Part shown: in pieces, positions 1-24,000 of the stretch
Layout: the number at the start of each line of letters is the position of its first letter
Position numbering within the stretch: the stretch's first letter is position 1
Source: an uncultured Gammaproteobacteria bacterium
GTDB lineage: Bacteria > Patescibacteriota > Microgenomatia > PFEM01 > CAYPPS01
Assembly (NCBI GenBank): GCA_964655765.1
Contig: CAZZNI010000013.1
Location: forward strand, 616-24,615
Direction of reading: 5' to 3'
DNA length: 24,000 nt
Notes under the pieces: model-generated
Database searches by the model: none
Seen by the model: the letters and a program-made list of their open reading frames with translations, nothing else
Told to the model about the DNA's origin: nothing
Made by a program: the position numbers and the translations under genes

Positions 1-1035
1 AATGTTTGTTTAAAAACAGAAAATAATCGGCTTAAAATTACCGCGACAAATTTGGAAACCGGTATTCATTATTGGCTAGGGGCAAAAATAGAAAAAGAAG
101 GCAGCCTGACAGTACCAGCCAAAACTTTTTTAGAATTGATTACTTCACTGTCGGCAGGGAGGATAAATTTAGAAGTAGATAAAAACACATTAATAGTAAA
201 TAGTGATAATGGCCGAGCTAGTTTAATGGGTATTCCCGCCAGCGATTTTCCTCAAGTACCTTCTTTTGAAGACAAACAAAAAATTGACTTGCCGATTAAA
301 AATTTAAACCGGGCAGTGACTCAAGTTGCTTTTTCTGCTTCACTTGATGATAGTAGGCCGGTTTTAAGTGGAGTTTTGTTGACCAAACGGAATGATCAAC
401 TGGCAATGGTCGCTACTGATGGTTATCGTTTGAGTTTAAAGAAAATAAGCCAGGAGTTTAAAAAAGCTCAGGAAGAATTATTTACTAAAGGAATTTTACT
501 GCCGGCCAAAACTTTAGTTGAAGCAGTTAAATTACTTGGTGAAGAGGAAGGCGGTGATTCTTTCTCATTGTCGTTGACGCCCAAAGAGAGTCAAGTAATC
601 TTCTCTTTACCGCAGGCAGAAATTGTTTCCCGTTTGATTGAGGGTGATTTTCCTGATTTTGAGAAGATAATTCCCGGTCAAGCAAAAACAGTGGTCACCG
701 TCGACAAGGAAGAACTGCTAGGAGGAATTAGAACCGCTGCTATCTTTGCCAGGGAGTCGGCTAATATAGTCAGACTGGAAGTAGCCGGTGACCGGCTGAA
801 AATCAGCGCTAATGCTCCGCAGGTGGGTGACAATTTATCAACTATTACCGCTCAAATTCAGGGAGAGAATTTAAAAATCGCTTTTAATGTTCGTTTTCTG
901 CTTGATTTTCTGTCGATCGTAAAAGACAAGGAGGTGGTTTTGGAGTTTTCTGGTGCTTTAAGCCCGGGGGTATTTAAGGTCAGTAAGGACAAAACTTTTC
1001 TTCATATCATCATGCCAGTTAGAGTCCAGGATTGA
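1..1035 (+). CDS. dnaN: DNA polymerase III beta sliding clamp, 5'-truncated by the window edge
   Basis: Frame 1 is open from base 1 (NVCLKTENNRLKITATNLETG...), so the listed TTG start at 52 is internal. Clamp-typical motifs are ATDGYRLS, FNVRFLLDFL and the C-terminal HIIMPVRV. 344 aa are present, so only a short N-terminal piece is missing. Confidence 0.9.
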   Translation, partial: NVCLKTENNRLKITATNLETGIHYWLGAKIEKEGSLTVPAKTFLELITSLSAGRINLEVDKNTLIVNSDNGRASLMGIPASDFPQVPSFEDKQKIDLPIKNLNRAVTQVAFSASLDDSRPVLSGVLLTKRNDQLAMVATDGYRLSLKKISQEFKKAQEELFTKGILLPAKTLVEAVKLLGEEEGGDSFSLSLTPKESQVIFSLPQAEIVSRLIEGDFPDFEKIIPGQAKTVVTVDKEELLGGIRTAAIFARESANIVRLEVAGDRLKISANAPQVGDNLSTITAQIQGENLKIAFNVRFLLDFLSIVKDKEVVLEFSGALSPGVFKVSKDKTFLHIIMPVRVQD

Positions 1036-2038
1036 GATATTGGTCTTGAACCGCCGGTAGAATTAAAAAAGCCTTACCATTAATTCCTTTTGGGTTACCG
1101 GTTAAAAAGAAGACTGGCTGTAGGTATTTATCTTTACTAGGAACAAAATAGGCGATTTTAAATTCCTCAAAAGCAACTGTTTGGATTTTTAGGTAGTCTG
1201 TATTCTCAATAATTAGAAAACCCGGTAAGGTAATTTTAGTTAAAAAAGGTTGACTGGCAAGCTTAGCGACTAATTGACTGGTTTTCTTTAATGGATAATA
1301 ATCAAATTCAGTTAGTGTTTTAAAAGGCGGTAGGTATTCAATTTTAACAATTCTTTTTTCCGGACCCAGTATAAGAGTGAGGAATTTACTATCCGGTGTA
1401 GAGTGTAAAACTAAAGAGTCGTTGATAAAAAAATCAAAACTAAACTGGATAAAAGAAGCTTCATTTGGGTTACTTTCAGTAAATTGAGGTCCGGCCAGTT
1501 TTAAATAACTAATTGAGTTAATTTTAAATTCACCTTTGTCGGGTAATGGGAGCATTTCGTTGTTGATTAAATTTAAGGCCTGTTTTTTGAGTTCTTCTTC
1601 TGTATCGAGACGGCCCTGGACCAAGCCTGGGTTTAAGAGTAAATCTAAGCCGTAGCTAAGTCGGCCATTGTTTAAATCTAGGCTTAAATGGTTTTCTTTT
1701 TTGCTCCAAGTTAACTTTTGTTTTTGTGTTTGATTTGGTTCGGCTTCAAATCCAAAGCTTTTAGCTAAATTTAAAGCTTCGTCAGGAGTGAGAGTATATG
1801 GTGTTATTTCAAACACCGGTAATTCCTTTTTGATATTATTTAAATCGTTCTCGATTAAAGCTAAATCGAAGTTGCCGCCAATGGGATGTTTTTCTGACTC
1901 TAAAGATGGCAGTAAATGTAATTCAGGGACAGAAAGATCTTTTTGATTTGGTTTAACTGATAAGGCAACCACTAGTAGCACCAAGGCTAAAAAAGCGAGT
2001 AAAACAACAGCGATTTTTCTTTTGGCGAATTTAAACAT
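1019..2038 (-). CDS. bitopic membrane protein, last gene of the VirB4 operon; candidate VirB8/PrgL/TcpC-like scaffold (function inferred from position and topology only)
   Basis: 339-aa ORF. Its ATG at 2038 lies 1 nt after the TAA of the upstream M23 gene (TAAaATG). The N-terminus is KRK followed by one hydrophobic helix (IAVVLLAFLALVLLVVALSV), then about 300 aa of non-hydrophobic domain. The 3' end overlaps the dnaN 3' end by 17 nt in convergent orientation. Confidence 0.6.
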   Translation of the reverse strand: MFKFAKRKIAVVLLAFLALVLLVVALSVKPNQKDLSVPELHLLPSLESEKHPIGGNFDLALIENDLNNIKKELPVFEITPYTLTPDEALNLAKSFGFEAEPNQTQKQKLTWSKKENHLSLDLNNGRLSYGLDLLLNPGLVQGRLDTEEELKKQALNLINNEMLPLPDKGEFKINSISYLKLAGPQFTESNPNEASFIQFSFDFFINDSLVLHSTPDSKFLTLILGPEKRIVKIEYLPPFKTLTEFDYYPLKKTSQLVAKLASQPFLTKITLPGFLIIENTDYLKIQTVAFEEFKIAYFVPSKDKYLQPVFFLTGNPKGINGKAFLILPAVQDQYLNPGL

Positions 2039-2039
2039 T

Positions 2040-3608
2040 TTAATAACTAGGTGTATATGGCGGTGCCATTTTTATAATATTGCCCGCTGATTGAAATTCA
2101 TAGTGCAAGTGTGGTCCGGTGGAGTTACCGGTATTGCCGACATAGCCGATAATTTGGCCAATAGCAACTGATTGCCCGCTTTGTAATGAAGAGTTAAAAC
2201 CATCCAAATGGGCATAGAGAATGCTTAGCGGTTGGCCCTTACAAACGGTGGTGATTTTAACATAATTACCGTAGCCGGGGATTTCCCTGTCTAGGACAGG
2301 GTCGTATGCCGTGTCAACACCGAAGCTAAAAACACCATTAGCAGTTGCTTTAATAGGGGTTCCGATAGTAGCCGCAATGTCTATCGCTTCGCGATTATAA
2401 TGAGTGGTTCCGGCAGAATTATTTGGCCGTTGTGTAATGGTGCCTTGAACTGGCCAGGTGGCTACTGGGCAGCCGGTTTTAGGGGTGCCGATAATGATAG
2501 CCAAATTATCAAACGAAATTTGCTCTAGAGCGGTTTGTTCTTGGCTGGTTTTGTCGGTAATTAAAGCTGTGGCGTTAACCGAAACCTGGTTTGCCAGCAT
2601 TGCATCTTGAAATTTTTCAATCGGAGCAGTTGGTATTTCGTATTGCGGAGAAGTCCAACTATTGCCATTCGGCAGATCGGGAATTTCTCCTGATTGCCAA
2701 CTTAAATCGGAGGCAATATATTCGCCCATTTCCTGGTAGGAAGAAGTTAGGTCAAAGGCGGTAAGATTAGTTAAATCGGCGCCGGTTGCGGTAATGGTGA
2801 AACTGTAAACAAAACTGGTGTTATTTTTAATTTTGTCATTGTCAATGCTTTGACCATCACTGATTGGTGTTTGTGCGCCGTTTTCATCAACAAAAAAAGC
2901 TTGTTTTTTGACACTAATATATTGTGACTTTTCTTGCCAGGGGGATAAGCGAGTGGCGCCGGGGACATAAAAAGCCGAAGCAAGAGTAATGATAGTGATA
3001 GCTCCGGTGCCGGCAATTGCGGCAATTGACCCAAAAGTTGGAGTAGCAATAATGCCGGTGCCGATTTCCATTGAGGTAATTTGCGTAAAAACACCGGAGA
3101 GGAAATTAGCCGGTTGTTGAAAAGCCAGGCTAAAACCTTTGCCGGCTAGTGTGCCGATAAAACCGACTGCTTTACTGCCCAGATGAGCGATTGTCGAAGC
3201 GGCCATAAATGATCCGCCGCCAACAATCAAAACTGTGCCTATCCCGCCGCCAATCAAAATCCCTATCGGAAGCATAATCATCCCAGCAGCAGCGTAGAGT
3301 GTTTTATCGGGTCTTTTTAAAGCCTTTTTAAGTTTAATCAAGGCCCAGCTACCGACTTTCTCTAAAACAGTTAAGGCAGCGGCGATTAATTTACTGGTCC
3401 CTTCAGGAAGACCAGTCAAAATCCCCTTAATAGAAGTTAAAACTGTTTTTAAGCCGGCTTTTTTAGCCAACTTGACGGCAGTTTTTTTACCTTGTTGTTT
3501 TAAAACCCCACTGGCTTTACTACTACCAAGGCTGAACAGTTTTTTAAAAAAAGACGGTTTTTTAATCGGTTGGTTTTGATTTTCCTGTTGGTTATTTTCC
3601 TGGTTCAT
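2040..3608 (-). CDS. membrane-anchored M23 (LytM-type) metallopeptidase, probable T4SS-associated peptidoglycan hydrolase
   Basis: The C-terminal M23 signature is HYNREAIDIAA (HxxxD) ... GNTGNSTGPHLHYEF (HxH). The N-terminal half is Gly/Ala/Ile-rich with several predicted TM helices (MIMLPIGILIGGGIGTVLIVGGG, IAAIAGTGAITIITLASAF). I place the start at ATG 3608 (MNQENNQQ...), preceded by GAGGA 8 nt upstream. The listed start at 3755 would add 49 aa running through the VirB4 3' end. The gene overlaps VirB4 by 17 nt. Confidence 0.85.
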   Translation of the reverse strand: MNQENNQQENQNQPIKKPSFFKKLFSLGSSKASGVLKQQGKKTAVKLAKKAGLKTVLTSIKGILTGLPEGTSKLIAAALTVLEKVGSWALIKLKKALKRPDKTLYAAAGMIMLPIGILIGGGIGTVLIVGGGSFMAASTIAHLGSKAVGFIGTLAGKGFSLAFQQPANFLSGVFTQITSMEIGTGIIATPTFGSIAAIAGTGAITIITLASAFYVPGATRLSPWQEKSQYISVKKQAFFVDENGAQTPISDGQSIDNDKIKNNTSFVYSFTITATGADLTNLTAFDLTSSYQEMGEYIASDLSWQSGEIPDLPNGNSWTSPQYEIPTAPIEKFQDAMLANQVSVNATALITDKTSQEQTALEQISFDNLAIIIGTPKTGCPVATWPVQGTITQRPNNSAGTTHYNREAIDIAATIGTPIKATANGVFSFGVDTAYDPVLDREIPGYGNYVKITTVCKGQPLSILYAHLDGFNSSLQSGQSVAIGQIIGYVGNTGNSTGPHLHYEFQSAGNIIKMAPPYTPSY

Positions 3609-5478
3609 TTTGTTTTTCCTCTTGAGCGGCTGTTTTTTCTTGTCTTTCCAGCATCTCTTTTGGCTTAGTGGTGACAAGTTTGTGCTCTTCAGGAGAAGCG
3701 ATGATTCGCAAAGCAACATGATTGGGGCCAGCGAAAAACAAACCTTCGCCAACATCGGCCGAAAGCAATAAGTGTTTTTCTCCCTCGGATAGATAAAAAA
3801 CTTCGGTCAGTTGGTCGATGGCTGCCGGTGACTGTTTCATTAATAATTGCAGCGAAGAGTTGTTGATGATTTCCCGGCCCATTTGGACATTTTGCAGTTT
3901 AACACTCAAGAAATCTTCAACATCTTGAGTAATAGTGGTTACTCCAAGGTAGTATTTTCTGGCCCGTTTGGCGATAGAGGTTAAAAACAGCGCCGAATCA
4001 GGGTGACGCATCATATACCAAGCTTCGTCAACGACCATAATGCGCTTTTTTAATTCTTTTCTGATTCTGGTCCAGATAAAGTCAAGGACAATAAACATAG
4101 CAATTGGCCGCAGGGATTGTTCTAGGTCGCGGATAGAAAAAACAGTAAATGGATTTTTAATATCAACATTAGAATGCTGGTCAAAAATGCCGGCAAAAGA
4201 GCCTTTGACAAACTTTTCCAGTCGGTCTGCTAAGCCTCTGGCCAGTGGATCCTCCATTCCCTGCAAGGCCTTGTAGAGATCTTCCATCAGCGGCGGCTCT
4301 TTTTTTTGAGTTGCCGGATCAGGGGTAATGCCTTTCATTTTGTAAGTTAAAGCCAGTGCTCGGTCAAGTAAAGCCATTTCACTCGGGTTCATGTCGCCCA
4401 TAATGACCTTAAACAGAGAGTGGAGAGAAAGAATTTTTTGGTTAAGTTCGTTTTGGCCTTCTTCGTAGACAGCTGATAAATCAAAGGGGTTAATTTTGGC
4501 TTCAGAGTTAAAGCCGAAGGTGATATATTCGCCGCCAACTGCTTTACAAAGCGTTTCATATTCGTTTTCCGGATCGATAACCAGTATTTCAGTATCAAAC
4601 ATTAATGATCGCAAGATTTCCAGTTTAACGGCATAAGATTTACCGGCTCCGGCTTTGGCAAAGACAACCGAATTGGCGTTTTCTAAATTAAAACGGTCAA
4701 AAATAACCAGTGAGTCGTTGTGTTCATTAATTCCGTAAAGGATTCCTTCATTAGCGGTCAGTTCAGACGAGGTAAAGGGGAAAGTGGTAGCCAGAGAGGT
4801 GGTGTCCATATTTCTGGTAATCATCAGTCTGTCAATACTAGTTGGAATGGTGGCTTTAAAAGCTTCTTCCATTTGCAAGGTGGCGTTTTTGGCGATAATC
4901 ATTAACGAGCCCAAAAGTGACGAAACTTGTTTGGTGGTATGGTTAAGTTCTTCTAAATTGTCAGCCGGGATAGTAATATAGAGAGCAAATTGGAAAAACC
5001 GCTCTGAGCCCTTAACTAACTGCGCTTGGAGTTTTTTGGCGTCTTCCAGCTTGGCAACGGTTGCCGGATTAAGCACTTTACCGCGTTCAACATCAATTTG
5101 AATTTCTGCTTCCATTTCAGCAATTTTTCGTCTTAAGTCATCCAAGACCCCTTTGCCTTCGATTGGATAAACAAACATGGAAACATCTAGTGAGTGGTCA
5201 AAATTAACCAGTGGCCCCAGCCAATTGGCAGAAACAAATCGGGGGTAGCCGGCGACGAAAAGAGTTCTGAAATAGCGGTTCCCGATTTTAAGATAATCAA
5301 AATCAACCTCGATAGCGGCCGGAGCAATAATATCTTTAACTGACAACATTCCCTGTCCCAGCTTGGCGACATTTTCTTCAAAACTAGGCTGTCCTGGTTT
5401 ATTTACCGGTTGATTAACCTGGTTTTGATTTGGTTTAACTGCCGGCTTTTTTTTCTTAAAAGGATTTACTAGTTTCAT
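3592..5478 (-). CDS. virB4: VirB4/TrsE/PrgJ-family T4SS ATPase
   Basis: 628 aa. Walker A is FAKAGAGKSYAV (around 4631-4665) and Walker B is RIMVVDEAWYMM (around 4018-4042), followed by GVTTITQD. The N-terminal pattern IAPAAIEVDFDYLKIGNRYFRTLFVAGYPRFV...WL is typical of monoderm VirB4 homologues. There is an ATGA start/stop overlap with the upstream gene at 5475-5478. Confidence 0.9.
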   Translation of the reverse strand: MKLVNPFKKKKPAVKPNQNQVNQPVNKPGQPSFEENVAKLGQGMLSVKDIIAPAAIEVDFDYLKIGNRYFRTLFVAGYPRFVSANWLGPLVNFDHSLDVSMFVYPIEGKGVLDDLRRKIAEMEAEIQIDVERGKVLNPATVAKLEDAKKLQAQLVKGSERFFQFALYITIPADNLEELNHTTKQVSSLLGSLMIIAKNATLQMEEAFKATIPTSIDRLMITRNMDTTSLATTFPFTSSELTANEGILYGINEHNDSLVIFDRFNLENANSVVFAKAGAGKSYAVKLEILRSLMFDTEILVIDPENEYETLCKAVGGEYITFGFNSEAKINPFDLSAVYEEGQNELNQKILSLHSLFKVIMGDMNPSEMALLDRALALTYKMKGITPDPATQKKEPPLMEDLYKALQGMEDPLARGLADRLEKFVKGSFAGIFDQHSNVDIKNPFTVFSIRDLEQSLRPIAMFIVLDFIWTRIRKELKKRIMVVDEAWYMMRHPDSALFLTSIAKRARKYYLGVTTITQDVEDFLSVKLQNVQMGREIINNSSLQLLMKQSPAAIDQLTEVFYLSEGEKHLLLSADVGEGLFFAGPNHVALRIIASPEEHKLVTTKPKEMLERQEKTAAQEEKQNEPGK

Positions 5479-6482
5479 GGCTGGTTGTCTCCGTTCGGTT
5501 TTTGGCCGCCTTGATTAATAATTTGATCAATTTGATTGTAAATTGTTTCTGAAGAGGAGCCAATTTTATTTAAATTGGCCTCGTCTTTAGGCGCTTCGAT
5601 ACCAATAATTTCCCGTCGTTTTTCTTCTTCCATCTGTTCTTTTGGGCTGACCATCGGTAATGGATTGGCCGTGGTTGGCTGAGTGGCTTCAGTTGGCGCG
5701 CTTGGAGTGACCGGCGGGCTTGGTGGAGTAGCTGGTAGGGCTGGCTCCGGCGGCTTAATATCCTTTTTAACCATTGGCGTTTGGTTGTCGTCAAGGCTTT
5801 GTCGTAGTGAAATTTCTGTCATTGGTGTTTGATATTGTTCCGGTTCAACTACTTGCTGGCCGACTGATTCGGGGTTGTAAATGTTAAAAAACAACTGGAT
5901 TAATTCCCTGGTATTAAGCTGGAAGCCTTTTAGTCCTAAACGGGCCAATAAGCGTAAAATGTGGTCTTTTTTAGGGATCAGGTTAATTTTAGCTTTTTTT
6001 AAAACATACTCTTTATCGAAGGAAGTTTTTTTATTTTGCTGTAACTTGTTAGACAGTGTTTTACTAATTCCCATTTCCAGAGCAGTCATGGGAATAGTGA
6101 TGTAAAACTTCTTGTCTAAAACTTGGTTTTTTTGAACAGTTTCTTGGATAAAGCGGCTGTAGAGTTTAATTTGCTGTTTAACCTCTTCTTTTTCCTGTTT
6201 TTCTTCGGCCGTTTTTAACAGTCTTAAATAAGCGGAGATGTCTTTCCTTTGTGAGCGGATAATGATTTGAATTGAAAAATTAAGCGAATTAAGCAAGCCG
6301 GCATAAGCAAAAATAGTCGCTTCCTGTTCTTGTTCGGAAAGTAAGTCAAAGTTTATGGCGGTAGTGGCTATTACCAGACAAGCACCGCCATCTTTTAAAA
6401 TGACAATGTCGTCTTGGATATCTTCAATATCAAGGTGTTGTTGAGTGGAAGCACGAATGGCAACTTTTAACGGTTCAGTCAT
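5475..6482 (-). CDS. hypothetical soluble protein with a VirB4-N-terminal-domain-like head and a Pro/Thr-rich tail
   Basis: 335 aa. Its ATG at 6482 directly abuts the TAA of the PrgI-like gene (TAAATG). The N-terminal segment HLDIEDIQDDIVILKDGGACLVIATTAINFDLLSEQEQEATIFAYAGLLNSLNFSIQIIIRSQR has the same pattern as the VirB4 N-domain. The low-complexity tail is PPEPALPATPPSPPVTPSAPTEATQPTTANP. There is no TM helix and no Walker motif. Confidence 0.6.
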   Translation of the reverse strand: MTEPLKVAIRASTQQHLDIEDIQDDIVILKDGGACLVIATTAINFDLLSEQEQEATIFAYAGLLNSLNFSIQIIIRSQRKDISAYLRLLKTAEEKQEKEEVKQQIKLYSRFIQETVQKNQVLDKKFYITIPMTALEMGISKTLSNKLQQNKKTSFDKEYVLKKAKINLIPKKDHILRLLARLGLKGFQLNTRELIQLFFNIYNPESVGQQVVEPEQYQTPMTEISLRQSLDDNQTPMVKKDIKPPEPALPATPPSPPVTPSAPTEATQPTTANPLPMVSPKEQMEEEKRREIIGIEAPKDEANLNKIGSSSETIYNQIDQIINQGGQKPNGDNQP

Positions 6483-7442
6483 TTAATTTTCGGCTCTTAT
6501 TTCAATCGGGGGAATGATTTCTCCCTTGGCTTCAATTTTGATTATAGCAAAGCTTAACGCTTCTTTTTCGGTTTCGATTTCATAAACACCGTTTTGAAGA
6601 GGGGTGACAATTAAAAACTGTCCCAACTGGTTGGTTTTTAAAGCCCTGATCGGAATACCTTGTTCATTCCTGATTTCTAAAATGGCACCTTCAACCAGGT
6701 TGCCTCGTTTATCGGCGACCATGCCAGTCAAAATATTTGGCTGACTGGGAGTTTTTGGGATCGGCAATTTGGTGTTAATGGTGGCGTCAACTGTTTGAGA
6801 TTGATTAGTTTCCGGCCGTTTTTCCGGCTGGCTGAGTGGTTTAAAAACATTTGGGCTAAAGCCCGGGGCAAAATCATTTTGAGGATTGGTTGTTGAAGTG
6901 GCGGTTGTTGTTGGTGGGACAAGCGGTTTTGGCTTGGGTGGTTCAACAACGGTATTGGGATCGAAAAGGCGGCCGATTTGAGCCAGCTGGTTTTTTTCAA
7001 TTTCATCCAGTGGGCTGATATGGTCTCGGGGCAGTGACTGTAAATAACCAGATAGGTCGGCTTGGCCCTTGGGGGCGGCTTGTTTTGATCTAAGCTGGGC
7101 CATCTTAATATCCTTTTGTGGCAAGTAAGTTAAAAAGGCAGGGTAATGCTGCTGTTTTTGCCAAGTAAAAAGAGTTGGTCTGAAGGCGGCTTTGAAAAAA
7201 GCCACCAACCAGACGGAAAGGGGCCGTTCTTGGAAAGGGAAAAAAGCCAAGGCAACCCCCAAAACAGCAAAACCGATAACCGCCGGCCATTTAAAGTAAA
7301 ACGGCAAACTGGTAGCGTAAAAGAAAAATGCCAAAACCAAACCGCCGGCCAAGTAGCCGAATTGTTTTAAAGTCATCTCGCCAACTAACTTAAATTCATA
7401 AGAGGCGATATGCTGTGGTACCGGATGTTGTTTAACGGGCAT
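6483..7442 (-). CDS. PrgI/VirB3-like membrane protein fused to a Pro-rich linker and a C-terminal CarboxypepD_reg-like beta-sandwich
   Basis: The N-terminus PVPQHIASYEFKLVGEMTLKQFGYLAGGLVLAFFFY plus a second helix WPAVIGFAVLGVALAFFPF is the PrgI-family hallmark. The linker is EPPKPKPLVPPTTTATSTT. The C-terminal 83 aa (6486-6734), GMVADKRGNLVEGAILEIRNEQGIPIRALKTNQLGQFLIVTPLQNGVYEIE, match the G.V.D..G.P..GA.V....T...G.F....L..G.Y pattern. It is the first gene of the operon. Confidence 0.7.
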   Translation of the reverse strand: MPVKQHPVPQHIASYEFKLVGEMTLKQFGYLAGGLVLAFFFYATSLPFYFKWPAVIGFAVLGVALAFFPFQERPLSVWLVAFFKAAFRPTLFTWQKQQHYPAFLTYLPQKDIKMAQLRSKQAAPKGQADLSGYLQSLPRDHISPLDEIEKNQLAQIGRLFDPNTVVEPPKPKPLVPPTTTATSTTNPQNDFAPGFSPNVFKPLSQPEKRPETNQSQTVDATINTKLPIPKTPSQPNILTGMVADKRGNLVEGAILEIRNEQGIPIRALKTNQLGQFLIVTPLQNGVYEIETEKEALSFAIIKIEAKGEIIPPIEIRAEN

Positions 7443-7448
7443 TAGTTT

Positions 7449-7477
7449 ATTCTAACGGTAATTTCTTTTCGCTTCAA
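7449..7477 (-). promoter_or_regulatory. sigma70-like promoter for the prgI-like/virB4 operon, predicted leaderless
   Basis: The minus strand reads TTGAAG-17 nt-TAGAAT followed by 6 nt (aaacta) and then ATG at 7442. No SD is present. Confidence 0.4.
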
Positions 7478-7482
7478 CAAAG

Positions 7483-7510
7483 TTGAATTTTGCCCAAAGA
7501 ATGATATAAA
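7483..7510 (+). promoter_or_regulatory. sigma70-like promoter with extended -10 for the 655-aa gene, near-leaderless
   Basis: TTGAAT (7483-7488), 16 nt spacer, then TGaTATAAA (TG at 7502-7503, -10 at 7505-7510). The ATG at 7520 is 9 nt after the -10. There is no SD. Confidence 0.4.
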
Positions 7511-7519
7511 ATTCACACC

Positions 7520-9487
7520 ATGGACAACGAACCAGGCTTTTCTCCTGTTGAGGGAACGGAAAATTTAACTCCGGAGCAGCAGTTTGCTCAAAAAATAAAA
7601 GATCTTTCTGCACCAGAAGAAGGTGAAGCTGTTTTGACCCATCAATCTTTATTGACCGCCGCTAGATTAGCGTCTATGCCTCATGTTGCAAGAAACCCAA
7701 GGCTATTGGAAGGCTTGTTGACAAAAGTTACAGAAGAAGCTTTTGCTGTAAATCCAAATAGTCCTGGATGGCAAGAACGATACCTGACTGAATTAGCAAT
7801 TTTTGGCGGCGCTATTCAGGAGCAGGTGGACCAGTTAACGGCGGCAGATCGACTCGATCAAACGTCTCAACCGGATCCGCTCCAGCAAGGATTAGGTGAT
7901 TTGTTGACTGAGGTCCGTCGTCAAACGGATTTCCAAGAAGAAGCAATCCGGATTCAAAGAAATGAATTAGAATTACCAACAGACTTGGAACAACAACGAG
8001 TCTTTGTGAGGGAAAAACTGGGAGACATAGAACGAACAATCTATGATTGTTGGCATCTTGATATTGCCAGTACTGTGTCTCAGCTGGAATCAAGTTTGGA
8101 TAAAATGTACCCAGAGATACGCCGAGAAGCTCGGGCAAGAATCAATCTTCATGATTCAACAATGTTAATTAGGCAAGCTGGAGGATGGATAGAAAGACCG
8201 GAAAATATGACTGGCCTATCTATCCCAACCGCAGTTGACACAGCTCATAATCGAGATCACGATTTAACTAAAGATGTGATTATCTTCTTCTTGAGAGAAG
8301 TACATCCTGGCTTGGATGTTAAAAATGCCTGGGATTTATTGCAAAAAGCAAACTATGATTATAATTCCTTTGTCGAAGAAATTAATCTAACAAGATTAAG
8401 GGAATTGTTGACCCCCAGAGGGATAACTAGTCAAGAGATTGACAGGGTTTTTCGCTTACTAGCTACTCCAGCATCTCGACCACTGGCTGGAGACGGAGTT
8501 AATTTTACAAACAAACTTGGTCGATTATCAAACCGTGATAAGACATGGTTGTTGTCGATAATTACTGAAGATGAGATTAAAAGCCGTTTATTTTCAACCG
8601 GAGACAAAATCCCTTTTGATGATGAAGCTCAACTGGGAGCGGCCGAGGTTAATTATAGTAAAGATAACAACGAAGAACGAAAAAAAGCTGTTCGAAAATT
8701 TTTAGTCGAACAATTAGCAAGAAGCTATCTAGGCGGAGATATAGCTGCCGCGGCGAAATCCTTTGAATTAGCCGAAAAATTAGCCAGAGCAACCTTGGAG
8801 ACATCTGCCTATAATCGGATGGCTCAAGCCGGTAATGATCAATTAGCTGAAGCGCTTGGTTTTAAAGGTTGGAGAAAAGCACGAGTTGGCGGAGAAAAAG
8901 GTCGACCAGCCGGACCGTTAATTCATATTGACGGAATTGAATCAATCGGGACAACTTGGCTAAGAACATTGCTTAAGGATCGCTCCAGGCAATGGGAGAT
9001 TAAACAACCGGTGTTAACATCGGACATTGACTTTGATCAAATTACGCCGGACAGTTGGAATTTTTTTGGTACTGTGGTTGCACCGCAGTTTTATAGATTG
9101 AAAGGTTTATTTTTGGACAGAGCTCCTGACCCGAAGAAAATGGTTAAGAGGGATTATTGGGCTGACTTGATCGCTATAATTGATCGGGCCGATCCTAGGG
9201 AAAATCCGCAAGTTGATTATTGTGGCCCCAAAAAACTTCGGCCGCTCCTTGTAGCTGGAGTAATCGACATGGCTTTGGCAGACCCTGGGTTAGGGTGGAC
9301 GGCAACTGATATAGGCAACATGGAAAGAATCTTAACCGAAGAGACTGTTGCTGATGGCGGTAGGGCCTTTATGTCACAAAGCCAATGGAAAAAACTGGCA
9401 TCTACTTTGCAGATAAGTTCAAGAGTGATGTCTTTGGCTGCTGGTCAAGGGCTTCGGTCAAGTTTGGAAAAATCTCTTGGCCGTTAG
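7520..9487 (+). CDS. orphan 655-aa predicted cytosolic, largely helical protein of unknown function, embedded antisense in the T4SS-like locus
   Basis: It is a long uninterrupted ORF with no TM segment, signal peptide, Walker motif or other recognisable catalytic motif. By eye it uses more Arg relative to Lys than its neighbours. Its TAG stop (9485-9487) directly abuts a minus-strand TAA. Confidence 0.7.
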   Translation: MDNEPGFSPVEGTENLTPEQQFAQKIKDLSAPEEGEAVLTHQSLLTAARLASMPHVARNPRLLEGLLTKVTEEAFAVNPNSPGWQERYLTELAIFGGAIQEQVDQLTAADRLDQTSQPDPLQQGLGDLLTEVRRQTDFQEEAIRIQRNELELPTDLEQQRVFVREKLGDIERTIYDCWHLDIASTVSQLESSLDKMYPEIRREARARINLHDSTMLIRQAGGWIERPENMTGLSIPTAVDTAHNRDHDLTKDVIIFFLREVHPGLDVKNAWDLLQKANYDYNSFVEEINLTRLRELLTPRGITSQEIDRVFRLLATPASRPLAGDGVNFTNKLGRLSNRDKTWLLSIITEDEIKSRLFSTGDKIPFDDEAQLGAAEVNYSKDNNEERKKAVRKFLVEQLARSYLGGDIAAAAKSFELAEKLARATLETSAYNRMAQAGNDQLAEALGFKGWRKARVGGEKGRPAGPLIHIDGIESIGTTWLRTLLKDRSRQWEIKQPVLTSDIDFDQITPDSWNFFGTVVAPQFYRLKGLFLDRAPDPKKMVKRDYWADLIAIIDRADPRENPQVDYCGPKKLRPLLVAGVIDMALADPGLGWTATDIGNMERILTEETVADGGRAFMSQSQWKKLASTLQISSRVMSLAAGQGLRSSLEKSLGR

Positions 9488-9613
9488 TTAACTTAAGGGG
9501 AACTTATCGATTTCTTGTTTAGTTAAAAAAGTTTCTTCTTTTATAAAAACACCTGATTTACGATACTGAGCTTCTTGCCTCTTTTTCTTTTTTTTGTCCG
9601 TATTTTTGTTCAT
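9488..9613 (-). CDS. possible 41-aa Lys-rich small protein (not in the ORF track)
   Basis: Hand translation gives MNKNTDKKKKKRQEAQYRKSGVFIKEETFLTKQEIDKFPLS*. It lies 28 nt downstream of the VirB6-like gene on the same strand and fills an otherwise empty 154-nt gap. There is no convincing SD. Confidence 0.25.
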   Translation of the reverse strand: MNKNTDKKKKKRQEAQYRKSGVFIKEETFLTKQEIDKFPLS

Positions 9614-9641
9614 CTTAGTCTGTCAGTTGGCCAATAATCAA

Positions 9642-11393
9642 TTAAGTTGTATCAAAATCATCTGCTCCCAATGAGACTGTTCGTCCTCGTTCTTTGATTC
9701 GTCCGCCGGCAATTTTACCGCCAATATATTTAACCCCGCTTGATGCTGCCCCAAACGCTGCTCCCCCGGCCGCATCAGTGCCAGTTTTTACTGCACTAGC
9801 ACCAATTGCTCCCATCGGTCTGGCTATTGGAGATATAGCTTCGCCGAAGCCGGTGCCATATTTCCAGGGATTAACCTGAAGAGCATCTCTAATAATCTCT
9901 CCTGCTTTTGGAATAAGAAAGAATGTCCCAAAGCCCAATAAAGGGACTAAGCCGAAAGATAAAACCCCCCAACCACTGGCAAAAGCGCCTCTAAAAATTT
10001 CTTCGGTTGAAATTGATCTGACTCCGGCTATCAGGGCGTACATTTTGGTGACTAATTCGGCGCTCAAGATAGCACCGGCAGCCGGGGCGGTAACCGGGTT
10101 AGTTAATCCGAATATACCAGCAAAAAATCCCCAAGATTCTTTAAGAGTTTCAATAAAAGTGGCTCCTCCGTGCAATGGAACATAGGTAAGAAAAAAAGCA
10201 GACAGAAGAAACATTCCGAAAACTGTTGGCAAAACAGCAATATTGGCCAAGAGGTTTTTAAACCATTTACCAAAACCTGATTGCCCAGGGATAGCGCCTA
10301 GCGCCAATTGGAGTGGTCCAAAAATAACGGCAAAAACAATTTTAGCATAGGTGGTGATTAATAAAATTGAGATTCGAAGCATAGTATAAACGAGAGCGAT
10401 TAAAATAATTAAATTTAAAATAGGGACAGTCATAACTGCGGCAATGCTAGATAAAGCGCCAACTACCAGTGGGAAAATTGCGGCAAACAAGGCTAGTCCG
10501 ATTTGAGCTCCTTCTGGCAATTCATTGATTGTTGTAACAATAGTGTTAAAGTCTTCTGATTGGGTGATTGAAGACGAAAAAACCTCAAGCAGTAAAAACA
10601 TTACTACATAAGCAAGATCAAGCATAAAGCCGGCAATTGCGTAGGAGAAAGTAACCAATAGTAATGCCATAACTACTTGCGGTATGGCATTTTGAACTGA
10701 AATAATAGTTTGCGGATTAATCTTAACTCTGAACATAATCGCCAGGCCAATAAAAACAAAAATTAGAGCGAAAAAAAGATAGGCGACATTTCGGAAAGCT
10801 TTCCACAGCGGTAAAATCGGACTAAAACCGGAAAATCCAATTCCTTGAGGATTATCTTGGGCATAGGCGGTTTTGGAAAAGCCCATGTTTCTACCTATGT
10901 CGGCGACATAGTCAATTGAAGACACTGGTTGGTTGGTATAAGCAAGGGTAACCACCTTAACGGTATCTCCTAAGGCTCCGCCTGGGAAAGAAGCGTAGTA
11001 TTGTCCGTTGGTTGAGGCAAGGGCGGCTTTATATAAGTTTGGCCCGCCCAGAGATTCAGTTAGCCAATAAACCAGGGCGTCCATTGACCCAGTGGCGCCG
11101 TTGGGACTGGTTCTGGCGGTGCCAGCTATCCAGCCATCCAGATTAATTTCACCGGTTTGGACAGATTCTTCCAGGCTCCGTTTAATTTTAAAATTAGTGT
11201 TTGATTCCAGTAAATCGGGAGTGATATTTTGTGTTTCACTATAAAGATCAGTTTCGACATTGACATCATCTCGGTTGAAGATTGTTGCGGTGGCATCGGT
11301 CGACAATAGTTTGGCGGCAAATCCAATCGCCAAACAAAGCAAGGCAATTTTTCCAAAAGAAAGACTTTTAAATCTCGAATAGAAGAAGTTCAT
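9642..11393 (-). CDS. VirB6/TrbL-like polytopic membrane protein
   Basis: 583 aa. It has an N-terminal anchor (IALLCLAIGFAAKLL), then about 180 aa of extracytoplasmic domain, then at least 6 long hydrophobic helices (for example YLFFALIFVFIGLAIMF, LNLIILIALVYTMLRISILLITTY, VLPTVFGMFLLSAFFLTYV), and a Gly/Ala-rich C-terminal tail. The size, topology and position beside pilin genes fit VirB6/PrgH/TcpH-type channel subunits. Confidence 0.6.
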   Translation of the reverse strand: MNFFYSRFKSLSFGKIALLCLAIGFAAKLLSTDATATIFNRDDVNVETDLYSETQNITPDLLESNTNFKIKRSLEESVQTGEINLDGWIAGTARTSPNGATGSMDALVYWLTESLGGPNLYKAALASTNGQYYASFPGGALGDTVKVVTLAYTNQPVSSIDYVADIGRNMGFSKTAYAQDNPQGIGFSGFSPILPLWKAFRNVAYLFFALIFVFIGLAIMFRVKINPQTIISVQNAIPQVVMALLLVTFSYAIAGFMLDLAYVVMFLLLEVFSSSITQSEDFNTIVTTINELPEGAQIGLALFAAIFPLVVGALSSIAAVMTVPILNLIILIALVYTMLRISILLITTYAKIVFAVIFGPLQLALGAIPGQSGFGKWFKNLLANIAVLPTVFGMFLLSAFFLTYVPLHGGATFIETLKESWGFFAGIFGLTNPVTAPAAGAILSAELVTKMYALIAGVRSISTEEIFRGAFASGWGVLSFGLVPLLGFGTFFLIPKAGEIIRDALQVNPWKYGTGFGEAISPIARPMGAIGASAVKTGTDAAGGAAFGAASSGVKYIGGKIAGGRIKERGRTVSLGADDFDTT

Positions 11394-11406
11394 TTTAACT
11401 GAATCA

Positions 11407-11435
11407 AATTTAGCAATAATTGAAACTTAAGTCAA
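11407..11435 (-). promoter_or_regulatory. possible internal promoter ahead of the VirB6-like gene
   Basis: The minus strand reads TTGACT-17 nt-TAAATT, then 13 nt to the ATG at 11393. This could be a chance match in AT-rich spacer. Confidence 0.25.
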
Positions 11436-11441
11436 ACCTTC

Positions 11442-14408
11442 TTATGGACAGTACTGTTGAGAAATGATTTGGCTTTCCTGGCTGTTTGGATTAAGAATGC
11501 CTTTGGAAACACATTGTTTGGCTTTTTCGATACCGCCAAGGTAAGGGAAGTAAAAATCACCCTTGCCGGGATTAGCTTGTGAGCTCTCATTCATTAGTTT
11601 TTGCTCTTTATCGGAAGCAATGGAGCTGTTGGAAATTTTGCCTTGATAAGAATAGCCAACGGTGCTTTTGGCATTGTCGTCTGGATAGGAGTCCATATCG
11701 GCCGGGCGGAAAATATCAAAAACTCCTCTTTGGTTCCCGCCTGAATAGGAATCACCGATGGTGTAATCGCGAATTTTACCAAGAACAGGAATTTGAGTGT
11801 CAATACCCATCTTTCGATAAAGAATTAACGGGTTATAATCGCCGTATTTGCGCCAACGGCACTCTTCTTTACATCTTTCTCTTTCATCCTGCTGGTCGGC
11901 TCTAGGGTATTTATCGCGGCACTTGTCGATACATTTATTTAGATCGGATAAAAGTTTAGTTAATTGTTTTTGGCTTAAGGTAGCTCGGTAATCAGTGGCG
12001 GTCATCACTGTTTCAATTGGATAAGGACTGGCGCAAATCGGATCGTTGGGGTTGATATCAGTAATAGCATCCATTTTGCAGGTGGGAGGAGTATAACGGT
12101 CAGGGTTTTTGCAAAGATTAGTCGGCGTGCTTGTTGGCGCTCCAATACTGGAGCAAGAAGTACTGGTTATTTCTCCGGTTGCCAAGTCAACTTTTCCCTG
12201 ACATTGGTAGTTAGTTTCTCGGATTACCTGGTCGTCAGTGTGAATATGGGGATTAAAAACAGTAACTGTTATGGTAAAGTTGCCGTTTTCATCAACTTGG
12301 GCTGGTAGTAGTCGGGAAGCGTGATTGGGGTCGGTGCTGTCGTAGTAACCTGGTGTTCCACCAGAATCGTCGAGGTTCCCGCCGTTGGCGGCAAACCAGA
12401 TGTGCATGCCAGCTTGTGCCGGACCGGTTAGTCCTTCAATGCGGATGCCGTAGTCAATCGTATTTGTTGCTGAGTTGTACCTAATATTTTCTACTCCAAC
12501 CTGGTAGGCGTATTGAGGTTCGTCGTTCGTTTCTGGTTCTGCGGTGGTGTTGGCTTGGGCCAATTGAACTGTTTCTCCTAAAGCCAATTTGTAGCCGCAG
12601 TAGCTGCTTGATTGAGCTAGTTCTTGGTCAATTTCTTTCCCATTTGGGGCGGCGACAATTACTCCTGGATTGGTAGTTTCAGAGGCGACAAGCCCTTGTT
12701 GTGCAAATTCTGGCATCAGGTGTTTATTTAATTCTTGAGTGGCTTGATAAATGGTTGCCAGATGAGGGAATGAAAGCTGGTAATTTGTGATTGATAGTTG
12801 TCCTGGTGTTCGTTGTACTTGTAGAGTTAAAGTTCCAGGAGCGTCTTTGAGTGTTGTTAATGGAATGTACGGCCACAATTTAGCCCAATCACTGCCAAGC
12901 CAAACTTCGTATTCAGCCAACCAGGCTTCCATTTCAAGTTGATAAGCCATTCGTTTTGTTTCGCTGGCGCCAGGGTCAGGATATTTTGGCTCAGTACAAG
13001 GGGTGTTTTTGAACCGGCCTTTGAATTCGGCTAACTTTTTCGGCTTCGGCAGGTGGGGGTTATCCTTAAATGGAATTTGATAATTTTCGTTTGGGTCGAT
13101 AAGAGCGGTTTCAATCATCTTACAACGCAAGACATCTTGGTATTCCGGGCTGAAAAGCTTACTCATGACTCCGGCTTGCGCTTTAGCTTCTTTATTAAAT
13201 TCTTCGCTACCAACTGGGTTTTGCGGTCCTTTGCCGACCAGCGATCCGGTAAAGTAGCGGGCGAGATATTTTGATTCTTGGTTTAACGGCGGGAAATTAT
13301 AATAGCCGACAAAAGGGACGGTAGTACTGGTGATATCTAGTTCAGCTACTCCGCCCCAAGTTCTTTCGAAATAGGCAACATTTTGTTGATCGTCGCGATC
13401 ATCCGGACAATACTTAAGTTCGCTGGCATCTTCGTCCCAGCCATGAGGGCCGTTACCTTCGTGGATATAAAACCAGGTGTCTTGTTCCATAACAAAAGTT
13501 TCGGCACAGGCCTTAATTGGTTCCTTAACTTCTCCACCGCAATCTTTACAGGCAGCCGGTCTATAAACTCCGGGCTTAGCGGCCGGGTTTTGACAAGTCA
13601 ACGGCGGTGGGGTGGGGGTGATAATGGTGGGCGGCATATTAAGGATAGCCAATAATTCTGGCGGTAAAGGATTAAGATCGGGGTTTAAGAGCCACCATTC
13701 TAACCAACGAGGGTCTTTAAAAGCACCGGTGTCGCGAATAGCGACAAATAATTCGTCTCTTGCGGTGCCGATTCGTTGTCCGGCGTCTAGCGCTAACATG
13801 AAAGTTCGGCCGGTTTCGATTGCTTGATGATACATATCAACAATCGACTGGTCGACATTAAAGTTTTCAAGATAAACAGTGTATCCGCTAACAATATCGT
13901 CCTCAGCAGTGAATTTGAGGGTAATTCCGTTTTCGTCAGCATGTAAAACAATCGCGTTGTAGCCACCACCAATGTCATAATCAGCCCAAGGAACATTAAC
14001 TTCTGCTCCAGGAGTGATATTAAAACCAACATAAGTTGCCCCGGTTCCTTCGTGGTCGGCCCAAGAAGCTGGGTGATCATTTTCAGTTGGGTTAAGATTG
14101 GCAACAGATGTGACAGTTGGAGTGGTTCCGTTCCAATCGGGTGTTAAGGTTAGAAGTTGCGGCGCGCCAGGGTCAGTGTCGTGCTCAAAAGGATATACTT
14201 GGCGATTGTCATTATCAACCAGGGTGTAAGTGTACTGGTCAATATTATATTCAGGATTATCGTCAACATAACAATCAGTGTAGTCGCCGGTAGCAGGATC
14301 ACAAGCAGCCAGTAAATTAAGCGGGGAAAAGTTTTTGGCAAACAATAGTCCAATAACAACAATGGAAAGAAAGAGGATTAGTTTTTGTGAAGCTGTTATT
14401 TTGGACAT
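11442..14408 (-). CDS. 988-aa N-terminally anchored, cysteine-rich surface protein; candidate adhesin or pilus-tip factor
   Basis: I place the start at ATG 14408 (MSKITASQKLILFLSIVVIGLLFAKNF), which removes the overlap with the upstream pilin gene that the listed 14468 start creates. There is a single N-terminal hydrophobic helix. I counted about two dozen Cys, several in clusters (CDPATGDYTDC; CQNPAAKPGVYRPAACKDCGGEVKEPIKAC; CKNPDRYTPPTCKMDAITDINPNDPIC; CIDKC...CKEEC). I recognise no enzymatic motif. Confidence 0.75.
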   Translation of the reverse strand: MSKITASQKLILFLSIVVIGLLFAKNFSPLNLLAACDPATGDYTDCYVDDNPEYNIDQYTYTLVDNDNRQVYPFEHDTDPGAPQLLTLTPDWNGTTPTVTSVANLNPTENDHPASWADHEGTGATYVGFNITPGAEVNVPWADYDIGGGYNAIVLHADENGITLKFTAEDDIVSGYTVYLENFNVDQSIVDMYHQAIETGRTFMLALDAGQRIGTARDELFVAIRDTGAFKDPRWLEWWLLNPDLNPLPPELLAILNMPPTIITPTPPPLTCQNPAAKPGVYRPAACKDCGGEVKEPIKACAETFVMEQDTWFYIHEGNGPHGWDEDASELKYCPDDRDDQQNVAYFERTWGGVAELDITSTTVPFVGYYNFPPLNQESKYLARYFTGSLVGKGPQNPVGSEEFNKEAKAQAGVMSKLFSPEYQDVLRCKMIETALIDPNENYQIPFKDNPHLPKPKKLAEFKGRFKNTPCTEPKYPDPGASETKRMAYQLEMEAWLAEYEVWLGSDWAKLWPYIPLTTLKDAPGTLTLQVQRTPGQLSITNYQLSFPHLATIYQATQELNKHLMPEFAQQGLVASETTNPGVIVAAPNGKEIDQELAQSSSYCGYKLALGETVQLAQANTTAEPETNDEPQYAYQVGVENIRYNSATNTIDYGIRIEGLTGPAQAGMHIWFAANGGNLDDSGGTPGYYDSTDPNHASRLLPAQVDENGNFTITVTVFNPHIHTDDQVIRETNYQCQGKVDLATGEITSTSCSSIGAPTSTPTNLCKNPDRYTPPTCKMDAITDINPNDPICASPYPIETVMTATDYRATLSQKQLTKLLSDLNKCIDKCRDKYPRADQQDERERCKEECRWRKYGDYNPLILYRKMGIDTQIPVLGKIRDYTIGDSYSGGNQRGVFDIFRPADMDSYPDDNAKSTVGYSYQGKISNSSIASDKEQKLMNESSQANPGKGDFYFPYLGGIEKAKQCVSKGILNPNSQESQIISQQYCP

Positions 14409-14415
14409 AATGTTT

Positions 14416-14796
14416 TTATGTTCCAGGGATTTCAAAGACAGTAACCTTGATGCCGGTAAAGCTTTCAATTAACAGCAAAATAAACCAAGAGATGATTATT
14501 AAGGCCAGGCCAAAAATAGCGTAAGTGAGAGTTTTTTGCGCCCCAGCGGCTTTTTCCGGGTCGCCGCCGGCAGTAAGATACTTAATGCCGCCAACCAGTA
14601 ACATAATAAAAACAGCCAGACCGGCAAAACGCAAAGCATAATTAAAAACAATTTGAAAAACACAGCCAATATCCTGAAGAGTTGCTGCATCGTTTTTGGC
14701 TGTGTCACTCCAACAATCATTACCTGCTGCACAGGCAACAGGTAAATTAGTGACAAATAGAACCGGTAACAGTAAAACCGCAATTATTTTTTTCAT
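14416..14796 (-). CDS. T4SS pilin-like (VirB2/TrbC-type hairpin) paralogue P7, with cleavable-looking signal peptide
   Basis: I place the start at ATG 14796 (AGGA lies 9 nt upstream). The listed 14904 start overlaps the previous gene. The signal peptide is MKKIIAVLLLPVLFVTNLPVACAA. The core is FAGLAVFIMLLVGGIKYLTAGGDPEKAAGAQKTLTYAIFGLALIIISWF, that is TM1, charged loop, TM2. Confidence 0.8.
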   Translation of the reverse strand: MKKIIAVLLLPVLFVTNLPVACAAGNDCWSDTAKNDAATLQDIGCVFQIVFNYALRFAGLAVFIMLLVGGIKYLTAGGDPEKAAGAQKTLTYAIFGLALIIISWFILLLIESFTGIKVTVFEIPGT

Positions 14797-14822
14797 TTTC
14801 TTAAATCCTAACAACCAGGCCG

Positions 14823-14858
14823 GCCACATTAACGGCAAGCCTAGGTTGTTAATGTGGC
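14823..14858 (-). promoter_or_regulatory. perfect 11-bp stem / 14-nt loop hairpin 5 nt downstream of the P6 stop
   Basis: GCCACATTAAC (14823-14833) pairs with GTTAATGTGGC (14848-14858). In the minus-strand RNA the hairpin is not followed by a U-tract, so it looks like a stabiliser, attenuator or processing element rather than a canonical intrinsic terminator. Confidence 0.4.
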
Positions 14859-14863
14859 TACAT

Positions 14864-15253
14864 TTATTGTGTAGGCGGTTGAACCTTTGGAATTTGAAGA
14901 CCACTAATGATTTTTATACCAAGGAAGGTTTCAACGATTCCAATTAATGCCCAGGTTGAAAAAACAATTGCCAGTCCAATAATTGCCGCTGTTAAAGTAC
15001 TTTGAGCTGCAGCGGTTTGTTCTTTATCGCCACCAGAGGTGATCCACTTGATACCACCGTAAATTAAAAAGAAAAAGGCGACTAAACCGGCTATAGCCAA
15101 CACTAGAGTTACTAGTCCTGAGATAATACTGGGGACAGTTAAGCTTACGGCGCCGGCAAACTCCGTTGATGGTGTCAGCGTGATTGCTTGGCCAGTGATT
15201 GCTGACTCTTGGGCATATATCGGACTTGAAATTAAGTTTAAAATTTTATCCAT
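14864..15253 (-). CDS. T4SS pilin-like paralogue P6, candidate major pilin
   Basis: 129 aa. The core is LVAFFFLIYGGIKWITSGGDKEQTAAAQSTLTAAIIGLAIVFSTW. It has a strong SD (AGGAGGGAGGTGA) in a 5' UTR behind its own consensus promoter. Confidence 0.85.
   Translation of the reverse strand: MDKILNLISSPIYAQESAITGQAITLTPSTEFAGAVSLTVPSIISGLVTLVLAIAGLVAFFFLIYGGIKWITSGGDKEQTAAAQSTLTAAIIGLAIVFSTWALIGIVETFLGIKIISGLQIPKVQPPTQ
15001..15080. repeat. 80-nt near-identical segment shared with 15498-15577 (copy 1, inside P6)
   Basis: By hand alignment 78 of 80 nt are identical. The two differences (15047 c/t, 15056 a/g) are synonymous. The flanking coding sequence of the two paralogues is clearly more diverged. 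Confidence 0.9.
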
Positions 15254-15292
15254 TTTTTTCTTTCACCTCCCTCCTGGTTATTATTAGTCATG

Positions 15293-15322
15293 ATTATAAG
15301 TAAAGTTGTAAAACAAAGTCAA
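15293..15322 (-). promoter_or_regulatory. near-consensus sigma70 promoter internal to the pilin array, driving P6
   Basis: The minus strand reads TTGACT (15322-15317), 18 nt spacer, then TATAAT (15298-15293). The -35 starts 2 nt after the P5 stop, and a roughly 40-nt leader carrying GGAGGGAGG follows. Confidence 0.5.
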
Positions 15323-15324
15323 TT

Positions 15325-15729
15325 TTATTTCAAAGTTCCGTATTGGTCGTAATATTGACCAGCTGGACTTCTCGGACCGCTTGGTAAGCTGGAATTTATA
15401 TCGTTACTGTTTAGACCGAAAAATCCTGTTACCAAATTTAGAATCGCCCAGGCGGAAAAAGCCAGTGCTAGGCCAATGATAGCAGCGGTCAAGGTTTTTT
15501 GAGCTGCAGCGGTTTGTTCTTTATCGCCACCAGAGGTGATCCATTTGATACCGCCGTAAATTAAAAAGAAAAAGGCGGTAAGAGCGGCAACAACCAAAAC
15601 TAAGTCAATAATAGCGGTGATTAAGGTTTGTAGATTATAGTCGTCGCTTGCCTGTCTTATTGGAGAGCCGATTGTGTTTAGGGCTTCACCGATGTTGCTG
15701 CTGGTGGCTTGGAGTAGAAATAAATTCAT
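15325..15729 (-). CDS. T4SS pilin-like paralogue P5
   Basis: The first ATG is at 15729 and forms an ATGA overlap with the P4 stop. The listed 15744 start is a TTG. The core is LTAFFFLIYGGIKWITSGGDKEQTAAAQKTLTAAIIGLALAFSAW. There is a polar C-terminal tail (SSLPSGPRSPAGQYYDQYGTLK). Confidence 0.8.
   Translation of the reverse strand: MNLFLLQATSSNIGEALNTIGSPIRQASDDYNLQTLITAIIDLVLVVAALTAFFFLIYGGIKWITSGGDKEQTAAAQKTLTAAIIGLALAFSAWAILNLVTGFFGLNSNDINSSLPSGPRSPAGQYYDQYGTLK
15498..15577. repeat. 80-nt near-identical segment shared with 15001-15080 (copy 2, inside P5)
   Basis: See copy 1. The segment encodes FFFLIYGGIKWITSGGDKEQTAAAQ in both genes. Confidence 0.9.
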
Positions 15730-16079
15730 TGCAATGTTGGCCAAGGAATATCTAATGTTCGCAAGAATTCTATTCCCAAAAAGCCGCCAACAAAATCAAG
15801 GATAATCGTGGCAACGGCGATCAGGGTAAAGCCAATGATACCAGTCATTAATCTCTTTTGGGCTGCCTTAACTTTCTCTGCGTCGCCGCCGGCAGTAATC
15901 CATTCCAGCGCTGCCCAAAGAATCATAAACAGCAAGGCGATACCGCCGATGATTAAAATTATTGTCATTAATTTGGCCAAAAAAAGTGCCAGGATATTAG
16001 CTCCTTGGCTGGTTGCGCCTGGTTCACAAGTTTCCGGGACTAGTGGATTACAAATAGCAGCGTAAGCCTTTTTTACCAT
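15726..16079 (-). CDS. T4SS pilin-like paralogue P4
   Basis: 117 aa. The ATG at 16079 overlaps the P3 stop by 7 nt. The core is IALLFMILWAALEWITAGGDAEKVKAAQKRLMTGIIGFTLIAVATI. There is an N-terminal Cys pair (AAICNPLVPETCEPG). Confidence 0.8.
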   Translation of the reverse strand: MVKKAYAAICNPLVPETCEPGATSQGANILALFLAKLMTIILIIGGIALLFMILWAALEWITAGGDAEKVKAAQKRLMTGIIGFTLIAVATIILDFVGGFLGIEFLRTLDIPWPTLQ

Positions 16080-16459
16080 AAGTTGCCGATTAAACCTTCT
16101 AAGTCCAAAAAGTCGATTCCTAAAATTAAACTAATTAGAGAGATTAAAGTAAAAGCGCCGATGACTATTACTAAGCCAACCAGGCTTTGGGTCATTTTTT
16201 TAGTACTGTTTTTGACAGCTTCTTCGTTGCCGGCAGAAACCACCATTCCAACTGCGGCAATCATGAAATTAAAAATAAACCATAAACCAGCAACAATAGT
16301 CATTATCCCAATAACGGTAGAAATGATTCGGCTTAAATCACCTACCGAACCGAGTCCGTCAAAAGCACCGGCGTCGGAAAAGGGTCCTAGGCCGGAATCT
16401 GGTGGCCCACCGATAAGACCCAAATCTTTGTCAGCTAAATAAACTTTATTTTTAATCAT
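16073..16459 (-). CDS. T4SS pilin-like paralogue P3 (divergent loop)
   Basis: I place the start at ATG 16459 (AGGAAG lies 6 nt upstream, and the ATG is 1 nt after the P2 TAA). The listed 16555 start runs through P2. The core is IVAGLWFIFNFMIAAVGMVVSAGNEEAVKNSTKKMTQSLVGLVIVIGAF. The N-terminal region is Gly/Asp-rich. Confidence 0.7.
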   Translation of the reverse strand: MIKNKVYLADKDLGLIGGPPDSGLGPFSDAGAFDGLGSVGDLSRIISTVIGIMTIVAGLWFIFNFMIAAVGMVVSAGNEEAVKNSTKKMTQSLVGLVIVIGAFTLISLISLILGIDFLDLEGLIGNLW

Positions 16460-16460
16460 T

Positions 16461-16796
16461 TTAGCTTCCTGGCCCATAAACTGTTGGCTCAAAAATAGCC
16501 CTGGCATCACCAAAAATAATGTAACCGAAGATGGCTCCCAGAACAAATGAACCAACTATGAAAAGTAATCCCATCAGCGACTGCCAGATTTTCGCCCAAG
16601 CCGCCTCCATTTTTTTCGGATCATCACTGGCACTTAAAAAACCAAAACCGGCTAAAACCAAGTTAAAAAAGGCCCATAAACCGCCAACGGCAATCATTAA
16701 GCGGAGAATGTTATTAAGAAAAACCAACAAACCTTCCGGTCCGGTACCGTAGTTTTGAATTACTTCTGGCGCTGCGATATTGCCGATTGGATCCAT
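16461..16796 (-). CDS. T4SS pilin-like paralogue P2
   Basis: 111 aa. There is a TAATG 1-nt overlap with P1. The core is GGLWAFFNLVLAGFGFLSASDDPKKMEAAWAKIWQSLMGLLFIVGSF. Confidence 0.75.
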   Translation of the reverse strand: MDPIGNIAAPEVIQNYGTGPEGLLVFLNNILRLMIAVGGLWAFFNLVLAGFGFLSASDDPKKMEAAWAKIWQSLMGLLFIVGSFVLGAIFGYIIFGDARAIFEPTVYGPGS

Positions 16797-17131
16797 TATT
16801 CTAGTATGCTAATGCCTGTTAAAACTTTAATAATTTGAATTGCCCACCAACTGGCTAGCACAATTGCCAGGCCAATGGCTGCGGTGGTGATAACTTTTTT
16901 ACCTTGAGCAGTTTTTTCTTCATCACCGCTACCGGCACTGGTAATCATTAGTATACCACCGGCGATTAAAATGACAAAAAGAATCACACCAATAAAGACA
17001 TAAACATTAGGTAGAATCGAAGAGATAAACGCACCGATGCTTTTGTATTCATCCTGGTTGCCGATTCCACTGGTGGAGTCACCAGGGTTAAGGAGTAGTT
17101 CTTGGCCAATGTCAAAAGCAAGCTGCTTCAT
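16796..17131 (-). CDS. T4SS pilin-like paralogue P1, first gene of the pilin operon
   Basis: 111 aa. The core is VILFVILIAGGILMITSAGSGDEEKTAQGKKVITTAAIGLAIVLASWW. There is no SD, and the promoter sits immediately upstream. Confidence 0.8.
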   Translation of the reverse strand: MKQLAFDIGQELLLNPGDSTSGIGNQDEYKSIGAFISSILPNVYVFIGVILFVILIAGGILMITSAGSGDEEKTAQGKKVITTAAIGLAIVLASWWAIQIIKVLTGISILE

Positions 17132-17138
17132 TGTCTTA

Positions 17139-17168
17139 ATGATAAGTTATTGCCTATTTTCCTGTCAA
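17139..17168 (-). promoter_or_regulatory. sigma70-like promoter of the pilin operon, predicted leaderless
   Basis: The minus strand reads TTGACA (perfect -35, 17168-17163), 18 nt spacer, then TATCAT (17144-17139), then 7 nt (taagaca) and the ATG at 17131. Confidence 0.5.
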
Positions 17169-17183
17169 ACCCGAACCGCTTCG

Positions 17184-17192
17184 TGATAAAAT
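17184..17192 (+). promoter_or_regulatory. extended -10 element (TGaTAAAAT) ahead of the polyprenyl synthase gene
   Basis: TGATAAAATGG is at 17184-17194, and the same 11-mer recurs at 21575-21585. The ATG at 17205 is 12 nt after the -10. There is no good -35. The GGGGG at 17193-17197 could instead be an SD if the true promoter lies further upstream. Confidence 0.3.
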
Positions 17193-17204
17193 GGGGGCAC
17201 TTTA

Positions 17205-18269
17205 ATGAGATTAAAAAGTTTTTTAGCTGATTATAGCCAGCAAGCCGATCAACTACTTGACCGGTTTTTCCAAGTTAAGAAAAAACAGGCGGAAACAATT
17301 TCGCCGCTAGCTGTCCAAATGCTCGATCTTTATCAAGACCATTTGCGTGGCGGTAAAAAAGCCCGGGGAGCATTAATGGTTTTGGGTTATCAAATAGCCA
17401 AAGGTAAAGAAACAAACAAGATTTTCAAAGCCTCGCTTTTTTTGGAGATGATCCATTCTTTTTTACTGATTCATGACGATGTTATGGACAAAGCCTTGCT
17501 CAGAAGAGGTAGACAAACACCGGAAGTTTTTTATCAGAAATTGGCTGATAAGAAAAATTTTAAAGGTGATAAAAAACATTTTGCTCTCTCAATGGCAATT
17601 GACTTAGGGGATCTGGGAATGTTTTTGGCCCAGGAGGCGCTTTTTGATAGCGGTTTTACCAAAGACAGGCTTTTTGATTGCCAGAAAGAAGCTAACTTAG
17701 TGTTTCAACAAGTTGCTTTCGGCCAGGCCCTTGATATTTTCGGTGAAAAGAAAGGTAAATTCAGCCAGGACTATGTTCTCAAAATCCACAAACTAAAGAC
17801 AGCTGATTATTCTGTTTCCGGCCCCTTAAGACTGGGGGCAATACTGGCTGGGGGTAACAATAGTTTATTGGAAAACTTAACTGACTATGGCTTAAACTTA
17901 GGAATTGCTTTTCAAATTCAAGACGACTATTTAGGTGCTTTTGGTGATGAGAAGGTTTTGGGCAAGGAAACCGGTCAGGATATTAAGGAAGGTAAAGCAA
18001 CGCTGTTGATTTTAAAAGCCAAACAAAAAGCCAGTCGGCAAGAAAGAGATTTTTTAGAAAAAACTTATGGCAAGAAAGATATTAGCCGGTCGGAAATAGA
18101 CAGAATTAAGGAAATTTTTATTAAAACTGGAGCGGATAAGTATAGTTTACAAAAAGCCAGTCAGCTTGTCACTGAGGCTAAAATTGTCGTTGATAAAATT
18201 ACTACTGATAAAAATAAACGAGGGCTTTTGGAACAATTGGCCGACTATATGGTGAAGAGAAATCGATGA
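17205..18269 (+). CDS. trans-polyprenyl diphosphate synthase (polyprenyl_synt family; chain length not assignable)
   Basis: The first Asp-rich motif is LLIHDDVMDKALLRRGRQT. The second is FQIQDDYLGAFGDEKVLGKETGQDIKEGKATLL. There is an ATGA overlap with uppS. Confidence 0.9.
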   Translation: MRLKSFLADYSQQADQLLDRFFQVKKKQAETISPLAVQMLDLYQDHLRGGKKARGALMVLGYQIAKGKETNKIFKASLFLEMIHSFLLIHDDVMDKALLRRGRQTPEVFYQKLADKKNFKGDKKHFALSMAIDLGDLGMFLAQEALFDSGFTKDRLFDCQKEANLVFQQVAFGQALDIFGEKKGKFSQDYVLKIHKLKTADYSVSGPLRLGAILAGGNNSLLENLTDYGLNLGIAFQIQDDYLGAFGDEKVLGKETGQDIKEGKATLLILKAKQKASRQERDFLEKTYGKKDISRSEIDRIKEIFIKTGADKYSLQKASQLVTEAKIVVDKITTDKNKRGLLEQLADYMVKRNR

Positions 18270-18988
18270 AAAAAACAATCTCAACGATCAAACTGGATAA
18301 AAATAATATCCCTAAACATATTGGCATTATTATGGACGGCAACCGTCGTTGGGCAACCAAGCGTGGTTTAGTTTCGACCGAAGGCCACGAAGCGGGGGTT
18401 AAAGCCTTGGTGGCGATAGTTGAACATTGCTTAAAGCTGGGAGTAGAAACCTTAACTGTTTACGCTCTGTCAACTGAAAATTGGAGACAGCGAGCCCAGC
18501 AGGAAGTTAAAGGCATTTTTGAATTATTAGTAAAAATGGTTCGGGAGAAGAAAAAAGAATATCGGCAGAAAGGGGTAAAGATGGCGATTTTAGGTGATTT
18601 TCAGGCTTTCCCCCGGCGGGTAGCCGGAGCAATTTCGGAAATGTTGAACATCGTTAAAGAAAAAGAGCGGTTAAAATTAAACATTGCTCTAAATTACGGC
18701 GGCCGGGATGAGATTTTGCGGGCGGTTAAAAAAATTGTTGATCAAAAAATACCGGCTAAAAAAATCACCGAAGAAACTTTCAGTAAATTTCTTTACACTA
18801 ATGGTGAGAATGATCCTGATTTGATTATTCGTACTGGCGGTGAAGTCAGATTATCAAACTTTTTACTGTGGCAGATGTCTTACGCTGAGCTTTATTTTAC
18901 CGAGACTCTTTGGCCTGATTTTAGCCCACAAAAACTTGACCGGGCAATTGCCGAATATCAAAAAAGACAGCGGCGGTTTGGCAAATAA
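18266..18988 (+). CDS. uppS: undecaprenyl (di-trans,poly-cis) diphosphate synthase
   Basis: HIGIIMDGNRRWA, LTVYALSTENWRQR, NYGGRDEI and RTGGEVRLSNFLLWQMSYAELYF are canonical cis-prenyltransferase motifs. Confidence 0.95.
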   Translation: MKKTISTIKLDKNNIPKHIGIIMDGNRRWATKRGLVSTEGHEAGVKALVAIVEHCLKLGVETLTVYALSTENWRQRAQQEVKGIFELLVKMVREKKKEYRQKGVKMAILGDFQAFPRRVAGAISEMLNIVKEKERLKLNIALNYGGRDEILRAVKKIVDQKIPAKKITEETFSKFLYTNGENDPDLIIRTGGEVRLSNFLLWQMSYAELYFTETLWPDFSPQKLDRAIAEYQKRQRRFGK

Positions 18989-19306
18989 TTAGTTGCCGAG
19001 AATAGTGACGCCAAAAATTACTTCGACCAGCTGGATTAACCACCAACTAGTAAAGATAATGATAAAACCGATTAAAGCCTGGGTGATTTTGGCCCAAGCA
19101 GCTTTGGTTTTATCAGGATTACCCATCGAAAGCATGTAGGAAATGCCACCCCAGAGCAAAAAGATAAATAAAGCAATCGCCGCCAAAGGAAAGATGTAAT
19201 TAAATGAAAGCTCCAAAAGGCCGCCCGGCTTAGTGTCGTTTAGAAAGTGGTCACTGCCAGTGATGTCGGTGTATGTTGGTAGTTTATAAGCTAAAGACTC
19301 TGTCAT
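18989..19306 (-). CDS. T4SS pilin-like paralogue P9
   Basis: 105 aa. The core is IALFIFLLWGGISYMLSMGNPDKTKAAWAKITQALIGFIIIFTSWW. Its TAA directly abuts the uppS TAA with zero intergenic bases. Confidence 0.8.
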   Translation of the reverse strand: MTESLAYKLPTYTDITGSDHFLNDTKPGGLLELSFNYIFPLAAIALFIFLLWGGISYMLSMGNPDKTKAAWAKITQALIGFIIIFTSWWLIQLVEVIFGVTILGN

Positions 19307-19312
19307 TTTATG

Positions 19313-19669
19313 TTAATCAAAAATTTTTGGAATGGCCAGGATTTCAACGCCGATAAAGTTGAGAATAAAAACAGAAAAAACAATAAACAACAGCCCCATG
19401 ACCGCAGAAGTAATAATTTCCTGTCCGCCTTTGACTTTATCGGGGTTTCCCGACGAGAGGATGACTTGAAAAGAGCCGAAGATCATTAGTAAGAAAGCGA
19501 TACCGCCACTGATGCCAAATAAAAATTGGAGAATTTGGGTTAAAAATTCGGTTGGCTTGGTTTCAATTGTGCCGAGTGCTGTTGGTATGGGTACAGCTTG
19601 AGCCTGTTGCGGCCACAGTAAACTGATTGTTATCACCAATAACAAGCCGGCCAAAAAATTTCTTTTCAT
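19313..19669 (-). CDS. T4SS pilin-like paralogue P8, with cleavable-looking signal peptide
   Basis: 118 aa. The signal peptide is MKRNFLAGLLLVITISLLWPQQAQA. The core is GGIAFLLMIFGSFQVILSSGNPDKVKGGQEIITSAVMGLLFIVFSVF. Confidence 0.8.
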   Translation of the reverse strand: MKRNFLAGLLLVITISLLWPQQAQAVPIPTALGTIETKPTEFLTQILQFLFGISGGIAFLLMIFGSFQVILSSGNPDKVKGGQEIITSAVMGLLFIVFSVFILNFIGVEILAIPKIFD

Positions 19670-19678
19670 TCTTTTTGG

Positions 19679-19708
19679 AGTTTAACATAATCCAGGCTTT
19701 AGGCTCAA
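19679..19708 (-). promoter_or_regulatory. sigma70-like promoter (extended -10) for the P8-P9 pair, near-leaderless
   Basis: The minus strand reads TTGAGC (19708-19703), 18 nt spacer, then TGtTAAACT (-10 at 19684-19679), then 9 nt to the ATG at 19669. Confidence 0.4.
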
Positions 19709-19711
19709 ACA

Positions 19712-19720
19712 TGTTATACT
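19712..19720 (+). promoter_or_regulatory. extended -10 element (TGtTATACT) ahead of the SpoIID-like gene
   Basis: TG is at 19712-19713 and TATACT at 19715-19720. AAGGAA lies at 19725-19730 and the ATG at 19734. There is no clear -35. It overlaps the divergent P8 promoter. Confidence 0.35.
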
Positions 19721-19733
19721 GCTAAAGGAAGTT

Positions 19734-21515
19734 ATGAGGCTGCTCAAACCGCTTTTTTTTATCACTGCCTTTATTCTAATTGGTCTATTTACTGCCGATT
19801 TTATTTTTTTTAGCAGCGATAATTTATTTGCCGCCTCTTGTTCCAGCGCCGATTGTTCCAGTGCCGAAGAGTGTGAGCAAAAAATTAAAGAATGCCAGGA
19901 AATTATCGGTGCTTATTCTCCGGCCCAAAGCCAAAACAAACAACAACTGCAAACACTGGAAACACAGCTCAATAATACCGAGAGTCTAATTAAAAGTGCT
20001 GAAGCTCAGGCTGATAAACTGGCGATTGAAATTGACCAAAGAGAAGCCGACTTGTCCGACCAAAAACAGATCTTTAATTCCCGAGTTAGGGATTTTTACA
20101 AACGCAGCCGGCATTTATCTCTTTTTACTGTTTTACTTTCTTCTCATAGTGCAATTGACTTAACCAGAGAATTGTCTTATCGCAACATTGCCGCCGGTGA
20201 GGACAGGAAGGTAATTTTAGATATTTCACAAAAATTGATTAACCTAGCAGTTGATAAGCAAAAATTGGAGAGCAACCGGGCTTTTTTGCAAAAAACTAAG
20301 GAAAGTTTGTCGTCACAAACTGCTTTCTTAAGAAAGGAAGTTGAAAAGGTGGAAGATTATTTGGGCGTGCTTTCAACCAGGGTAGCTGGACTTTCCGCCA
20401 AACAAAAAGCCTTGCTGGAAGCCAAAGTTGGCACTTTTCAAACCTCAGTCGGTGAAGTACCTTTGGCTGATGATCCGGCTTCTCGGCCAGATTACAATCC
20501 GGGTTTTTCTCCCGCCTGGGCAGGGTTTTCTTTCGGTGCACCGCATCGCAAAGGCATGAGCCAGTACGGTGCGCTTGGCCGATCACAAGCAGGCCAAAAT
20601 TACCAGCAGATTTTACAAGCCTATTACGGTAATGTCAGGATTGAAAGCAGGGACTTTCCGGCTTCCATTTCCACTACTGTTGGTGAACTTGATTTTGAGG
20701 GTAATTACCTGAAAGGCATTGCCGAGATGCCGTCATCTTGGGCGGCCAATGGTGGTTATGAAGCTCTTAAGGCTCAAGCGGTAGCGGCCAGAAGTTATGC
20801 CATTGTTGCGGGCAAGCCGATTTGTATTACTGAATCGTGCCAGGTTTATTCCTCTTCCAAAGCCGGTAACCCGGCAGCGGCTGATTGGCATCGGGCGGTT
20901 GAAGAAACCCGAGGTCAAGTGGTGGTGTCTAATTCCAGCAACGAGATAATTTCAACTTTTTATGCCTCTACTGCCGGTGGGGCGATTTATTCCTATAGCT
21001 CAAAAGGCCATTCAACACCGATGCTGTGGGACACTGCTTGTGGTTCTAAGGACTGCTGGACTTCGGAGGCCTGGGAAAAGAAAGCTGGTTCGCCCTGGTT
21101 TTACAAAGGCTGGTATAAAGACCGCTCTGGGGCAACTTGCGGTCGGAACAACCCCTGGCTAAATGAATCGGAGATGGCCGATATTTTAAATGCGGTGATT
21201 GTTTACCGTTCCGGTGGCGATGAGGCGGCCAGTCATATTCTGCCGGAAGATTATGTCAGTTGTTTTGGTGGTAGCGGTGATCCGTGGAATAAAGAGCAAA
21301 TGAAACAAAAGGCGGCTTCACTGGATGGAGCAATTACCAGTGTTGGGGCGGTGACAGTAACTTATGGCACCAACGGACAGACTAATAAAATCAGTTTTGT
21401 TACTAATCGAGGCAGTTTCGAAGTTGATGGCGATCAGTTTAAAACCGTTTTTAACTTGCGAGCGCCGGGTCGAATTGCCCTCAAGTCGATGTTGTTCAAC
21501 ATCGAGAAAAAATAA
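19734..21515 (+). CDS. SpoIID/LytB-domain peptidoglycan-remodelling protein with N-terminal anchor and coiled coil
   Basis: The TM helix is LFFITAFILIGLFTADFIFF, followed by a Cys cluster (CSSADCSSAEECEQKIKEC) and about 200 aa of heptad-like Q/E/K-rich sequence. The SpoIID-type motifs are EMPSSWAANGGYEALKAQAVAARSYA and ESCQVYSS. Confidence 0.8.
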   Translation: MRLLKPLFFITAFILIGLFTADFIFFSSDNLFAASCSSADCSSAEECEQKIKECQEIIGAYSPAQSQNKQQLQTLETQLNNTESLIKSAEAQADKLAIEIDQREADLSDQKQIFNSRVRDFYKRSRHLSLFTVLLSSHSAIDLTRELSYRNIAAGEDRKVILDISQKLINLAVDKQKLESNRAFLQKTKESLSSQTAFLRKEVEKVEDYLGVLSTRVAGLSAKQKALLEAKVGTFQTSVGEVPLADDPASRPDYNPGFSPAWAGFSFGAPHRKGMSQYGALGRSQAGQNYQQILQAYYGNVRIESRDFPASISTTVGELDFEGNYLKGIAEMPSSWAANGGYEALKAQAVAARSYAIVAGKPICITESCQVYSSSKAGNPAAADWHRAVEETRGQVVVSNSSNEIISTFYASTAGGAIYSYSSKGHSTPMLWDTACGSKDCWTSEAWEKKAGSPWFYKGWYKDRSGATCGRNNPWLNESEMADILNAVIVYRSGGDEAASHILPEDYVSCFGGSGDPWNKEQMKQKAASLDGAITSVGAVTVTYGTNGQTNKISFVTNRGSFEVDGDQFKTVFNLRAPGRIALKSMLFNIEKK

Positions 21516-21574
21516 TCCTTCCATGTTAGTACTGGGTGTTAAAACCAGCCTTGCTGTTATTTGTTGTTTTCGAA

Positions 21575-21583
21575 TGATAAAAT
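21575..21583 (+). promoter_or_regulatory. extended -10 element (TGaTAAAAT) ahead of the bPH-domain gene
   Basis: It carries the same 11-mer TGATAAAATGG as at 17184. AAGGA lies at 21590-21594 and the ATG at 21604. Confidence 0.3.
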
Positions 21584-21603
21584 GGCTTAAAGGATTTAAC
21601 TAA

Positions 21604-22299
21604 ATGCCGGATATTTTTGTGGCCAGTAAAGCTAAAGAAAAAGAAGAAAAAAAACCTGTGGTTAAAAAAAATACCGCCGTTGACAACCAGGATTTACCGC
21701 AAAAAGGTGAAACTGCCAAGGAGTTGCTGAAAGAAAGAAGCCGTTCGATTTGGGCCGCTTTTGCCCCTCGGCCGACAAAAATACACTTTGAAACCCAGGA
21801 AGCCAAGGAAAAGGTCTTGTTGTTGGTTCGTAAACACCCGATTACCAATATACCCTGGATCTTATTGGTTATTTTAATGGCCTTAGCACCTTTTTTGGTT
21901 TTTGCCATTACTAATTTTGATTTTGTACCGGCCAACTTTCGTCTAATCTTGACTCTTTTTTGGTATCTGTTTGTTTTCGCTTACGGCTTTGAGCGGTTTT
22001 TATCCTGGTTTTTTAATGTCAACATTATCACCGATGAGCGGGTAGTTGATGTTAATTTTCCCAACATTCTTTACCGTGACATTAGCCAAACTAAGATTGA
22101 CCAGGTCCAGGATGTTTCGGTTAAGGTTGGCGGTTTTGTCCGATCGTTGTTTAATTACGGCGATGTTTTAATACAGACGGCCGGCACGATTCCGGAGATT
22201 GAATTTATTGATGTTCCTTTTCCGGGCAAGATCGTTAAGATTTTAAATCAGCTGGTTTTAGAAGAAGAGCAGGAGAAACTGGAAGGGAGGGCCAGGTGA
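21604..22299 (+). CDS. membrane protein with bacterial PH (bPH/YdbS-YdbT-like) domain
   Basis: It has a Lys-rich N-terminus and two TM helices (IPWILLVILMALAPFLVFAI, LILTLFWYLFVFAYGF), followed by NVNIITDERVVDVNF...ISQTKIDQVQDVSVKVGGFVRSLFNYGDVLIQTAG, the bPH pattern. Confidence 0.7.
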   Translation: MPDIFVASKAKEKEEKKPVVKKNTAVDNQDLPQKGETAKELLKERSRSIWAAFAPRPTKIHFETQEAKEKVLLLVRKHPITNIPWILLVILMALAPFLVFAITNFDFVPANFRLILTLFWYLFVFAYGFERFLSWFFNVNIITDERVVDVNFPNILYRDISQTKIDQVQDVSVKVGGFVRSLFNYGDVLIQTAGTIPEIEFIDVPFPGKIVKILNQLVLEEEQEKLEGRAR

Positions 22300-22553
22300 A
22301 CATTTCAACAGGACAGCAATTAGAGCTGATCAGTTTAGACAATTTACTTAATCTTAATATCTGGCAAATTTTAAAATGGCCGTTGTTGTTGCTTTTTTTG
22401 ATCTACTTGGCCTTCGCTTTCATTGTTGTTCGCCAGGTAGGGCTGATGAGCCGGACTTTAAACGGCGCTCTTGACCTGCCGGTTAAGATGATAGCCTGGC
22501 TTCATTTACTGGTTAGCTTTTTAATCTTTGTTTTGGCGTTGGTGATTCTTTAA
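22296..22553 (+). CDS. small two-TM membrane protein
   Basis: 85 aa. Its GTG start forms a GTGA overlap with the upstream stop. The helices are WPLLLLFLIYLAFAFIVV and LHLLVSFLIFVLALVIL. Confidence 0.5.
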   Translation: MNISTGQQLELISLDNLLNLNIWQILKWPLLLLFLIYLAFAFIVVRQVGLMSRTLNGALDLPVKMIAWLHLLVSFLIFVLALVIL

Positions 22554-22563
22554 AAACTAAAAC

Positions 22564-24000
22564 ATGGCTGCCTTGTTAAAAACCGCCAGAATTGTTGGCA
22601 ACTTGAGTGTTAGTTTAGCTACTTGGGCTCACATATTTTCTCCTCAAGAGGAAGAAAAAAAGCAGAAAAGAGGCCAATTAATGGCTCTAATCAGCCTTAA
22701 AGGTCTAACCGTTGACAGCCAGGAAGAAGCGGCAGCACTGGGCAAAGAAGCTTTAACCCGTCTTAACGAAGAATATTTTGGTGATTTAGAAAAACCTCCT
22801 TTTGATGCTTTAAGCCAGGCGGTTGAAAAGGTGGCGATTGAAGTTAACGACAAACAGGAAGTTGATTTAGTTGCCGCCGCTTTAGTTGGTGATATTTTAT
22901 ATCTTTCCGCCAGCAATCGGGGACAAGCCTTTTTGCGTCGAGGGCAGACAACTGGTTTAATTTTAAGCGGTCGGGGTTCCAGCAGTGGTTTTGTTCAGGC
23001 CGGTGATTTGTTTTGCTTGGGGACGGGTGATTTCTTTGACTATGTTTCCAAAGACAGTTTAGACAAGGCTTTAGCCAGTGGCAATCCATTGTCGACGGTT
23101 GAAGTTTTGGCGCCATTAGTTCATACCTTACCTCAAGCAGGTGATGAATCAAAAACCGGCGGCATGGGTTTAATCGTTGCCCAATTACCGCAATCAGCGG
23201 TAGAAGACAGTGTTGCCCTGCCGGCTGAACCGGAATTTTTTCAACAAGATGTCAGTCGGCAAACCGTTTTAGAAAAACTTGATCCGGTTAAAGAGAGGGT
23301 TGCCGGTTGGTGGGATAAGCTACCGATCCCTTTTTTAAAAACAATCAACAAAACCGAAAAACATATTCGTTTGAGGTGGGGACTGGCTTTAGGTTTGGCG
23401 GTGTTAGTTGTTTTGGTGGCGATGTTAGGTAAACAGCAAAACCAGCAGACTGGTGACCTGGCCAGAGTTAATGAACTACTGGCTCAGGCGGAAGAAAAAA
23501 GAGCCGCCGGTCAAGGGCTGGCTGATCTTAATCCGCTTAAAGCTAAAGAATTATTACTCGAAGCTCAAGAATTATTTTCTCAAGCAGAAAATTTAAGCGG
23601 TGAAGATAAAAGTGCTTTAACGGCTTTTAAAAAAGAACTGGAAAGTGCGCTGGGGTCAGTCTTAAAAGGTTTTGAAGTTGAGGGGCAATTTTTCTATGAT
23701 TTGAGTTTGATTAAACCCCAAGCCTCAGCTTCGGAGTTGAAATTAATTGACAATCAATTAATTATTTTAGACCGGGATCGCCAGGCTGTTTATCAGCTGG
23801 AACTGGATAATAATCGGACTGAAACGCTGGCAGGCGGTGACTTTATCAATCAGGAGAGCCTGCTTGGGGTTGATGGCAGCCAATCGCCTTGGTGGTTCGG
23901 TGACGGTCGGGTTTATAACGGTAACAGCAAGGCAGCCGATTTTGAAGACAGTTGGCGGCAAATTAAAGCCGTTGCCTATTTTAACGGCTTTTTTTACCTG
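22564..24000 (+). CDS. membrane protein with N-terminal PP2C/SpoIIE-like (apparently catalytically degenerate) domain; 3'-truncated by the window edge; not in the ORF track
   Basis: Frame 1 is open from ATG 22564 to base 24000 (479 codons, hand translated: MAALLKTARIVGNLSVSL...). It is probably missing from the track because no stop is reached. It follows the PP2C-fold pattern (RGQLMALISLKG; VDLVAAALVGDILYLSASNRGQAFLRRGQ; GDLFCLGTGDFFDYV), but the usual metal-binding DG.GG, GDSR and SDG acidic positions are substituted. A TM helix (WGLALGLAVLVVLVAMLG) and an extracytoplasmic region follow. Confidence 0.6.
   Translation, partial: MAALLKTARIVGNLSVSLATWAHIFSPQEEEKKQKRGQLMALISLKGLTVDSQEEAAALGKEALTRLNEEYFGDLEKPPFDALSQAVEKVAIEVNDKQEVDLVAAALVGDILYLSASNRGQAFLRRGQTTGLILSGRGSSSGFVQAGDLFCLGTGDFFDYVSKDSLDKALASGNPLSTVEVLAPLVHTLPQAGDESKTGGMGLIVAQLPQSAVEDSVALPAEPEFFQQDVSRQTVLEKLDPVKERVAGWWDKLPIPFLKTINKTEKHIRLRWGLALGLAVLVVLVAMLGKQQNQQTGDLARVNELLAQAEEKRAAGQGLADLNPLKAKELLLEAQELFSQAENLSGEDKSALTAFKKELESALGSVLKGFEVEGQFFYDLSLIKPQASASELKLIDNQLIILDRDRQAVYQLELDNNRTETLAGGDFINQESLLGVDGSQSPWWFGDGRVYNGNSKAADFEDSWRQIKAVAYFNGFFYL

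Follow-up and report, generated by a model that had tools for sequence, protein, structure and literature searches.

The closest described relatives of the locus considered here are the type IV secretion systems (T4SSs) of Patescibacteria. Tn-seq showed the T4SS and its series of pilins to be essential in Southlakia epibionticum, where neither a coupling protein nor a relaxase was recognized (Wang 2023, PMC10633639). The T4SS genes of strain ML1 are SEML1_0006-0019, and a requirement for epibiotic growth is known only for this organism (PMC10633639). A phylum-wide survey (Quinonero-Coronel 2025, PMC12102498) described an MPF_FATA ancestry for these systems, with TrsD, PrgI, and VirB6 among the components, and found pilin arrays of 2-11 genes that are abundant in Microgenomatia. 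The survey also reported almost no relaxases and a proximity to dnaA/dnaN, specifically in Microgenomatia and Paceibacteria (PMC12102498). Section 22 of a review concurs on the Patescibacteria T4SS (PMC12857230).

The locus lies in a window of 24,000 nucleotides, the whole stretch of DNA that was analyzed, and shares the main attributes of these systems: an MPF_FATA-related VirB4 with an adjacent TrsD homolog, a PrgI/VirB3 protein, a peptidase-type wall hydrolase downstream of virB4, a divergent array of VirB2-like pilins, and a relaxase-free chromosomal cluster close to dnaA/dnaN. Profile score and identity place its VirB4 with the MPF_FATA-related Patescibacteria clade. The Patescibacteria T4SS is a published system rather than a novel one, and the locus is its Microgenomatia version. 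It is known from genes alone, whereas the Southlakia system, from the Saccharimonadia, has been studied experimentally. A preliminary description had read the locus as a chromosomal, origin-proximal, minimal T4SS of the monoderm (MPF_FATA-like) type that has a family of VirB2-like pilins and lacks DNA-processing genes. Our tests support that reading, which also matches the published accounts (PMC10633639, PMC12102498, PMC12857230). The interpretation is right but not new, the same system having been published in 2023 and 2025 (PMC10633639, PMC12102498).

The locus departs from the survey in a few respects. Few VirB3 homologs linked to virB4 were found there, whereas 77 of the 81 related loci compared here have a PrgI-like gene next to virB4. 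VirB6 was scarce in Microgenomatia, while here a conserved polytopic family fills the place of VirB6 without detectable homology to it. A YycI/YycH-fold partner of the wall hydrolase, described below, goes unmentioned in the survey (PMC12102498).

Gene content and inheritance of the locus

The features of the window are as follows.

52..1035, plus strand: dnaN, encoding the beta clamp of DNA polymerase III and truncated at its 5' end by the window edge (three DNA_pol3_beta domains, E 1e-28, 6e-25, and 2e-18)
1019..2038, minus strand: bitopic protein of 339 aa, TM helix 9-27, predicted YycI/YycH-like ectodomain (AF2 model, Foldseek)
2040..3755, minus strand: membrane-anchored peptidoglycan hydrolase with a C-terminal M23 domain (PF01551, TM segments)
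3592..5478, minus strand: VirB4 ATPase of the CD1110/MPF_FATA type, without its own N-terminal domain (NCBIfam conju_CD1110, Pfam, motifs)
5475..6482, minus strand: the "extra gene," TrsD-like and then a Pro-rich tail (TrsD, CD1110 N terminus, alignment with an unsplit VirB4)
6483..7442, minus strand: PrgI/VirB3-like protein, extended (PF12666, TM prediction)
7520..9487, plus strand: soluble protein of 655 aa, occupying a variable slot flanked by prgI and the polytopic gene (ORF with homologs in relatives)
9642..11393, minus strand: polytopic membrane protein of 583 aa (about eight hydrophobic segments or TM helices)
11442..14408, minus strand: Cys-rich predicted surface protein of 988 aa, N-terminally anchored (21 Cys, one TM helix)
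14416..17131, minus strand: array of seven T4SS_pilin hairpin genes (PF18895), with ORFs 1-3 at 14416-14904 (probable start 14796), 14864-15253, and 15325-15744, and ORFs 4-7 at 15726-16079, 16073-16555 (probable start 16459), 16461-16796, and 16796-17131
17205..18269, plus strand: polyprenyl synthetase (PF00348, E 2e-55)
18266..18988, plus strand: undecaprenyl-diphosphate synthase UppS (PF01255, E 1e-82)
18989-19306 and 19313-19669, minus strand: two further T4SS_pilin hairpin genes (PF18895, E 2.4e-10 and 2.2e-8)

The preliminary description had listed, between 1019 and 19669 and directly beside dnaN, a PrgI/VirB3-like protein, a VirB4 ATPase with AGAGKS and VVDEAW motifs, a TM-anchored M23 hydrolase, a bitopic protein, a polytopic protein, a 988-aa Cys-rich protein, and nine hairpin pilin paralogs. 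Profile searches and topology prediction recovered every one of these in its place, with PF12666, the VirB4 families, PF01551, and PF18895 each matched at the expected ORFs.

More than 491 relatives were found in GTDB species genomes, and VirB4 was compared across the best 80, all of them from Microgenomatia-type CPR bacteria. The conserved order runs pilins, 988-aa gene, polytopic gene, variable slot, prgI, trsD-like gene, virB4, M23 gene, YycI-like gene, dnaN, and dnaA. Synteny of prgI, the extra gene, and virB4 held in 77 of 81 related Microgenomatia-type loci, and dnaN adjoins the cluster in 56 of the 81. The dnaN gene at 52-1035 marks the origin region; on contigs from the same organism (L083/L084), the gene after dnaN is dnaA (DnaA C terminus; TIGR00362, E 2e-18). 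This position beside dnaN-dnaA recurs in several candidate orders. VirB4 identity across the 80 loci is 63-90% (median 68%), compared with a median of 41% for DnaN, and the values for the two proteins are correlated (Spearman 0.47, p 3e-4). Vertical inheritance is supported by the synteny in relatives, the adjacency to dnaN, and the co-variation of VirB4 and DnaN. The locus is thus most likely a vertically inherited, origin-proximal chromosomal T4SS of a Microgenomatia-class Patescibacterium, the published Patescibacteria T4SS, descended from the monoderm MPF_FATA (C. difficile CD1110-type) conjugation machinery.

Components of the core machine

VirB4 matches the NCBIfam family conju_CD1110 (E 7e-120, 401 bits, cutoff 325), P-loop_TraG (9e-28), AAA_10, and CagE_TrbE_VirB, as well as PDB 4ag5 (E 8.8e-49). 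Its Walker A motif is AKAGAGKS and its Walker B motif VVDEAW. It covers only positions 167-734 of the 752 in the conju_CD1110 model. The extra gene covers model positions 18-146 (E 3.7e-4) and matches NCBIfam TrsD under the cutoff (E 3.8e-6). In one related locus (L086), the two are fused as a single 810-aa VirB4, and residues 9-205 of the extra gene align with residues 6-203 of that unsplit protein (43% identity, E 4e-46). By this alignment the extra gene, which adjoins virB4 in 77 of 81 loci, is identified as the split-off, TrsD-like N-terminal domain of VirB4 (residues ~9-205). A profile alignment (hhalign) between the extra gene and the window's own VirB4 family is weak (E 0.34).

The PrgI-like protein matches PF12666 above the cutoff (E 1.1e-6, 29.5 bits, cutoff 27). 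It begins with a hairpin of two TM helices (28-46 and 52-70), followed by a linker rich in Pro; the C-terminal domain is beta-sandwich-like and conserved in 77 loci. CarboxypepD_reg matches residues 238-292 weakly.

The probable start of the M23 hydrolase is at 3608, giving a protein of 522 aa in agreement with the gene call on L001. It has N-terminal TM segments and matches PF01551 (E 6.5e-21), with matches under the cutoffs to NCBIfam DD-endopeptidase families (1e-10 to 2e-13). Of its zinc motifs, HLH and YAHL are intact, and the first is atypical, H-x6-D instead of HxxxD. It is the putative functional counterpart of VirB1/PrgK.

The bitopic protein had no match in Pfam, NCBIfam, or PHROG, and its family comprises 163 representative clusters, all of ~340 aa. 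An AF2 model (pLDDT 94.7, pTM 0.86) gave as its top Foldseek matches in the PDB YycI 2o3o (E 1e-6, prob 1.0), YycH 9a5d_B, and the vibriolysin propeptide 3nqz; VirB8, TcpC, PrgL, and TraM were not among the top 50. A role as VirB8, PrgL, or TcpC, with an NTF2-like ectodomain, was rejected at the fold level. The protein therefore has the position of PrgL/VirB8 but a predicted YycI/YycH-like fold, and no VirB8-like protein was found in the locus. The preliminary description had compared the cluster to prgI-prgJ-prgK-prgL with one extra gene; the comparison is sound for gene positions, while the likeness of the bitopic protein to PrgL is not. The bitopic gene directly follows the M23 gene in 31 of 45 loci, with 9 further weak matches, and travels with it when the position changes; its product is the conserved partner of the hydrolase.

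The polytopic protein is a candidate VirB6-like platform. Its family has at least 461 homologs, none with a Pfam domain, and TrbL (PF04610) was matched by 0 of 80 members. A PDB sequence search with the protein gave no match. With an AF2 model of pLDDT 69.6, no Foldseek match was significant; the highest probabilities (0.30-0.35) went to R388 TrwI/VirB6 chains, at ranks 3, 4, and 15. The family HMM also matches a 779-aa protein of Pontibacillus (E 5e-6) that itself weakly matches TrbL (E 2e-4). The position of the gene is kept in 34 loci. The pilin array and the polytopic gene flank the 988-aa gene, which has homologs at the same position in 10 loci; its product matched no family in Pfam, NCBIfam, or PHROG and nothing in the PDB.

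Comparison with conjugation systems outside the Patescibacteria

In the C. difficile CD1110-CD1115 family (e.g., C. botulinum pCDC3875) and in prgH-L of E. faecalis pCF10, as in the window, PrgI is found with a hydrolase straight after virB4 and then a bitopic protein. The Gram-positive MPF_FATA systems also share the CD1110 VirB4 family (401 bits), the general gene order, and the lack of an outer-membrane core; VirB5, VirB7, VirB9, VirB10, and VirB11 were not found in the window. The differences are substantial. VirB4 identity is only ~31%, with the nearest plasmid VirB4s at no more than 38%, and the window VirB4 is split. The hydrolase carries M23 only rather than SLT/CHAP, and the bitopic protein is YycI-like rather than NTF2/VirB8-like. 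The window has nine pilin-type genes and lacks a T4CP, a relaxase, and a PrgB-type adhesin.

The closest VirB4 found outside the CPR (37.6% identity, E 1e-126) is also split and is encoded on an 898-kb replicon of Pontibacillus sp. ALD_SL1 (NZ_CP062975.1, 351-362 kb). The order there is two PF18895 pilins, an 8-TM protein, a PrgI/TraL-like protein, a TrsD-like protein, VirB4, an M23-containing hydrolase, and a bitopic protein that weakly matches the YycI-like family; no T4CP or relaxase was found within 9 kb. It differs in its Bacillales host, in lying beside flagellar genes rather than the origin, in having two pilins, and in a hydrolase that also has NlpC/P60. An equivalent pilin-bearing locus, judged by sequence, thus exists on a Bacillales replicon, and it may represent the ancestral donor type or a transfer from a CPR bacterium.

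Mobility, hairpin proteins, and possible function

The preliminary description stated that the window lacks VirD4 and VirB11, a relaxase, an integrase, tRNA genes, and flanking repeats, and the searches agree. In six frames, the Walker A motif of VirB4 is the only real one in the window. A T4CP profile built from relatives found nothing in the window's proteins or its six-frame translation, no ORF matched a relaxase or integrase Pfam family, the window holds no tRNA, and no long repeats flank the locus. The 655-aa protein occupying the variable slot shows no relationship to the T4CP profile, lacks TM helices and Walker motifs, matched nothing in Pfam, NCBIfam, PHROG, or the PDB, and has homologs in the four closest loci only. 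In relatives, the slot is taken by a coupling ATPase of the VirD4-like kind or by other large genes specific to a lineage. The absence of a coupling protein is therefore accurate for the window but not as a general statement: 22 of the 81 related loci have a CD1115-type VirD4-like ATPase (~728 aa) oriented divergently beside prgI. It has the Walker A motif GKTGTGKS and matches TrwB_AAD_bind, TraG-D_C, and conju_CD1115 VirD4-like (E 6.7e-11), and it belongs to the family of C. difficile elements that also gave the window VirB4 its best match.

These neighbors bear on two other readings of the cluster. One is a substrate-translocating T4SS that exports or imports DNA or protein using a T4CP encoded elsewhere in the genome, with the apparent absence being an artifact of a 24-kb view. 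Besides the 22 loci with an ATPase of the matching element family, it draws on the 5,713 VirD4-type homologs reported from 2,918 genomes of Patescibacteria, homologs that mostly lie at a distance from virB4, with T4CP genes located elsewhere in most genomes (PMC12102498). A coupling ATPase may thus be encoded elsewhere, in which case translocation of DNA or protein through a T4CP would be possible. We nevertheless regard this reading as the less probable one, as neither the window nor the 10 kb around the locus in the four closest relatives holds a T4CP or a remnant of one, and in Southlakia the T4SS genes were essential and a distant t4cp homolog was not (PMC12102498). The other reading, an integrated conjugative element or its decaying remnant instead of a domesticated host system, is highly improbable. 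VirB4, PrgI, and TrsD do belong to families of Gram-positive conjugative elements, and pCDC3875 has its genes in a parallel order (VirB6, PrgI, x, VirB4, hairpin, hydrolase, bitopic). Against this stand the absence of a relaxase, integrase, T4CP, tRNA, and flanking repeats from the window, uniform GC content (~0.40-0.46), ORFs that are all intact, the same dnaN-dnaA-side position across several candidate orders, and a VirB4 that is more conserved than DnaN and co-diverges with it.

The nature of the hairpin proteins is a separate question. All nine match PF18895 T4SS_pilin (E 1e-11 to 3e-5, the range also seen in the array), seven above the gathering score of 26.6 and two just under it (24.4 and 26.5). 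Each is a 2-TM hairpin with a conserved loop, GGxxxITSGGDxEK in the array. Pairwise identity among the paralogs is 22-64%, and pil2 and pil3 share a 157-nt repeat (83% identity). Like VirB2/TrbC and the tandem VirB2 paralogs of Bartonella and Anaplasma, they are small, divergent, and tandemly amplified, and each has two hydrophobic helices along with a short polar loop. They differ in that none matched PF04956 TrbC at E<=0.01, their profile matched no solved VirB2/TraA pilin, most have no recognizable cleavable leader, and they are known from genes alone. The term "VirB2/TrbC-style" is thus apt for topology and PF18895 and does not extend to membership in PF04956 or likeness to solved pilins. 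The family name and hairpin topology suggest pilus building. The nine could instead be membrane or short-conduit components, such as VirB3-like/TcpE-like small subunits or a short wall-spanning tube, which we consider a tentative alternative and rather unlikely; on that view, to speak of pilus building is to read too much into the name of a family. PF18895 is joined as family evidence by NCBIfam Mbov_0395 alone (E 3e-8 to 9e-5 in the array, under cutoff), a family of wall-less Mycoplasma ICEs that 8 of the 9 resemble, and some authors read the small 2-TM proteins of those elements as VirB3-like (PMC12857230). A signal-peptide-like leader occurs in only two, one of them 19313-19669, and a canonical Gram-positive plasmid has a 92-aa 2-TM hairpin right after virB4. 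However, a separate bona fide PrgI/VirB3 is already present, the Southlakia equivalents were called pilins by structure-based annotation (PMC10633639), and the growth of the family to nine divergent paralogs suggests subunits that are exposed at the surface and diversifying, like those of the VirB2 arrays in Bartonella and Anaplasma (PMC12102498). The preliminary description noted that characterized monoderm conjugation systems are not known to build VirB2 pili; pilin-like hairpins themselves are not wholly foreign to monoderm systems, as the Gram-positive plasmid and Pontibacillus illustrate.

For a pilus-building machine, the mechanism might run as follows. VirB4, held at the membrane by PrgI and the TrsD-like domain, would pull the hairpin subunits out of it, and these would be polymerized on the polytopic (VirB6-like) platform into a pilus-like fiber or conduit. 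The fiber would pass a gap that the M23 enzyme opens locally in the wall, and the YycI-like partner would position or restrain the activity of this enzyme. Such a structure would serve contact and macromolecule exchange with the host cell, not DNA self-transfer, and multiple divergent pilins may vary the exposed surface for different hosts. We infer a host-interaction function by analogy; repurposing of this kind in an episymbiont, as initially proposed, is probable and agrees with the published Patescibacteria T4SS. The analogy with Southlakia also suggests that growth on the host probably cannot proceed without the system.

The interposed genes for the polyprenyl synthetase and UppS are housekeeping genes that probably do not belong to the machine. 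The pilin array likewise has uppS at its side in L010, the closest complete genome.

Composition and inheritance of the locus

The locus is a minus-strand block that, by ORF listing and translation of the window, runs from 1019 to 17131 and resumes at 18989-19669. It begins directly after a 5'-truncated dnaN (52-1035) with three beta-clamp domains (Pfam). Profile and transmembrane evidence puts every part of the preliminary description (PrgI, VirB4, M23, bitopic, polytopic and 988-aa proteins and nine hairpins) where it had been placed.

Parts of the locus and their profile matches
1019-2038, minus strand: bitopic 339-aa protein; no family in Pfam, NCBIfam or PHROG
2040-3755 (probable start 3608), minus strand: TM-anchored M23 peptidase; Pfam E 6.5e-21
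3592-5478, minus strand: VirB4; Pfam P-loop_TraG 9e-28, AAA_10, CagE_TrbE_VirB
5475-6482, minus strand: 335-aa "extra" protein; no family in Pfam or PHROG, weak NCBIfam matches only
6483-7442, minus strand: PrgI family protein, 2-TM hairpin; 29.5 bits against a Pfam cutoff of 27
7520-9487, plus strand: soluble 655-aa protein; no family in Pfam, NCBIfam or PHROG
9642-11393, minus strand: ~8-TM 583-aa protein; no family in Pfam, NCBIfam or PHROG
11442-14408, minus strand: anchored 988-aa protein with 21 Cys; no family in Pfam, NCBIfam or PHROG
Within the block, minus strand: nine small ORFs, all matching PF18895 (T4SS_pilin), E 1e-11 to 3e-5
Among the pilin genes: polyprenyl synthetase and UppS, two housekeeping genes that interrupt them

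The VirB4 exceeds the cutoff of the NCBIfam family "VirB4-like conjugal transfer ATPase, CD1110 family" (E 7e-120), and its PDB match is the Thermoanaerobacter VirB4 (4ag5, E 8.8e-49). The PrgI-like protein is an extended VirB3 whose C-terminal domain is kept in 77 related loci. This C terminus (residues ~225-319) combines a Pro-rich linker with a beta-sandwich-like domain that weakly matches CarboxypepD_reg. PHROG searches with the window proteins gave zero matches, and PDB profile and sequence searches with the 335-, 339-, 583-, 988- and 655-aa proteins and the pilins found nothing.

With each GTDB species represented by one genome, a scan found more than 491 relatives of this VirB4, of which the best 80 are 63-90% identical. 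Those of the best 80 with sensible record names are Shapiro-, Curtiss-, Beckwith-, Gottesman- and Chisholmbacteria, all of the class Microgenomatia within the CPR/Patescibacteria. Many GTDB MAG records with a Microgenomatia-type locus (e.g., L002, L004, L006-L011 and L013 in our working labels) bear the title "uncultured Gammaproteobacteria," "Bathyarchaeia archaeon" or "Nevskiaceae," taxonomic names that are evidently placeholders or wrong.

Synteny, which the preliminary description had proposed to compare, was examined in 81 related VirB4 neighborhoods, with ORFs called and labeled by iterated HMMs built from the window proteins. Genes recur in the order pilin array, 988-aa gene, polytopic gene, variable and often opposite-strand genes, prgI, 335-aa gene, virB4, M23 gene and 339-aa gene, followed by dnaN and dnaA in the opposite orientation and, beyond dnaA, the rnpA/yidC/jag group. 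The trio of prgI, 335-aa gene and virB4 is found in 77 of the 81 loci and dnaN in 56. Where a contig encodes an identical 339-aa protein, dnaN is followed by a gene that ends in a DnaA C terminus (TIGR00362, E 2e-18). Within the same loci, median identity to the window is 68% for VirB4 versus 41% for DnaN, and VirB4 identity rises with DnaN identity (Spearman 0.47, p 3e-4). The nearest VirB4 among 72,556 plasmids is 37.6% identical. Conserved synteny, the conservation and covariation of VirB4 and the distance of plasmid VirB4s together mark the system as chromosomal, inherited vertically and under strong constraint, and not as an ICE.

An ICE reading is rejected on further grounds as well as the recurrent dnaN-side position and the VirB4-DnaN covariation. 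The negatives of the preliminary description hold within the window: profile searches find no relaxase or integrase family in any ORF, there is no tRNA, and the six-frame translation holds one genuine Walker A motif, that of VirB4. Flanking long repeats are likewise absent from the window, where the sole notable repeat is a 157-nt duplication (83% identity) between two pilin genes. Downstream, the stretch 19734-24000 encodes a 593-aa SpoIID-domain protein with a coiled-coil N terminus, a bPH_2 membrane protein and a small DUF5657 protein (22296-22553), and an ORF from 22681 with no family match runs past the window end; none of these neighbors resembles T4SS parts.

The type of system is already known, and the locus has been correctly and independently rederived. 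Quinonero-Coronel et al. 2025 (PMC12102498) placed Patescibacteria VirB4 in a clade of its own with MPF_FATA ancestry and found TrsD, PrgI/VirB3, VirB6 and VirB2-like pilins to be widespread in Patescibacteria. They counted 441 pilin arrays of 2-11 genes each, especially in Microgenomatia and Saccharimonadia, with relaxases nearly absent, T4CP genes mostly far from virB4, and dnaA/dnaN near virB4 in Paceibacteria and Microgenomatia; they inferred cooption for a purpose other than conjugation. In Southlakia epibionticum, a T4SS cluster including a pilin series was essential for epibiotic growth by Tn-seq (Wang et al. 2023, PMC10633639); it is Gram-positive-like in composition, with pilins and without coupling and relaxase proteins. 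A 2025 review (PMC12857230) gives the same account. The preliminary view of a domesticated, pilus-building, nonconjugative device agrees with PMC12102498 and PMC10633639 and is supported, with the corrections described below.

Few molecular features give access to the way in which this very large and mostly uncultivated bacterial radiation lives on other cells, and the Patescibacteria T4SS is one of them. No other T4SS has been reported as essential for the bacterium that carries it, and among monoderms it may be the first T4SS to form a pilus. The window is another well-preserved Microgenomatia example and brings no new idea. What it adds for specialists is direct evidence for TrsD as the detached N-domain of VirB4, a confidently predicted YycI/YycH-like fold of the hydrolase partner, a cognate VirD4-type ATPase in the locus of some Microgenomatia lineages and a syntenic, pilin-bearing counterpart in Bacillales that bears on the source of the pilins.

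The split VirB4 and the hydrolase partner

The preliminary description had likened the gene order to that of pCF10-type systems apart from one extra gene. That gene is present, and its product can now be named. The window VirB4 covers only positions 167-734 of the CD1110 model, and the 335-aa protein matches positions 18-146 of the same model (NCBIfam, E 3.7e-4), with a further match under cutoff to the NCBIfam TrsD family (E 3.8e-6). The decisive evidence is an alignment of its residues 9-205 to an 810-aa VirB4 that is not split, over residues 6-203 of the latter (43% identity, E 4e-46). This unsplit gene (L086:79-2511) is followed by M23, a 339-aa homolog and, in the opposite orientation, dnaN and dnaA. 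Comparison with the window's own VirB4 is weak, both by hhalign between the families (E 0.34) and by BLASTP. By the NCBIfam and L086 alignments, the TrsD-like protein is a split-off VirB4 N-domain, expressed separately. Patescibacteria lineages thus differ in whether VirB4 is split or fused, the first ~200 residues of the L086 protein being the equivalent of the separate 335-aa protein.

Two word-index searches with the 339-aa protein returned 5 proteins each; an exhaustive representative search supplied the alignment and delimited a family of 163 clusters, all about 340 aa. A model from a 102-sequence alignment (pLDDT 94.7, pTM 0.86) matched Bacillus subtilis YycI (E 1e-6, probability 1.0), YycH and the vibriolysin propeptide in a Foldseek search of the PDB. 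VirB8, TcpC, TraM and PrgL are absent from the top 50 matches, and no VirB8 was found. The conserved hydrolase partner is thus confidently predicted to have a YycI/YycH-like fold where VirB8 was expected. Its proposed likeness to PrgL holds for position and topology, which are analogous, and fails at the level of the fold.

The 339-aa gene lies directly 3' of M23 in 31 of 45 informative loci, with 9 further weak matches, and in several loci the pair moves as a unit to a position upstream of prgI. The WalK wall-hydrolase regulon is under the control of YycH and YycI, and lytic enzymes can have PepSY-type partners, as SleB has YpeB. From the fold, the pairing and these roles, we infer that the M23 enzyme and its partner may form a hydrolase-regulator or hydrolase-scaffold module. 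Both HLH and YAHL are intact in the M23 domain; its first zinc motif (protein residues 452-459) reads HYNREAID, an H-x6-D arrangement where HxxxD is canonical, which makes it uncertain whether the domain is catalytically competent.

Coupling ATPase, polytopic protein and pilins

The absence of coupling genes is true of the window and does not extend to a general rule. In 22 of the 81 related loci, prgI has as its divergent neighbor a gene for a ~728-aa ATPase with a GKTGTGKS Walker A motif and TrwB_AAD_bind and TraG-D_C domains. This ATPase also matches the VirD4-like family CD1115, which is the cognate of the CD1110-type VirB4. It lies about 2-4.5 kb upstream of virB4 (in loci including L032, L037, L040, L044, L051, L054, L055, L062, L067, L071, L076-L078 and L080). 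Genes for a nadD-like protein, NAD synthase and a 1000-1400-aa protein without assigned function often occur together with it. Gene content between the polytopic gene and prgI varies strongly, and in the window this slot contains the 655-aa gene, which is lineage restricted and unrelated to T4CPs; its reading as a degenerate T4CP is rejected. Absence of a T4CP is a trait of this locus in this lineage, not to be extended to the whole genome.

The 583-aa polytopic protein has at least 461 homologs, none with a Pfam domain. The VirB6 likeness is suggested by its ~8 TM segments and position; in profile comparisons it finds no counterpart, with no TrbL match in 80 family members (Pfam scan), a negative hhalign against CD1112 VirB6 and no PDB sequence match. 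A model of moderate confidence gave no significant Foldseek match, the highest probabilities (0.30-0.35) going to R388 TrwI/VirB6 chains.

The nine hairpins align as one family with a variable N terminus, TM1, a GGxxxITSGGDxEK..AQ loop, TM2 and a short tail. Seven exceed the PF18895 gathering score and two fall marginally under it; eight also match, under cutoff, the NCBIfam "Mbov_0395 family pilin-like conjugal transfer protein" of Mycoplasma ICEs. They are putative pilins, a label taken from the family name. The 157-nt direct repeat (14949-15105 and 15446-15602) covers the cores of two adjacent genes whose proteins are 64% identical, which indicates that duplication or gene conversion took place recently in the array. 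The divergence among the nine pilins suggests that the exposed surface varies.

The R388 model (PMC9259494) and the Southlakia data suggest, by analogy, how these observed parts probably work. PrgI, the TrsD-like domain and hexameric VirB4 would form a membrane complex that pulls hairpin pilins out of the membrane and polymerizes them, with the polytopic protein as platform. Under the control of its YycI-like partner, the M23 enzyme would make a local opening in the wall. The fiber or conduit formed in this way would engage a host cell, with the 988-aa Cys-rich protein perhaps as adhesin or tip.

Counterparts outside the CPR

The nearest plasmid VirB4, itself split, lies at 351-362 kb (L089) on an 898-kb replicon of Pontibacillus sp. 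ALD_SL1 (NZ_CP062975.1). Its neighborhood runs from two PF18895 pilins through an 8-TM protein (weak TrbL), a PrgI/TraL-like protein, a TrsD-like protein, the split VirB4 and an NlpC/P60+M23 hydrolase to a bitopic protein that weakly matches the YycI-like family. No T4CP or relaxase lies within 9 kb. This Bacillales replicon is typed as a "non-mobilizable plasmid," and its counterpart of the whole core is syntenic and lies beside flagellar genes.

Priestia megaterium pFDU301A (NZ_CP045273.1, 673-699 kb, L091) has a similar core of T4CP, pilin, PrgI, TrsD-like and VirB4 genes. The record is a 1.08-Mb "plasmid" with a single annotated feature, a local GC of 0.336 and its T4CP and VirB4 in fragments; it is either an unpolished assembly or possibly a coassembled different organism.

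Given the Mbov_0395 matches and the Pontibacillus and Priestia loci, it would be too strong to say that monoderm T4SSs always lack VirB2-like genes. It is conceivable, if on balance doubtful, that the pilin-bearing, relaxase-less type is a preexisting monoderm MPF_FATA sublineage (split VirB4, PF18895 hairpins, M23 and a bitopic YycI/YycH-fold regulator at the place of VirB8), rather than a CPR invention that borrowed VirB2 from diderms. Its surviving members would include the loci on Bacillales replicons (Pontibacillus, possibly Priestia), with an echo in the Mbov_0395 hairpins that Mycoplasma ICEs encode. If so, the hydrolase and its YycI-like partner would represent a novel type of module by which T4SSs control the opening of the wall.

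The VirB4 neighborhood of an Embleya plasmid, which includes a T4CP and a relaxase-like gene, turned out to be an ordinary conjugative cluster and was rejected as a counterpart. In Clostridium botulinum pCDC3875 (L088), an unannotated gene for a 92-aa two-TM hairpin (10780-11058 of the locus) lies directly 3' of virB4 in a canonical CD1110-type conjugative cluster, so small hairpin proteins accompany VirB4 in ordinary monoderm systems too.

Follow-up and report, generated by a model that had tools for sequence, protein, structure and literature searches.

A Microgenomatia-restricted family of predicted all-alpha proteins linked to the VirB6-like/pilin module of a type IV secretion locus

Gene content of the locus

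The window (the whole stretch of 24,000 nucleotides that was analysed) belongs to a 705-kb MAG from sludge, assigned to Microgenomatia, a class of ultra-small bacteria within the Patescibacteria. The gene considered here encodes a 655-aa protein, and its DNA is also present in several sludge metagenomes. The surrounding locus resembles the MPF-FATA-like T4SS of Patescibacteria (Quinonero-Coronel et al. 2025, PMC12102498), described for Southlakia epibionticum as SEML1_0006-0019 (Wang et al. 2023, PMC10633639): it is dnaN-proximal and comprises VirB4, TrsD, PrgI/VirB3, an M23 hydrolase, a VirB6-like protein and a VirB2-like pilin array, with no relaxase. However, the extended VirB6-like genes of Southlakia run in the same direction as PrgI and come straight after it, with no antisense soluble gene, whereas the window locus has one. 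The genes and features are as follows.

2040-7442, minus strand: PrgI-TrsD-VirB4-M23 unit, with the PrgI/VirB3-like gene first (TrsD match; VirB4 TraG P-loop, 9e-28)
6483-7442, minus strand: divergent upstream neighbour, PrgI/VirB3-like protein (Pfam PrgI, 1.1e-6)
7483-7512, plus strand: promoter-like site, with TTGAAT at 7483-7488, a 16-nt spacer and an extended -10 element, TGaTATAAA, at 7502-7510 (sequence reading, scan and orthologue comparison)
7520-9487, plus strand, stop codon included: CDS of the 655-aa T4SS-linked, predicted all-alpha protein, P0001 (ATG-to-stop ORF, family of 133 representatives, purifying selection, AF2 model)
9488-9641, no strand: tail-to-tail spacer between the 655-aa gene and the VirB6-like gene; no terminator-like or other structure was detected (z-score 0.67)
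9642-11393, minus strand: convergent partner, a polytopic 583-aa membrane protein, VirB6-like from its topology (TM profile) and position only
11442-17131, minus strand: remaining module travelling with the 655-aa gene, a 1008-aa anchored protein and seven T4SS_pilin genes

The earlier note had described a 655-aa ORF transcribed towards the VirB6 operon, and this arrangement was confirmed, the ORF being convergent with the gene at 9642-11393. No Pfam or PDB sequence match was obtained for the 583-aa VirB6-like protein, even with a 36-member profile. In orthologous loci, the tail-to-tail spacer measures 3-194 nt and is often very short (3-50 nt).

Promoter of the 655-aa gene

The gene had been assigned a TTGAAT-16-TGaTATAAA promoter of its own, with no SD, and this site is present: TGaTATAAA ends 9 nt upstream of the ATG, and no SD was found. 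A generic promoter scan returned 5 promoter-like sites against 4.3 in shuffles, which is no excess. Among 27 orthologues, a TATAAT-like -10 box lies close upstream of the start in about 20 (exact TATAAT in 15), and an SD-like motif occurs in just 2. The recurrence of the -10 box and the rarity of the SD in orthologues support the reading of a leaderless gene with its own promoter. Judged from these upstream sequences, the mRNA of the 655-aa gene would be leaderless or near-leaderless, and the leaderless TGnTATAAT promoter is probably a conserved feature of the family.

Sequence features of the protein

The hydrophobicity profile of the 655-aa protein revealed no hydrophobic or TM segment and no signal peptide, and a motif scan found no Walker A, HUH, HxH, HExxH or CxxC motif. 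No sequence match to the protein was found in Pfam, NCBIfam, PHROG or PDB. For relaxases in particular, there was neither a Pfam or NCBIfam match nor a PDB fold match to the 655-aa protein, and no relaxase family appeared in 60 members scanned against Pfam. These motif and profile scans agree with the first reading of the sequence, in which no TM segment, signal peptide, nucleotide-binding motif or nuclease/relaxase motif had been noticed. With zero hydrophobic segments, the protein also falls short of the at least five TM helices by which VirB6/TrbL proteins are recognised. An N-terminal hydrophobic segment is absent from all 133 representatives of the family, and only two have a hydrophobic segment anywhere. 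The impression that the protein is rich in Arg relative to Lys compared with its neighbours was borne out: its R/(K+R) is 0.61, versus 0.11-0.42 in neighbouring proteins, which places it in the top 2.3% of the 438 ORFs of the genome. Its net charge is -15.

Family, distribution and evolution

A word-index search found only the query itself; this result was misleading and an exhaustive search was needed. Exhaustive HMMER searches recovered 133 cluster representatives at E<=1e-3, 40 of them at E<1e-30, and the family profile matched the 655-aa protein with E = 4e-161. The protein is therefore not the orphan that it had been called. Outside Microgenomatia, the family profile matched nothing among 401 genomes sampled across the phylum. 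Each genome carries one gene; double matches were pieces of one open frame, except for a second contig fragment in G043. Members range from 526 to 1443 aa in length through N-terminal extensions, and no known domains were found in the long ones. A core of roughly 500 aa is under purifying selection, with dN/dS of 0.03-0.2 in selected orthologue pairs, ratios that are rough because dS is saturated (above 1).

The earlier note regarded the gene as inserted and as splitting the locus. Relatives across the class have it in the same place and orientation, and the comparison of GC content and codon usage proposed in that note placed the gene (GC 0.43, RSCU distance 0.40) within the range of its flanking genes, so that it is not foreign-looking. 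The failure of the word-index search to find a homologue and the unusual Arg/Lys ratio might have pointed to a recently acquired foreign gene or a spurious ORF. The 133 representatives, the class-wide synteny, the neighbour-like GC and codon usage and a dN/dS well below 1 rule this out, and the occurrence in several sludge metagenomes likewise leaves it next to no likelihood. The 655-aa gene belongs to the VirB6-like/pilin module as an ancestral and fixed component.

The family is previously undescribed, a component missing from published T4SS inventories. It is described in neither PMC12102498 nor PMC10633639; the 2025 survey lists no proteins other than homologues of known T4SS profiles and remarks on the difficulty of detecting VirB6 in Microgenomatia (PMC12102498). 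We are confident that the product of the gene is a genuine all-alpha protein synthesised in the cytoplasm and that its family is a fixed accessory of the chromosomal T4SS of Microgenomatia, which is of the monoderm type (MPF-FATA-like).

Linkage to the VirB6-like gene and the pilin array

Whether orthologues are always embedded in a T4SS-like locus, a check proposed in the earlier note, was answered in the affirmative: the homologue is immediately convergent with a VirB6-like polytopic gene, beside a pilin array, in 27 of the 27 loci examined. Even in family f34, in which the VirB4 module does not lie within 9 kb, the homologue is still found with the VirB6-like/pilin module. The family can also serve as a marker for finding otherwise undetectable VirB6-like genes of Microgenomatia.

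In other Microgenomatia VirB4 loci, the position immediately beyond the VirB6-like gene is likewise taken by a large, convergent antisense ORF. These ORFs of other lineages encode 560-1450 aa with no or one hydrophobic segment. In 11 of 27 such positional analogues, a single hydrophobic helix lies at the C-terminus, which suggests that these proteins are tail-anchored and face the cytoplasm. Comparisons of the family with the positional analogues by hmmsearch --max, phmmer, jackhmmer and hhalign were negative or insignificant, the best hhalign probability being 32%.

The reading that we tentatively prefer places the 655-aa protein at the cytoplasmic face of the membrane, where it would serve the VirB6-like protein and pilin-assembly module as an accessory subunit, whether adaptor, gate or assembly platform. 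Support for this role comes from the convergent placement in all loci examined, the single copy per genome, the large antisense ORFs, several with a C-terminal hydrophobic helix, that fill the same slot elsewhere in the class, and the consistent lack of an N-terminal hydrophobic segment among the representatives. However, since the positional analogues have no detectable similarity to the family, their tail anchors may say nothing about the 655-aa protein, and the Southlakia locus without an antisense gene indicates that an accessory of this kind is not a universal requirement of patescibacterial T4SSs.

The same arrangement also bears on a regulatory or other cytoplasmic function tied to the locus only genomically, such as the control of pilin/VirB6 expression via convergent transcription. 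The gene has its own conserved promoter, and the spacers of 3-50 nt to the VirB6-like gene would permit 3' overlap or transcriptional interference. However, no HTH, DNA-binding or sensor domain was detected in the family, the protein is acidic, a regulator would not be expected to have so large a conserved core (500 aa) of novel fold, and the spacer of the window is without detected structure. We consider such a function improbable.

A coupling protein encoded elsewhere in the genome

A Pfam scan found no T4CP gene within the T4SS locus of the window. The earlier note had spoken of a missing coupling component, which the 655-aa protein might replace. The first point did not hold: the genome carries, on contig C5, a gene for a T4CP-like ATPase of 782 aa with TrwB_AAD_bind and TraG-D_C domains and an N-terminal TM anchor. 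This ATPase gene is unlinked to the T4SS locus in the source genome, and its product shares 33% identity across 732 aa (E = 4e-135) with T4CP-like proteins inside T4SS loci of other Microgenomatia. Among 10 family-carrying genomes tested, all 10 have T4CP-like homologues, 9 of them the TM-anchored type. The 655-aa protein itself has no NTPase features, and Pfam showed no similarity to the T4CP families PF02534, PF10412 and PF12696. A functional stand-in for a missing T4CP, as stated, is effectively refuted and hardly credible.

We also considered whether anchors might be complementary, so that a soluble T4CP would be paired with a tail-anchored protein in the slot and a soluble family protein with a TM-anchored T4CP. 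This idea was rejected because the soluble T4CP-like protein represents a paralogue of its own, which co-occurs with the family in 9 of the 10 genomes tested. Genome G000 appears to encode only the TM-anchored T4CP-like protein.

Domain layout and predicted fold

The alignment of the family and the AF2 model divide the 655-aa protein into five parts.

7520-7969, plus strand: N-terminal variable region, aa 1-150, helical (alignment occupancy about 0.55, low conservation, pLDDT 38-77)
7970-8344, plus strand: conserved block A, aa 151-275, with Q159, L167, E171, E203, R207, G222, G264 and A270 (pLDDT >95)
8345-8644, plus strand: lineage-variable insert, aa 276-375, present in a minority of members (alignment occupancy 0.09-0.48)
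8645-9409, plus strand: conserved block B, aa 376-630, with D382, K413, A418, E427, N432, D440, E444, R452, G465, R482, G580, W593 and F617
9410-9484, plus strand: C-terminal helix and basic tail, aa 631-655, net charge +3

The N-terminal region is hypervariable among species, and long family members carry extensions of 450-800 aa instead. The first fifth is 27-29% identical between congeners, versus 64-92% for the remainder; with a same-genus homologue, identity is 37.5% over aa 3-72. Block B shows dN/dS of 0.03-0.16 in orthologue pairs and pLDDT mostly >95. The 655-aa protein carries the near-invariant residues of the family, E171, R207, G465, R482 and F617. Family C-termini often close with a Gly-rich stretch followed by K/R.

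AF2 with the family alignment gave an all-alpha model with a pLDDT of 87.5 and a pTM of 0.80, in which the sole beta-hairpin (aa 363-376) is associated with the aa 276-375 insert. Models made without the family alignment were poor (single-sequence AF2, pLDDT 41; ESM Atlas, 0.43) and yielded no structural neighbours of use. Because the AF2 model is confident, the core is predicted to be a folded body rather than a disordered signal, which adds to the case for the accessory subunit. A Foldseek search of PDB with this model returned nothing significant (best E-value 0.065, TM-score <=0.22). The earlier description as a large soluble protein of unknown fold held; the fold matches no solved structure, although it was predicted confidently as all-alpha.

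The top non-significant Foldseek matches were alpha-solenoids (beta-catenin, importins and condensin HEAT subunits). No ARM/HEAT repeat solenoid was identified, either as a significant structural match (Foldseek, PDB) or as a Pfam repeat family. These matches touch on the possibility that the protein is a stand-alone equivalent of the hydrophilic ARM-like domains of extended VirB6, fused in Saccharimonadia and a separate gene in Microgenomatia. In Southlakia, the VirB6/TrbL-like proteins SEML1_0011 (998 aa) and SEML1_0013 (1088 aa) have C-terminal 'ARM repeat' ECOD assignments in a locus without the antisense gene, and extended VirB6 is noted in a review of T4SS nomenclature (PMC12857230). The VirB6-like protein of the window is short and always adjoins the helical protein. 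Both arrangements thus combine a large helical non-membrane module with genetic coupling to a VirB6-type polytopic protein. They differ in that the 655-aa module is a separate convergent gene, an orientation unlike the outcome of simple gene fission, and in that the profile search of sampled genomes and the Foldseek search of PDB gave neither sequence similarity nor a significant structural one. Moreover, the Foldseek matches are at noise level, and the family profile has no match outside the class in the genomes sampled, the Saccharimonadia being set alongside by description only. We regard this equivalence as unlikely.

An SLT/lysozyme identity was considered because aa 427-444, 'E-T-S-A-Y-N...G-N-D-Q-L-A-E', resemble the SLT motif 'ES..N...G..GLMQ' and SLT phage proteins topped the BFVD list. 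It was rejected: no SLT match was found in Pfam at E up to 10, no SLT chain was among the best 50 PDB fold matches listed, and the SLT-bearing BFVD matches were non-significant (E at least 0.04, TM about 0.1).

The basic C-terminal tail and the candidate-substrate reading

A positively charged C-terminus is the hallmark of the Agrobacterium VirB/D4 substrates and the Bartonella Beps. Among 125 family members, 97% are net-positive over the last 25 residues, with a mean of +4.5, although the members are related and do not amount to 125 independent observations. A value of +4.5 is reached by only 1.8% of all windows in family proteins, and the proteome mean is +1.2. The tail of the 655-aa protein itself (+3) is unremarkable, as 33% of proteome ORFs reach at least +3. 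The search for a charge-based C-terminal T4SS signal, suggested in the earlier note, thus revealed a family-wide basic tail, which fits a substrate and an adaptor alike.

A translocated core substrate is the close rival of the accessory subunit, and we consider it a serious, if minority, possibility. After synthesis in the cytoplasm, the protein would be delivered to the T4SS through its conserved C-terminal core and basic tail, with the T4CP-like ATPase or VirB4/TrsD making the transfer. It would then be exported to the cell surface or to the host bacterium, where the hypervariable N-terminal part would act. Several observations are consistent with this route. The protein lacks a Sec signal and TM segments and is acidic overall, yet the family tail is basic. 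The N-terminal fifth diverges between congeners, length varies through extensions at the N-terminus, and in 161 of 185 pairs the family shows a higher rate of evolution than the VirB6-like protein. The gene lies on the strand opposite to the machine genes, and Gottesmanbacteria-type loci also hold a T4CP-like ATPase in the same antisense slot, like the substrate-processing genes of conjugative elements. N-terminal variability and a basic tail on an acidic protein are explained by a translocated substrate as well as, or better than, by an accessory subunit.

However, a conserved, well-folded 500-aa core far exceeds any known T4SS signal in size, and a strictly single gene per genome in a fixed position is what one would sooner expect of a machine part. 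In its own proteome, the tail of the 655-aa protein is ordinary. Most other machine parts evolve about as fast, in favour of the accessory subunit: against the order-level relative G014, identity is 25% for the bitopic 339-aa protein, 29% for M23, 28% for the VirB6-like protein and 21-27% for the 655-aa protein. In Southlakia, the T4CP homologue is reported to be non-essential and the T4SS essential (PMC12102498), which weakens a route through a T4CP-recognised signal.

As an accessory subunit, the protein would use its conserved core of about 500 aa (blocks A and B) as a docking body, and we infer that the basic, often Gly-rich tail may keep it attached to the partner or to the anionic surface of the membrane. 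The N-terminal region would form a fast-evolving arm of variable length. Separate transcription from the leaderless extended -10 promoter may allow dosage to be set independently of the flanking structural operons.

Discussion

The earlier note proposed a substrate or effector, an adaptor or a regulator. The specific tie to the secretion locus was strengthened by the 27 loci, and the substrate and adaptor readings are close in likelihood; function is inferred throughout.

The family has counterparts of both kinds among well-studied systems. Like the VirB/D4-type substrates VirE2 and VirF of Agrobacterium and the Bartonella Beps, the 655-aa protein is cytoplasmic and has no Sec signal, a net-positive C-tail and a variable N-terminal part. 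Unlike in these substrates, the conserved part is a folded core rather than a short tail or a BID/XVIPCD-type domain of about 100 aa, and the gene is single-copy and fixed in position. DotY/DotZ and IcmSW-LvgA of Dot/Icm are soluble, lineage-restricted accessory proteins on the cytoplasmic side of the T4SS. The 655-aa family resembles them as a soluble, lineage-restricted candidate cytoplasmic accessory, but has no detectable homology or fold match to them and is linked to a VirB6-like gene rather than to a T4CP.

In the single species in which this was tested, epibiotic growth depends on the patescibacterial T4SS, a system that has no relaxase and no known substrate or function (PMC10633639, PMC12102498, PMC12857230). 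A bolder and rather doubtful proposal is that the family is the first identifiable cytoplasmic client of this system, a candidate core substrate or translocator that the machine would deliver to the surface or the interior of the host bacterium. In such a client, the conserved core and basic tail would be the export handle and the hypervariable N-terminus the host-specific part. If true, this would answer concretely what relaxase-less T4SSs, essential in the cultivated saccharibacterium Southlakia, transport.

The value of the family is limited by two circumstances: no Microgenomatia are in cultivation, and the gene is missing from the Saccharimonadia that can be cultivated. With its basic C-tail, hypervariable N-terminus and own leaderless promoter, this class-restricted family, genetically locked to the VirB6-like/pilin module, would be either a cytoplasmic partner of the channel or pilus-assembly platform or a first candidate cargo, and either outcome would advance the question of how the patescibacterial T4SS works.

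Gene layout around P0001

The P0001 gene is an open reading frame of 655 codons from ATG to stop, with the following neighbours.

Further left, - strand: bitopic 339-aa protein, then dnaN
2040-3755, - strand: M23 peptidase
3592-5478, - strand: VirB4 (TraG P-loop, 9e-28)
5475-6482, - strand: TrsD-like gene
6483-7442, - strand: PrgI-like gene (Pfam PrgI, 1.1e-6)
7520-9487, + strand: P0001
9642-11393, - strand: polytopic 583-aa protein (VirB6-like)
Further right, - strand: N-terminally anchored 1008-aa protein
Beyond that, - strand: seven T4SS_pilin genes

As the earlier note had described, the P0001 gene is divergent from the PrgI-like gene and convergent with the polytopic gene. A 108-aa ORF antisense within it (7812-8138, - strand) is probably spurious. 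The locus is of the same type as the published patescibacterial MPF-FATA-like T4SS (PMC12102498, PMC10633639; review PMC12857230). The P0001 family is not mentioned in these three papers and, unlike the window, the Southlakia T4SS locus has no counterpart of the P0001 gene.

The genome that holds the window, G000, is a 705-kb assembly of 35 contigs (96% complete), and the window DNA turns up again in several sludge metagenomes. The relatives of its VirB4 bear names such as Shapiro-, Curtiss-, Gottesman-, Beckwith- and Chisholmbacteria, which assigns it to the class Microgenomatia (Patescibacteria). The record titles of loci L068, L070, L072-L077, L115 and others read 'uncultured Gammaproteobacteria bacterium', 'Candidatus Bathyarchaeia archaeon' or 'Nevskiaceae bacterium'; these public MAG records clearly hold the patescibacterial T4SS locus and are evidently mislabelled.

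The polytopic protein is called VirB6-like by topology and position alone. Its 36-member profile found no match in Pfam or PDB, in agreement with the reported difficulty of detecting VirB6 in Microgenomatia (PMC12102498). Residues A177, Q178, R200, R221, Q233, S249, Y250, G254, D258, P359 and W376 are invariant in the alignment of this family (A3).

Sequence features and promoter of P0001

P0001 had no hydrophobic segment, and Walker A, HUH, HExxH and CxxC motifs were all absent; searches of Pfam, NCBIfam, PHROGs and PDB sequences returned no match. The preference for Arg over Lys noticed by eye was borne out: R/(K+R) is 0.61, where the neighbours span 0.11-0.42, and this places P0001 in the top 2.3% of G000 ORFs (n=438, each at least 200 aa). 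The net charge is -15.

The proposed promoter, TTGAAT-16-TGaTATAAA, was found to end 9 nt 5' of the ATG with no SD sequence, and a generic promoter scan gave no excess over shuffles at this gene. A TATAAT-like -10 box, often TGnTATAAT, lay just 5' of the start in about 20 of 27 orthologues (exact TATAAT in 15), and an SD-like motif was present in just 2 of the 27. The P0001 gene is transcribed on its own, and leaderless transcription separate from the neighbours appears, from these upstream sequences, to be a conserved trait of the family. That P0001 is a regulator, one of the roles first offered for it, is improbable.

P0001 belongs to a family kept beside the VirB6-like gene

A word-index homology search matched only P0001 itself. 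Exhaustive phmmer against 1.84 billion representatives returned 133 (E<=1e-3), of which 40 were at E<=1e-30; most were of 500-900 aa (full range 148-1289 aa, including fragments), and the description of P0001 as an orphan was thus contradicted. All named members are hypothetical proteins from Patescibacteria. The family profile matched 32 of 401 genomes sampled within Microgenomatia and, in a sample of 401 genomes drawn phylum-wide, none outside this class; both sets are samples, and the absence applies to the genomes searched.

Up to 20 kb was fetched around 20 family matches and added to earlier loci, giving 27 loci in which the flank exists. In 27/27, the P0001 homologue was immediately convergent with a homologue of the polytopic gene, across a gap of 3-194 nt. 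Beyond the polytopic gene there usually followed a large variable gene and a pilin array, where the contig was long enough. The PrgI-TrsD-VirB4 unit lay on the 5' side in some lineages only (the window, L010, L011, L016, L050, L060, L061 and L067); in f34, a GTDB family rich in homologues, it was absent within 9 kb and the P0001 homologue stayed beside the polytopic/pilin module. In a same-genus genome, the N-terminus of the homologue lies at a contig end, divergent from PrgI.

The P0001 gene is dedicated to the VirB6-like/pilin module of the T4SS and, given its constant convergence and its staying with that module, is an ancestral member of it. The idea of an inserted gene did not hold, since the same neighbour was kept in 27/27 loci, and its GC (0.43) and RSCU distance (0.40) were within the range of its neighbours.

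In f34, the place of PrgI as divergent neighbour on the 5' side is taken by a DUF6909 protein (L048 7326-9029, - strand; E = 1e-166). A C-terminal SLT lytic-transglycosylase domain is carried there by the large gene (L048 13087-15660, - strand) that separates the VirB6-like gene from the pilins and stands where the window has its 1008-aa protein. In one relative, VirB4 (L016 2151-5987, - strand; 1278 aa) has an intein (Intein_splicing and LAGLIDADG_3) within its ATPase.

Predicted fold and conservation

The family alignment divides P0001 as follows.

aa 1-150: poorly conserved N-terminal region
aa 151-275: conserved block A, with E171 and R207 invariant
aa 276-375: insert, in a minority of members only
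aa 376-650: conserved block B, with E427, N432, R452, G465, R482 and F617

What sets the long members (up to 1443 aa) apart is an extended N-terminus, and no known domains were found in these extensions. AlphaFold2 gave a pLDDT of 41 without an alignment, and a mean pLDDT of 87.5 and pTM of 0.80 with the 133-sequence alignment; residues 150-655 were mostly above 95 and the model is all-alpha save one hairpin. Foldseek gave no significant match against PDB (best E-value 0.065, TM-scores <=0.22, generic solenoid or 14-3-3 noise) or BFVD (best E-value 0.043), and the predicted fold is, on present evidence, without a solved relative. P0001 is unlikely to be a split-off counterpart of the ARM-like domains carried by extended VirB6 proteins in Saccharimonadia.

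Two pairs of congeners were compared (L048/L049 and L051/L054). Over the last four fifths of the protein, identity was 53-92% and dN/dS 0.03-0.2, rough ratios as dS is saturated; over the first fifth, identity was only 27-29% and dN about 0.85-0.9. Of 185 locus pairs, 161 showed lower conservation of the P0001 homologue than of its polytopic partner. Identity to G014, an order-level relative, was 21-27% for P0001, 25% for the bitopic protein, 29% for M23 and 28% for the polytopic protein, against 76% for VirB4.

A coupling-protein homologue is encoded elsewhere in the genome

It had been proposed that P0001 might replace a missing coupling component. PF02534 found no match in G000, and PF10412 and PF12696 both matched one 782-aa ORF on contig C5, which has an N-terminal hydrophobic anchor and aligns with locus-embedded T4CP-like proteins of other Microgenomatia (33% identity over 732 aa, E = 4e-135). 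T4CP-like homologues were found in all 10 tested genomes that carry the family; the TM-anchored type (57-70% identical) and a soluble paralogue (31-36% identical) were each present in 9. The coupling component is therefore unlinked, not missing, and the replacement idea is left without support.

The only T4CP-like gene of G000 adjoins a ribonucleotide reductase broken by a LAGLIDADG-domain intein and also a XerC/D-type integrase gene (contig C5 = L151: 8769-11117, - strand; 11477-14908, - strand; 7791-8654, + strand). The Gottesmanbacteria-type antisense segment also holds the soluble T4CP-like ATPase, which is about 728 aa long, has TrwB_AAD_bind and TraG-D_C domains and lacks an N-terminal TM; it is a paralogue of the TM-anchored protein that most genomes encode elsewhere. 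Its gene runs antisense, with the VirB6-like gene on one side and PrgI on the other, and small ORFs of 184-264 aa accompany it.

L103 5760-7958; L106 5846-8032; L117 5389-7575; L120 5659-7836: soluble T4CP-like ATPase, - strand
L128, L133, L137, L146: the same

A basic C-terminal tail

A C-terminal charge signal, suggested earlier as a check, was found across the family: among the 125 members covering the C-terminus, which are related and so not independent, the last 25 residues had a mean charge of +4.5 and were positive in 97%. The remainder of these proteins averaged -0.44 per 25 residues, and only 1.8% of all their 25-residue windows reached the tail mean. Many tails have a Gly-rich stretch and then K/R at the end. 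In the G000 proteome, the last 25 residues averaged +1.2 and 33% of ORFs reached +3 or more, so that P0001's own tail (+3) is unremarkable; the weight of this evidence lies in conservation across non-independent members.

That P0001 is itself a translocated substrate of the T4SS is a serious possibility, though one we hold with limited confidence. In its favour are the basic tail of a protein that is otherwise acidic and has no signal, the extreme variability of the N-terminus, the differences in length among members, and an orientation shared with the T4CP-like gene in relatives.

Positional analogues in other Microgenomatia

Only 2 of 80 further Microgenomatia VirB4 loci held a detectable family member. 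In loci with the polytopic gene and PrgI on one strand and less than 9 kb apart, a large antisense ORF (560-1420 aa, 0-1 hydrophobic segments) was convergent right after the polytopic gene in all except L118, L119 and L132, which differ in gene order; the antisense slot is class-wide. Its occupants split into many seemingly unrelated clusters, with no significant similarity to the P0001 family by HMM, phmmer, jackhmmer or hhalign. A single, tail-anchor-like hydrophobic helix at the extreme C-terminus was seen in 11 of 27 analogues.

Gottesmanbacteria-type slot proteins (975-1423 aa) each have one terminal hydrophobic helix, followed in several (L103, L106, L117, L128) by a Gly/His-rich tail (e.g. 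GGGGHGGGGHH); they resemble tail-anchored proteins carrying a short, metal-binding-like tag on the outside.

L103 758-4348; L104 2154-5732; L106 2881-5808: slot protein ending in a hydrophobic helix, - strand
L117 490-4761; L120 408-4271; L128 788-4849: the same

Role of P0001

P0001 is synthesised in the cytoplasm; its conserved core is folded, its N-terminus varies and its tail is basic. We tentatively favour, at somewhat less than even confidence, that it would serve the VirB6-like platform as a cytoplasmic accessory. This is favoured by the fixed adjacency and one gene per genome, by the homologue keeping to the VirB6-like module where the locus splits, by the large predicted folded core and by the tail-anchored positional analogues. 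The evidence does not separate an accessory well from a translocated substrate. The earlier observation stands in part, and its interpretation is partly supported in tying P0001 to a secretion locus; orphan status, insertion and coupling-protein replacement are given up. The P0001 family is new, with a predicted fold for which no neighbour has been solved, and is accessory to a system of known type.

What the first reader, a model, noticed from the sequence alone, without database searches (positions are those of the whole stretch)
11442..14408. 988-aa cysteine-rich anchored surface protein between the pilins and VirB6: candidate tip adhesin or host-recognition factor
The protein has a single N-terminal anchor and no recognisable catalytic motif. 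About two dozen Cys are arranged in local clusters, consistent with an oxidised extracytoplasmic protein. Pro-rich linkers (PPELLAILNMPPTIITPTPPPLTC) separate apparent domains. Its position directly after the pilin genes and before the channel subunit is where T4SS and T4P loci place tip, adhesin or VirB5-like factors. I recognise no similarity to known adhesin families.
Basis: inference. Interest (0 to 1): 0.65.

Follow-up and report, generated by a model that had tools for sequence, protein, structure and literature searches.

The report
Patescibacterial T4SS surface protein, novel family
This is a real 988-residue exported protein, always encoded between the pilin genes and the VirB6-like channel gene of a secretion machine in one class of ultra-small bacteria; it belongs to an undescribed family whose head is an inactivated cell-wall-enzyme-like domain, which makes it a good but unproven candidate for the part that grips a cell wall.

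Summary
An ATG-started ORF at 14408→11442 (minus strand) encodes 988 aa. It has one N-terminal hydrophobic segment, 21 Cys in clusters and a Pro-rich linker, and it sits directly between the seventh T4SS pilin gene and a VirB6-like polytopic gene.

No Pfam, NCBIfam, PHROG or PDB-sequence match exists. It is nevertheless a conserved family: 667 HMMER hits, of which about 40 clusters carry the core.

- **Synteny:** in every fetched locus with room, a pilin lies immediately upstream (31/31) and a VirB6-like gene downstream (29/30).
- **Distribution:** the core was found in 62/201 genomes of the window's class (Microgenomates-type Patescibacteria). Outside that class, about 280 sampled genomes gave one match, to the N-domain only.
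- **N-domain (residues 47-245):** the AlphaFold2 model is good (pLDDT 88), and its top 12 PDB fold matches are all LytM/M23 proteins, including the degenerate LytM of the T4SS protein PrgK. It lacks HxxxD/HxH and lacks a His triad kept in 50/57 free-standing relatives.
- **Core (about 720 aa):** 12 conserved Cys and no detectable structural relative.
- **Modularity:** relatives swap the head for glycosidase-like, Ig-like or unknown modules, and some add a lysozyme-like tail.

Best reading: an extracellular, wall- or host-envelope-binding adaptor of the pilus/VirB6 assembly. A tip location is not shown.

The parts
11442..14408 (-). Whole gene: 988 codons plus stop. Undescribed family, here called the 'pilin-VirB6 intervening protein'.
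   Evidence: ORF and translation. No Pfam, NCBIfam, PHROG or PDB-sequence hit. 667 HMMER relatives.
14304..14408 (-). Residues 1-35: Sec signal peptide. n-region MSKITASQK, h-region LILFLSIVVIGLLFA, then ...NLLAA|C. Probably cleaved by SPase I; a lipobox-like LAAC is also present.
   Evidence: Only hydrophobic segment. A-x-A-Cys is conserved in homologues. SPase I present, LspA not found, Lgt-like present. Cleavage is inferred.
13674..14270 (-). Residues 47-245: N-terminal domain with a LytM/M23-like beta fold. It has no HxxxD or HxH, and the family's His triad is replaced here by N51, N138 and Y179.
   Evidence: AF2 domain model has pLDDT 87.8 and pTM 0.85. The top 12 Foldseek PDB hits are all M23/LytM, E 0.012-0.18. 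hhalign is colinear but weak, P 0.002-0.013. The family has at least 1490 members, often fused to LysM.
13596..13673 (-). Residues 246-271: Pro-rich flexible linker (NPLPPELLAILNMPPTIITPTPPPLT).
   Evidence: Sequence. pLDDT below 50 at 245-268. This is the boundary where coverage by homologues drops from about 135 to about 50.
12711..13595 (-). Residues 272-566: conserved core, part A. It holds Cys cluster 1 (C272, C287-x2-C290, C301, C334) followed by an alpha/beta region. Invariant residues are R283, P284, C290, W351, P365, F366, Y381, Y385 and G388; H549 and D522 are nearly invariant.
   Evidence: Alignments A1 and A2. pLDDT is mostly 84-95. No Pfam hit even at E of 10 or less. No PDB fold match below E = 0.001.
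12513..12710 (-). Residues 567-632: poorly conserved, low-confidence segment.
   Evidence: pLDDT 28-45. Low occupancy in A2.
12129..12512 (-). Residues 633-760: beta-sandwich-like insert. It is the least conserved part across the family but the best conserved part (70-87% identity) between the two species of this genus.
   Evidence: DSSP strands at 635-755. Family conservation profile. Sliding identity to P0002.
11445..12128 (-). Residues 761-988: conserved core, part B. It holds Cys cluster 2 (C766, C777, C792), a DxNPND loop, a twin-CX3C helical hairpin (C826/C830 and C846/C850; nt 11856-11972), and the motifs FDIFRP and YFPYLGG..AK.
   Evidence: A2 conservation. Helices 813-833 and 837-851 in the model, pLDDT 88-96. 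A motif-level hit to zf-Tim10_DDP, E 0.04.
14416..17131 (-). Seven tandem T4SS_pilin (VirB2-like) genes, immediately upstream in the same orientation.
   Evidence: Pfam PF18895 hits. A pilin is immediately upstream of the homologue in 31/31 loci.
9642..11393 (-). VirB6-like polytopic membrane protein (583 aa), starting 48 nt downstream.
   Evidence: N-terminal anchor plus about 8 hydrophobic helices. Found downstream of the homologue in 29/30 loci. No VirB6 HMM hit, so the name is inferred.
17139..17168 (-). Best sigma-70-like promoter match (TTGACA-18-TATCAT) ahead of the first pilin gene. No terminator-like site lies on the minus strand between the last pilin, this gene and the VirB6-like gene.
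   Evidence: Consensus scan only. The number of sites is not above shuffles. The operon is inferred.

Best explanation
The gene encodes a Sec-exported extracellular subunit of about 950 residues, probably released from its signal peptide. It belongs to the chromosomal, monoderm-type type IV secretion system of a Microgenomates-class patescibacterium.

It is made from the same transcription unit as the seven VirB2-like pilins and the VirB6-like channel protein (inferred). The conserved, cysteine-stapled core of about 720 residues is the part common to all family members. That core is proposed to dock the protein onto the pilus/VirB6 assembly (inferred).

The N-terminal module is exchangeable. 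Here it is an inactivated copy of a widespread, LysM-associated, LytM-like cell-wall domain. It is proposed to bind, not cut, peptidoglycan or another envelope polymer (inferred).

The protein would thus act as the wall- or host-envelope-engaging adaptor or adhesin of the machine. Relatives do the same job with glycosidase-like, Ig-like or lysozyme-like modules.

**Shown:** the gene, export signal, family, synteny, class-restricted distribution, domain boundaries, LytM-like fold with missing metal ligands, and module swapping.

**Inferred:** binding activity, docking partner, and whether the target is the host's or the cell's own wall.
For: - **Fixed cassette:** a pilin is immediately upstream in 31/31 loci and a VirB6-like gene downstream in 29/30. 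At least 20 class genomes show the match just downstream of a pilin match on the same strand.
- **Export:** a single N-terminal hydrophobic segment in all homologues, with SPase I present.
- **N-domain fold:** pLDDT 87.8. The 12 best PDB matches are all M23/LytM-fold proteins, including the degenerate LytM of the T4SS hydrolase PrgK and the non-enzymatic SpoIIQ. The full-length model's best hit is also an M23 protein, Csd3.
- **Loss of candidate active-site residues:** no HxxxD or HxH. The His triad is present in 50/57 free-standing relatives and absent in 7/7 T4SS-linked copies.
- **Wall context:** free-standing relatives are often fused to LysM or SH3_3 wall-binding domains.
- **Exchangeable head, optional tail:** heads are GH-A glycosidase-like (Glyco_hydro_cc 24.0 bits against a cut-off of 21; Cellulase 26.8 against 23.5) or CarboxypepD_reg/Big_1. 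The optional tail is lysozyme-like (Muramidase E 6e-4; SLT E 8.5e-3).
- **Fastest-diverging protein of the locus**. The head is swapped within a genus, and there is an intragenic recombination mosaic between strains.
- **Precedent:** PrgK's degenerate LytM can bind peptidoglycan (earlier work cited in PMC11323569). Predicted peptidoglycan hydrolases have been proposed as conjugation adhesins (PMC11067333; PMC12857230).
Against: - No experiment or structure places the protein on the pilus or on VirB6. No interaction prediction could be run.
- The LytM assignment is fold-level and weak: TM-scores are 0.3-0.43, no hit is below E = 0.01, and hhalign probability is only 3-6%.
- The core has no recognisable relative, so an enzymatic function cannot be excluded. 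It has invariant C290 and R283, near-invariant H549, D522, D784, D789 and K964, and odd numbers of conserved Cys in each cluster.
- dN/dS is 0.14-0.21, with no window above 1.
- Only 31% of class genomes give a match although 96% have pilins. The protein is therefore either very divergent or dispensable in many lineages.
- DsbB and VKOR were not found, so disulfide formation is assumed, not shown. The CxxC and CX3C sets could bind metal instead.
Confidence: 0.5

Rival explanations
1. It is a self-wall factor. The protein works on the bacterium's own peptidoglycan as a scaffold or regulator. It would guide or hold open the passage for the pilus or channel through the wall, playing a PrgK/VirB1/VirB8-like assembly role. 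The degenerate LytM-like head would regulate or position a true hydrolase such as the M23 protein at 2040-3755.
For: - Degenerate LytM domains commonly regulate hydrolases. [quoted passage not shown]
- Some relatives carry a lysozyme-like C-terminal domain, as VirB1-type proteins do.
- A TM-anchored M23 peptidase is encoded in the same locus.
- VirB8 homologues are rarely detected in Patescibacteria (PMC12102498), which leaves a structural role unfilled.
Against: - Heads of relatives include GH-A glycosidase-like and Ig-like modules that are not expected to act on peptidoglycan.
- The head is exchanged within one genus and the protein is the most diverged of the locus. That is unexpected for a partner of the cell's own conserved wall.
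- No NTF2/VirB8-like match better than probability 0.3.
Confidence: 0.27
2. It is a secreted enzyme or effector that merely shares the operon. The conserved core would be a new hydrolase or transferase acting on host surface polymers, released into the contact zone, and not a structural part of the T4SS.
For: - Conserved polar residues and an invariant Cys in the core.
- Relatives are fused to glycosidase-like or lysozyme-like catalytic modules, as in multi-domain secreted enzymes.
- There is no membrane or sortase anchor after probable signal-peptide cleavage.
Against: - No enzyme family or fold match for the core.
- The near-perfect pilin→X→VirB6-like order across about 20 distinct lineages argues for a stoichiometric machine part.
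- The head in this protein has lost the family's His triad.
Confidence: 0.13
3. It is an unrelated surface protein whose position next to the T4SS genes has no functional meaning.
For: Only 62/201 class genomes have a detectable homologue while 192/201 have pilins.
Against: - Synteny of 31/31 and 29/30.
- Gaps of 7 nt and 48 nt to its neighbours, with no terminator-like site between them.
- The core was not found outside the class that has this locus type.
Confidence: 0.03

Closest known systems
LytM domain of PrgK, the cell-wall enzyme of the enterococcal pCF10 T4SS (PDB 8s0u; PMC11323569)
   Same: It is an extracellular domain of a monoderm-type T4SS protein with the M23/LytM fold and without the HxxxD/HxH zinc ligands. 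It is among the top fold matches of the N-domain (rank 9, probability 0.97). Some family members also carry a lysozyme-like domain, as PrgK does.
   Different: PrgK is a TM-anchored protein at the virB1 position with LytM-muramidase-CHAP domains. Here the LytM-like head is followed by a novel Cys-rich core of about 720 aa. The gene lies between the pilins and the VirB6-like gene, and a separate M23 protein occupies the PrgK-like position. There is no sequence-level homology.
Tra11/Trs15 of lactococcal plasmids pNP40/pUC11B: predicted peptidoglycan hydrolases proposed as conjugation adhesins (PMC11067333; reviewed in PMC12857230)
   Same: The concept is the same: a wall-hydrolase-like domain of a Gram-positive-type T4SS used to bind, rather than cut, a partner's wall.
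   Different: No homology was tested or found. Those systems have no pili, their adhesion was shown by clumping assays, and nothing has been shown here.
VirB5/TrwJ pilus-tip and pilus-nucleating protein of Gram-negative T4SSs (PMC12857230)
   Same: It is Sec-exported, encoded next to virB2/virB6, and thought to sit on the VirB6 platform and end up at the pilus tip. Patescibacterial T4SSs have VirB2-like pilins but no recognised VirB5.
   Different: VirB5 is a helical protein of about 220 aa. This protein is 988 aa, Cys-rich and alpha/beta, with no VirB5 HMM or fold match.
PrgB-type LPXTG aggregation adhesins of Gram-positive conjugation
   Same: A large surface protein of a monoderm T4SS that would mediate cell-cell contact.
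   Different: There is no LPXTG and no polymer-adhesin domain. PMC12102498 reports that no PrgB-like adhesins were detected in Patescibacteria.
Free-standing LysM-fused 'HHH' domain proteins of Chloroflexota and other bacteria (unnamed family; at least 1490 members)
   Same: They are true homologues of residues 47-245: 33-49% identity and E down to 1e-86 against the profile.
   Different: They are secreted proteins of 200-370 aa, often with LysM. They keep three near-invariant His residues that all T4SS-linked copies have lost. They lack the core.

Membership tests
Peptidase_M23 / LytM (PF01551), N-domain | M23 beta-sheet fold | tested here: inconclusive
   The top 12 Foldseek PDB hits of the domain model are all M23/LytM proteins, with probability 0.69-0.99. 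However, E is only 0.012-0.18 and TM-scores 0.3-0.43. hhalign against an M23 alignment is colinear but gives probability 3-6%, P 0.002-0.013.
Peptidase_M23 / LytM (PF01551), N-domain | Zinc-binding HxxxD and HxH motifs | tested here: not met
   There is no HxxxD or HxH in residues 47-245. In the hhalign alignment, non-ligand residues fall at the positions of the M23 motifs (low-confidence alignment).
Peptidase_M23 / LytM (PF01551), N-domain | Match to the Pfam model above its cut-off | tested here: not met
   No Pfam hit at E of 0.1 or less for the whole protein.
VirB5/TraC pilus-tip proteins | Helical VirB5 fold of about 220 aa, or an HMM match | tested here: not met
   No Pfam or NCBIfam hit. 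No VirB5-like structure among the Foldseek PDB matches listed.
VirB5/TraC pilus-tip proteins | Location at the pilus tip, or docking on the VirB6 platform | not testable with these tools
   Only gene adjacency to the pilin genes and the VirB6-like gene is available.
Sortase-anchored (LPXTG) conjugation adhesins such as PrgB | C-terminal LPXTG sorting signal with a hydrophobic tail | tested here: not met
   A regex search finds no LPxT[GAS], and the C-terminus ...SQIISQQYCP is not hydrophobic. The genome does encode 4 sortases.
Sortase-anchored (LPXTG) conjugation adhesins such as PrgB | Polymer adhesin / glucan-binding domain | tested here: not met
   No Pfam hit.
VirB1/PrgK/TraG-type T4SS wall hydrolases | Intact SLT/muramidase or CHAP catalytic domain | tested here: not met
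   None is present in this protein. Relatives P0003, P0007, P0009 and P0023 have a C-terminal extension of 217-262 aa with E[ST]...GPMQ motifs (seen in the sequences printed). The P0003 and P0023 extensions give sub-threshold Muramidase/SLT hits.
Bacterial lipoproteins | Lipobox plus an Lgt/LspA pathway | tested here: inconclusive
   LLAAC at residues 32-36 fits a lipobox and Lgt-like genes exist. LspA was not found. The lipobox is not conserved in homologues (FAVC, AAPC, AAVC). The +1 Cys is usually paired with a second Cys 2-9 residues on, which favours SPase I cleavage and a disulfide.
The new family itself (pilin-VirB6 intervening protein) | Conserved core with 12 Cys and the motifs RPxPCxxC, FPH, FxIFRP and YxPYLGG..AK, encoded between a T4SS pilin gene and a VirB6-like gene | tested here: met
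   Alignments A1 and A2. Synteny.

The most novel reading that the evidence does not exclude
The protein is the missing VirB5-equivalent of the only known piliated monoderm T4SS. Its conserved core would sit on the VirB6 platform, nucleate the VirB2-like pilus and ride at its tip. Its exchangeable head (inactive LytM-like, glycosidase-like or Ig-like) would determine which host envelope the epibiont can engage, making it a host-range determinant for a whole class of uncultivated bacteria.
Probability: 0.2. Interest if true: 0.85.

Novelty: new variant of a known kind. Interest (0 to 1): 0.55.

Why it matters
Patescibacterial T4SSs are essential for epibiotic growth in the one system tested (PMC10633639). 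They are unusual in combining a Gram-positive-type machine with VirB2-like pilins. The 2025 survey of these systems (PMC12102498) found no adhesin and no VirB5.

This family is a conserved, class-specific, extracellular component wedged between the pilins and the VirB6-like gene. It is therefore a concrete candidate for the part that touches a cell wall, whether the host's or the cell's own. Its swappable heads offer a testable handle on host specificity.

It also brings to light a large unannotated domain family: at least 1490 proteins, often fused to LysM, with a conserved His triad. That family may be a new kind of cell-wall enzyme.

Tried and rejected
**Searches that gave nothing significant**
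- Pfam, NCBIfam and PHROGs on the whole protein and on core pieces.
- phmmer and profile searches against PDB sequences. The weak Wza, FitB and carbonic-anhydrase hits are motif-level chance.
- Foldseek of the full model against PDB and BFVD: no match below E = 0.001. The viral hits have TM below 0.1.

**Hypotheses checked and set aside**
- NTF2/VirB8-like core. It was considered because of weak orange-carotenoid-protein, cystatin and HIT hits (probability 0.33 or less) and rejected as unsupported.
- Fusion with VirB6 in the giant relatives. Rejected: the ORFs of 1500-2560 aa have only an N-terminal hydrophobic segment.
- A counterpart in the Saccharibacteria T4SS locus. None is evident in the annotation table of PMC10633639, and the phylum-wide search found the core only in the window's class.
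- Diversifying selection. Crude Nei-Gojobori dN/dS is 0.14-0.21, with no window above 1.
- Lipoprotein status. Left open, judged less likely.

**Technical limits**
- The word-indexed homologue search was nearly blind to the full-length family, giving 2 and 4 hits. The exhaustive HMMER search and the contig scans were needed.
Full report
**1. The observation**

The minus strand carries an open frame from 14468 to 11442. The biologically sensible start is the ATG at 14408, 7 nt after the TAA of the preceding pilin gene. This gives 988 residues.

A Kyte-Doolittle scan finds one hydrophobic segment, residues 4-27, and no other. The protein has 21 cysteines. That is 2.1% against a median of 0.58% for this genome's ORFs of 150 aa or more, and the highest count among its 98 ORFs of 500 aa or more.

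Upstream lie seven genes that match Pfam T4SS_pilin. Downstream, after 48 nt, is a 583-aa protein with an N-terminal anchor and about eight hydrophobic helices. It has no VirB6 HMM match, so 'VirB6-like' is an inference from topology and position.

The rest of the window holds PrgI/VirB3-like, TrsD-like, VirB4 and TM-anchored M23 genes, and dnaN. This is the origin-proximal, monoderm-type T4SS described for Patescibacteria (PMC12102498). The genome is 705 kb and 96% complete. One related locus comes from a Candidatus Beckwithbacteria MAG, in the Microgenomates group.

**2. It is a family, and a fixed part of the locus**

The word-indexed search found almost nothing. An exhaustive HMMER search of 1.84 billion representatives gave 667 hits at E of 0.001 or less.

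Coverage analysis splits the protein at the Pro-rich linker:
- About 135 of the 151 listed hits cover only residues about 45-245.
- About 40 cover the remainder, residues 270-988.

Scans of species-representative genomes and of metagenome contigs returned 7 and 33 loci. Among loci with enough flanking DNA, a pilin gene lies immediately upstream in 31/31 and a VirB6-like gene downstream in 29/30. Several loci are near-duplicates, leaving roughly 20 distinct lineages. Full loci show IspA← | pilins → this gene → VirB6-like → … PrgI → TrsD → VirB4.

In a sample of 201 genomes of the window's class, 62 have a match at E of 1e-5 or less, while 192 have T4SS pilins. In a phylum-wide sample of 301 genomes, the roughly 280 from other classes gave a single match, to the N-domain only.

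The annotated T4SS locus of Southlakia epibionticum has no evident counterpart. The family is therefore class-restricted among the genomes searched. It is either absent or unrecognisably diverged in two thirds of that class.

**3. Export and anchoring**

Every full-length homologue begins with a basic n-region and a hydrophobic stretch. The stretch usually ends in A-x-A followed by Cys (LLAA|C here; also YAA|C, VFAA|C, LAG|C, FAV|C, LAA|PC). Many homologues have a second Cys 2-9 residues later.

This pattern fits cleavage by signal peptidase I followed by a small N-terminal disulfide loop. SPase I is present. LLAAC also fits a lipobox and Lgt-like genes exist. However, LspA was not found and the lipobox is not conserved. 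I therefore read the 'anchor' as a cleaved signal peptide (inference; no predictor was available).

There is no LPXTG, although the genome has four sortases. DsbB and VKOR were not found, so disulfide formation is an assumption.

**4. Architecture**

An AlphaFold2 model built on 30 family members has mean pLDDT 76. It shows confident domains separated by low-confidence segments at 27-47, 245-268, 567-632 and 661-698.

Twelve Cys are conserved: five in cluster 1 (272, 287, 290, 301, 334) and seven in cluster 2 (766, 777, 792, 826, 830, 846, 850). The last four lie on two antiparallel helices, forming a twin-CX3C hairpin. This gives only a motif-level hit to the Tim10 family (E 0.04).

Residues 633-760 form a beta-rich insert. 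It is the least conserved part across the family but the best conserved part between the two species of this genus (70-87% identity).

The core has no Pfam match even at E of 10 or less. It has no PDB-sequence match and no Foldseek match below E = 0.001 in PDB or BFVD.

**5. The head domain**

Residues 41-262 were modelled alone, on an alignment of 64 sequences, giving pLDDT 87.8 and pTM 0.85. The twelve best PDB matches are all M23/LytM-fold proteins:
- NMB0315
- the Campylobacter peptidoglycan peptidase (6jn7, 6jmx, 6jmy)
- LasA
- Csd1-Csd2
- pseudoalterin
- the LytM domain of the T4SS protein PrgK
- Csd3
- SpoIIQ

Probabilities are 0.69-0.99, but E-values are only 0.012-0.18 and TM-scores 0.3-0.43. 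A profile-profile comparison with an M23 alignment made from relatives' genomes is colinear with the M23 layout but statistically weak (P 0.002-0.013, probability 3-6%). I therefore call the fold LytM-like with moderate confidence.

The M23 zinc motifs are absent. This head belongs to a very large unannotated family: at least 1490 proteins of 115-365 aa, many from Chloroflexota, often fused to LysM and in one case to LysM plus SH3_3.

In that family three positions are His in 50 of 57 free-standing members. In all seven T4SS-linked copies examined the triad is lost. In this window the three positions are N51, N138 and Y179. The T4SS copy thus looks like a pseudo-enzyme version of a wall-associated domain.

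PrgK's LytM is likewise degenerate. Earlier work cited in PMC11323569 found that it can bind peptidoglycan. Predicted peptidoglycan hydrolases have been proposed as adhesins in lactococcal conjugation (PMC11067333; PMC12857230).

**6. Modularity and evolution**

Family members keep the core but differ at both ends.

N-terminal heads:
- the LytM-like domain;
- an unknown domain 'X' (in the congeneric P0002), or X plus LytM-like;
- GH-A glycosidase-like barrels (Glyco_hydro_cc and Cellulase, both above their Pfam cut-offs);
- CarboxypepD_reg/Big_1 Ig-like domains;
- almost nothing.

C-terminal ends:
- no extension;
- an unknown extension of about 150 aa;
- an extension of 217-262 aa with E[ST]…GPMQ motifs (read from the sequences), of which two examples gave sub-threshold Muramidase (E 6e-4) or SLT (E 8.5e-3) matches.

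In loci where VirB4 is 74-77% identical to the window's, this protein is 27-30% identical, the lowest of the locus. Strain-level variants (90-99% identical) have dN/dS of 0.14-0.21 with no window above 1. One pair is identical over the first 400 codons and then diverged, with dS 0.5-1.5. That is a recombination mosaic.

**7. Interpretation**

The strongly supported part is that this is an extracytoplasmic, T4SS-linked component of a new family.

How it works is inferred. The invariant core is the natural candidate for docking to the pilus/VirB6 assembly. The exchangeable head is the natural candidate for binding an envelope polymer.

Heads that are not peptidoglycan-specific, and head exchange within a genus, tilt me towards the host envelope as target (adhesin or host recognition). 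The regulatory habits of degenerate LytM domains, the lysozyme-like tails and the unfilled VirB8-like role keep a self-wall assembly function alive. An enzymatic core cannot be excluded.

Nothing speaks to a tip location. The VirB5 analogy rests only on gene position, and on the fact that these piliated systems lack a recognised VirB5.

**8. Novelty**

No database family covers the core or the head. The systematic survey of patescibacterial T4SSs reports no adhesin (PMC12102498).

The concept has precedent: a T4SS surface protein using an inactivated wall-hydrolase-like domain. I therefore class it as a new variant of a known kind rather than categorically new.

**9. Limits**

- No coordinates of the models could be inspected, so disulfide pairing and domain contacts are not known.
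- No AFDB search or complex prediction was available.

Noticed in passing
window 13674-14270 (-) and proteins P0153-P0272: The head domain belongs to a large unannotated family of at least 1490 short secreted proteins. Many come from Chloroflexota and many are fused to LysM. Three near-invariant His residues (50/57 members) and invariant D39, D186 and D192 make it a candidate new cell-wall enzyme family with no Pfam model.
   Followed up: partly
L020 vs L021 (homologous genes, 1607-4456 and 2039-4882): These strain variants are identical over the first 400 codons (dS of about 0) and then diverge with dS 0.5-1.5. That is an intragenic recombination breakpoint near the start of the core's second half.
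   Followed up: partly
P0104 (896 aa); many class genomes: One protein combines a T4SS_pilin-like segment (26.3 bits, just under the cut-off) with the LytM-like head at its C-terminus. Many pilin matches in the class lie in ORFs of 400-520 aa, so pilins with large extra domains seem common.
   Followed up: no
L048 478-8172, L049 5582-11257, L050 2625-7283, L051 2096-6586: Other families of the class encode giant relatives of 1500-2560 aa with only an N-terminal hydrophobic segment. In L050 one is directly followed by a VirB6-like gene.
   Followed up: partly
whole genome G000: Two Lgt-like genes are present but no LspA was found. There are four sortase genes, and no DsbB or VKOR despite several Cys-rich exported proteins (another with 18 Cys in 826 aa lies on contig C10).
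   Followed up: partly
window 11856-11972 (-): The twin CX3C motif (CIDKC…CKEEC) lies on two antiparallel helices of the model. All four Cys are conserved in the family. It gives a weak motif-level hit to the mitochondrial Tim10/DDP family (E 0.04).
   Followed up: partly
L003, L004, L007, L008 (genome contigs records): Contigs that clearly carry this patescibacterial T4SS locus are titled 'uncultured Gammaproteobacteria' or 'Pseudomonadales' in their public records. These are probably placeholder or wrong labels.
   Followed up: no
P0002 residues about 35-245; P0003 and P0015 N-termini: An alternative head module ('X') replaces or precedes the LytM-like domain in close relatives. It has no Pfam match and its fold was not examined.
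   Followed up: no

Follow-up and report, generated by a model that had tools for sequence, protein, structure and literature searches.

The closest described counterparts of the present locus are the pilin gene arrays of Patescibacteria. A survey by Quinonero-Coronel et al. (2025) recorded 441 arrays with 2-11 pilins each, their abundance being highest in Microgenomatia, and placed the patescibacterial arrays near dnaA/dnaN, without a relaxase (PMC12102498). Wang et al. (2023) found the pilin series to be essential in Southlakia, the homologous T4SS, pilin series included, being essential for epibiotic growth of Southlakia epibionticum (PMC10633639). According to a review, no such pilus has so far been seen in Patescibacteria (PMC12857230), and a fibre of such pilins has been observed in no Patescibacterium (PMC12857230, PMC12206443). 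Diversification has been proposed as an explanation for the VirB2 families of Bartonella and Anaplasma, and suggested for Patescibacteria (PMC12102498).

The 24-kb stretch of DNA analysed here (24,000 nucleotides; hereafter the window) carries nine T4SS_pilin genes on the minus strand, seven in tandem (14416-17131) and two set apart (18989-19669). The initial annotation had implied novelty on the premise that T4SSs normally encode a single VirB2, which is out of date for Patescibacteria (PMC12102498, PMC10633639, PMC12857230). The likeness to the published arrays (PMC12102498; Southlakia SEML1_0006-0019, PMC10633639) extends to PF18895 genes that stand in tandem or are split by non-pilin genes, to a nearby VirB4/TrsD/PrgI locus adjoining dnaN (1-1035 in the window), to the lack of a relaxase or coupling protein (T4CP), and to an intra-array identity of about 25%, reaching at most about 54%. 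The window differs in that its nine copies, near the top of the published range of 2-11, are split 7+2 by isoprenoid genes, and in that they fall into eight position-conserved classes, whereas the published interpretation leans to host-range versatility.

Gene content and probable host of the locus

Outside the pilin genes, the window encodes the following.

1-1035, plus strand: dnaN, with all three DNA_pol3_beta domains; the frame runs off the window start; near the replication origin
2040-3608, minus strand: membrane-anchored M23 peptidase (PF01551, E 7e-21), a cell-wall hydrolase/VirB1 analogue
3592-5478, minus strand: VirB4-like ATPase (PF19044, E 9e-28; PF12846; PF03135), Walker A at residue 274
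5475-6482, minus strand: TrsD/TraD-like conjugative transfer protein (NF041427, E 4e-6)
6483-7442, minus strand: PrgI (VirB3-like) protein with a CarboxypepD_reg domain (PF12666, E 1e-6)
9642-11393, minus strand: polytopic membrane protein of 583 aa with at least 8 hydrophobic segments, conserved in position
11442-14408, minus strand: 988-aa protein with an N-terminal anchor (one N-terminal TM helix) and 21 Cys, following the last pilin
17205-18988, plus strand: polyprenyl synthase and UppS genes (PF00348, PF01255), non-pilin genes that divide the array 7+2

VirB4, the single Walker A protein in the 24 kb, lies ~9 kb and five genes from the pilin array, and neither a relaxase nor a coupling protein was matched in the window by Pfam or NCBIfam. 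The TrsD orthologues of two related loci, L005 and L007, are annotated as PF26593 TraC-like. No family match was found for the 583-aa polytopic protein, a candidate VirB6/PrgH analogue, nor any Pfam or NCBIfam match for the 988-aa protein, the gene position of which is conserved in L005 and L007; the other eight loci were retrieved with the 988-aa protein as query and thus provide no independent test of its position. Synteny with VirB4, PrgI and TrsD is seen where the flank reaches (L005, L007, L011, L013, L015 and L016). The isoprenoid-gene interruption recurs by gene call in L005 and L007, and was judged present in L010, L011, L013 and L014 from tblastn matches and the distal pilin pair. Since the homologues are named Microgenomates, Roizmanbacteria or Shapirobacteria, as are related MAGs, and since the partners TrsD and PrgI are of monoderm type, we infer that the window, a dnaN-proximal T4SS locus of the monoderm type, probably comes from an uncultured, ultra-small bacterium of Microgenomatia type (Patescibacteria).

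The pilin genes

16796-17131, minus strand: P1, class m1; 111 aa; PF18895 E 7e-7, 29.6 bits
16461-16796, minus strand: P2, class m2; 111 aa; PF18895 26.5 bits (cut-off 26.6)
16073-16459, minus strand: P3, class m3; 128 aa; PF18895 25.0 bits
15726-16079, minus strand: P4, class m4; 117 aa, N-terminal Cys pair; PF18895 E 1e-9
15325-15729, minus strand: P5, class m5; 134 aa, paralogue of P6; PF18895 E 1e-11
14864-15253, minus strand: P6, class m5; 129 aa; PF18895 E 6e-11
14416-14799, minus strand: P7, class m7; 127 aa, signal peptide, Cys pair; PF18895 E 7e-9
19313-19669, minus strand: P8, class d1; 118 aa, signal peptide; PF18895 E 2e-8
18989-19306, minus strand: P9, class d2; 105 aa; PF18895 E 2e-10, NF045849 E 7e-9

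The nine proteins are of ~105-135 aa and, as first described, each has a TM-loop-TM architecture; all nine ORFs were found, a hydropathy scan placed two core helices in each, and every one of the nine quoted loop strings occurs exactly in the sequence. The post-loop motif x2-3 A(A/G/W)(Q/A)K holds approximately, failing in P1, P3, P6 and P8. The overlaps of 1, 4 and 7 nt could be read from the sequence at P1/P2 (TAATG), P4/P5 (ATGA) and P3/P4 (ATGGTAA), respectively; a 1-nt spacer separates P2 from P3, and gaps of 71, 64 and 6 nt separate P5 from P6, P6 from P7, and P8 from P9, the last pair sharing a reading frame. P3, P5 and P7 start at ATG; the open frame of P3 continues to a TTG at 16555, P5 has an alternative TTG at 15744, and the frame of P7 reaches back to 14904. 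An extra N-terminal hydrophobic segment is confined to P7 and P8, the two proteins to which classical signal peptides had been assigned, and P6 and its orthologues have a weak leader ending in ..YAQ or ..FAQ. Where a signal peptide is absent the N-tail is acidic (net charge -2 to -3 in four of five), and the tails of the pilins other than P6, P7 and P8 are short. The Cys pairs reported for P4 and P7 correspond to two Cys in P4 and three in P7, one of the latter inside the signal peptide.

Family membership and relation to VirB2

PF18895 (T4SS_pilin) is the best Pfam match of all nine window proteins (E 1e-11 to 2e-5) and of 78/78 relatives. Seven of the nine pass its gathering cut-off of 26.6 bits (29.6-45 bits); P2 and P3 miss it by less than 2 bits, with PF18895 still their best match and with membership in clean orthologous clusters, and P3 further matches a custom pilin HMM at E 7e-29 and has positional orthologues. 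The profile finds 92,280 representatives and the family is thus very large; as PF18895 is best in 9/9 and the array is found again in ten further loci, it is not a product of chance. The two-helix, short-loop, ~100-aa form of the family is seen in the hydropathy scan, the alignment and an AF2 model of P6, which is a two-helix hairpin (helices 40-72 and 77-111; pLDDT >95 over residues 50-100), compatible with the helical hairpin expected in the initial annotation. Its VirB2/T4SS-pilin-like family call is borne out by nine PF18895 members that lie, within a T4SS locus, in the company of VirB4, TrsD and PrgI/VirB3, and its profile check against holins and other 2-TM families returned no competing family.

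With the TrbC/VirB2 proteins (PF04956) of diderm T4SSs (T-pilus, RP4, F-like), the window pilins have in common a size of ~100 aa, a short loop between two hydrophobic helices, a topology in which both ends are placed outside, a VirB4 ATPase encoded alongside, and a weak collinear profile similarity. However, those systems have a single pilin gene, an outer-membrane core complex and pilins that all bear a long, cleaved signal peptide, whereas here a classical signal peptide is found in P7 and P8 only and the loop is acidic or neutral (GGDxEK). No window protein matches PF04956 at E <=0.1, and none of the nine reaches its gathering cut-off of 27.9 bits; hhalign against eight plasmid VirB2 sequences gave a collinear match at P=0.0013 with a probability of 18% (7-18% over the hhalign comparisons made). 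The HMM-HMM comparison proposed earlier yields a weak match but no family membership. A Foldseek search of the PDB gave a best E-value of 1.4, which is uninformative for a hairpin. P9 is the most TrbC-like class, its L007 orthologue passing the PF04956 cut-off at 29.1 bits, and weak TrbC matches (E <=1) occur in 11/78 relatives, among which TrbC is the second most frequent Pfam match. On the basis of this orthologue, the 11 weak matches and the hhalign result, a superfamily-level relationship to TrbC/VirB2 is plausible, and homology to VirB2 proper may be proposed weakly. Matches to NF045849, the Mbov_0395 family of Mycoplasma ICEs, were obtained for P9 (7e-9), P6 (2e-5) and P2 (9e-5), all under the curated cut-off of 40 bits; this pilin-like conjugal transfer protein is likewise small, has two TM segments and belongs to a monoderm conjugative T4SS, but is encoded, going by the family description, by a single gene per element.

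Positional orthology of the pilins

Eleven loci were compared, the window and ten related loci recruited through the neighbouring 988-aa protein, and the sample therefore covers one lineage only. Seven of the nine pilins match best, in practically every locus where their array position is occupied, the pilin at that position, with P4, P5 and P6 as exceptions in a few loci; average-linkage clusters track position and never genome, the P5/P6 class apart. Eight conserved classes recur across the related loci in a fixed gene order, kept in genomes whose other proteins are about 25-75% identical. P1 orthologues occupy the first array position in nine loci, and P2 is the most conserved class (orthologues 45-73% identical, the C-tail conserved too). 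Pilin orthologues overall are 33-73% identical, on a par with the majority of the T4SS proteins encoded around them (PrgI 42-58%, VirB6-like protein 28-44%, 988-aa protein 23-38%; compare IspA 27-44%), VirB4 being better conserved (66-77%). The N-termini, initially described as hypervariable, are indeed unalignable between paralogues, but between orthologues they are 29-39% identical and hence class-specific. Lineage-specific duplication is confined to the P5/P6 class (m5), in the in-paralogues P5/P6 of the window and m5/m6 of L005. The nine genes are eight ancient paralogue classes and not a recent amplification.

Candidate expression signals around the P5/P6 class

17139-17168, minus strand: sigma-70-like promoter candidate upstream of P1, TTGACA-18-TATCAT, 11/12 positions, a consensus match only
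15293-15322, minus strand: sigma-70-like promoter candidate upstream of P6, TTGACT-18-TATAAT, 11/12, a consensus match only, followed by an AGGAGG RBS
14822-14859, unstranded: 15-bp inverted repeat (hairpin) between P6 and P7, gap MFE -24.4 kcal/mol

P5 and P6 are 54% identical and share an 80-nt tract that is 97.5% identical; copies of this class have duplicated independently in the window and in L005, the two copies diverging at both tails. The promoter candidates of P1 and P6 are the two best sites in 14300-19800, where promoter-like sites overall number 15 against a shuffled expectation of 11.8, a total not above chance. The hairpin of the window is without a clean T-run on the minus strand; a hairpin with a T-run lies 3' of an m5-class gene in six of the nine relatives holding the junction (L007, L009, L011, L014, L015 and L016). 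In the three loci with every junction tabulated, the m5-class gene is flanked by gaps of 50-126 nt, the sole other long gap being one of 48 nt between m3 and m4 in L005. Among the classes, m5 alone has a hairpin or a terminator-like gap on its 3' side. Given the promoter-like site, the AGGAGG RBS, the flanking gaps, the hairpin and the lineage-specific duplication, P6 is a candidate major subunit. The m7 gene and the large (988-aa) gene that follows it are spaced by -4 to +7 nt in each of the three loci looked at.

A model of the pilin array and its alternatives

A model may be proposed in which each pilin would be inserted into the cytoplasmic membrane such that its two ends face outwards and its conserved (T/S)(S/A)GGDxEK loop faces inwards, as in VirB2 topology, from where a VirB4-driven machine would pull the pilins out and build a wall-spanning fibre or conduit. 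This topology is supported by the acidic N-tails and by Cys-rich extra domains at the N-terminus (class d1) or the C-terminus of some orthologues. The fibre or conduit would have the P6/P5 class as its abundant subunit, accompanied by seven specialised subunits in low copy number, with P7 possibly co-expressed with the 988-aa protein, a possible distal adhesin, and with the P8 class able to bear a large extracellular N-terminal domain; it may serve contact-dependent exchange with a host cell. We put the probability that these PF18895 VirB2-like hairpins, in eight ancient classes, form a fibre or conduit of one major and seven minor subunits at roughly 0.75. A functional analogy, and no more, exists with type IV pili and type II secretion, whose jointly encoded pilins comprise one abundant and several conserved low-copy subunits, each an orthologous lineage of its own; in fold, in signal (prepilin peptidase) and in assembly machine they bear no relation to the pilins considered here.

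An alternate scenario, which we consider unlikely, holds that the hairpins are packed in the cytoplasmic membrane as a channel or assembly platform and are never extruded as a pilus. Monoderm MPF_FATA systems lack a pilus (PMC12102498), cryo-ET of Saccharibacteria showed no T4SS pilus (PMC12206443), and the sub-threshold matches to NF045849 point in the same direction. Further, single polypeptides occur in which 2-17 pilin hairpins are naturally fused, and a membrane bundle is the more readily imagined arrangement for covalent poly-hairpins reaching 17 units. Some fusions join d1-d2, m2-m3 or m4-m5, in array order, and for the model above the fusions are counted as support for joint assembly of the classes; loss of a stop codon or faulty assembly could account for some of them. 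The detectable relationship to TrbC/VirB2 pilins argues against a purely membrane-embedded role, as do the major-subunit-like expression signals around P6, which fit a polymer. A surface-exposed structure is also suggested by the coupled 988-aa surface protein and by extracellular Cys-rich domains: P8 (d1) orthologues in L005, L011, L013 and L014 have N-terminal extensions of 60-230 aa, mostly Cys-rich, and C-terminal Cys-rich extra domains occur in L005_m3, L009_m5 and L016_m5.

It has also been envisaged that such arrays are diversification cassettes of interchangeable major pilins, varying to match host strains or to evade recognition. The low intra-array identity (17-36% of paralogues to P1), the unalignable and presumably exposed N-terminal segments, and the independent duplication of the P5/P6 class with divergence at both tails would be in keeping with this, which we nonetheless regard as very unlikely. 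Across deeply divergent genomes the pilins cluster by array position, and by genome only in P5/P6, and paralogues closer within a genome than between genomes, as antigenic variation would have it, are not the pattern across the 11 loci; gene order is fixed and orthologues, their N-termini included, retain identity. Bartonella, Anaplasma and Rickettsia likewise encode several divergent VirB2-type genes per T4SS locus, but theirs are regarded as lineage-specific amplifications for antigenic variation (cited in PMC12102498), whereas the window classes are ancient and ordered. Of the three readings first offered for the array, a heteropolymeric fibre and minor pilins fit the data. Antigenic or host-range diversification is not borne out, since the paralogues are old, keep their order and have been conserved to the same degree as the other components of the machine. 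The last alternative, an unrelated small 2-TM family (holins, bacteriocin-immunity-type) lying by chance near a T4SS, could draw on the generic hairpin fold, the non-specific Foldseek matches and many weak matches to miscellaneous membrane families, but is effectively refuted by PF18895 being best throughout, by the PF04956 match of the L007 P9 orthologue, by TrbC ranking second, by synteny with VirB4, PrgI and TrsD, and by the lack of any significant Pfam or NCBIfam profile match to a holin or other unrelated family.

Implications

Pilin arrays of this kind were described in 2023-2025, and the present locus is a further example and not a discovery. The position-conserved orthologous classes are an addition of the present analysis; the 2025 survey does not address them, its text not using the word 'ortholog' (PMC12102498). 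Together with the confinement of duplication, and of the hairpin or terminator-like gap, to the P5/P6 class, and with the promoter-like site and strong RBS of P6, these classes make a constant complement of one major and several minor subunits more likely than a diversification of antigens or host range.

The pilin genes and their neighborhood

The initial annotation had described a tandem array of small paralogous membrane proteins, and inspection of the ORF listing confirmed it as nine small ORFs, all on the minus strand and falling into two sub-arrays:

14416-17131, minus strand, P1 to P7, seven head-to-tail pilin ORFs (P2 at 16461-16796, P6 at 14864-15253)
18989-19669, minus strand, P8 (19313-19669) and P9 (18989-19306), two further pilin ORFs beyond two plus-strand isoprenoid genes

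The junctions read from the sequence are overlaps of 1 nt between P1 and P2 (TAATG), 7 nt between P3 and P4 (ATGGTAA) and 4 nt between P4 and P5 (ATGA), and spacers of 1 nt (P2-P3), 71 nt (P5-P6), 64 nt (P6-P7) and 6 nt (P8-P9). All loop strings reported initially are present in the window, and the motif described after the loop holds only roughly. A hydropathy scan recovered two core hydrophobic helices in each of the nine pilins and an additional hydrophobic N-terminal segment only in P7 and P8. Identity to P1 among the window paralogues is 17-36%, and P5 and P6 are 54% identical. An AlphaFold2 model of P6, built on a 65-sequence alignment, has a disordered N-tail followed by helices at residues 40-72 and 77-111, with pLDDT >95. 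Longer versions of P3, P5 and P7 from upstream TTG/GTG starts were ruled out, as the orthologues begin at the ATGs; for P7, a longer gene would also have enclosed the P6-P7 hairpin.

The neighbors of the array form a monoderm-type T4SS. They encode a VirB4-like ATPase, which alone among the window proteins has a Walker A motif, and an M23 peptidase anchored in the membrane. Further genes encode TrsD/TraD-like and PrgI (VirB3-like) proteins, and a 583-aa polypeptide with eight or more hydrophobic segments occupies the place of VirB6. Downstream of P7 lies the gene for a 988-aa protein that has an N-terminal anchor and 21 Cys residues. The window starts with dnaN and contains no relaxase or coupling protein. 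The 339-aa, 655-aa, 583-aa and 988-aa proteins received no Pfam/NCBIfam assignment even at relaxed thresholds, and neither Rfam nor tRNA searches found anything in the window. A large opposite-strand gene fills the slot between the VirB6-like gene and PrgI in the window (7520-9487, plus strand) and in two loci from related genomes, L005 (15905-18151) and L007 (15506-17812). The three products (655, 748 and 768 aa) have no convincing mutual similarity, no family matches and in no case a TM helix or signal peptide, and the slot gene may encode a variable effector or cargo protein of the T4SS. The polyprenyl synthase and undecaprenyl-diphosphate synthase genes that separate the two pilin sub-arrays (17205-18988, plus strand) are found at the same position in L005, L007, L010, L011, L013 and L014, whose genomes are otherwise deeply diverged, and in L005 mevalonate-pathway genes are also located there. 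Towards the end of the window lie a bPH_2-domain membrane protein (21604-22299), a small TM ORF (about 22310-22560) and an ORF beginning MAALLKTARIVGNL... (about 22560-24000, plus strand) that continues past the window end.

Family identity and relation to VirB2

The assignment to the T4SS-pilin family is supported both by this neighborhood and by Pfam, in which PF18895 (T4SS_pilin) is the best match of all nine window pilins (E 1e-11 to 2e-5). Seven exceed the gathering score of 26.6 bits, with P2 (26.5) and P3 (25.0) narrowly below it. The same domain is present in all 113 homologues of P6, which, where named, derive mostly from Microgenomates, Roizmanbacteria or Patescibacteria MAGs, and a nine-pilin profile retrieved 92,280 cluster representatives at E <=1e-3, so that the family is evidently very large. 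The Pfam searches of the nine pilins and of 78 relatives led to rejection of a holin or otherwise unrelated two-TM family.

No window pilin matched TrbC/VirB2 (PF04956) in the Pfam search, whereas this was the second most frequent family among the 78 relatives (11 matches, best E 1e-6), and the P9 orthologue in L007 lies above its curated cut-off (29.1 vs 27.9 bits). Alignment by hhalign of the pilins to a profile built on eight plasmid-encoded VirB2/TrbC sequences gave a collinear 68-column match that is weak (P=0.0013-0.05, with a probability of 18% at P=0.0013) and by itself no proof of homology. Structural and PDB searches were of little help, as Foldseek with the P6 model returned only generic helical hairpins (best E 1.4), which is uninformative for a hairpin fold, with the archaeal conjugation pilin 8dfu at rank 33 (E 6), and the nine-pilin profile found only chance matches among PDB sequences (a de novo design, a GPCR). 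The window pilins probably work like VirB2 and are distant kin to it, although membership in PF04956 is unsupported for the window proteins themselves. P9, P6 and P2 also match NCBIfam NF045849, a Mycoplasma ICE family named "Mbov_0395 family pilin-like conjugal transfer protein", at E values of 7e-9, 2e-5 and 9e-5, all below its cut-off. Weak DUF6112 matches were seen as well. Pilin-like hairpins could thus be present already in monoderm MPF_FATA-type systems, which bears on the published idea that Patescibacteria co-opted their pilins from diderm T4SSs; a literature search on the Mycoplasma family yielded nothing useful.

Positional orthology

The array was compared with L005 and L007, reached through P6 homologues, and with eight GTDB genome loci (L009-L016), reached through the 988-aa protein. 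Their common layout runs from SpoIID through two pilins, UppS with a polyprenyl synthase, six or seven pilins, a protein of about 1000 aa, a polytopic protein and an opposite-strand gene to PrgI, TrsD and VirB4. Several of the record titles of L009, L010, L012-L014 and L016 read "uncultured Gammaproteobacteria" or "Pseudomonadales bacterium" despite the Patescibacteria-type locus, and are probably mislabelled. A custom HMM identified 79 pilin ORFs in 11 loci. Most window pilins have their best BLAST match in each other locus at the equivalent array position, the exceptions being P4, P5 and P6 in a few loci, and average-linkage groups follow array position, never genome. Eight classes result:

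d1, P8
d2, P9
m1, P1
m2, P2
m3, P3
m4, P4
m5, P5 and P6
m7, P7

Between genomes, pilin orthologues are 33-73% identical; the corresponding values are 66-77% for VirB4, 42-58% for PrgI, 28-44% for the VirB6-like protein, 27-44% for IspA and 23-38% for the 988-aa protein. The position-wise clustering together with the orthologue identities argues that the array consists of eight distinct proteins of ancient origin, kept in order by purifying selection, and is neither a recent nor a diversifying amplification. Recent tandem amplification would have left the copies of one genome closest to each other, and is ruled out by the positional best matches and position-following clusters. Diversification for antigenic or host-range variation, one of the readings suggested initially, is not supported either, as the classes are conserved by position across diverged genomes; the N-tails, described initially as hypervariable, are instead class-specific, with 29-39% identity among orthologues as compared to 39-67% for the cores.

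Class m5 alone shows lineage-specific duplication, which took place in the window (P5, P6) and, as a separate event, in L005. A 157-nt repeat common to P5 and P6 (15446-15602 vs 14949-15105) is 83% identical, and its 80-nt core, which encodes the last part of TM1 together with the loop, reaches 97.5%; outside the repeat the genes have diverged, synonymous sites included. Such a tract points to gene conversion or to a recent duplication.

Probable topology, termini and natural fusions

N-tails lacking a signal peptide are acidic, and four of the five carry a net charge of -2 to -3. In relatives, class d1 carries a signal peptide followed by an N-terminal extension of 60-230 aa that is mostly Cys-rich and Pro/Thr-rich (L005 352-1341; L011 2524-3054; L013 370-1143; L014 810-1457), an extension absent from P8, and Cys-rich C-terminal extensions occur in the m3 pilin of L005 and the m5 pilins of L009 and L016. 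The extensions suggest adhesin-like modules displayed on pilin termini. From the acidic tails and the Cys-rich extensions, both termini would most likely be extracytoplasmic and the conserved GGDxEK loop cytoplasmic, which is the topology of VirB2. Most classes (P1, P3, P4, P6, P9 and their orthologues) also share, in their first 5-20 residues, a short and conserved hydrophobic-x-Ala motif (..QLA|F, ..YLA|D, ..AYA|A, ..IYA|Q, ..SLA|Y). It looks like a signal-peptide end without the complete hydrophobic core, and may represent a leader in decay or an unrecognized processing site.

In a search of 1.84 billion proteins, the top-scoring pilin relatives were single polypeptides of up to 1775 aa with 2-17 hairpins (P0114, P0119, P0122 and others). 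Their sequences are continuous, and a six-hairpin gene (L025 1777-3435) sits within an array of single-hairpin pilins. Fusions with a solid class assignment link array neighbors in order (d1-d2, m2-m3, m3-m4, m4-m5), and because they follow array order they support joint assembly of neighboring paralogues. Some polypilins are possibly stop-loss products or assembly artefacts, given that P8 and P9 share a reading frame with just 6 nt between them. The natural multi-hairpin fusions also keep alive an alternative in which the hairpins form a membrane-embedded bundle. Polypilins are not mentioned in the 2025 survey of Patescibacteria pilin arrays (PMC12102498).

Putative expression signals

On the coding strand of 14300-19800, the two best sigma-70-like sites, each matching the consensus at 11 of 12 positions, lie upstream of P1 and P6, in the only two sizeable upstream gaps. 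P6 is preceded by AGGAGG and followed by a 15-bp hairpin (14822-14859; gap MFE -24.4 kcal/mol). In relatives a gap of 50-145 nt always follows the m5-class gene, the sole other long gap among the tabulated junctions being 48 nt (m3-m4 in L005). In L007, L009, L011, L014, L015 and L016 the post-m5 gap contains a hairpin with a T-run, and a TTGAC..TAGACT-type site then precedes the m7 gene. The distance from the m7 gene to the gene for the ~1000-aa protein is -4 to +7 nt in all three loci examined. These promoter-like sites, which are consensus matches, together with the gaps and hairpins point to four likely transcription units in the window, P8-P9, P1-P5, P6, and P7 with the 988-aa gene onwards, a pattern that would be expected if the P6 class were abundant and the other classes low-copy.

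A model for the array

Known VirB2 pili are homopolymers that have just a VirB5 tip in addition. The present data allow a tentative model, to which we would assign a probability of about 0.35, by which each of the eight position-conserved classes would be indispensable, none could replace another, and together they would build a single heteromeric structure of VirB2 type in a monoderm, with a P6-class polymer and seven specialized subunits acting as initiator, adaptor or tip. Within it, one subunit would be tied to the 988-aa surface protein and another could carry an adhesin-like domain, and the fused polypilins would represent a covalent version of the same structure. If true, this would be the first multi-pilin T4SS fiber.

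The array itself belongs to an already published kind and is no new kind of system, as the locus shares every descriptive feature of the Patescibacteria pilin arrays. In a search of 3,035 Patescibacteria genomes with PF18895 and PF04956, such arrays were commonest in Microgenomatia and Saccharimonadia, had a mean intra-array identity of 25% (maximum 54%) and lay in T4SS loci near dnaA/dnaN without relaxases, and host-range versatility was suggested by analogy with Bartonella and Anaplasma (Quinonero-Coronel et al., 2025; PMC12102498). Positional orthology, the P6-class expression signals and the link between P7 and the large protein are absent from the discussion in that survey, and with these three points the balance moves away from diversification and in favor of a fixed heteromeric set. 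The pilin series of Southlakia epibionticum is essential by Tn-seq (Wang et al., 2023; PMC10633639), filaments of Nanosynbacter seen by cryo-ET have been attributed to type IV pili (PMC12206443), and a 2025 review calls the array remarkable and the pilus yet to be demonstrated (PMC12857230).

The comparison replaces a vague notion of many variable pilins with a testable model of eight fixed classes in a fixed order, in which the P6 class is the likely major subunit and another class is linked to a large surface protein, and it indicates to structural and genetic work which genes to tag, delete or co-express. No T4SS other than that of the Patescibacteria is known to be essential for the growth of its owner. 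Recent reviews single out the pilin array of this system as its chief puzzle, since with it comes the question of pilus formation by a T4SS of Gram-positive type.

Follow-up and report, generated by a model that had tools for sequence, protein, structure and literature searches.

The stretch of DNA analyzed here (the window; 24,000 nt, C13:616-24615) belongs to a genome of 705 kb and 96% completeness that stems from a sludge metagenome assembly, and its locus is present in six sludge DNA runs, a search for RNA runs having found none. An HMM search found seven genes of the family PF18895 (T4SS_pilin) in tandem on the minus strand (P1 to P7), while the total in the genome amounts to nine, every one of them inside the window. 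Located 3' of this pilin array are genes for a 1008-aa protein, a 583-aa polytopic protein, a PrgI/VirB3-like protein, a VirB4-like ATPase, and an M23 peptidase. No tRNAs and no matches to Rfam families were found in the window. The genes with assigned families are listed below (SD, Shine-Dalgarno sequence).

17131-16796, minus strand: P1, PF18895 T4SS_pilin
16796-16461, minus strand: P2, PF18895 T4SS_pilin
16555-16073, minus strand: P3, PF18895 T4SS_pilin
16079-15726, minus strand: P4, PF18895 T4SS_pilin
15744-15325, minus strand: P5, PF18895, upstream pilin and closest paralogue of P6, without SD, stop at 15327-15325
15253-14864, minus strand: P6, PF18895, 129 aa, core FFFLIYGGIKWITSGGDKEQTAAAQ, ATG at 15253, TAA stop at 14866-14864
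14796-14416, minus strand: P7, PF18895, downstream pilin paralogue with a signal peptide, without SD
7442-6483, minus strand: PrgI family (PrgI/VirB3-like), downstream of the pilin array
5478-3592, minus strand: VirB4-like (TraG P-loop, CagE_TrbE_VirB), downstream of the pilin array
3755-2040, minus strand: M23 peptidase, downstream of the pilin array

P6 is associated with T4SS core genes, having VirB4-like and PrgI/VirB3-like neighbours, and this synteny is kept in relatives. The array lies in a type IV secretion locus, chromosomal and of the monoderm type, in a bacterium of the Microgenomatia (Patescibacteria), a placement derived from the names attached to homologues (Microgenomates, Roizman-, Shapiro-, Woese-, and Gottesmanbacteria). 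"Uncultured Gammaproteobacteria bacterium" is the title of many GTDB representative records (binchicken co-assemblies) in which this Microgenomatia pilin locus occurs, probably as a placeholder or mislabel.

Start signals of P6

The start signals upstream of P1 and P6 are listed below.

17168-17139, minus strand: promoter of the P1-P5 operon, TTGACA-18-TATCAT, 11/12, 7 nt to the P1 ATG (17131)
15322-15293, minus strand: sigma-70-type promoter of P6, -35 TTGACT at 15322-15317, 18-nt spacer, -10 TATAAT at 15298-15293
15275-15263, minus strand: SD of P6, AGGAGGGAGGTGA, 9 nt 5' of the ATG at 15253, -21.1 kcal/mol

The initial annotation had located a TTGACT-18-TATAAT promoter on the minus strand directly after the P5 stop, and it is indeed found there, its -35 beginning 2 nt past the stop codon. 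It scores 11/12 with a spacer inside the 16-19 nt criterion, and the predicted transcription start falls at ~15286-15285, which would yield an mRNA with a 5' leader of ~32 nt. The element had further been called the best promoter of the window. The high score stands, but the first rank is shared with the P1 promoter: apart from this pair no site of the 24-kb window reaches 11/12, and first-order Markov simulations give 0.34 +/- 0.55 such matches. The P5-to-P6-promoter interval contains no terminator, so that P6 should also be transcribed from the P1 promoter.

The same arrangement emerges from the relatives. When the upstream regions of five orthologues (62-72% protein identity) were compared, the only invariant blocks were TTGAC, TAnnnT at 18-nt spacing, and GG.GGTGAA; the regions have otherwise diverged and are unalignable 5' of the -35. 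This alignment revealed no operator-like repeat and no conserved leader structure between the P6 -10 and the SD. Upstream of P6-type genes, 56% of 54 unique regions have a promoter of at least 10/12 (2.6% of shuffles) and 39% one of at least 11/12 (0.3% of shuffles), and in the metagenome loci the -10 ends ~18-55 nt 5' of the ATG.

The SD was likewise found at its annotated position. Its hybridization energy of -21.1 kcal/mol compares to -1 to -6 kcal/mol for the other genes of the cluster, with the 16S rRNA tail taken as canonical because the 16S rRNA gene was not found in the assembly, and GGAGGTGA has a single occurrence in the window. The host genome barely uses SDs. We surveyed ORFs of at least 120 aa with internal ATGs as control, and moderate SDs turned out to be background (-8 to -10 kcal/mol; best-case frequencies of 30% at starts versus 29% at internal ATGs, and 14.5% versus 13.4%). 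Strong ones (-15 kcal/mol or lower) precede 21 of 605 ORFs genome-wide (3.5%, versus 0.8% in the control), P6 being within the top 9. The strong-SD genes include those for a type IV pilus pilin (N_methyl), Hsp20, NDK, thioredoxin, an SDR reductase, ribosomal proteins L10 and L24, KhpA, MscL, and several signal-peptide proteins; in several cases the SD is combined with a TTGACA promoter and with a strong hairpin 3' of the gene. A strong SD is then the marker of a small gene set, plausibly encoding abundant proteins, and in such an SD-poor, leaderless-prone genome it can be used to flag highly expressed genes. The type IV pilus pilin with the N_methyl motif (G000:C10:12341-12817) carries an SD of the same kind (AAAGGAGGTGACAATATG); a second prepilin-like ORF lies directly 3' of it, the DNA encoding a GFTLVELLV-type N-terminus.

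The first genes of operons in this genome seem to be transcribed into leaderless mRNAs by default. Genome-wide, the spacing between -10 and start codon is most often 6-8 nt, which indicates that leaderless mRNAs are widespread, and with 7 nt between its -10 and its ATG the P1 mRNA is probably one of them. P1 to P5 would be served by a single leaderless promoter and translated by coupling. P6, in a genome with almost no SDs, would initiate from a leader SD that pairs with the 16S rRNA tail over its full length.

Orthologues of P6 were found at 50-72% identity, on contigs of the same layout (a divergent polyprenyl synthase gene, seven pilin genes, and the gene of a large protein), and they keep the SD as GG(A/G)GGTGA. 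Across nine syntenic Microgenomatia loci, the SD of the P6 orthologue ranges from -16 to -22 kcal/mol and those of the other cluster genes from ~0 to -10 kcal/mol, the sole exception being a P5 copy in locus L021. That P5-position gene (L021:3449-3874) has the full GGAGGTGA SD (-21.5 kcal/mol), is 60% identical to P6, and looks like a second P6-like copy with predicted high expression. In the syntenic loci P6 is flanked by gaps of 19-127 nt, and the remaining genes overlap or abut. The contrast holds in a larger sample of 80 metagenome loci, where an SD of -15 kcal/mol or lower precedes 60 of 74 P6-type genes versus 2 of 287 other same-strand ORFs; among the 14 P6-type genes that lack one, several cases are due to miscalled starts. 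Altogether, the features of the P6 cassette recur in ~60 further lineages.

Their distribution has a limit. Among GTDB species representatives, 11-12 of 14 close orthologues have a strong SD and 12 of 65 distant ones do, which argues that the cassette belongs to an order-level clade and not to the whole class; a strong SD universal in the class is ruled out by the latter number. Distant Microgenomatia (Gottesmanbacteria-like and others; L142, L157, L176, L154, L156, L171) have a P6-type gene without SD and a TATAAT- or TACGAT-like hexamer 8-10 nt 5' of its ATG, which suggests that these genes possess a leaderless promoter of their own instead of an SD.

The proposal that P6 forms a self-contained expression unit gains from these comparisons, as promoter and SD are the sole invariant blocks upstream of it, recur in ~60 lineages, and are surrounded by tightly packed neighbours without SD. 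We consider it quite probable, judging from the arrangement of signals, that P6 is an autonomous expression unit with a strong SD. Autonomy might serve a purpose other than high output. A promoter of its own and a terminator behind the gene confer independence as well as strength, and in TM7x the expression of T4SS genes shifts with the host-association phase (PMC10768705); P6 could then be switched separately, e.g., upon host contact, and need neither dominate over its paralogues nor be the subunit that polymerises. We regard this as rather unlikely, given that nothing operator-like accompanies the conserved hexamers and SD, that a near-consensus promoter combined with a fully complementary SD is typical of constitutive strong expression, and that the same class of signals is found on abundant housekeeping proteins of this genome.

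The spacer between P6 and P7

The short region that separates P6 from P7 contains two overlapping hairpins as well as what seem to be the remains of a promoter.

14858-14823, minus strand: hairpin A, perfect 11-bp stem (GCCACATTAAC at 14858-14848, GTTAATGTGGC at 14833-14823), 14-nt loop
14852-14808, minus strand: hairpin B, in the P6-P7 spacer, 18 pairs, two bulges, loop UUAAUG, then the U-rich run UUGUUAGGAUUU
14838-14833, minus strand: -35-like TTGCCG of P7, 22 nt from TAGGAT
14810-14805, minus strand: -10 remnant TAGGAT of P7, 8 nt 5' of the P7 ATG

Hairpin A is the structure to which the initial annotation had drawn attention, and it is present as described, beginning 5 nt past the P6 TAA (14866-14864) and lacking a U-tract behind it. 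Its designation as the hairpin of the cassette does not hold, since the stem is specific to this sequence and a conserved hairpin overlaps it. The recommended folding of the spacer with RNAfold did return a stable hairpin, namely hairpin B (-24.4 kcal/mol, pair probability 0.999), and not the flagged stem (-15.1 kcal/mol, 0.0007); the two are mutually exclusive and B accounts for 99.9% of the ensemble. We consequently rejected hairpin A as a functional stem, its left arm being coding or unrelated sequence in relatives.

Hairpin B is a stable, GC-containing stem-loop directly 3' of P6, as required of the stem of an intrinsic terminator. It corresponds to a perfect 16-bp stem in the same-genus genome (z = -4.9), and double compensatory changes occur at 3 of 17 pairs among four close sequences. 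The consensus fold of 13 distant spacers comprises 6 pairs only, because the stems shift register among them, and distant spacers were instead scanned sequence by sequence. Of 62 unique regions 3' of P6-type genes, 18 contain a terminator-like hairpin that has a U-rich tail (29%, versus 2.3% in shuffles). The P6-P7 spacer shares with intrinsic terminators the stable GC-containing stem right after the stop, and relatives also have the U-rich runs (e.g., TTTTGGTGTTG). A U-tract, defined as at least 5 T in 8 nt, is present in the closest relatives (L034, L035) and in 16 further lineages; the copy in the window differs by its bulged stem and by an interrupted U-run (UUGUUAGGAUUU) that falls below this threshold. 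The hairpin with its U-rich 3' side is predicted to end or stabilize most transcripts before P7.

Promoter, SD, and hairpin could in principle be functionless chance matches in an AT-rich spacer, and indeed promoter-like matches of at least 9/12 are not in excess in the window (36 versus 33 in shuffles). Matches of at least 11/12, though, are rare, and all three features are conserved and paralogue-specific over dozens of lineages, so that the comparative data effectively refute this reading, to which we give almost no weight.

In distant relatives the spacer reads ...ACACCTACyCTTGACGGTAGGTGTTTTGGTGTTGTAAAGTgaaaa-ATG. A -35 (CTTGACGG) is situated inside the loop of the stem, the U-rich run doubles as a 17-18-nt promoter spacer, and the -10 then lies 5-9 nt 5' of the P7 start. 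The pattern TTGACn-17/18-TAAA(G/T)T with 5-9 nt to the P7 start was found in 44 of 62 spacers of relatives (0.6% of shuffles), among them those of L037, L042, L047, L070, L098, and L103, and indicates a putative leaderless promoter of P7. As this -35 is in the hairpin loop of most relatives, terminator and promoter overlap. In most lineages, as far as such motifs can tell, P6 is delimited by a predicted terminator together with a promoter from which P7 would be transcribed leaderless. The P7 promoter looks degenerate in the clade of the window (TTGCCG, 22-nt spacing, TAGGAT), where expression of P7 and of the genes 3' of it may rely on read-through transcripts or on the weak promoter remnant.

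We tentatively raise a further idea, which we hold to be improbable in its entirety: the P6-P7 spacer might act as a compact terminator-promoter switch. Heavy transcription of P6 that ends in the spacer would occlude the promoter of P7 and of the adhesin and VirB6 genes behind it, since in relatives the -35 is in the loop and the U-tract is the promoter spacer. In the lineage of the window, with its decayed P7 promoter, the lineage-specific hairpin A would compete with the terminator in a translation-coupled attenuation involving hairpins A and B: the left arm of A begins 5 nt past the stop, and a ribosome terminating on P6 would favour the terminator and attenuate read-through into P7. Should this be true, the supply of subunits would be inversely coupled to the synthesis of the machine.

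P6 within the pilin array

P6 matches the PF18895 T4SS_pilin HMM with 42.7 bits (cut-off 26.6) over profile positions 5-71 of 71. Its AF2 model (27 orthologues) displays the two-helix hairpin of PF18895 pilins, with helices at residues 40-72 and 77-111 (pLDDT 83-92), a SGGD loop, and an N-terminus of low confidence. Near their N-terminus the orthologues have in common a short segment with (V/I)YAQ at its end, which is compatible with cleavage by signal peptidase. P6 thereby resembles the VirB2/TrbC/TraA-type T4SS pilins (PF04956, PF18895), likewise small proteins in which a leader is combined with two hydrophobic helices and a short polar loop between them, and it resides, as VirB2-type pilins do, in a locus (here chromosomal) with VirB4-, VirB3/PrgI-, and VirB6-like genes. 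A Foldseek search with the P6 model retrieved generic helical hairpins only, with no specific match, and a PDB sequence search gave no match; the protein is therefore attributed to PF18895 by HMM score and gene context and not by likeness to solved pilin structures. P6 might alternatively be abundant without being a pilus subunit, as a two-helix membrane protein of the monoderm-type T4SS envelope complex or of the cell surface that forms no filament. Besides the outcome of these searches, this reading has in its favour that the Patescibacteria T4SS originates from Gram-positive MPF-FATA systems, which are without a VirB2 pilin (PMC12102498). Our literature search found no description of a PF18895-built filament for Patescibacteria. 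The family match above cut-off, the helix-loop-helix architecture of VirB2/TraA in the model, and the adjoining VirB4-like and PrgI/VirB3-like genes argue against a non-pilus protein, which we deem doubtful.

The explanation we favour, with a probability of about 0.65, is that P6 is a separately expressed gene in a seven-pilin array, predicted to be made in large excess and to be the major polymerising subunit, with the other paralogues as minor ones. The combined signals would lead to a high protein level, with P6 far outnumbering its six paralogues in molar terms, which is the pattern expected of one major polymerising subunit and minor partners. The narrower statement that P6 is the major pilin seems to us somewhat better than an even bet on the basis of these signals.

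The initial annotation had left open whether the other paralogues are minor or alternative subunits. Each of the seven paralogues has its orthologue at the same position in other loci (window 14416-17131 versus L015 and L019-L023), with identities across loci of 30-71% between genes at matching positions and mostly 12-35% between genes at different ones. This speaks for paralogues that each have a fixed role of their own and against interchangeable variants. Since the order of the paralogues is constant across loci, one major and six minor subunits fit better than alternative or antigenic variants, and we disfavour the latter option. A point against the favoured explanation is that P2, and not P6, is the most conserved paralogue (60-71% across loci, P6 being next with 50-69%); P3, P4, and P5 diverge fastest.

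In other pilus operons the gene of the major subunit, for example papA or fimA (chaperone-usher pili) or pilA (type IV pili), is expressed more strongly than the genes next to it. P6 shares the logic of these systems, in which strong start signals of the gene's own and a stem-loop that terminates or stabilizes the mRNA bring about subunit excess, and the type IV pilus pilin of the same genome has, like P6, a GGAGGTGA SD. The protein families and assembly machines of the papA, fimA, and pilA systems are unrelated to P6, and the contrast in expression signals is sharper here because the genes around P6 have no SD and rely on leaderless initiation or coupling. With respect to classical T4SS, which have one VirB2 and one minor pilin (VirB5), the locus differs in having one pilin plus six paralogues.

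Patescibacteria represent a large share of bacterial diversity. In the sole experimental analysis so far, a T4SS-like locus of Patescibacteria was reported to be essential (PMC12102498). Pilin arrays are already known from this group: "VirB2 arrays" of 2-11 pilin genes were described, especially in Microgenomatia, and were read as possible antigenic or host-range variation, promoters being unmentioned (PMC12102498). PF18895 pilins were also among the five top-expressed signal-peptide genes of unknown function in metatranscriptomes of three genomes of another class, the Paceibacteria (PMC10936435). The array presented here differs from the variation proposal in that its paralogues are orthologous by position and strong expression signals are found on one of them only. 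A paralogue-specific promoter, SD, and terminator provide a concrete, testable assignment of roles that departs from that proposal: the "GGIKWITSGGDKE"-type gene would encode the bulk subunit, the six position-conserved paralogues would be its low-copy partners, and P6 would be the protein to seek in filaments, to tag, or to model.

A near-identical block in P5 and P6

P5 and P6 share a block of 80 nt (15577-15498 in P5, ~15080-15001 in P6) that is identical at 78 of 80 positions, the remainder of both genes being ~50-60% identical. The block covers the FFFLIYGGIKWITSGGDKEQTAAAQ core and is, to judge by this identity profile, a gene-conversion footprint. Assemblies split or fuse at it. The contigs of the same-genus genome G001 end inside the block, and because of this break G001 does not cover the P6 promoter region and is silent on it. 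The chimeric protein P0004, from a 1-kb contig, joins the N-terminus of P5 to the C-terminus of P6 and represents either a misassembly or a deletion variant without the P6 promoter.
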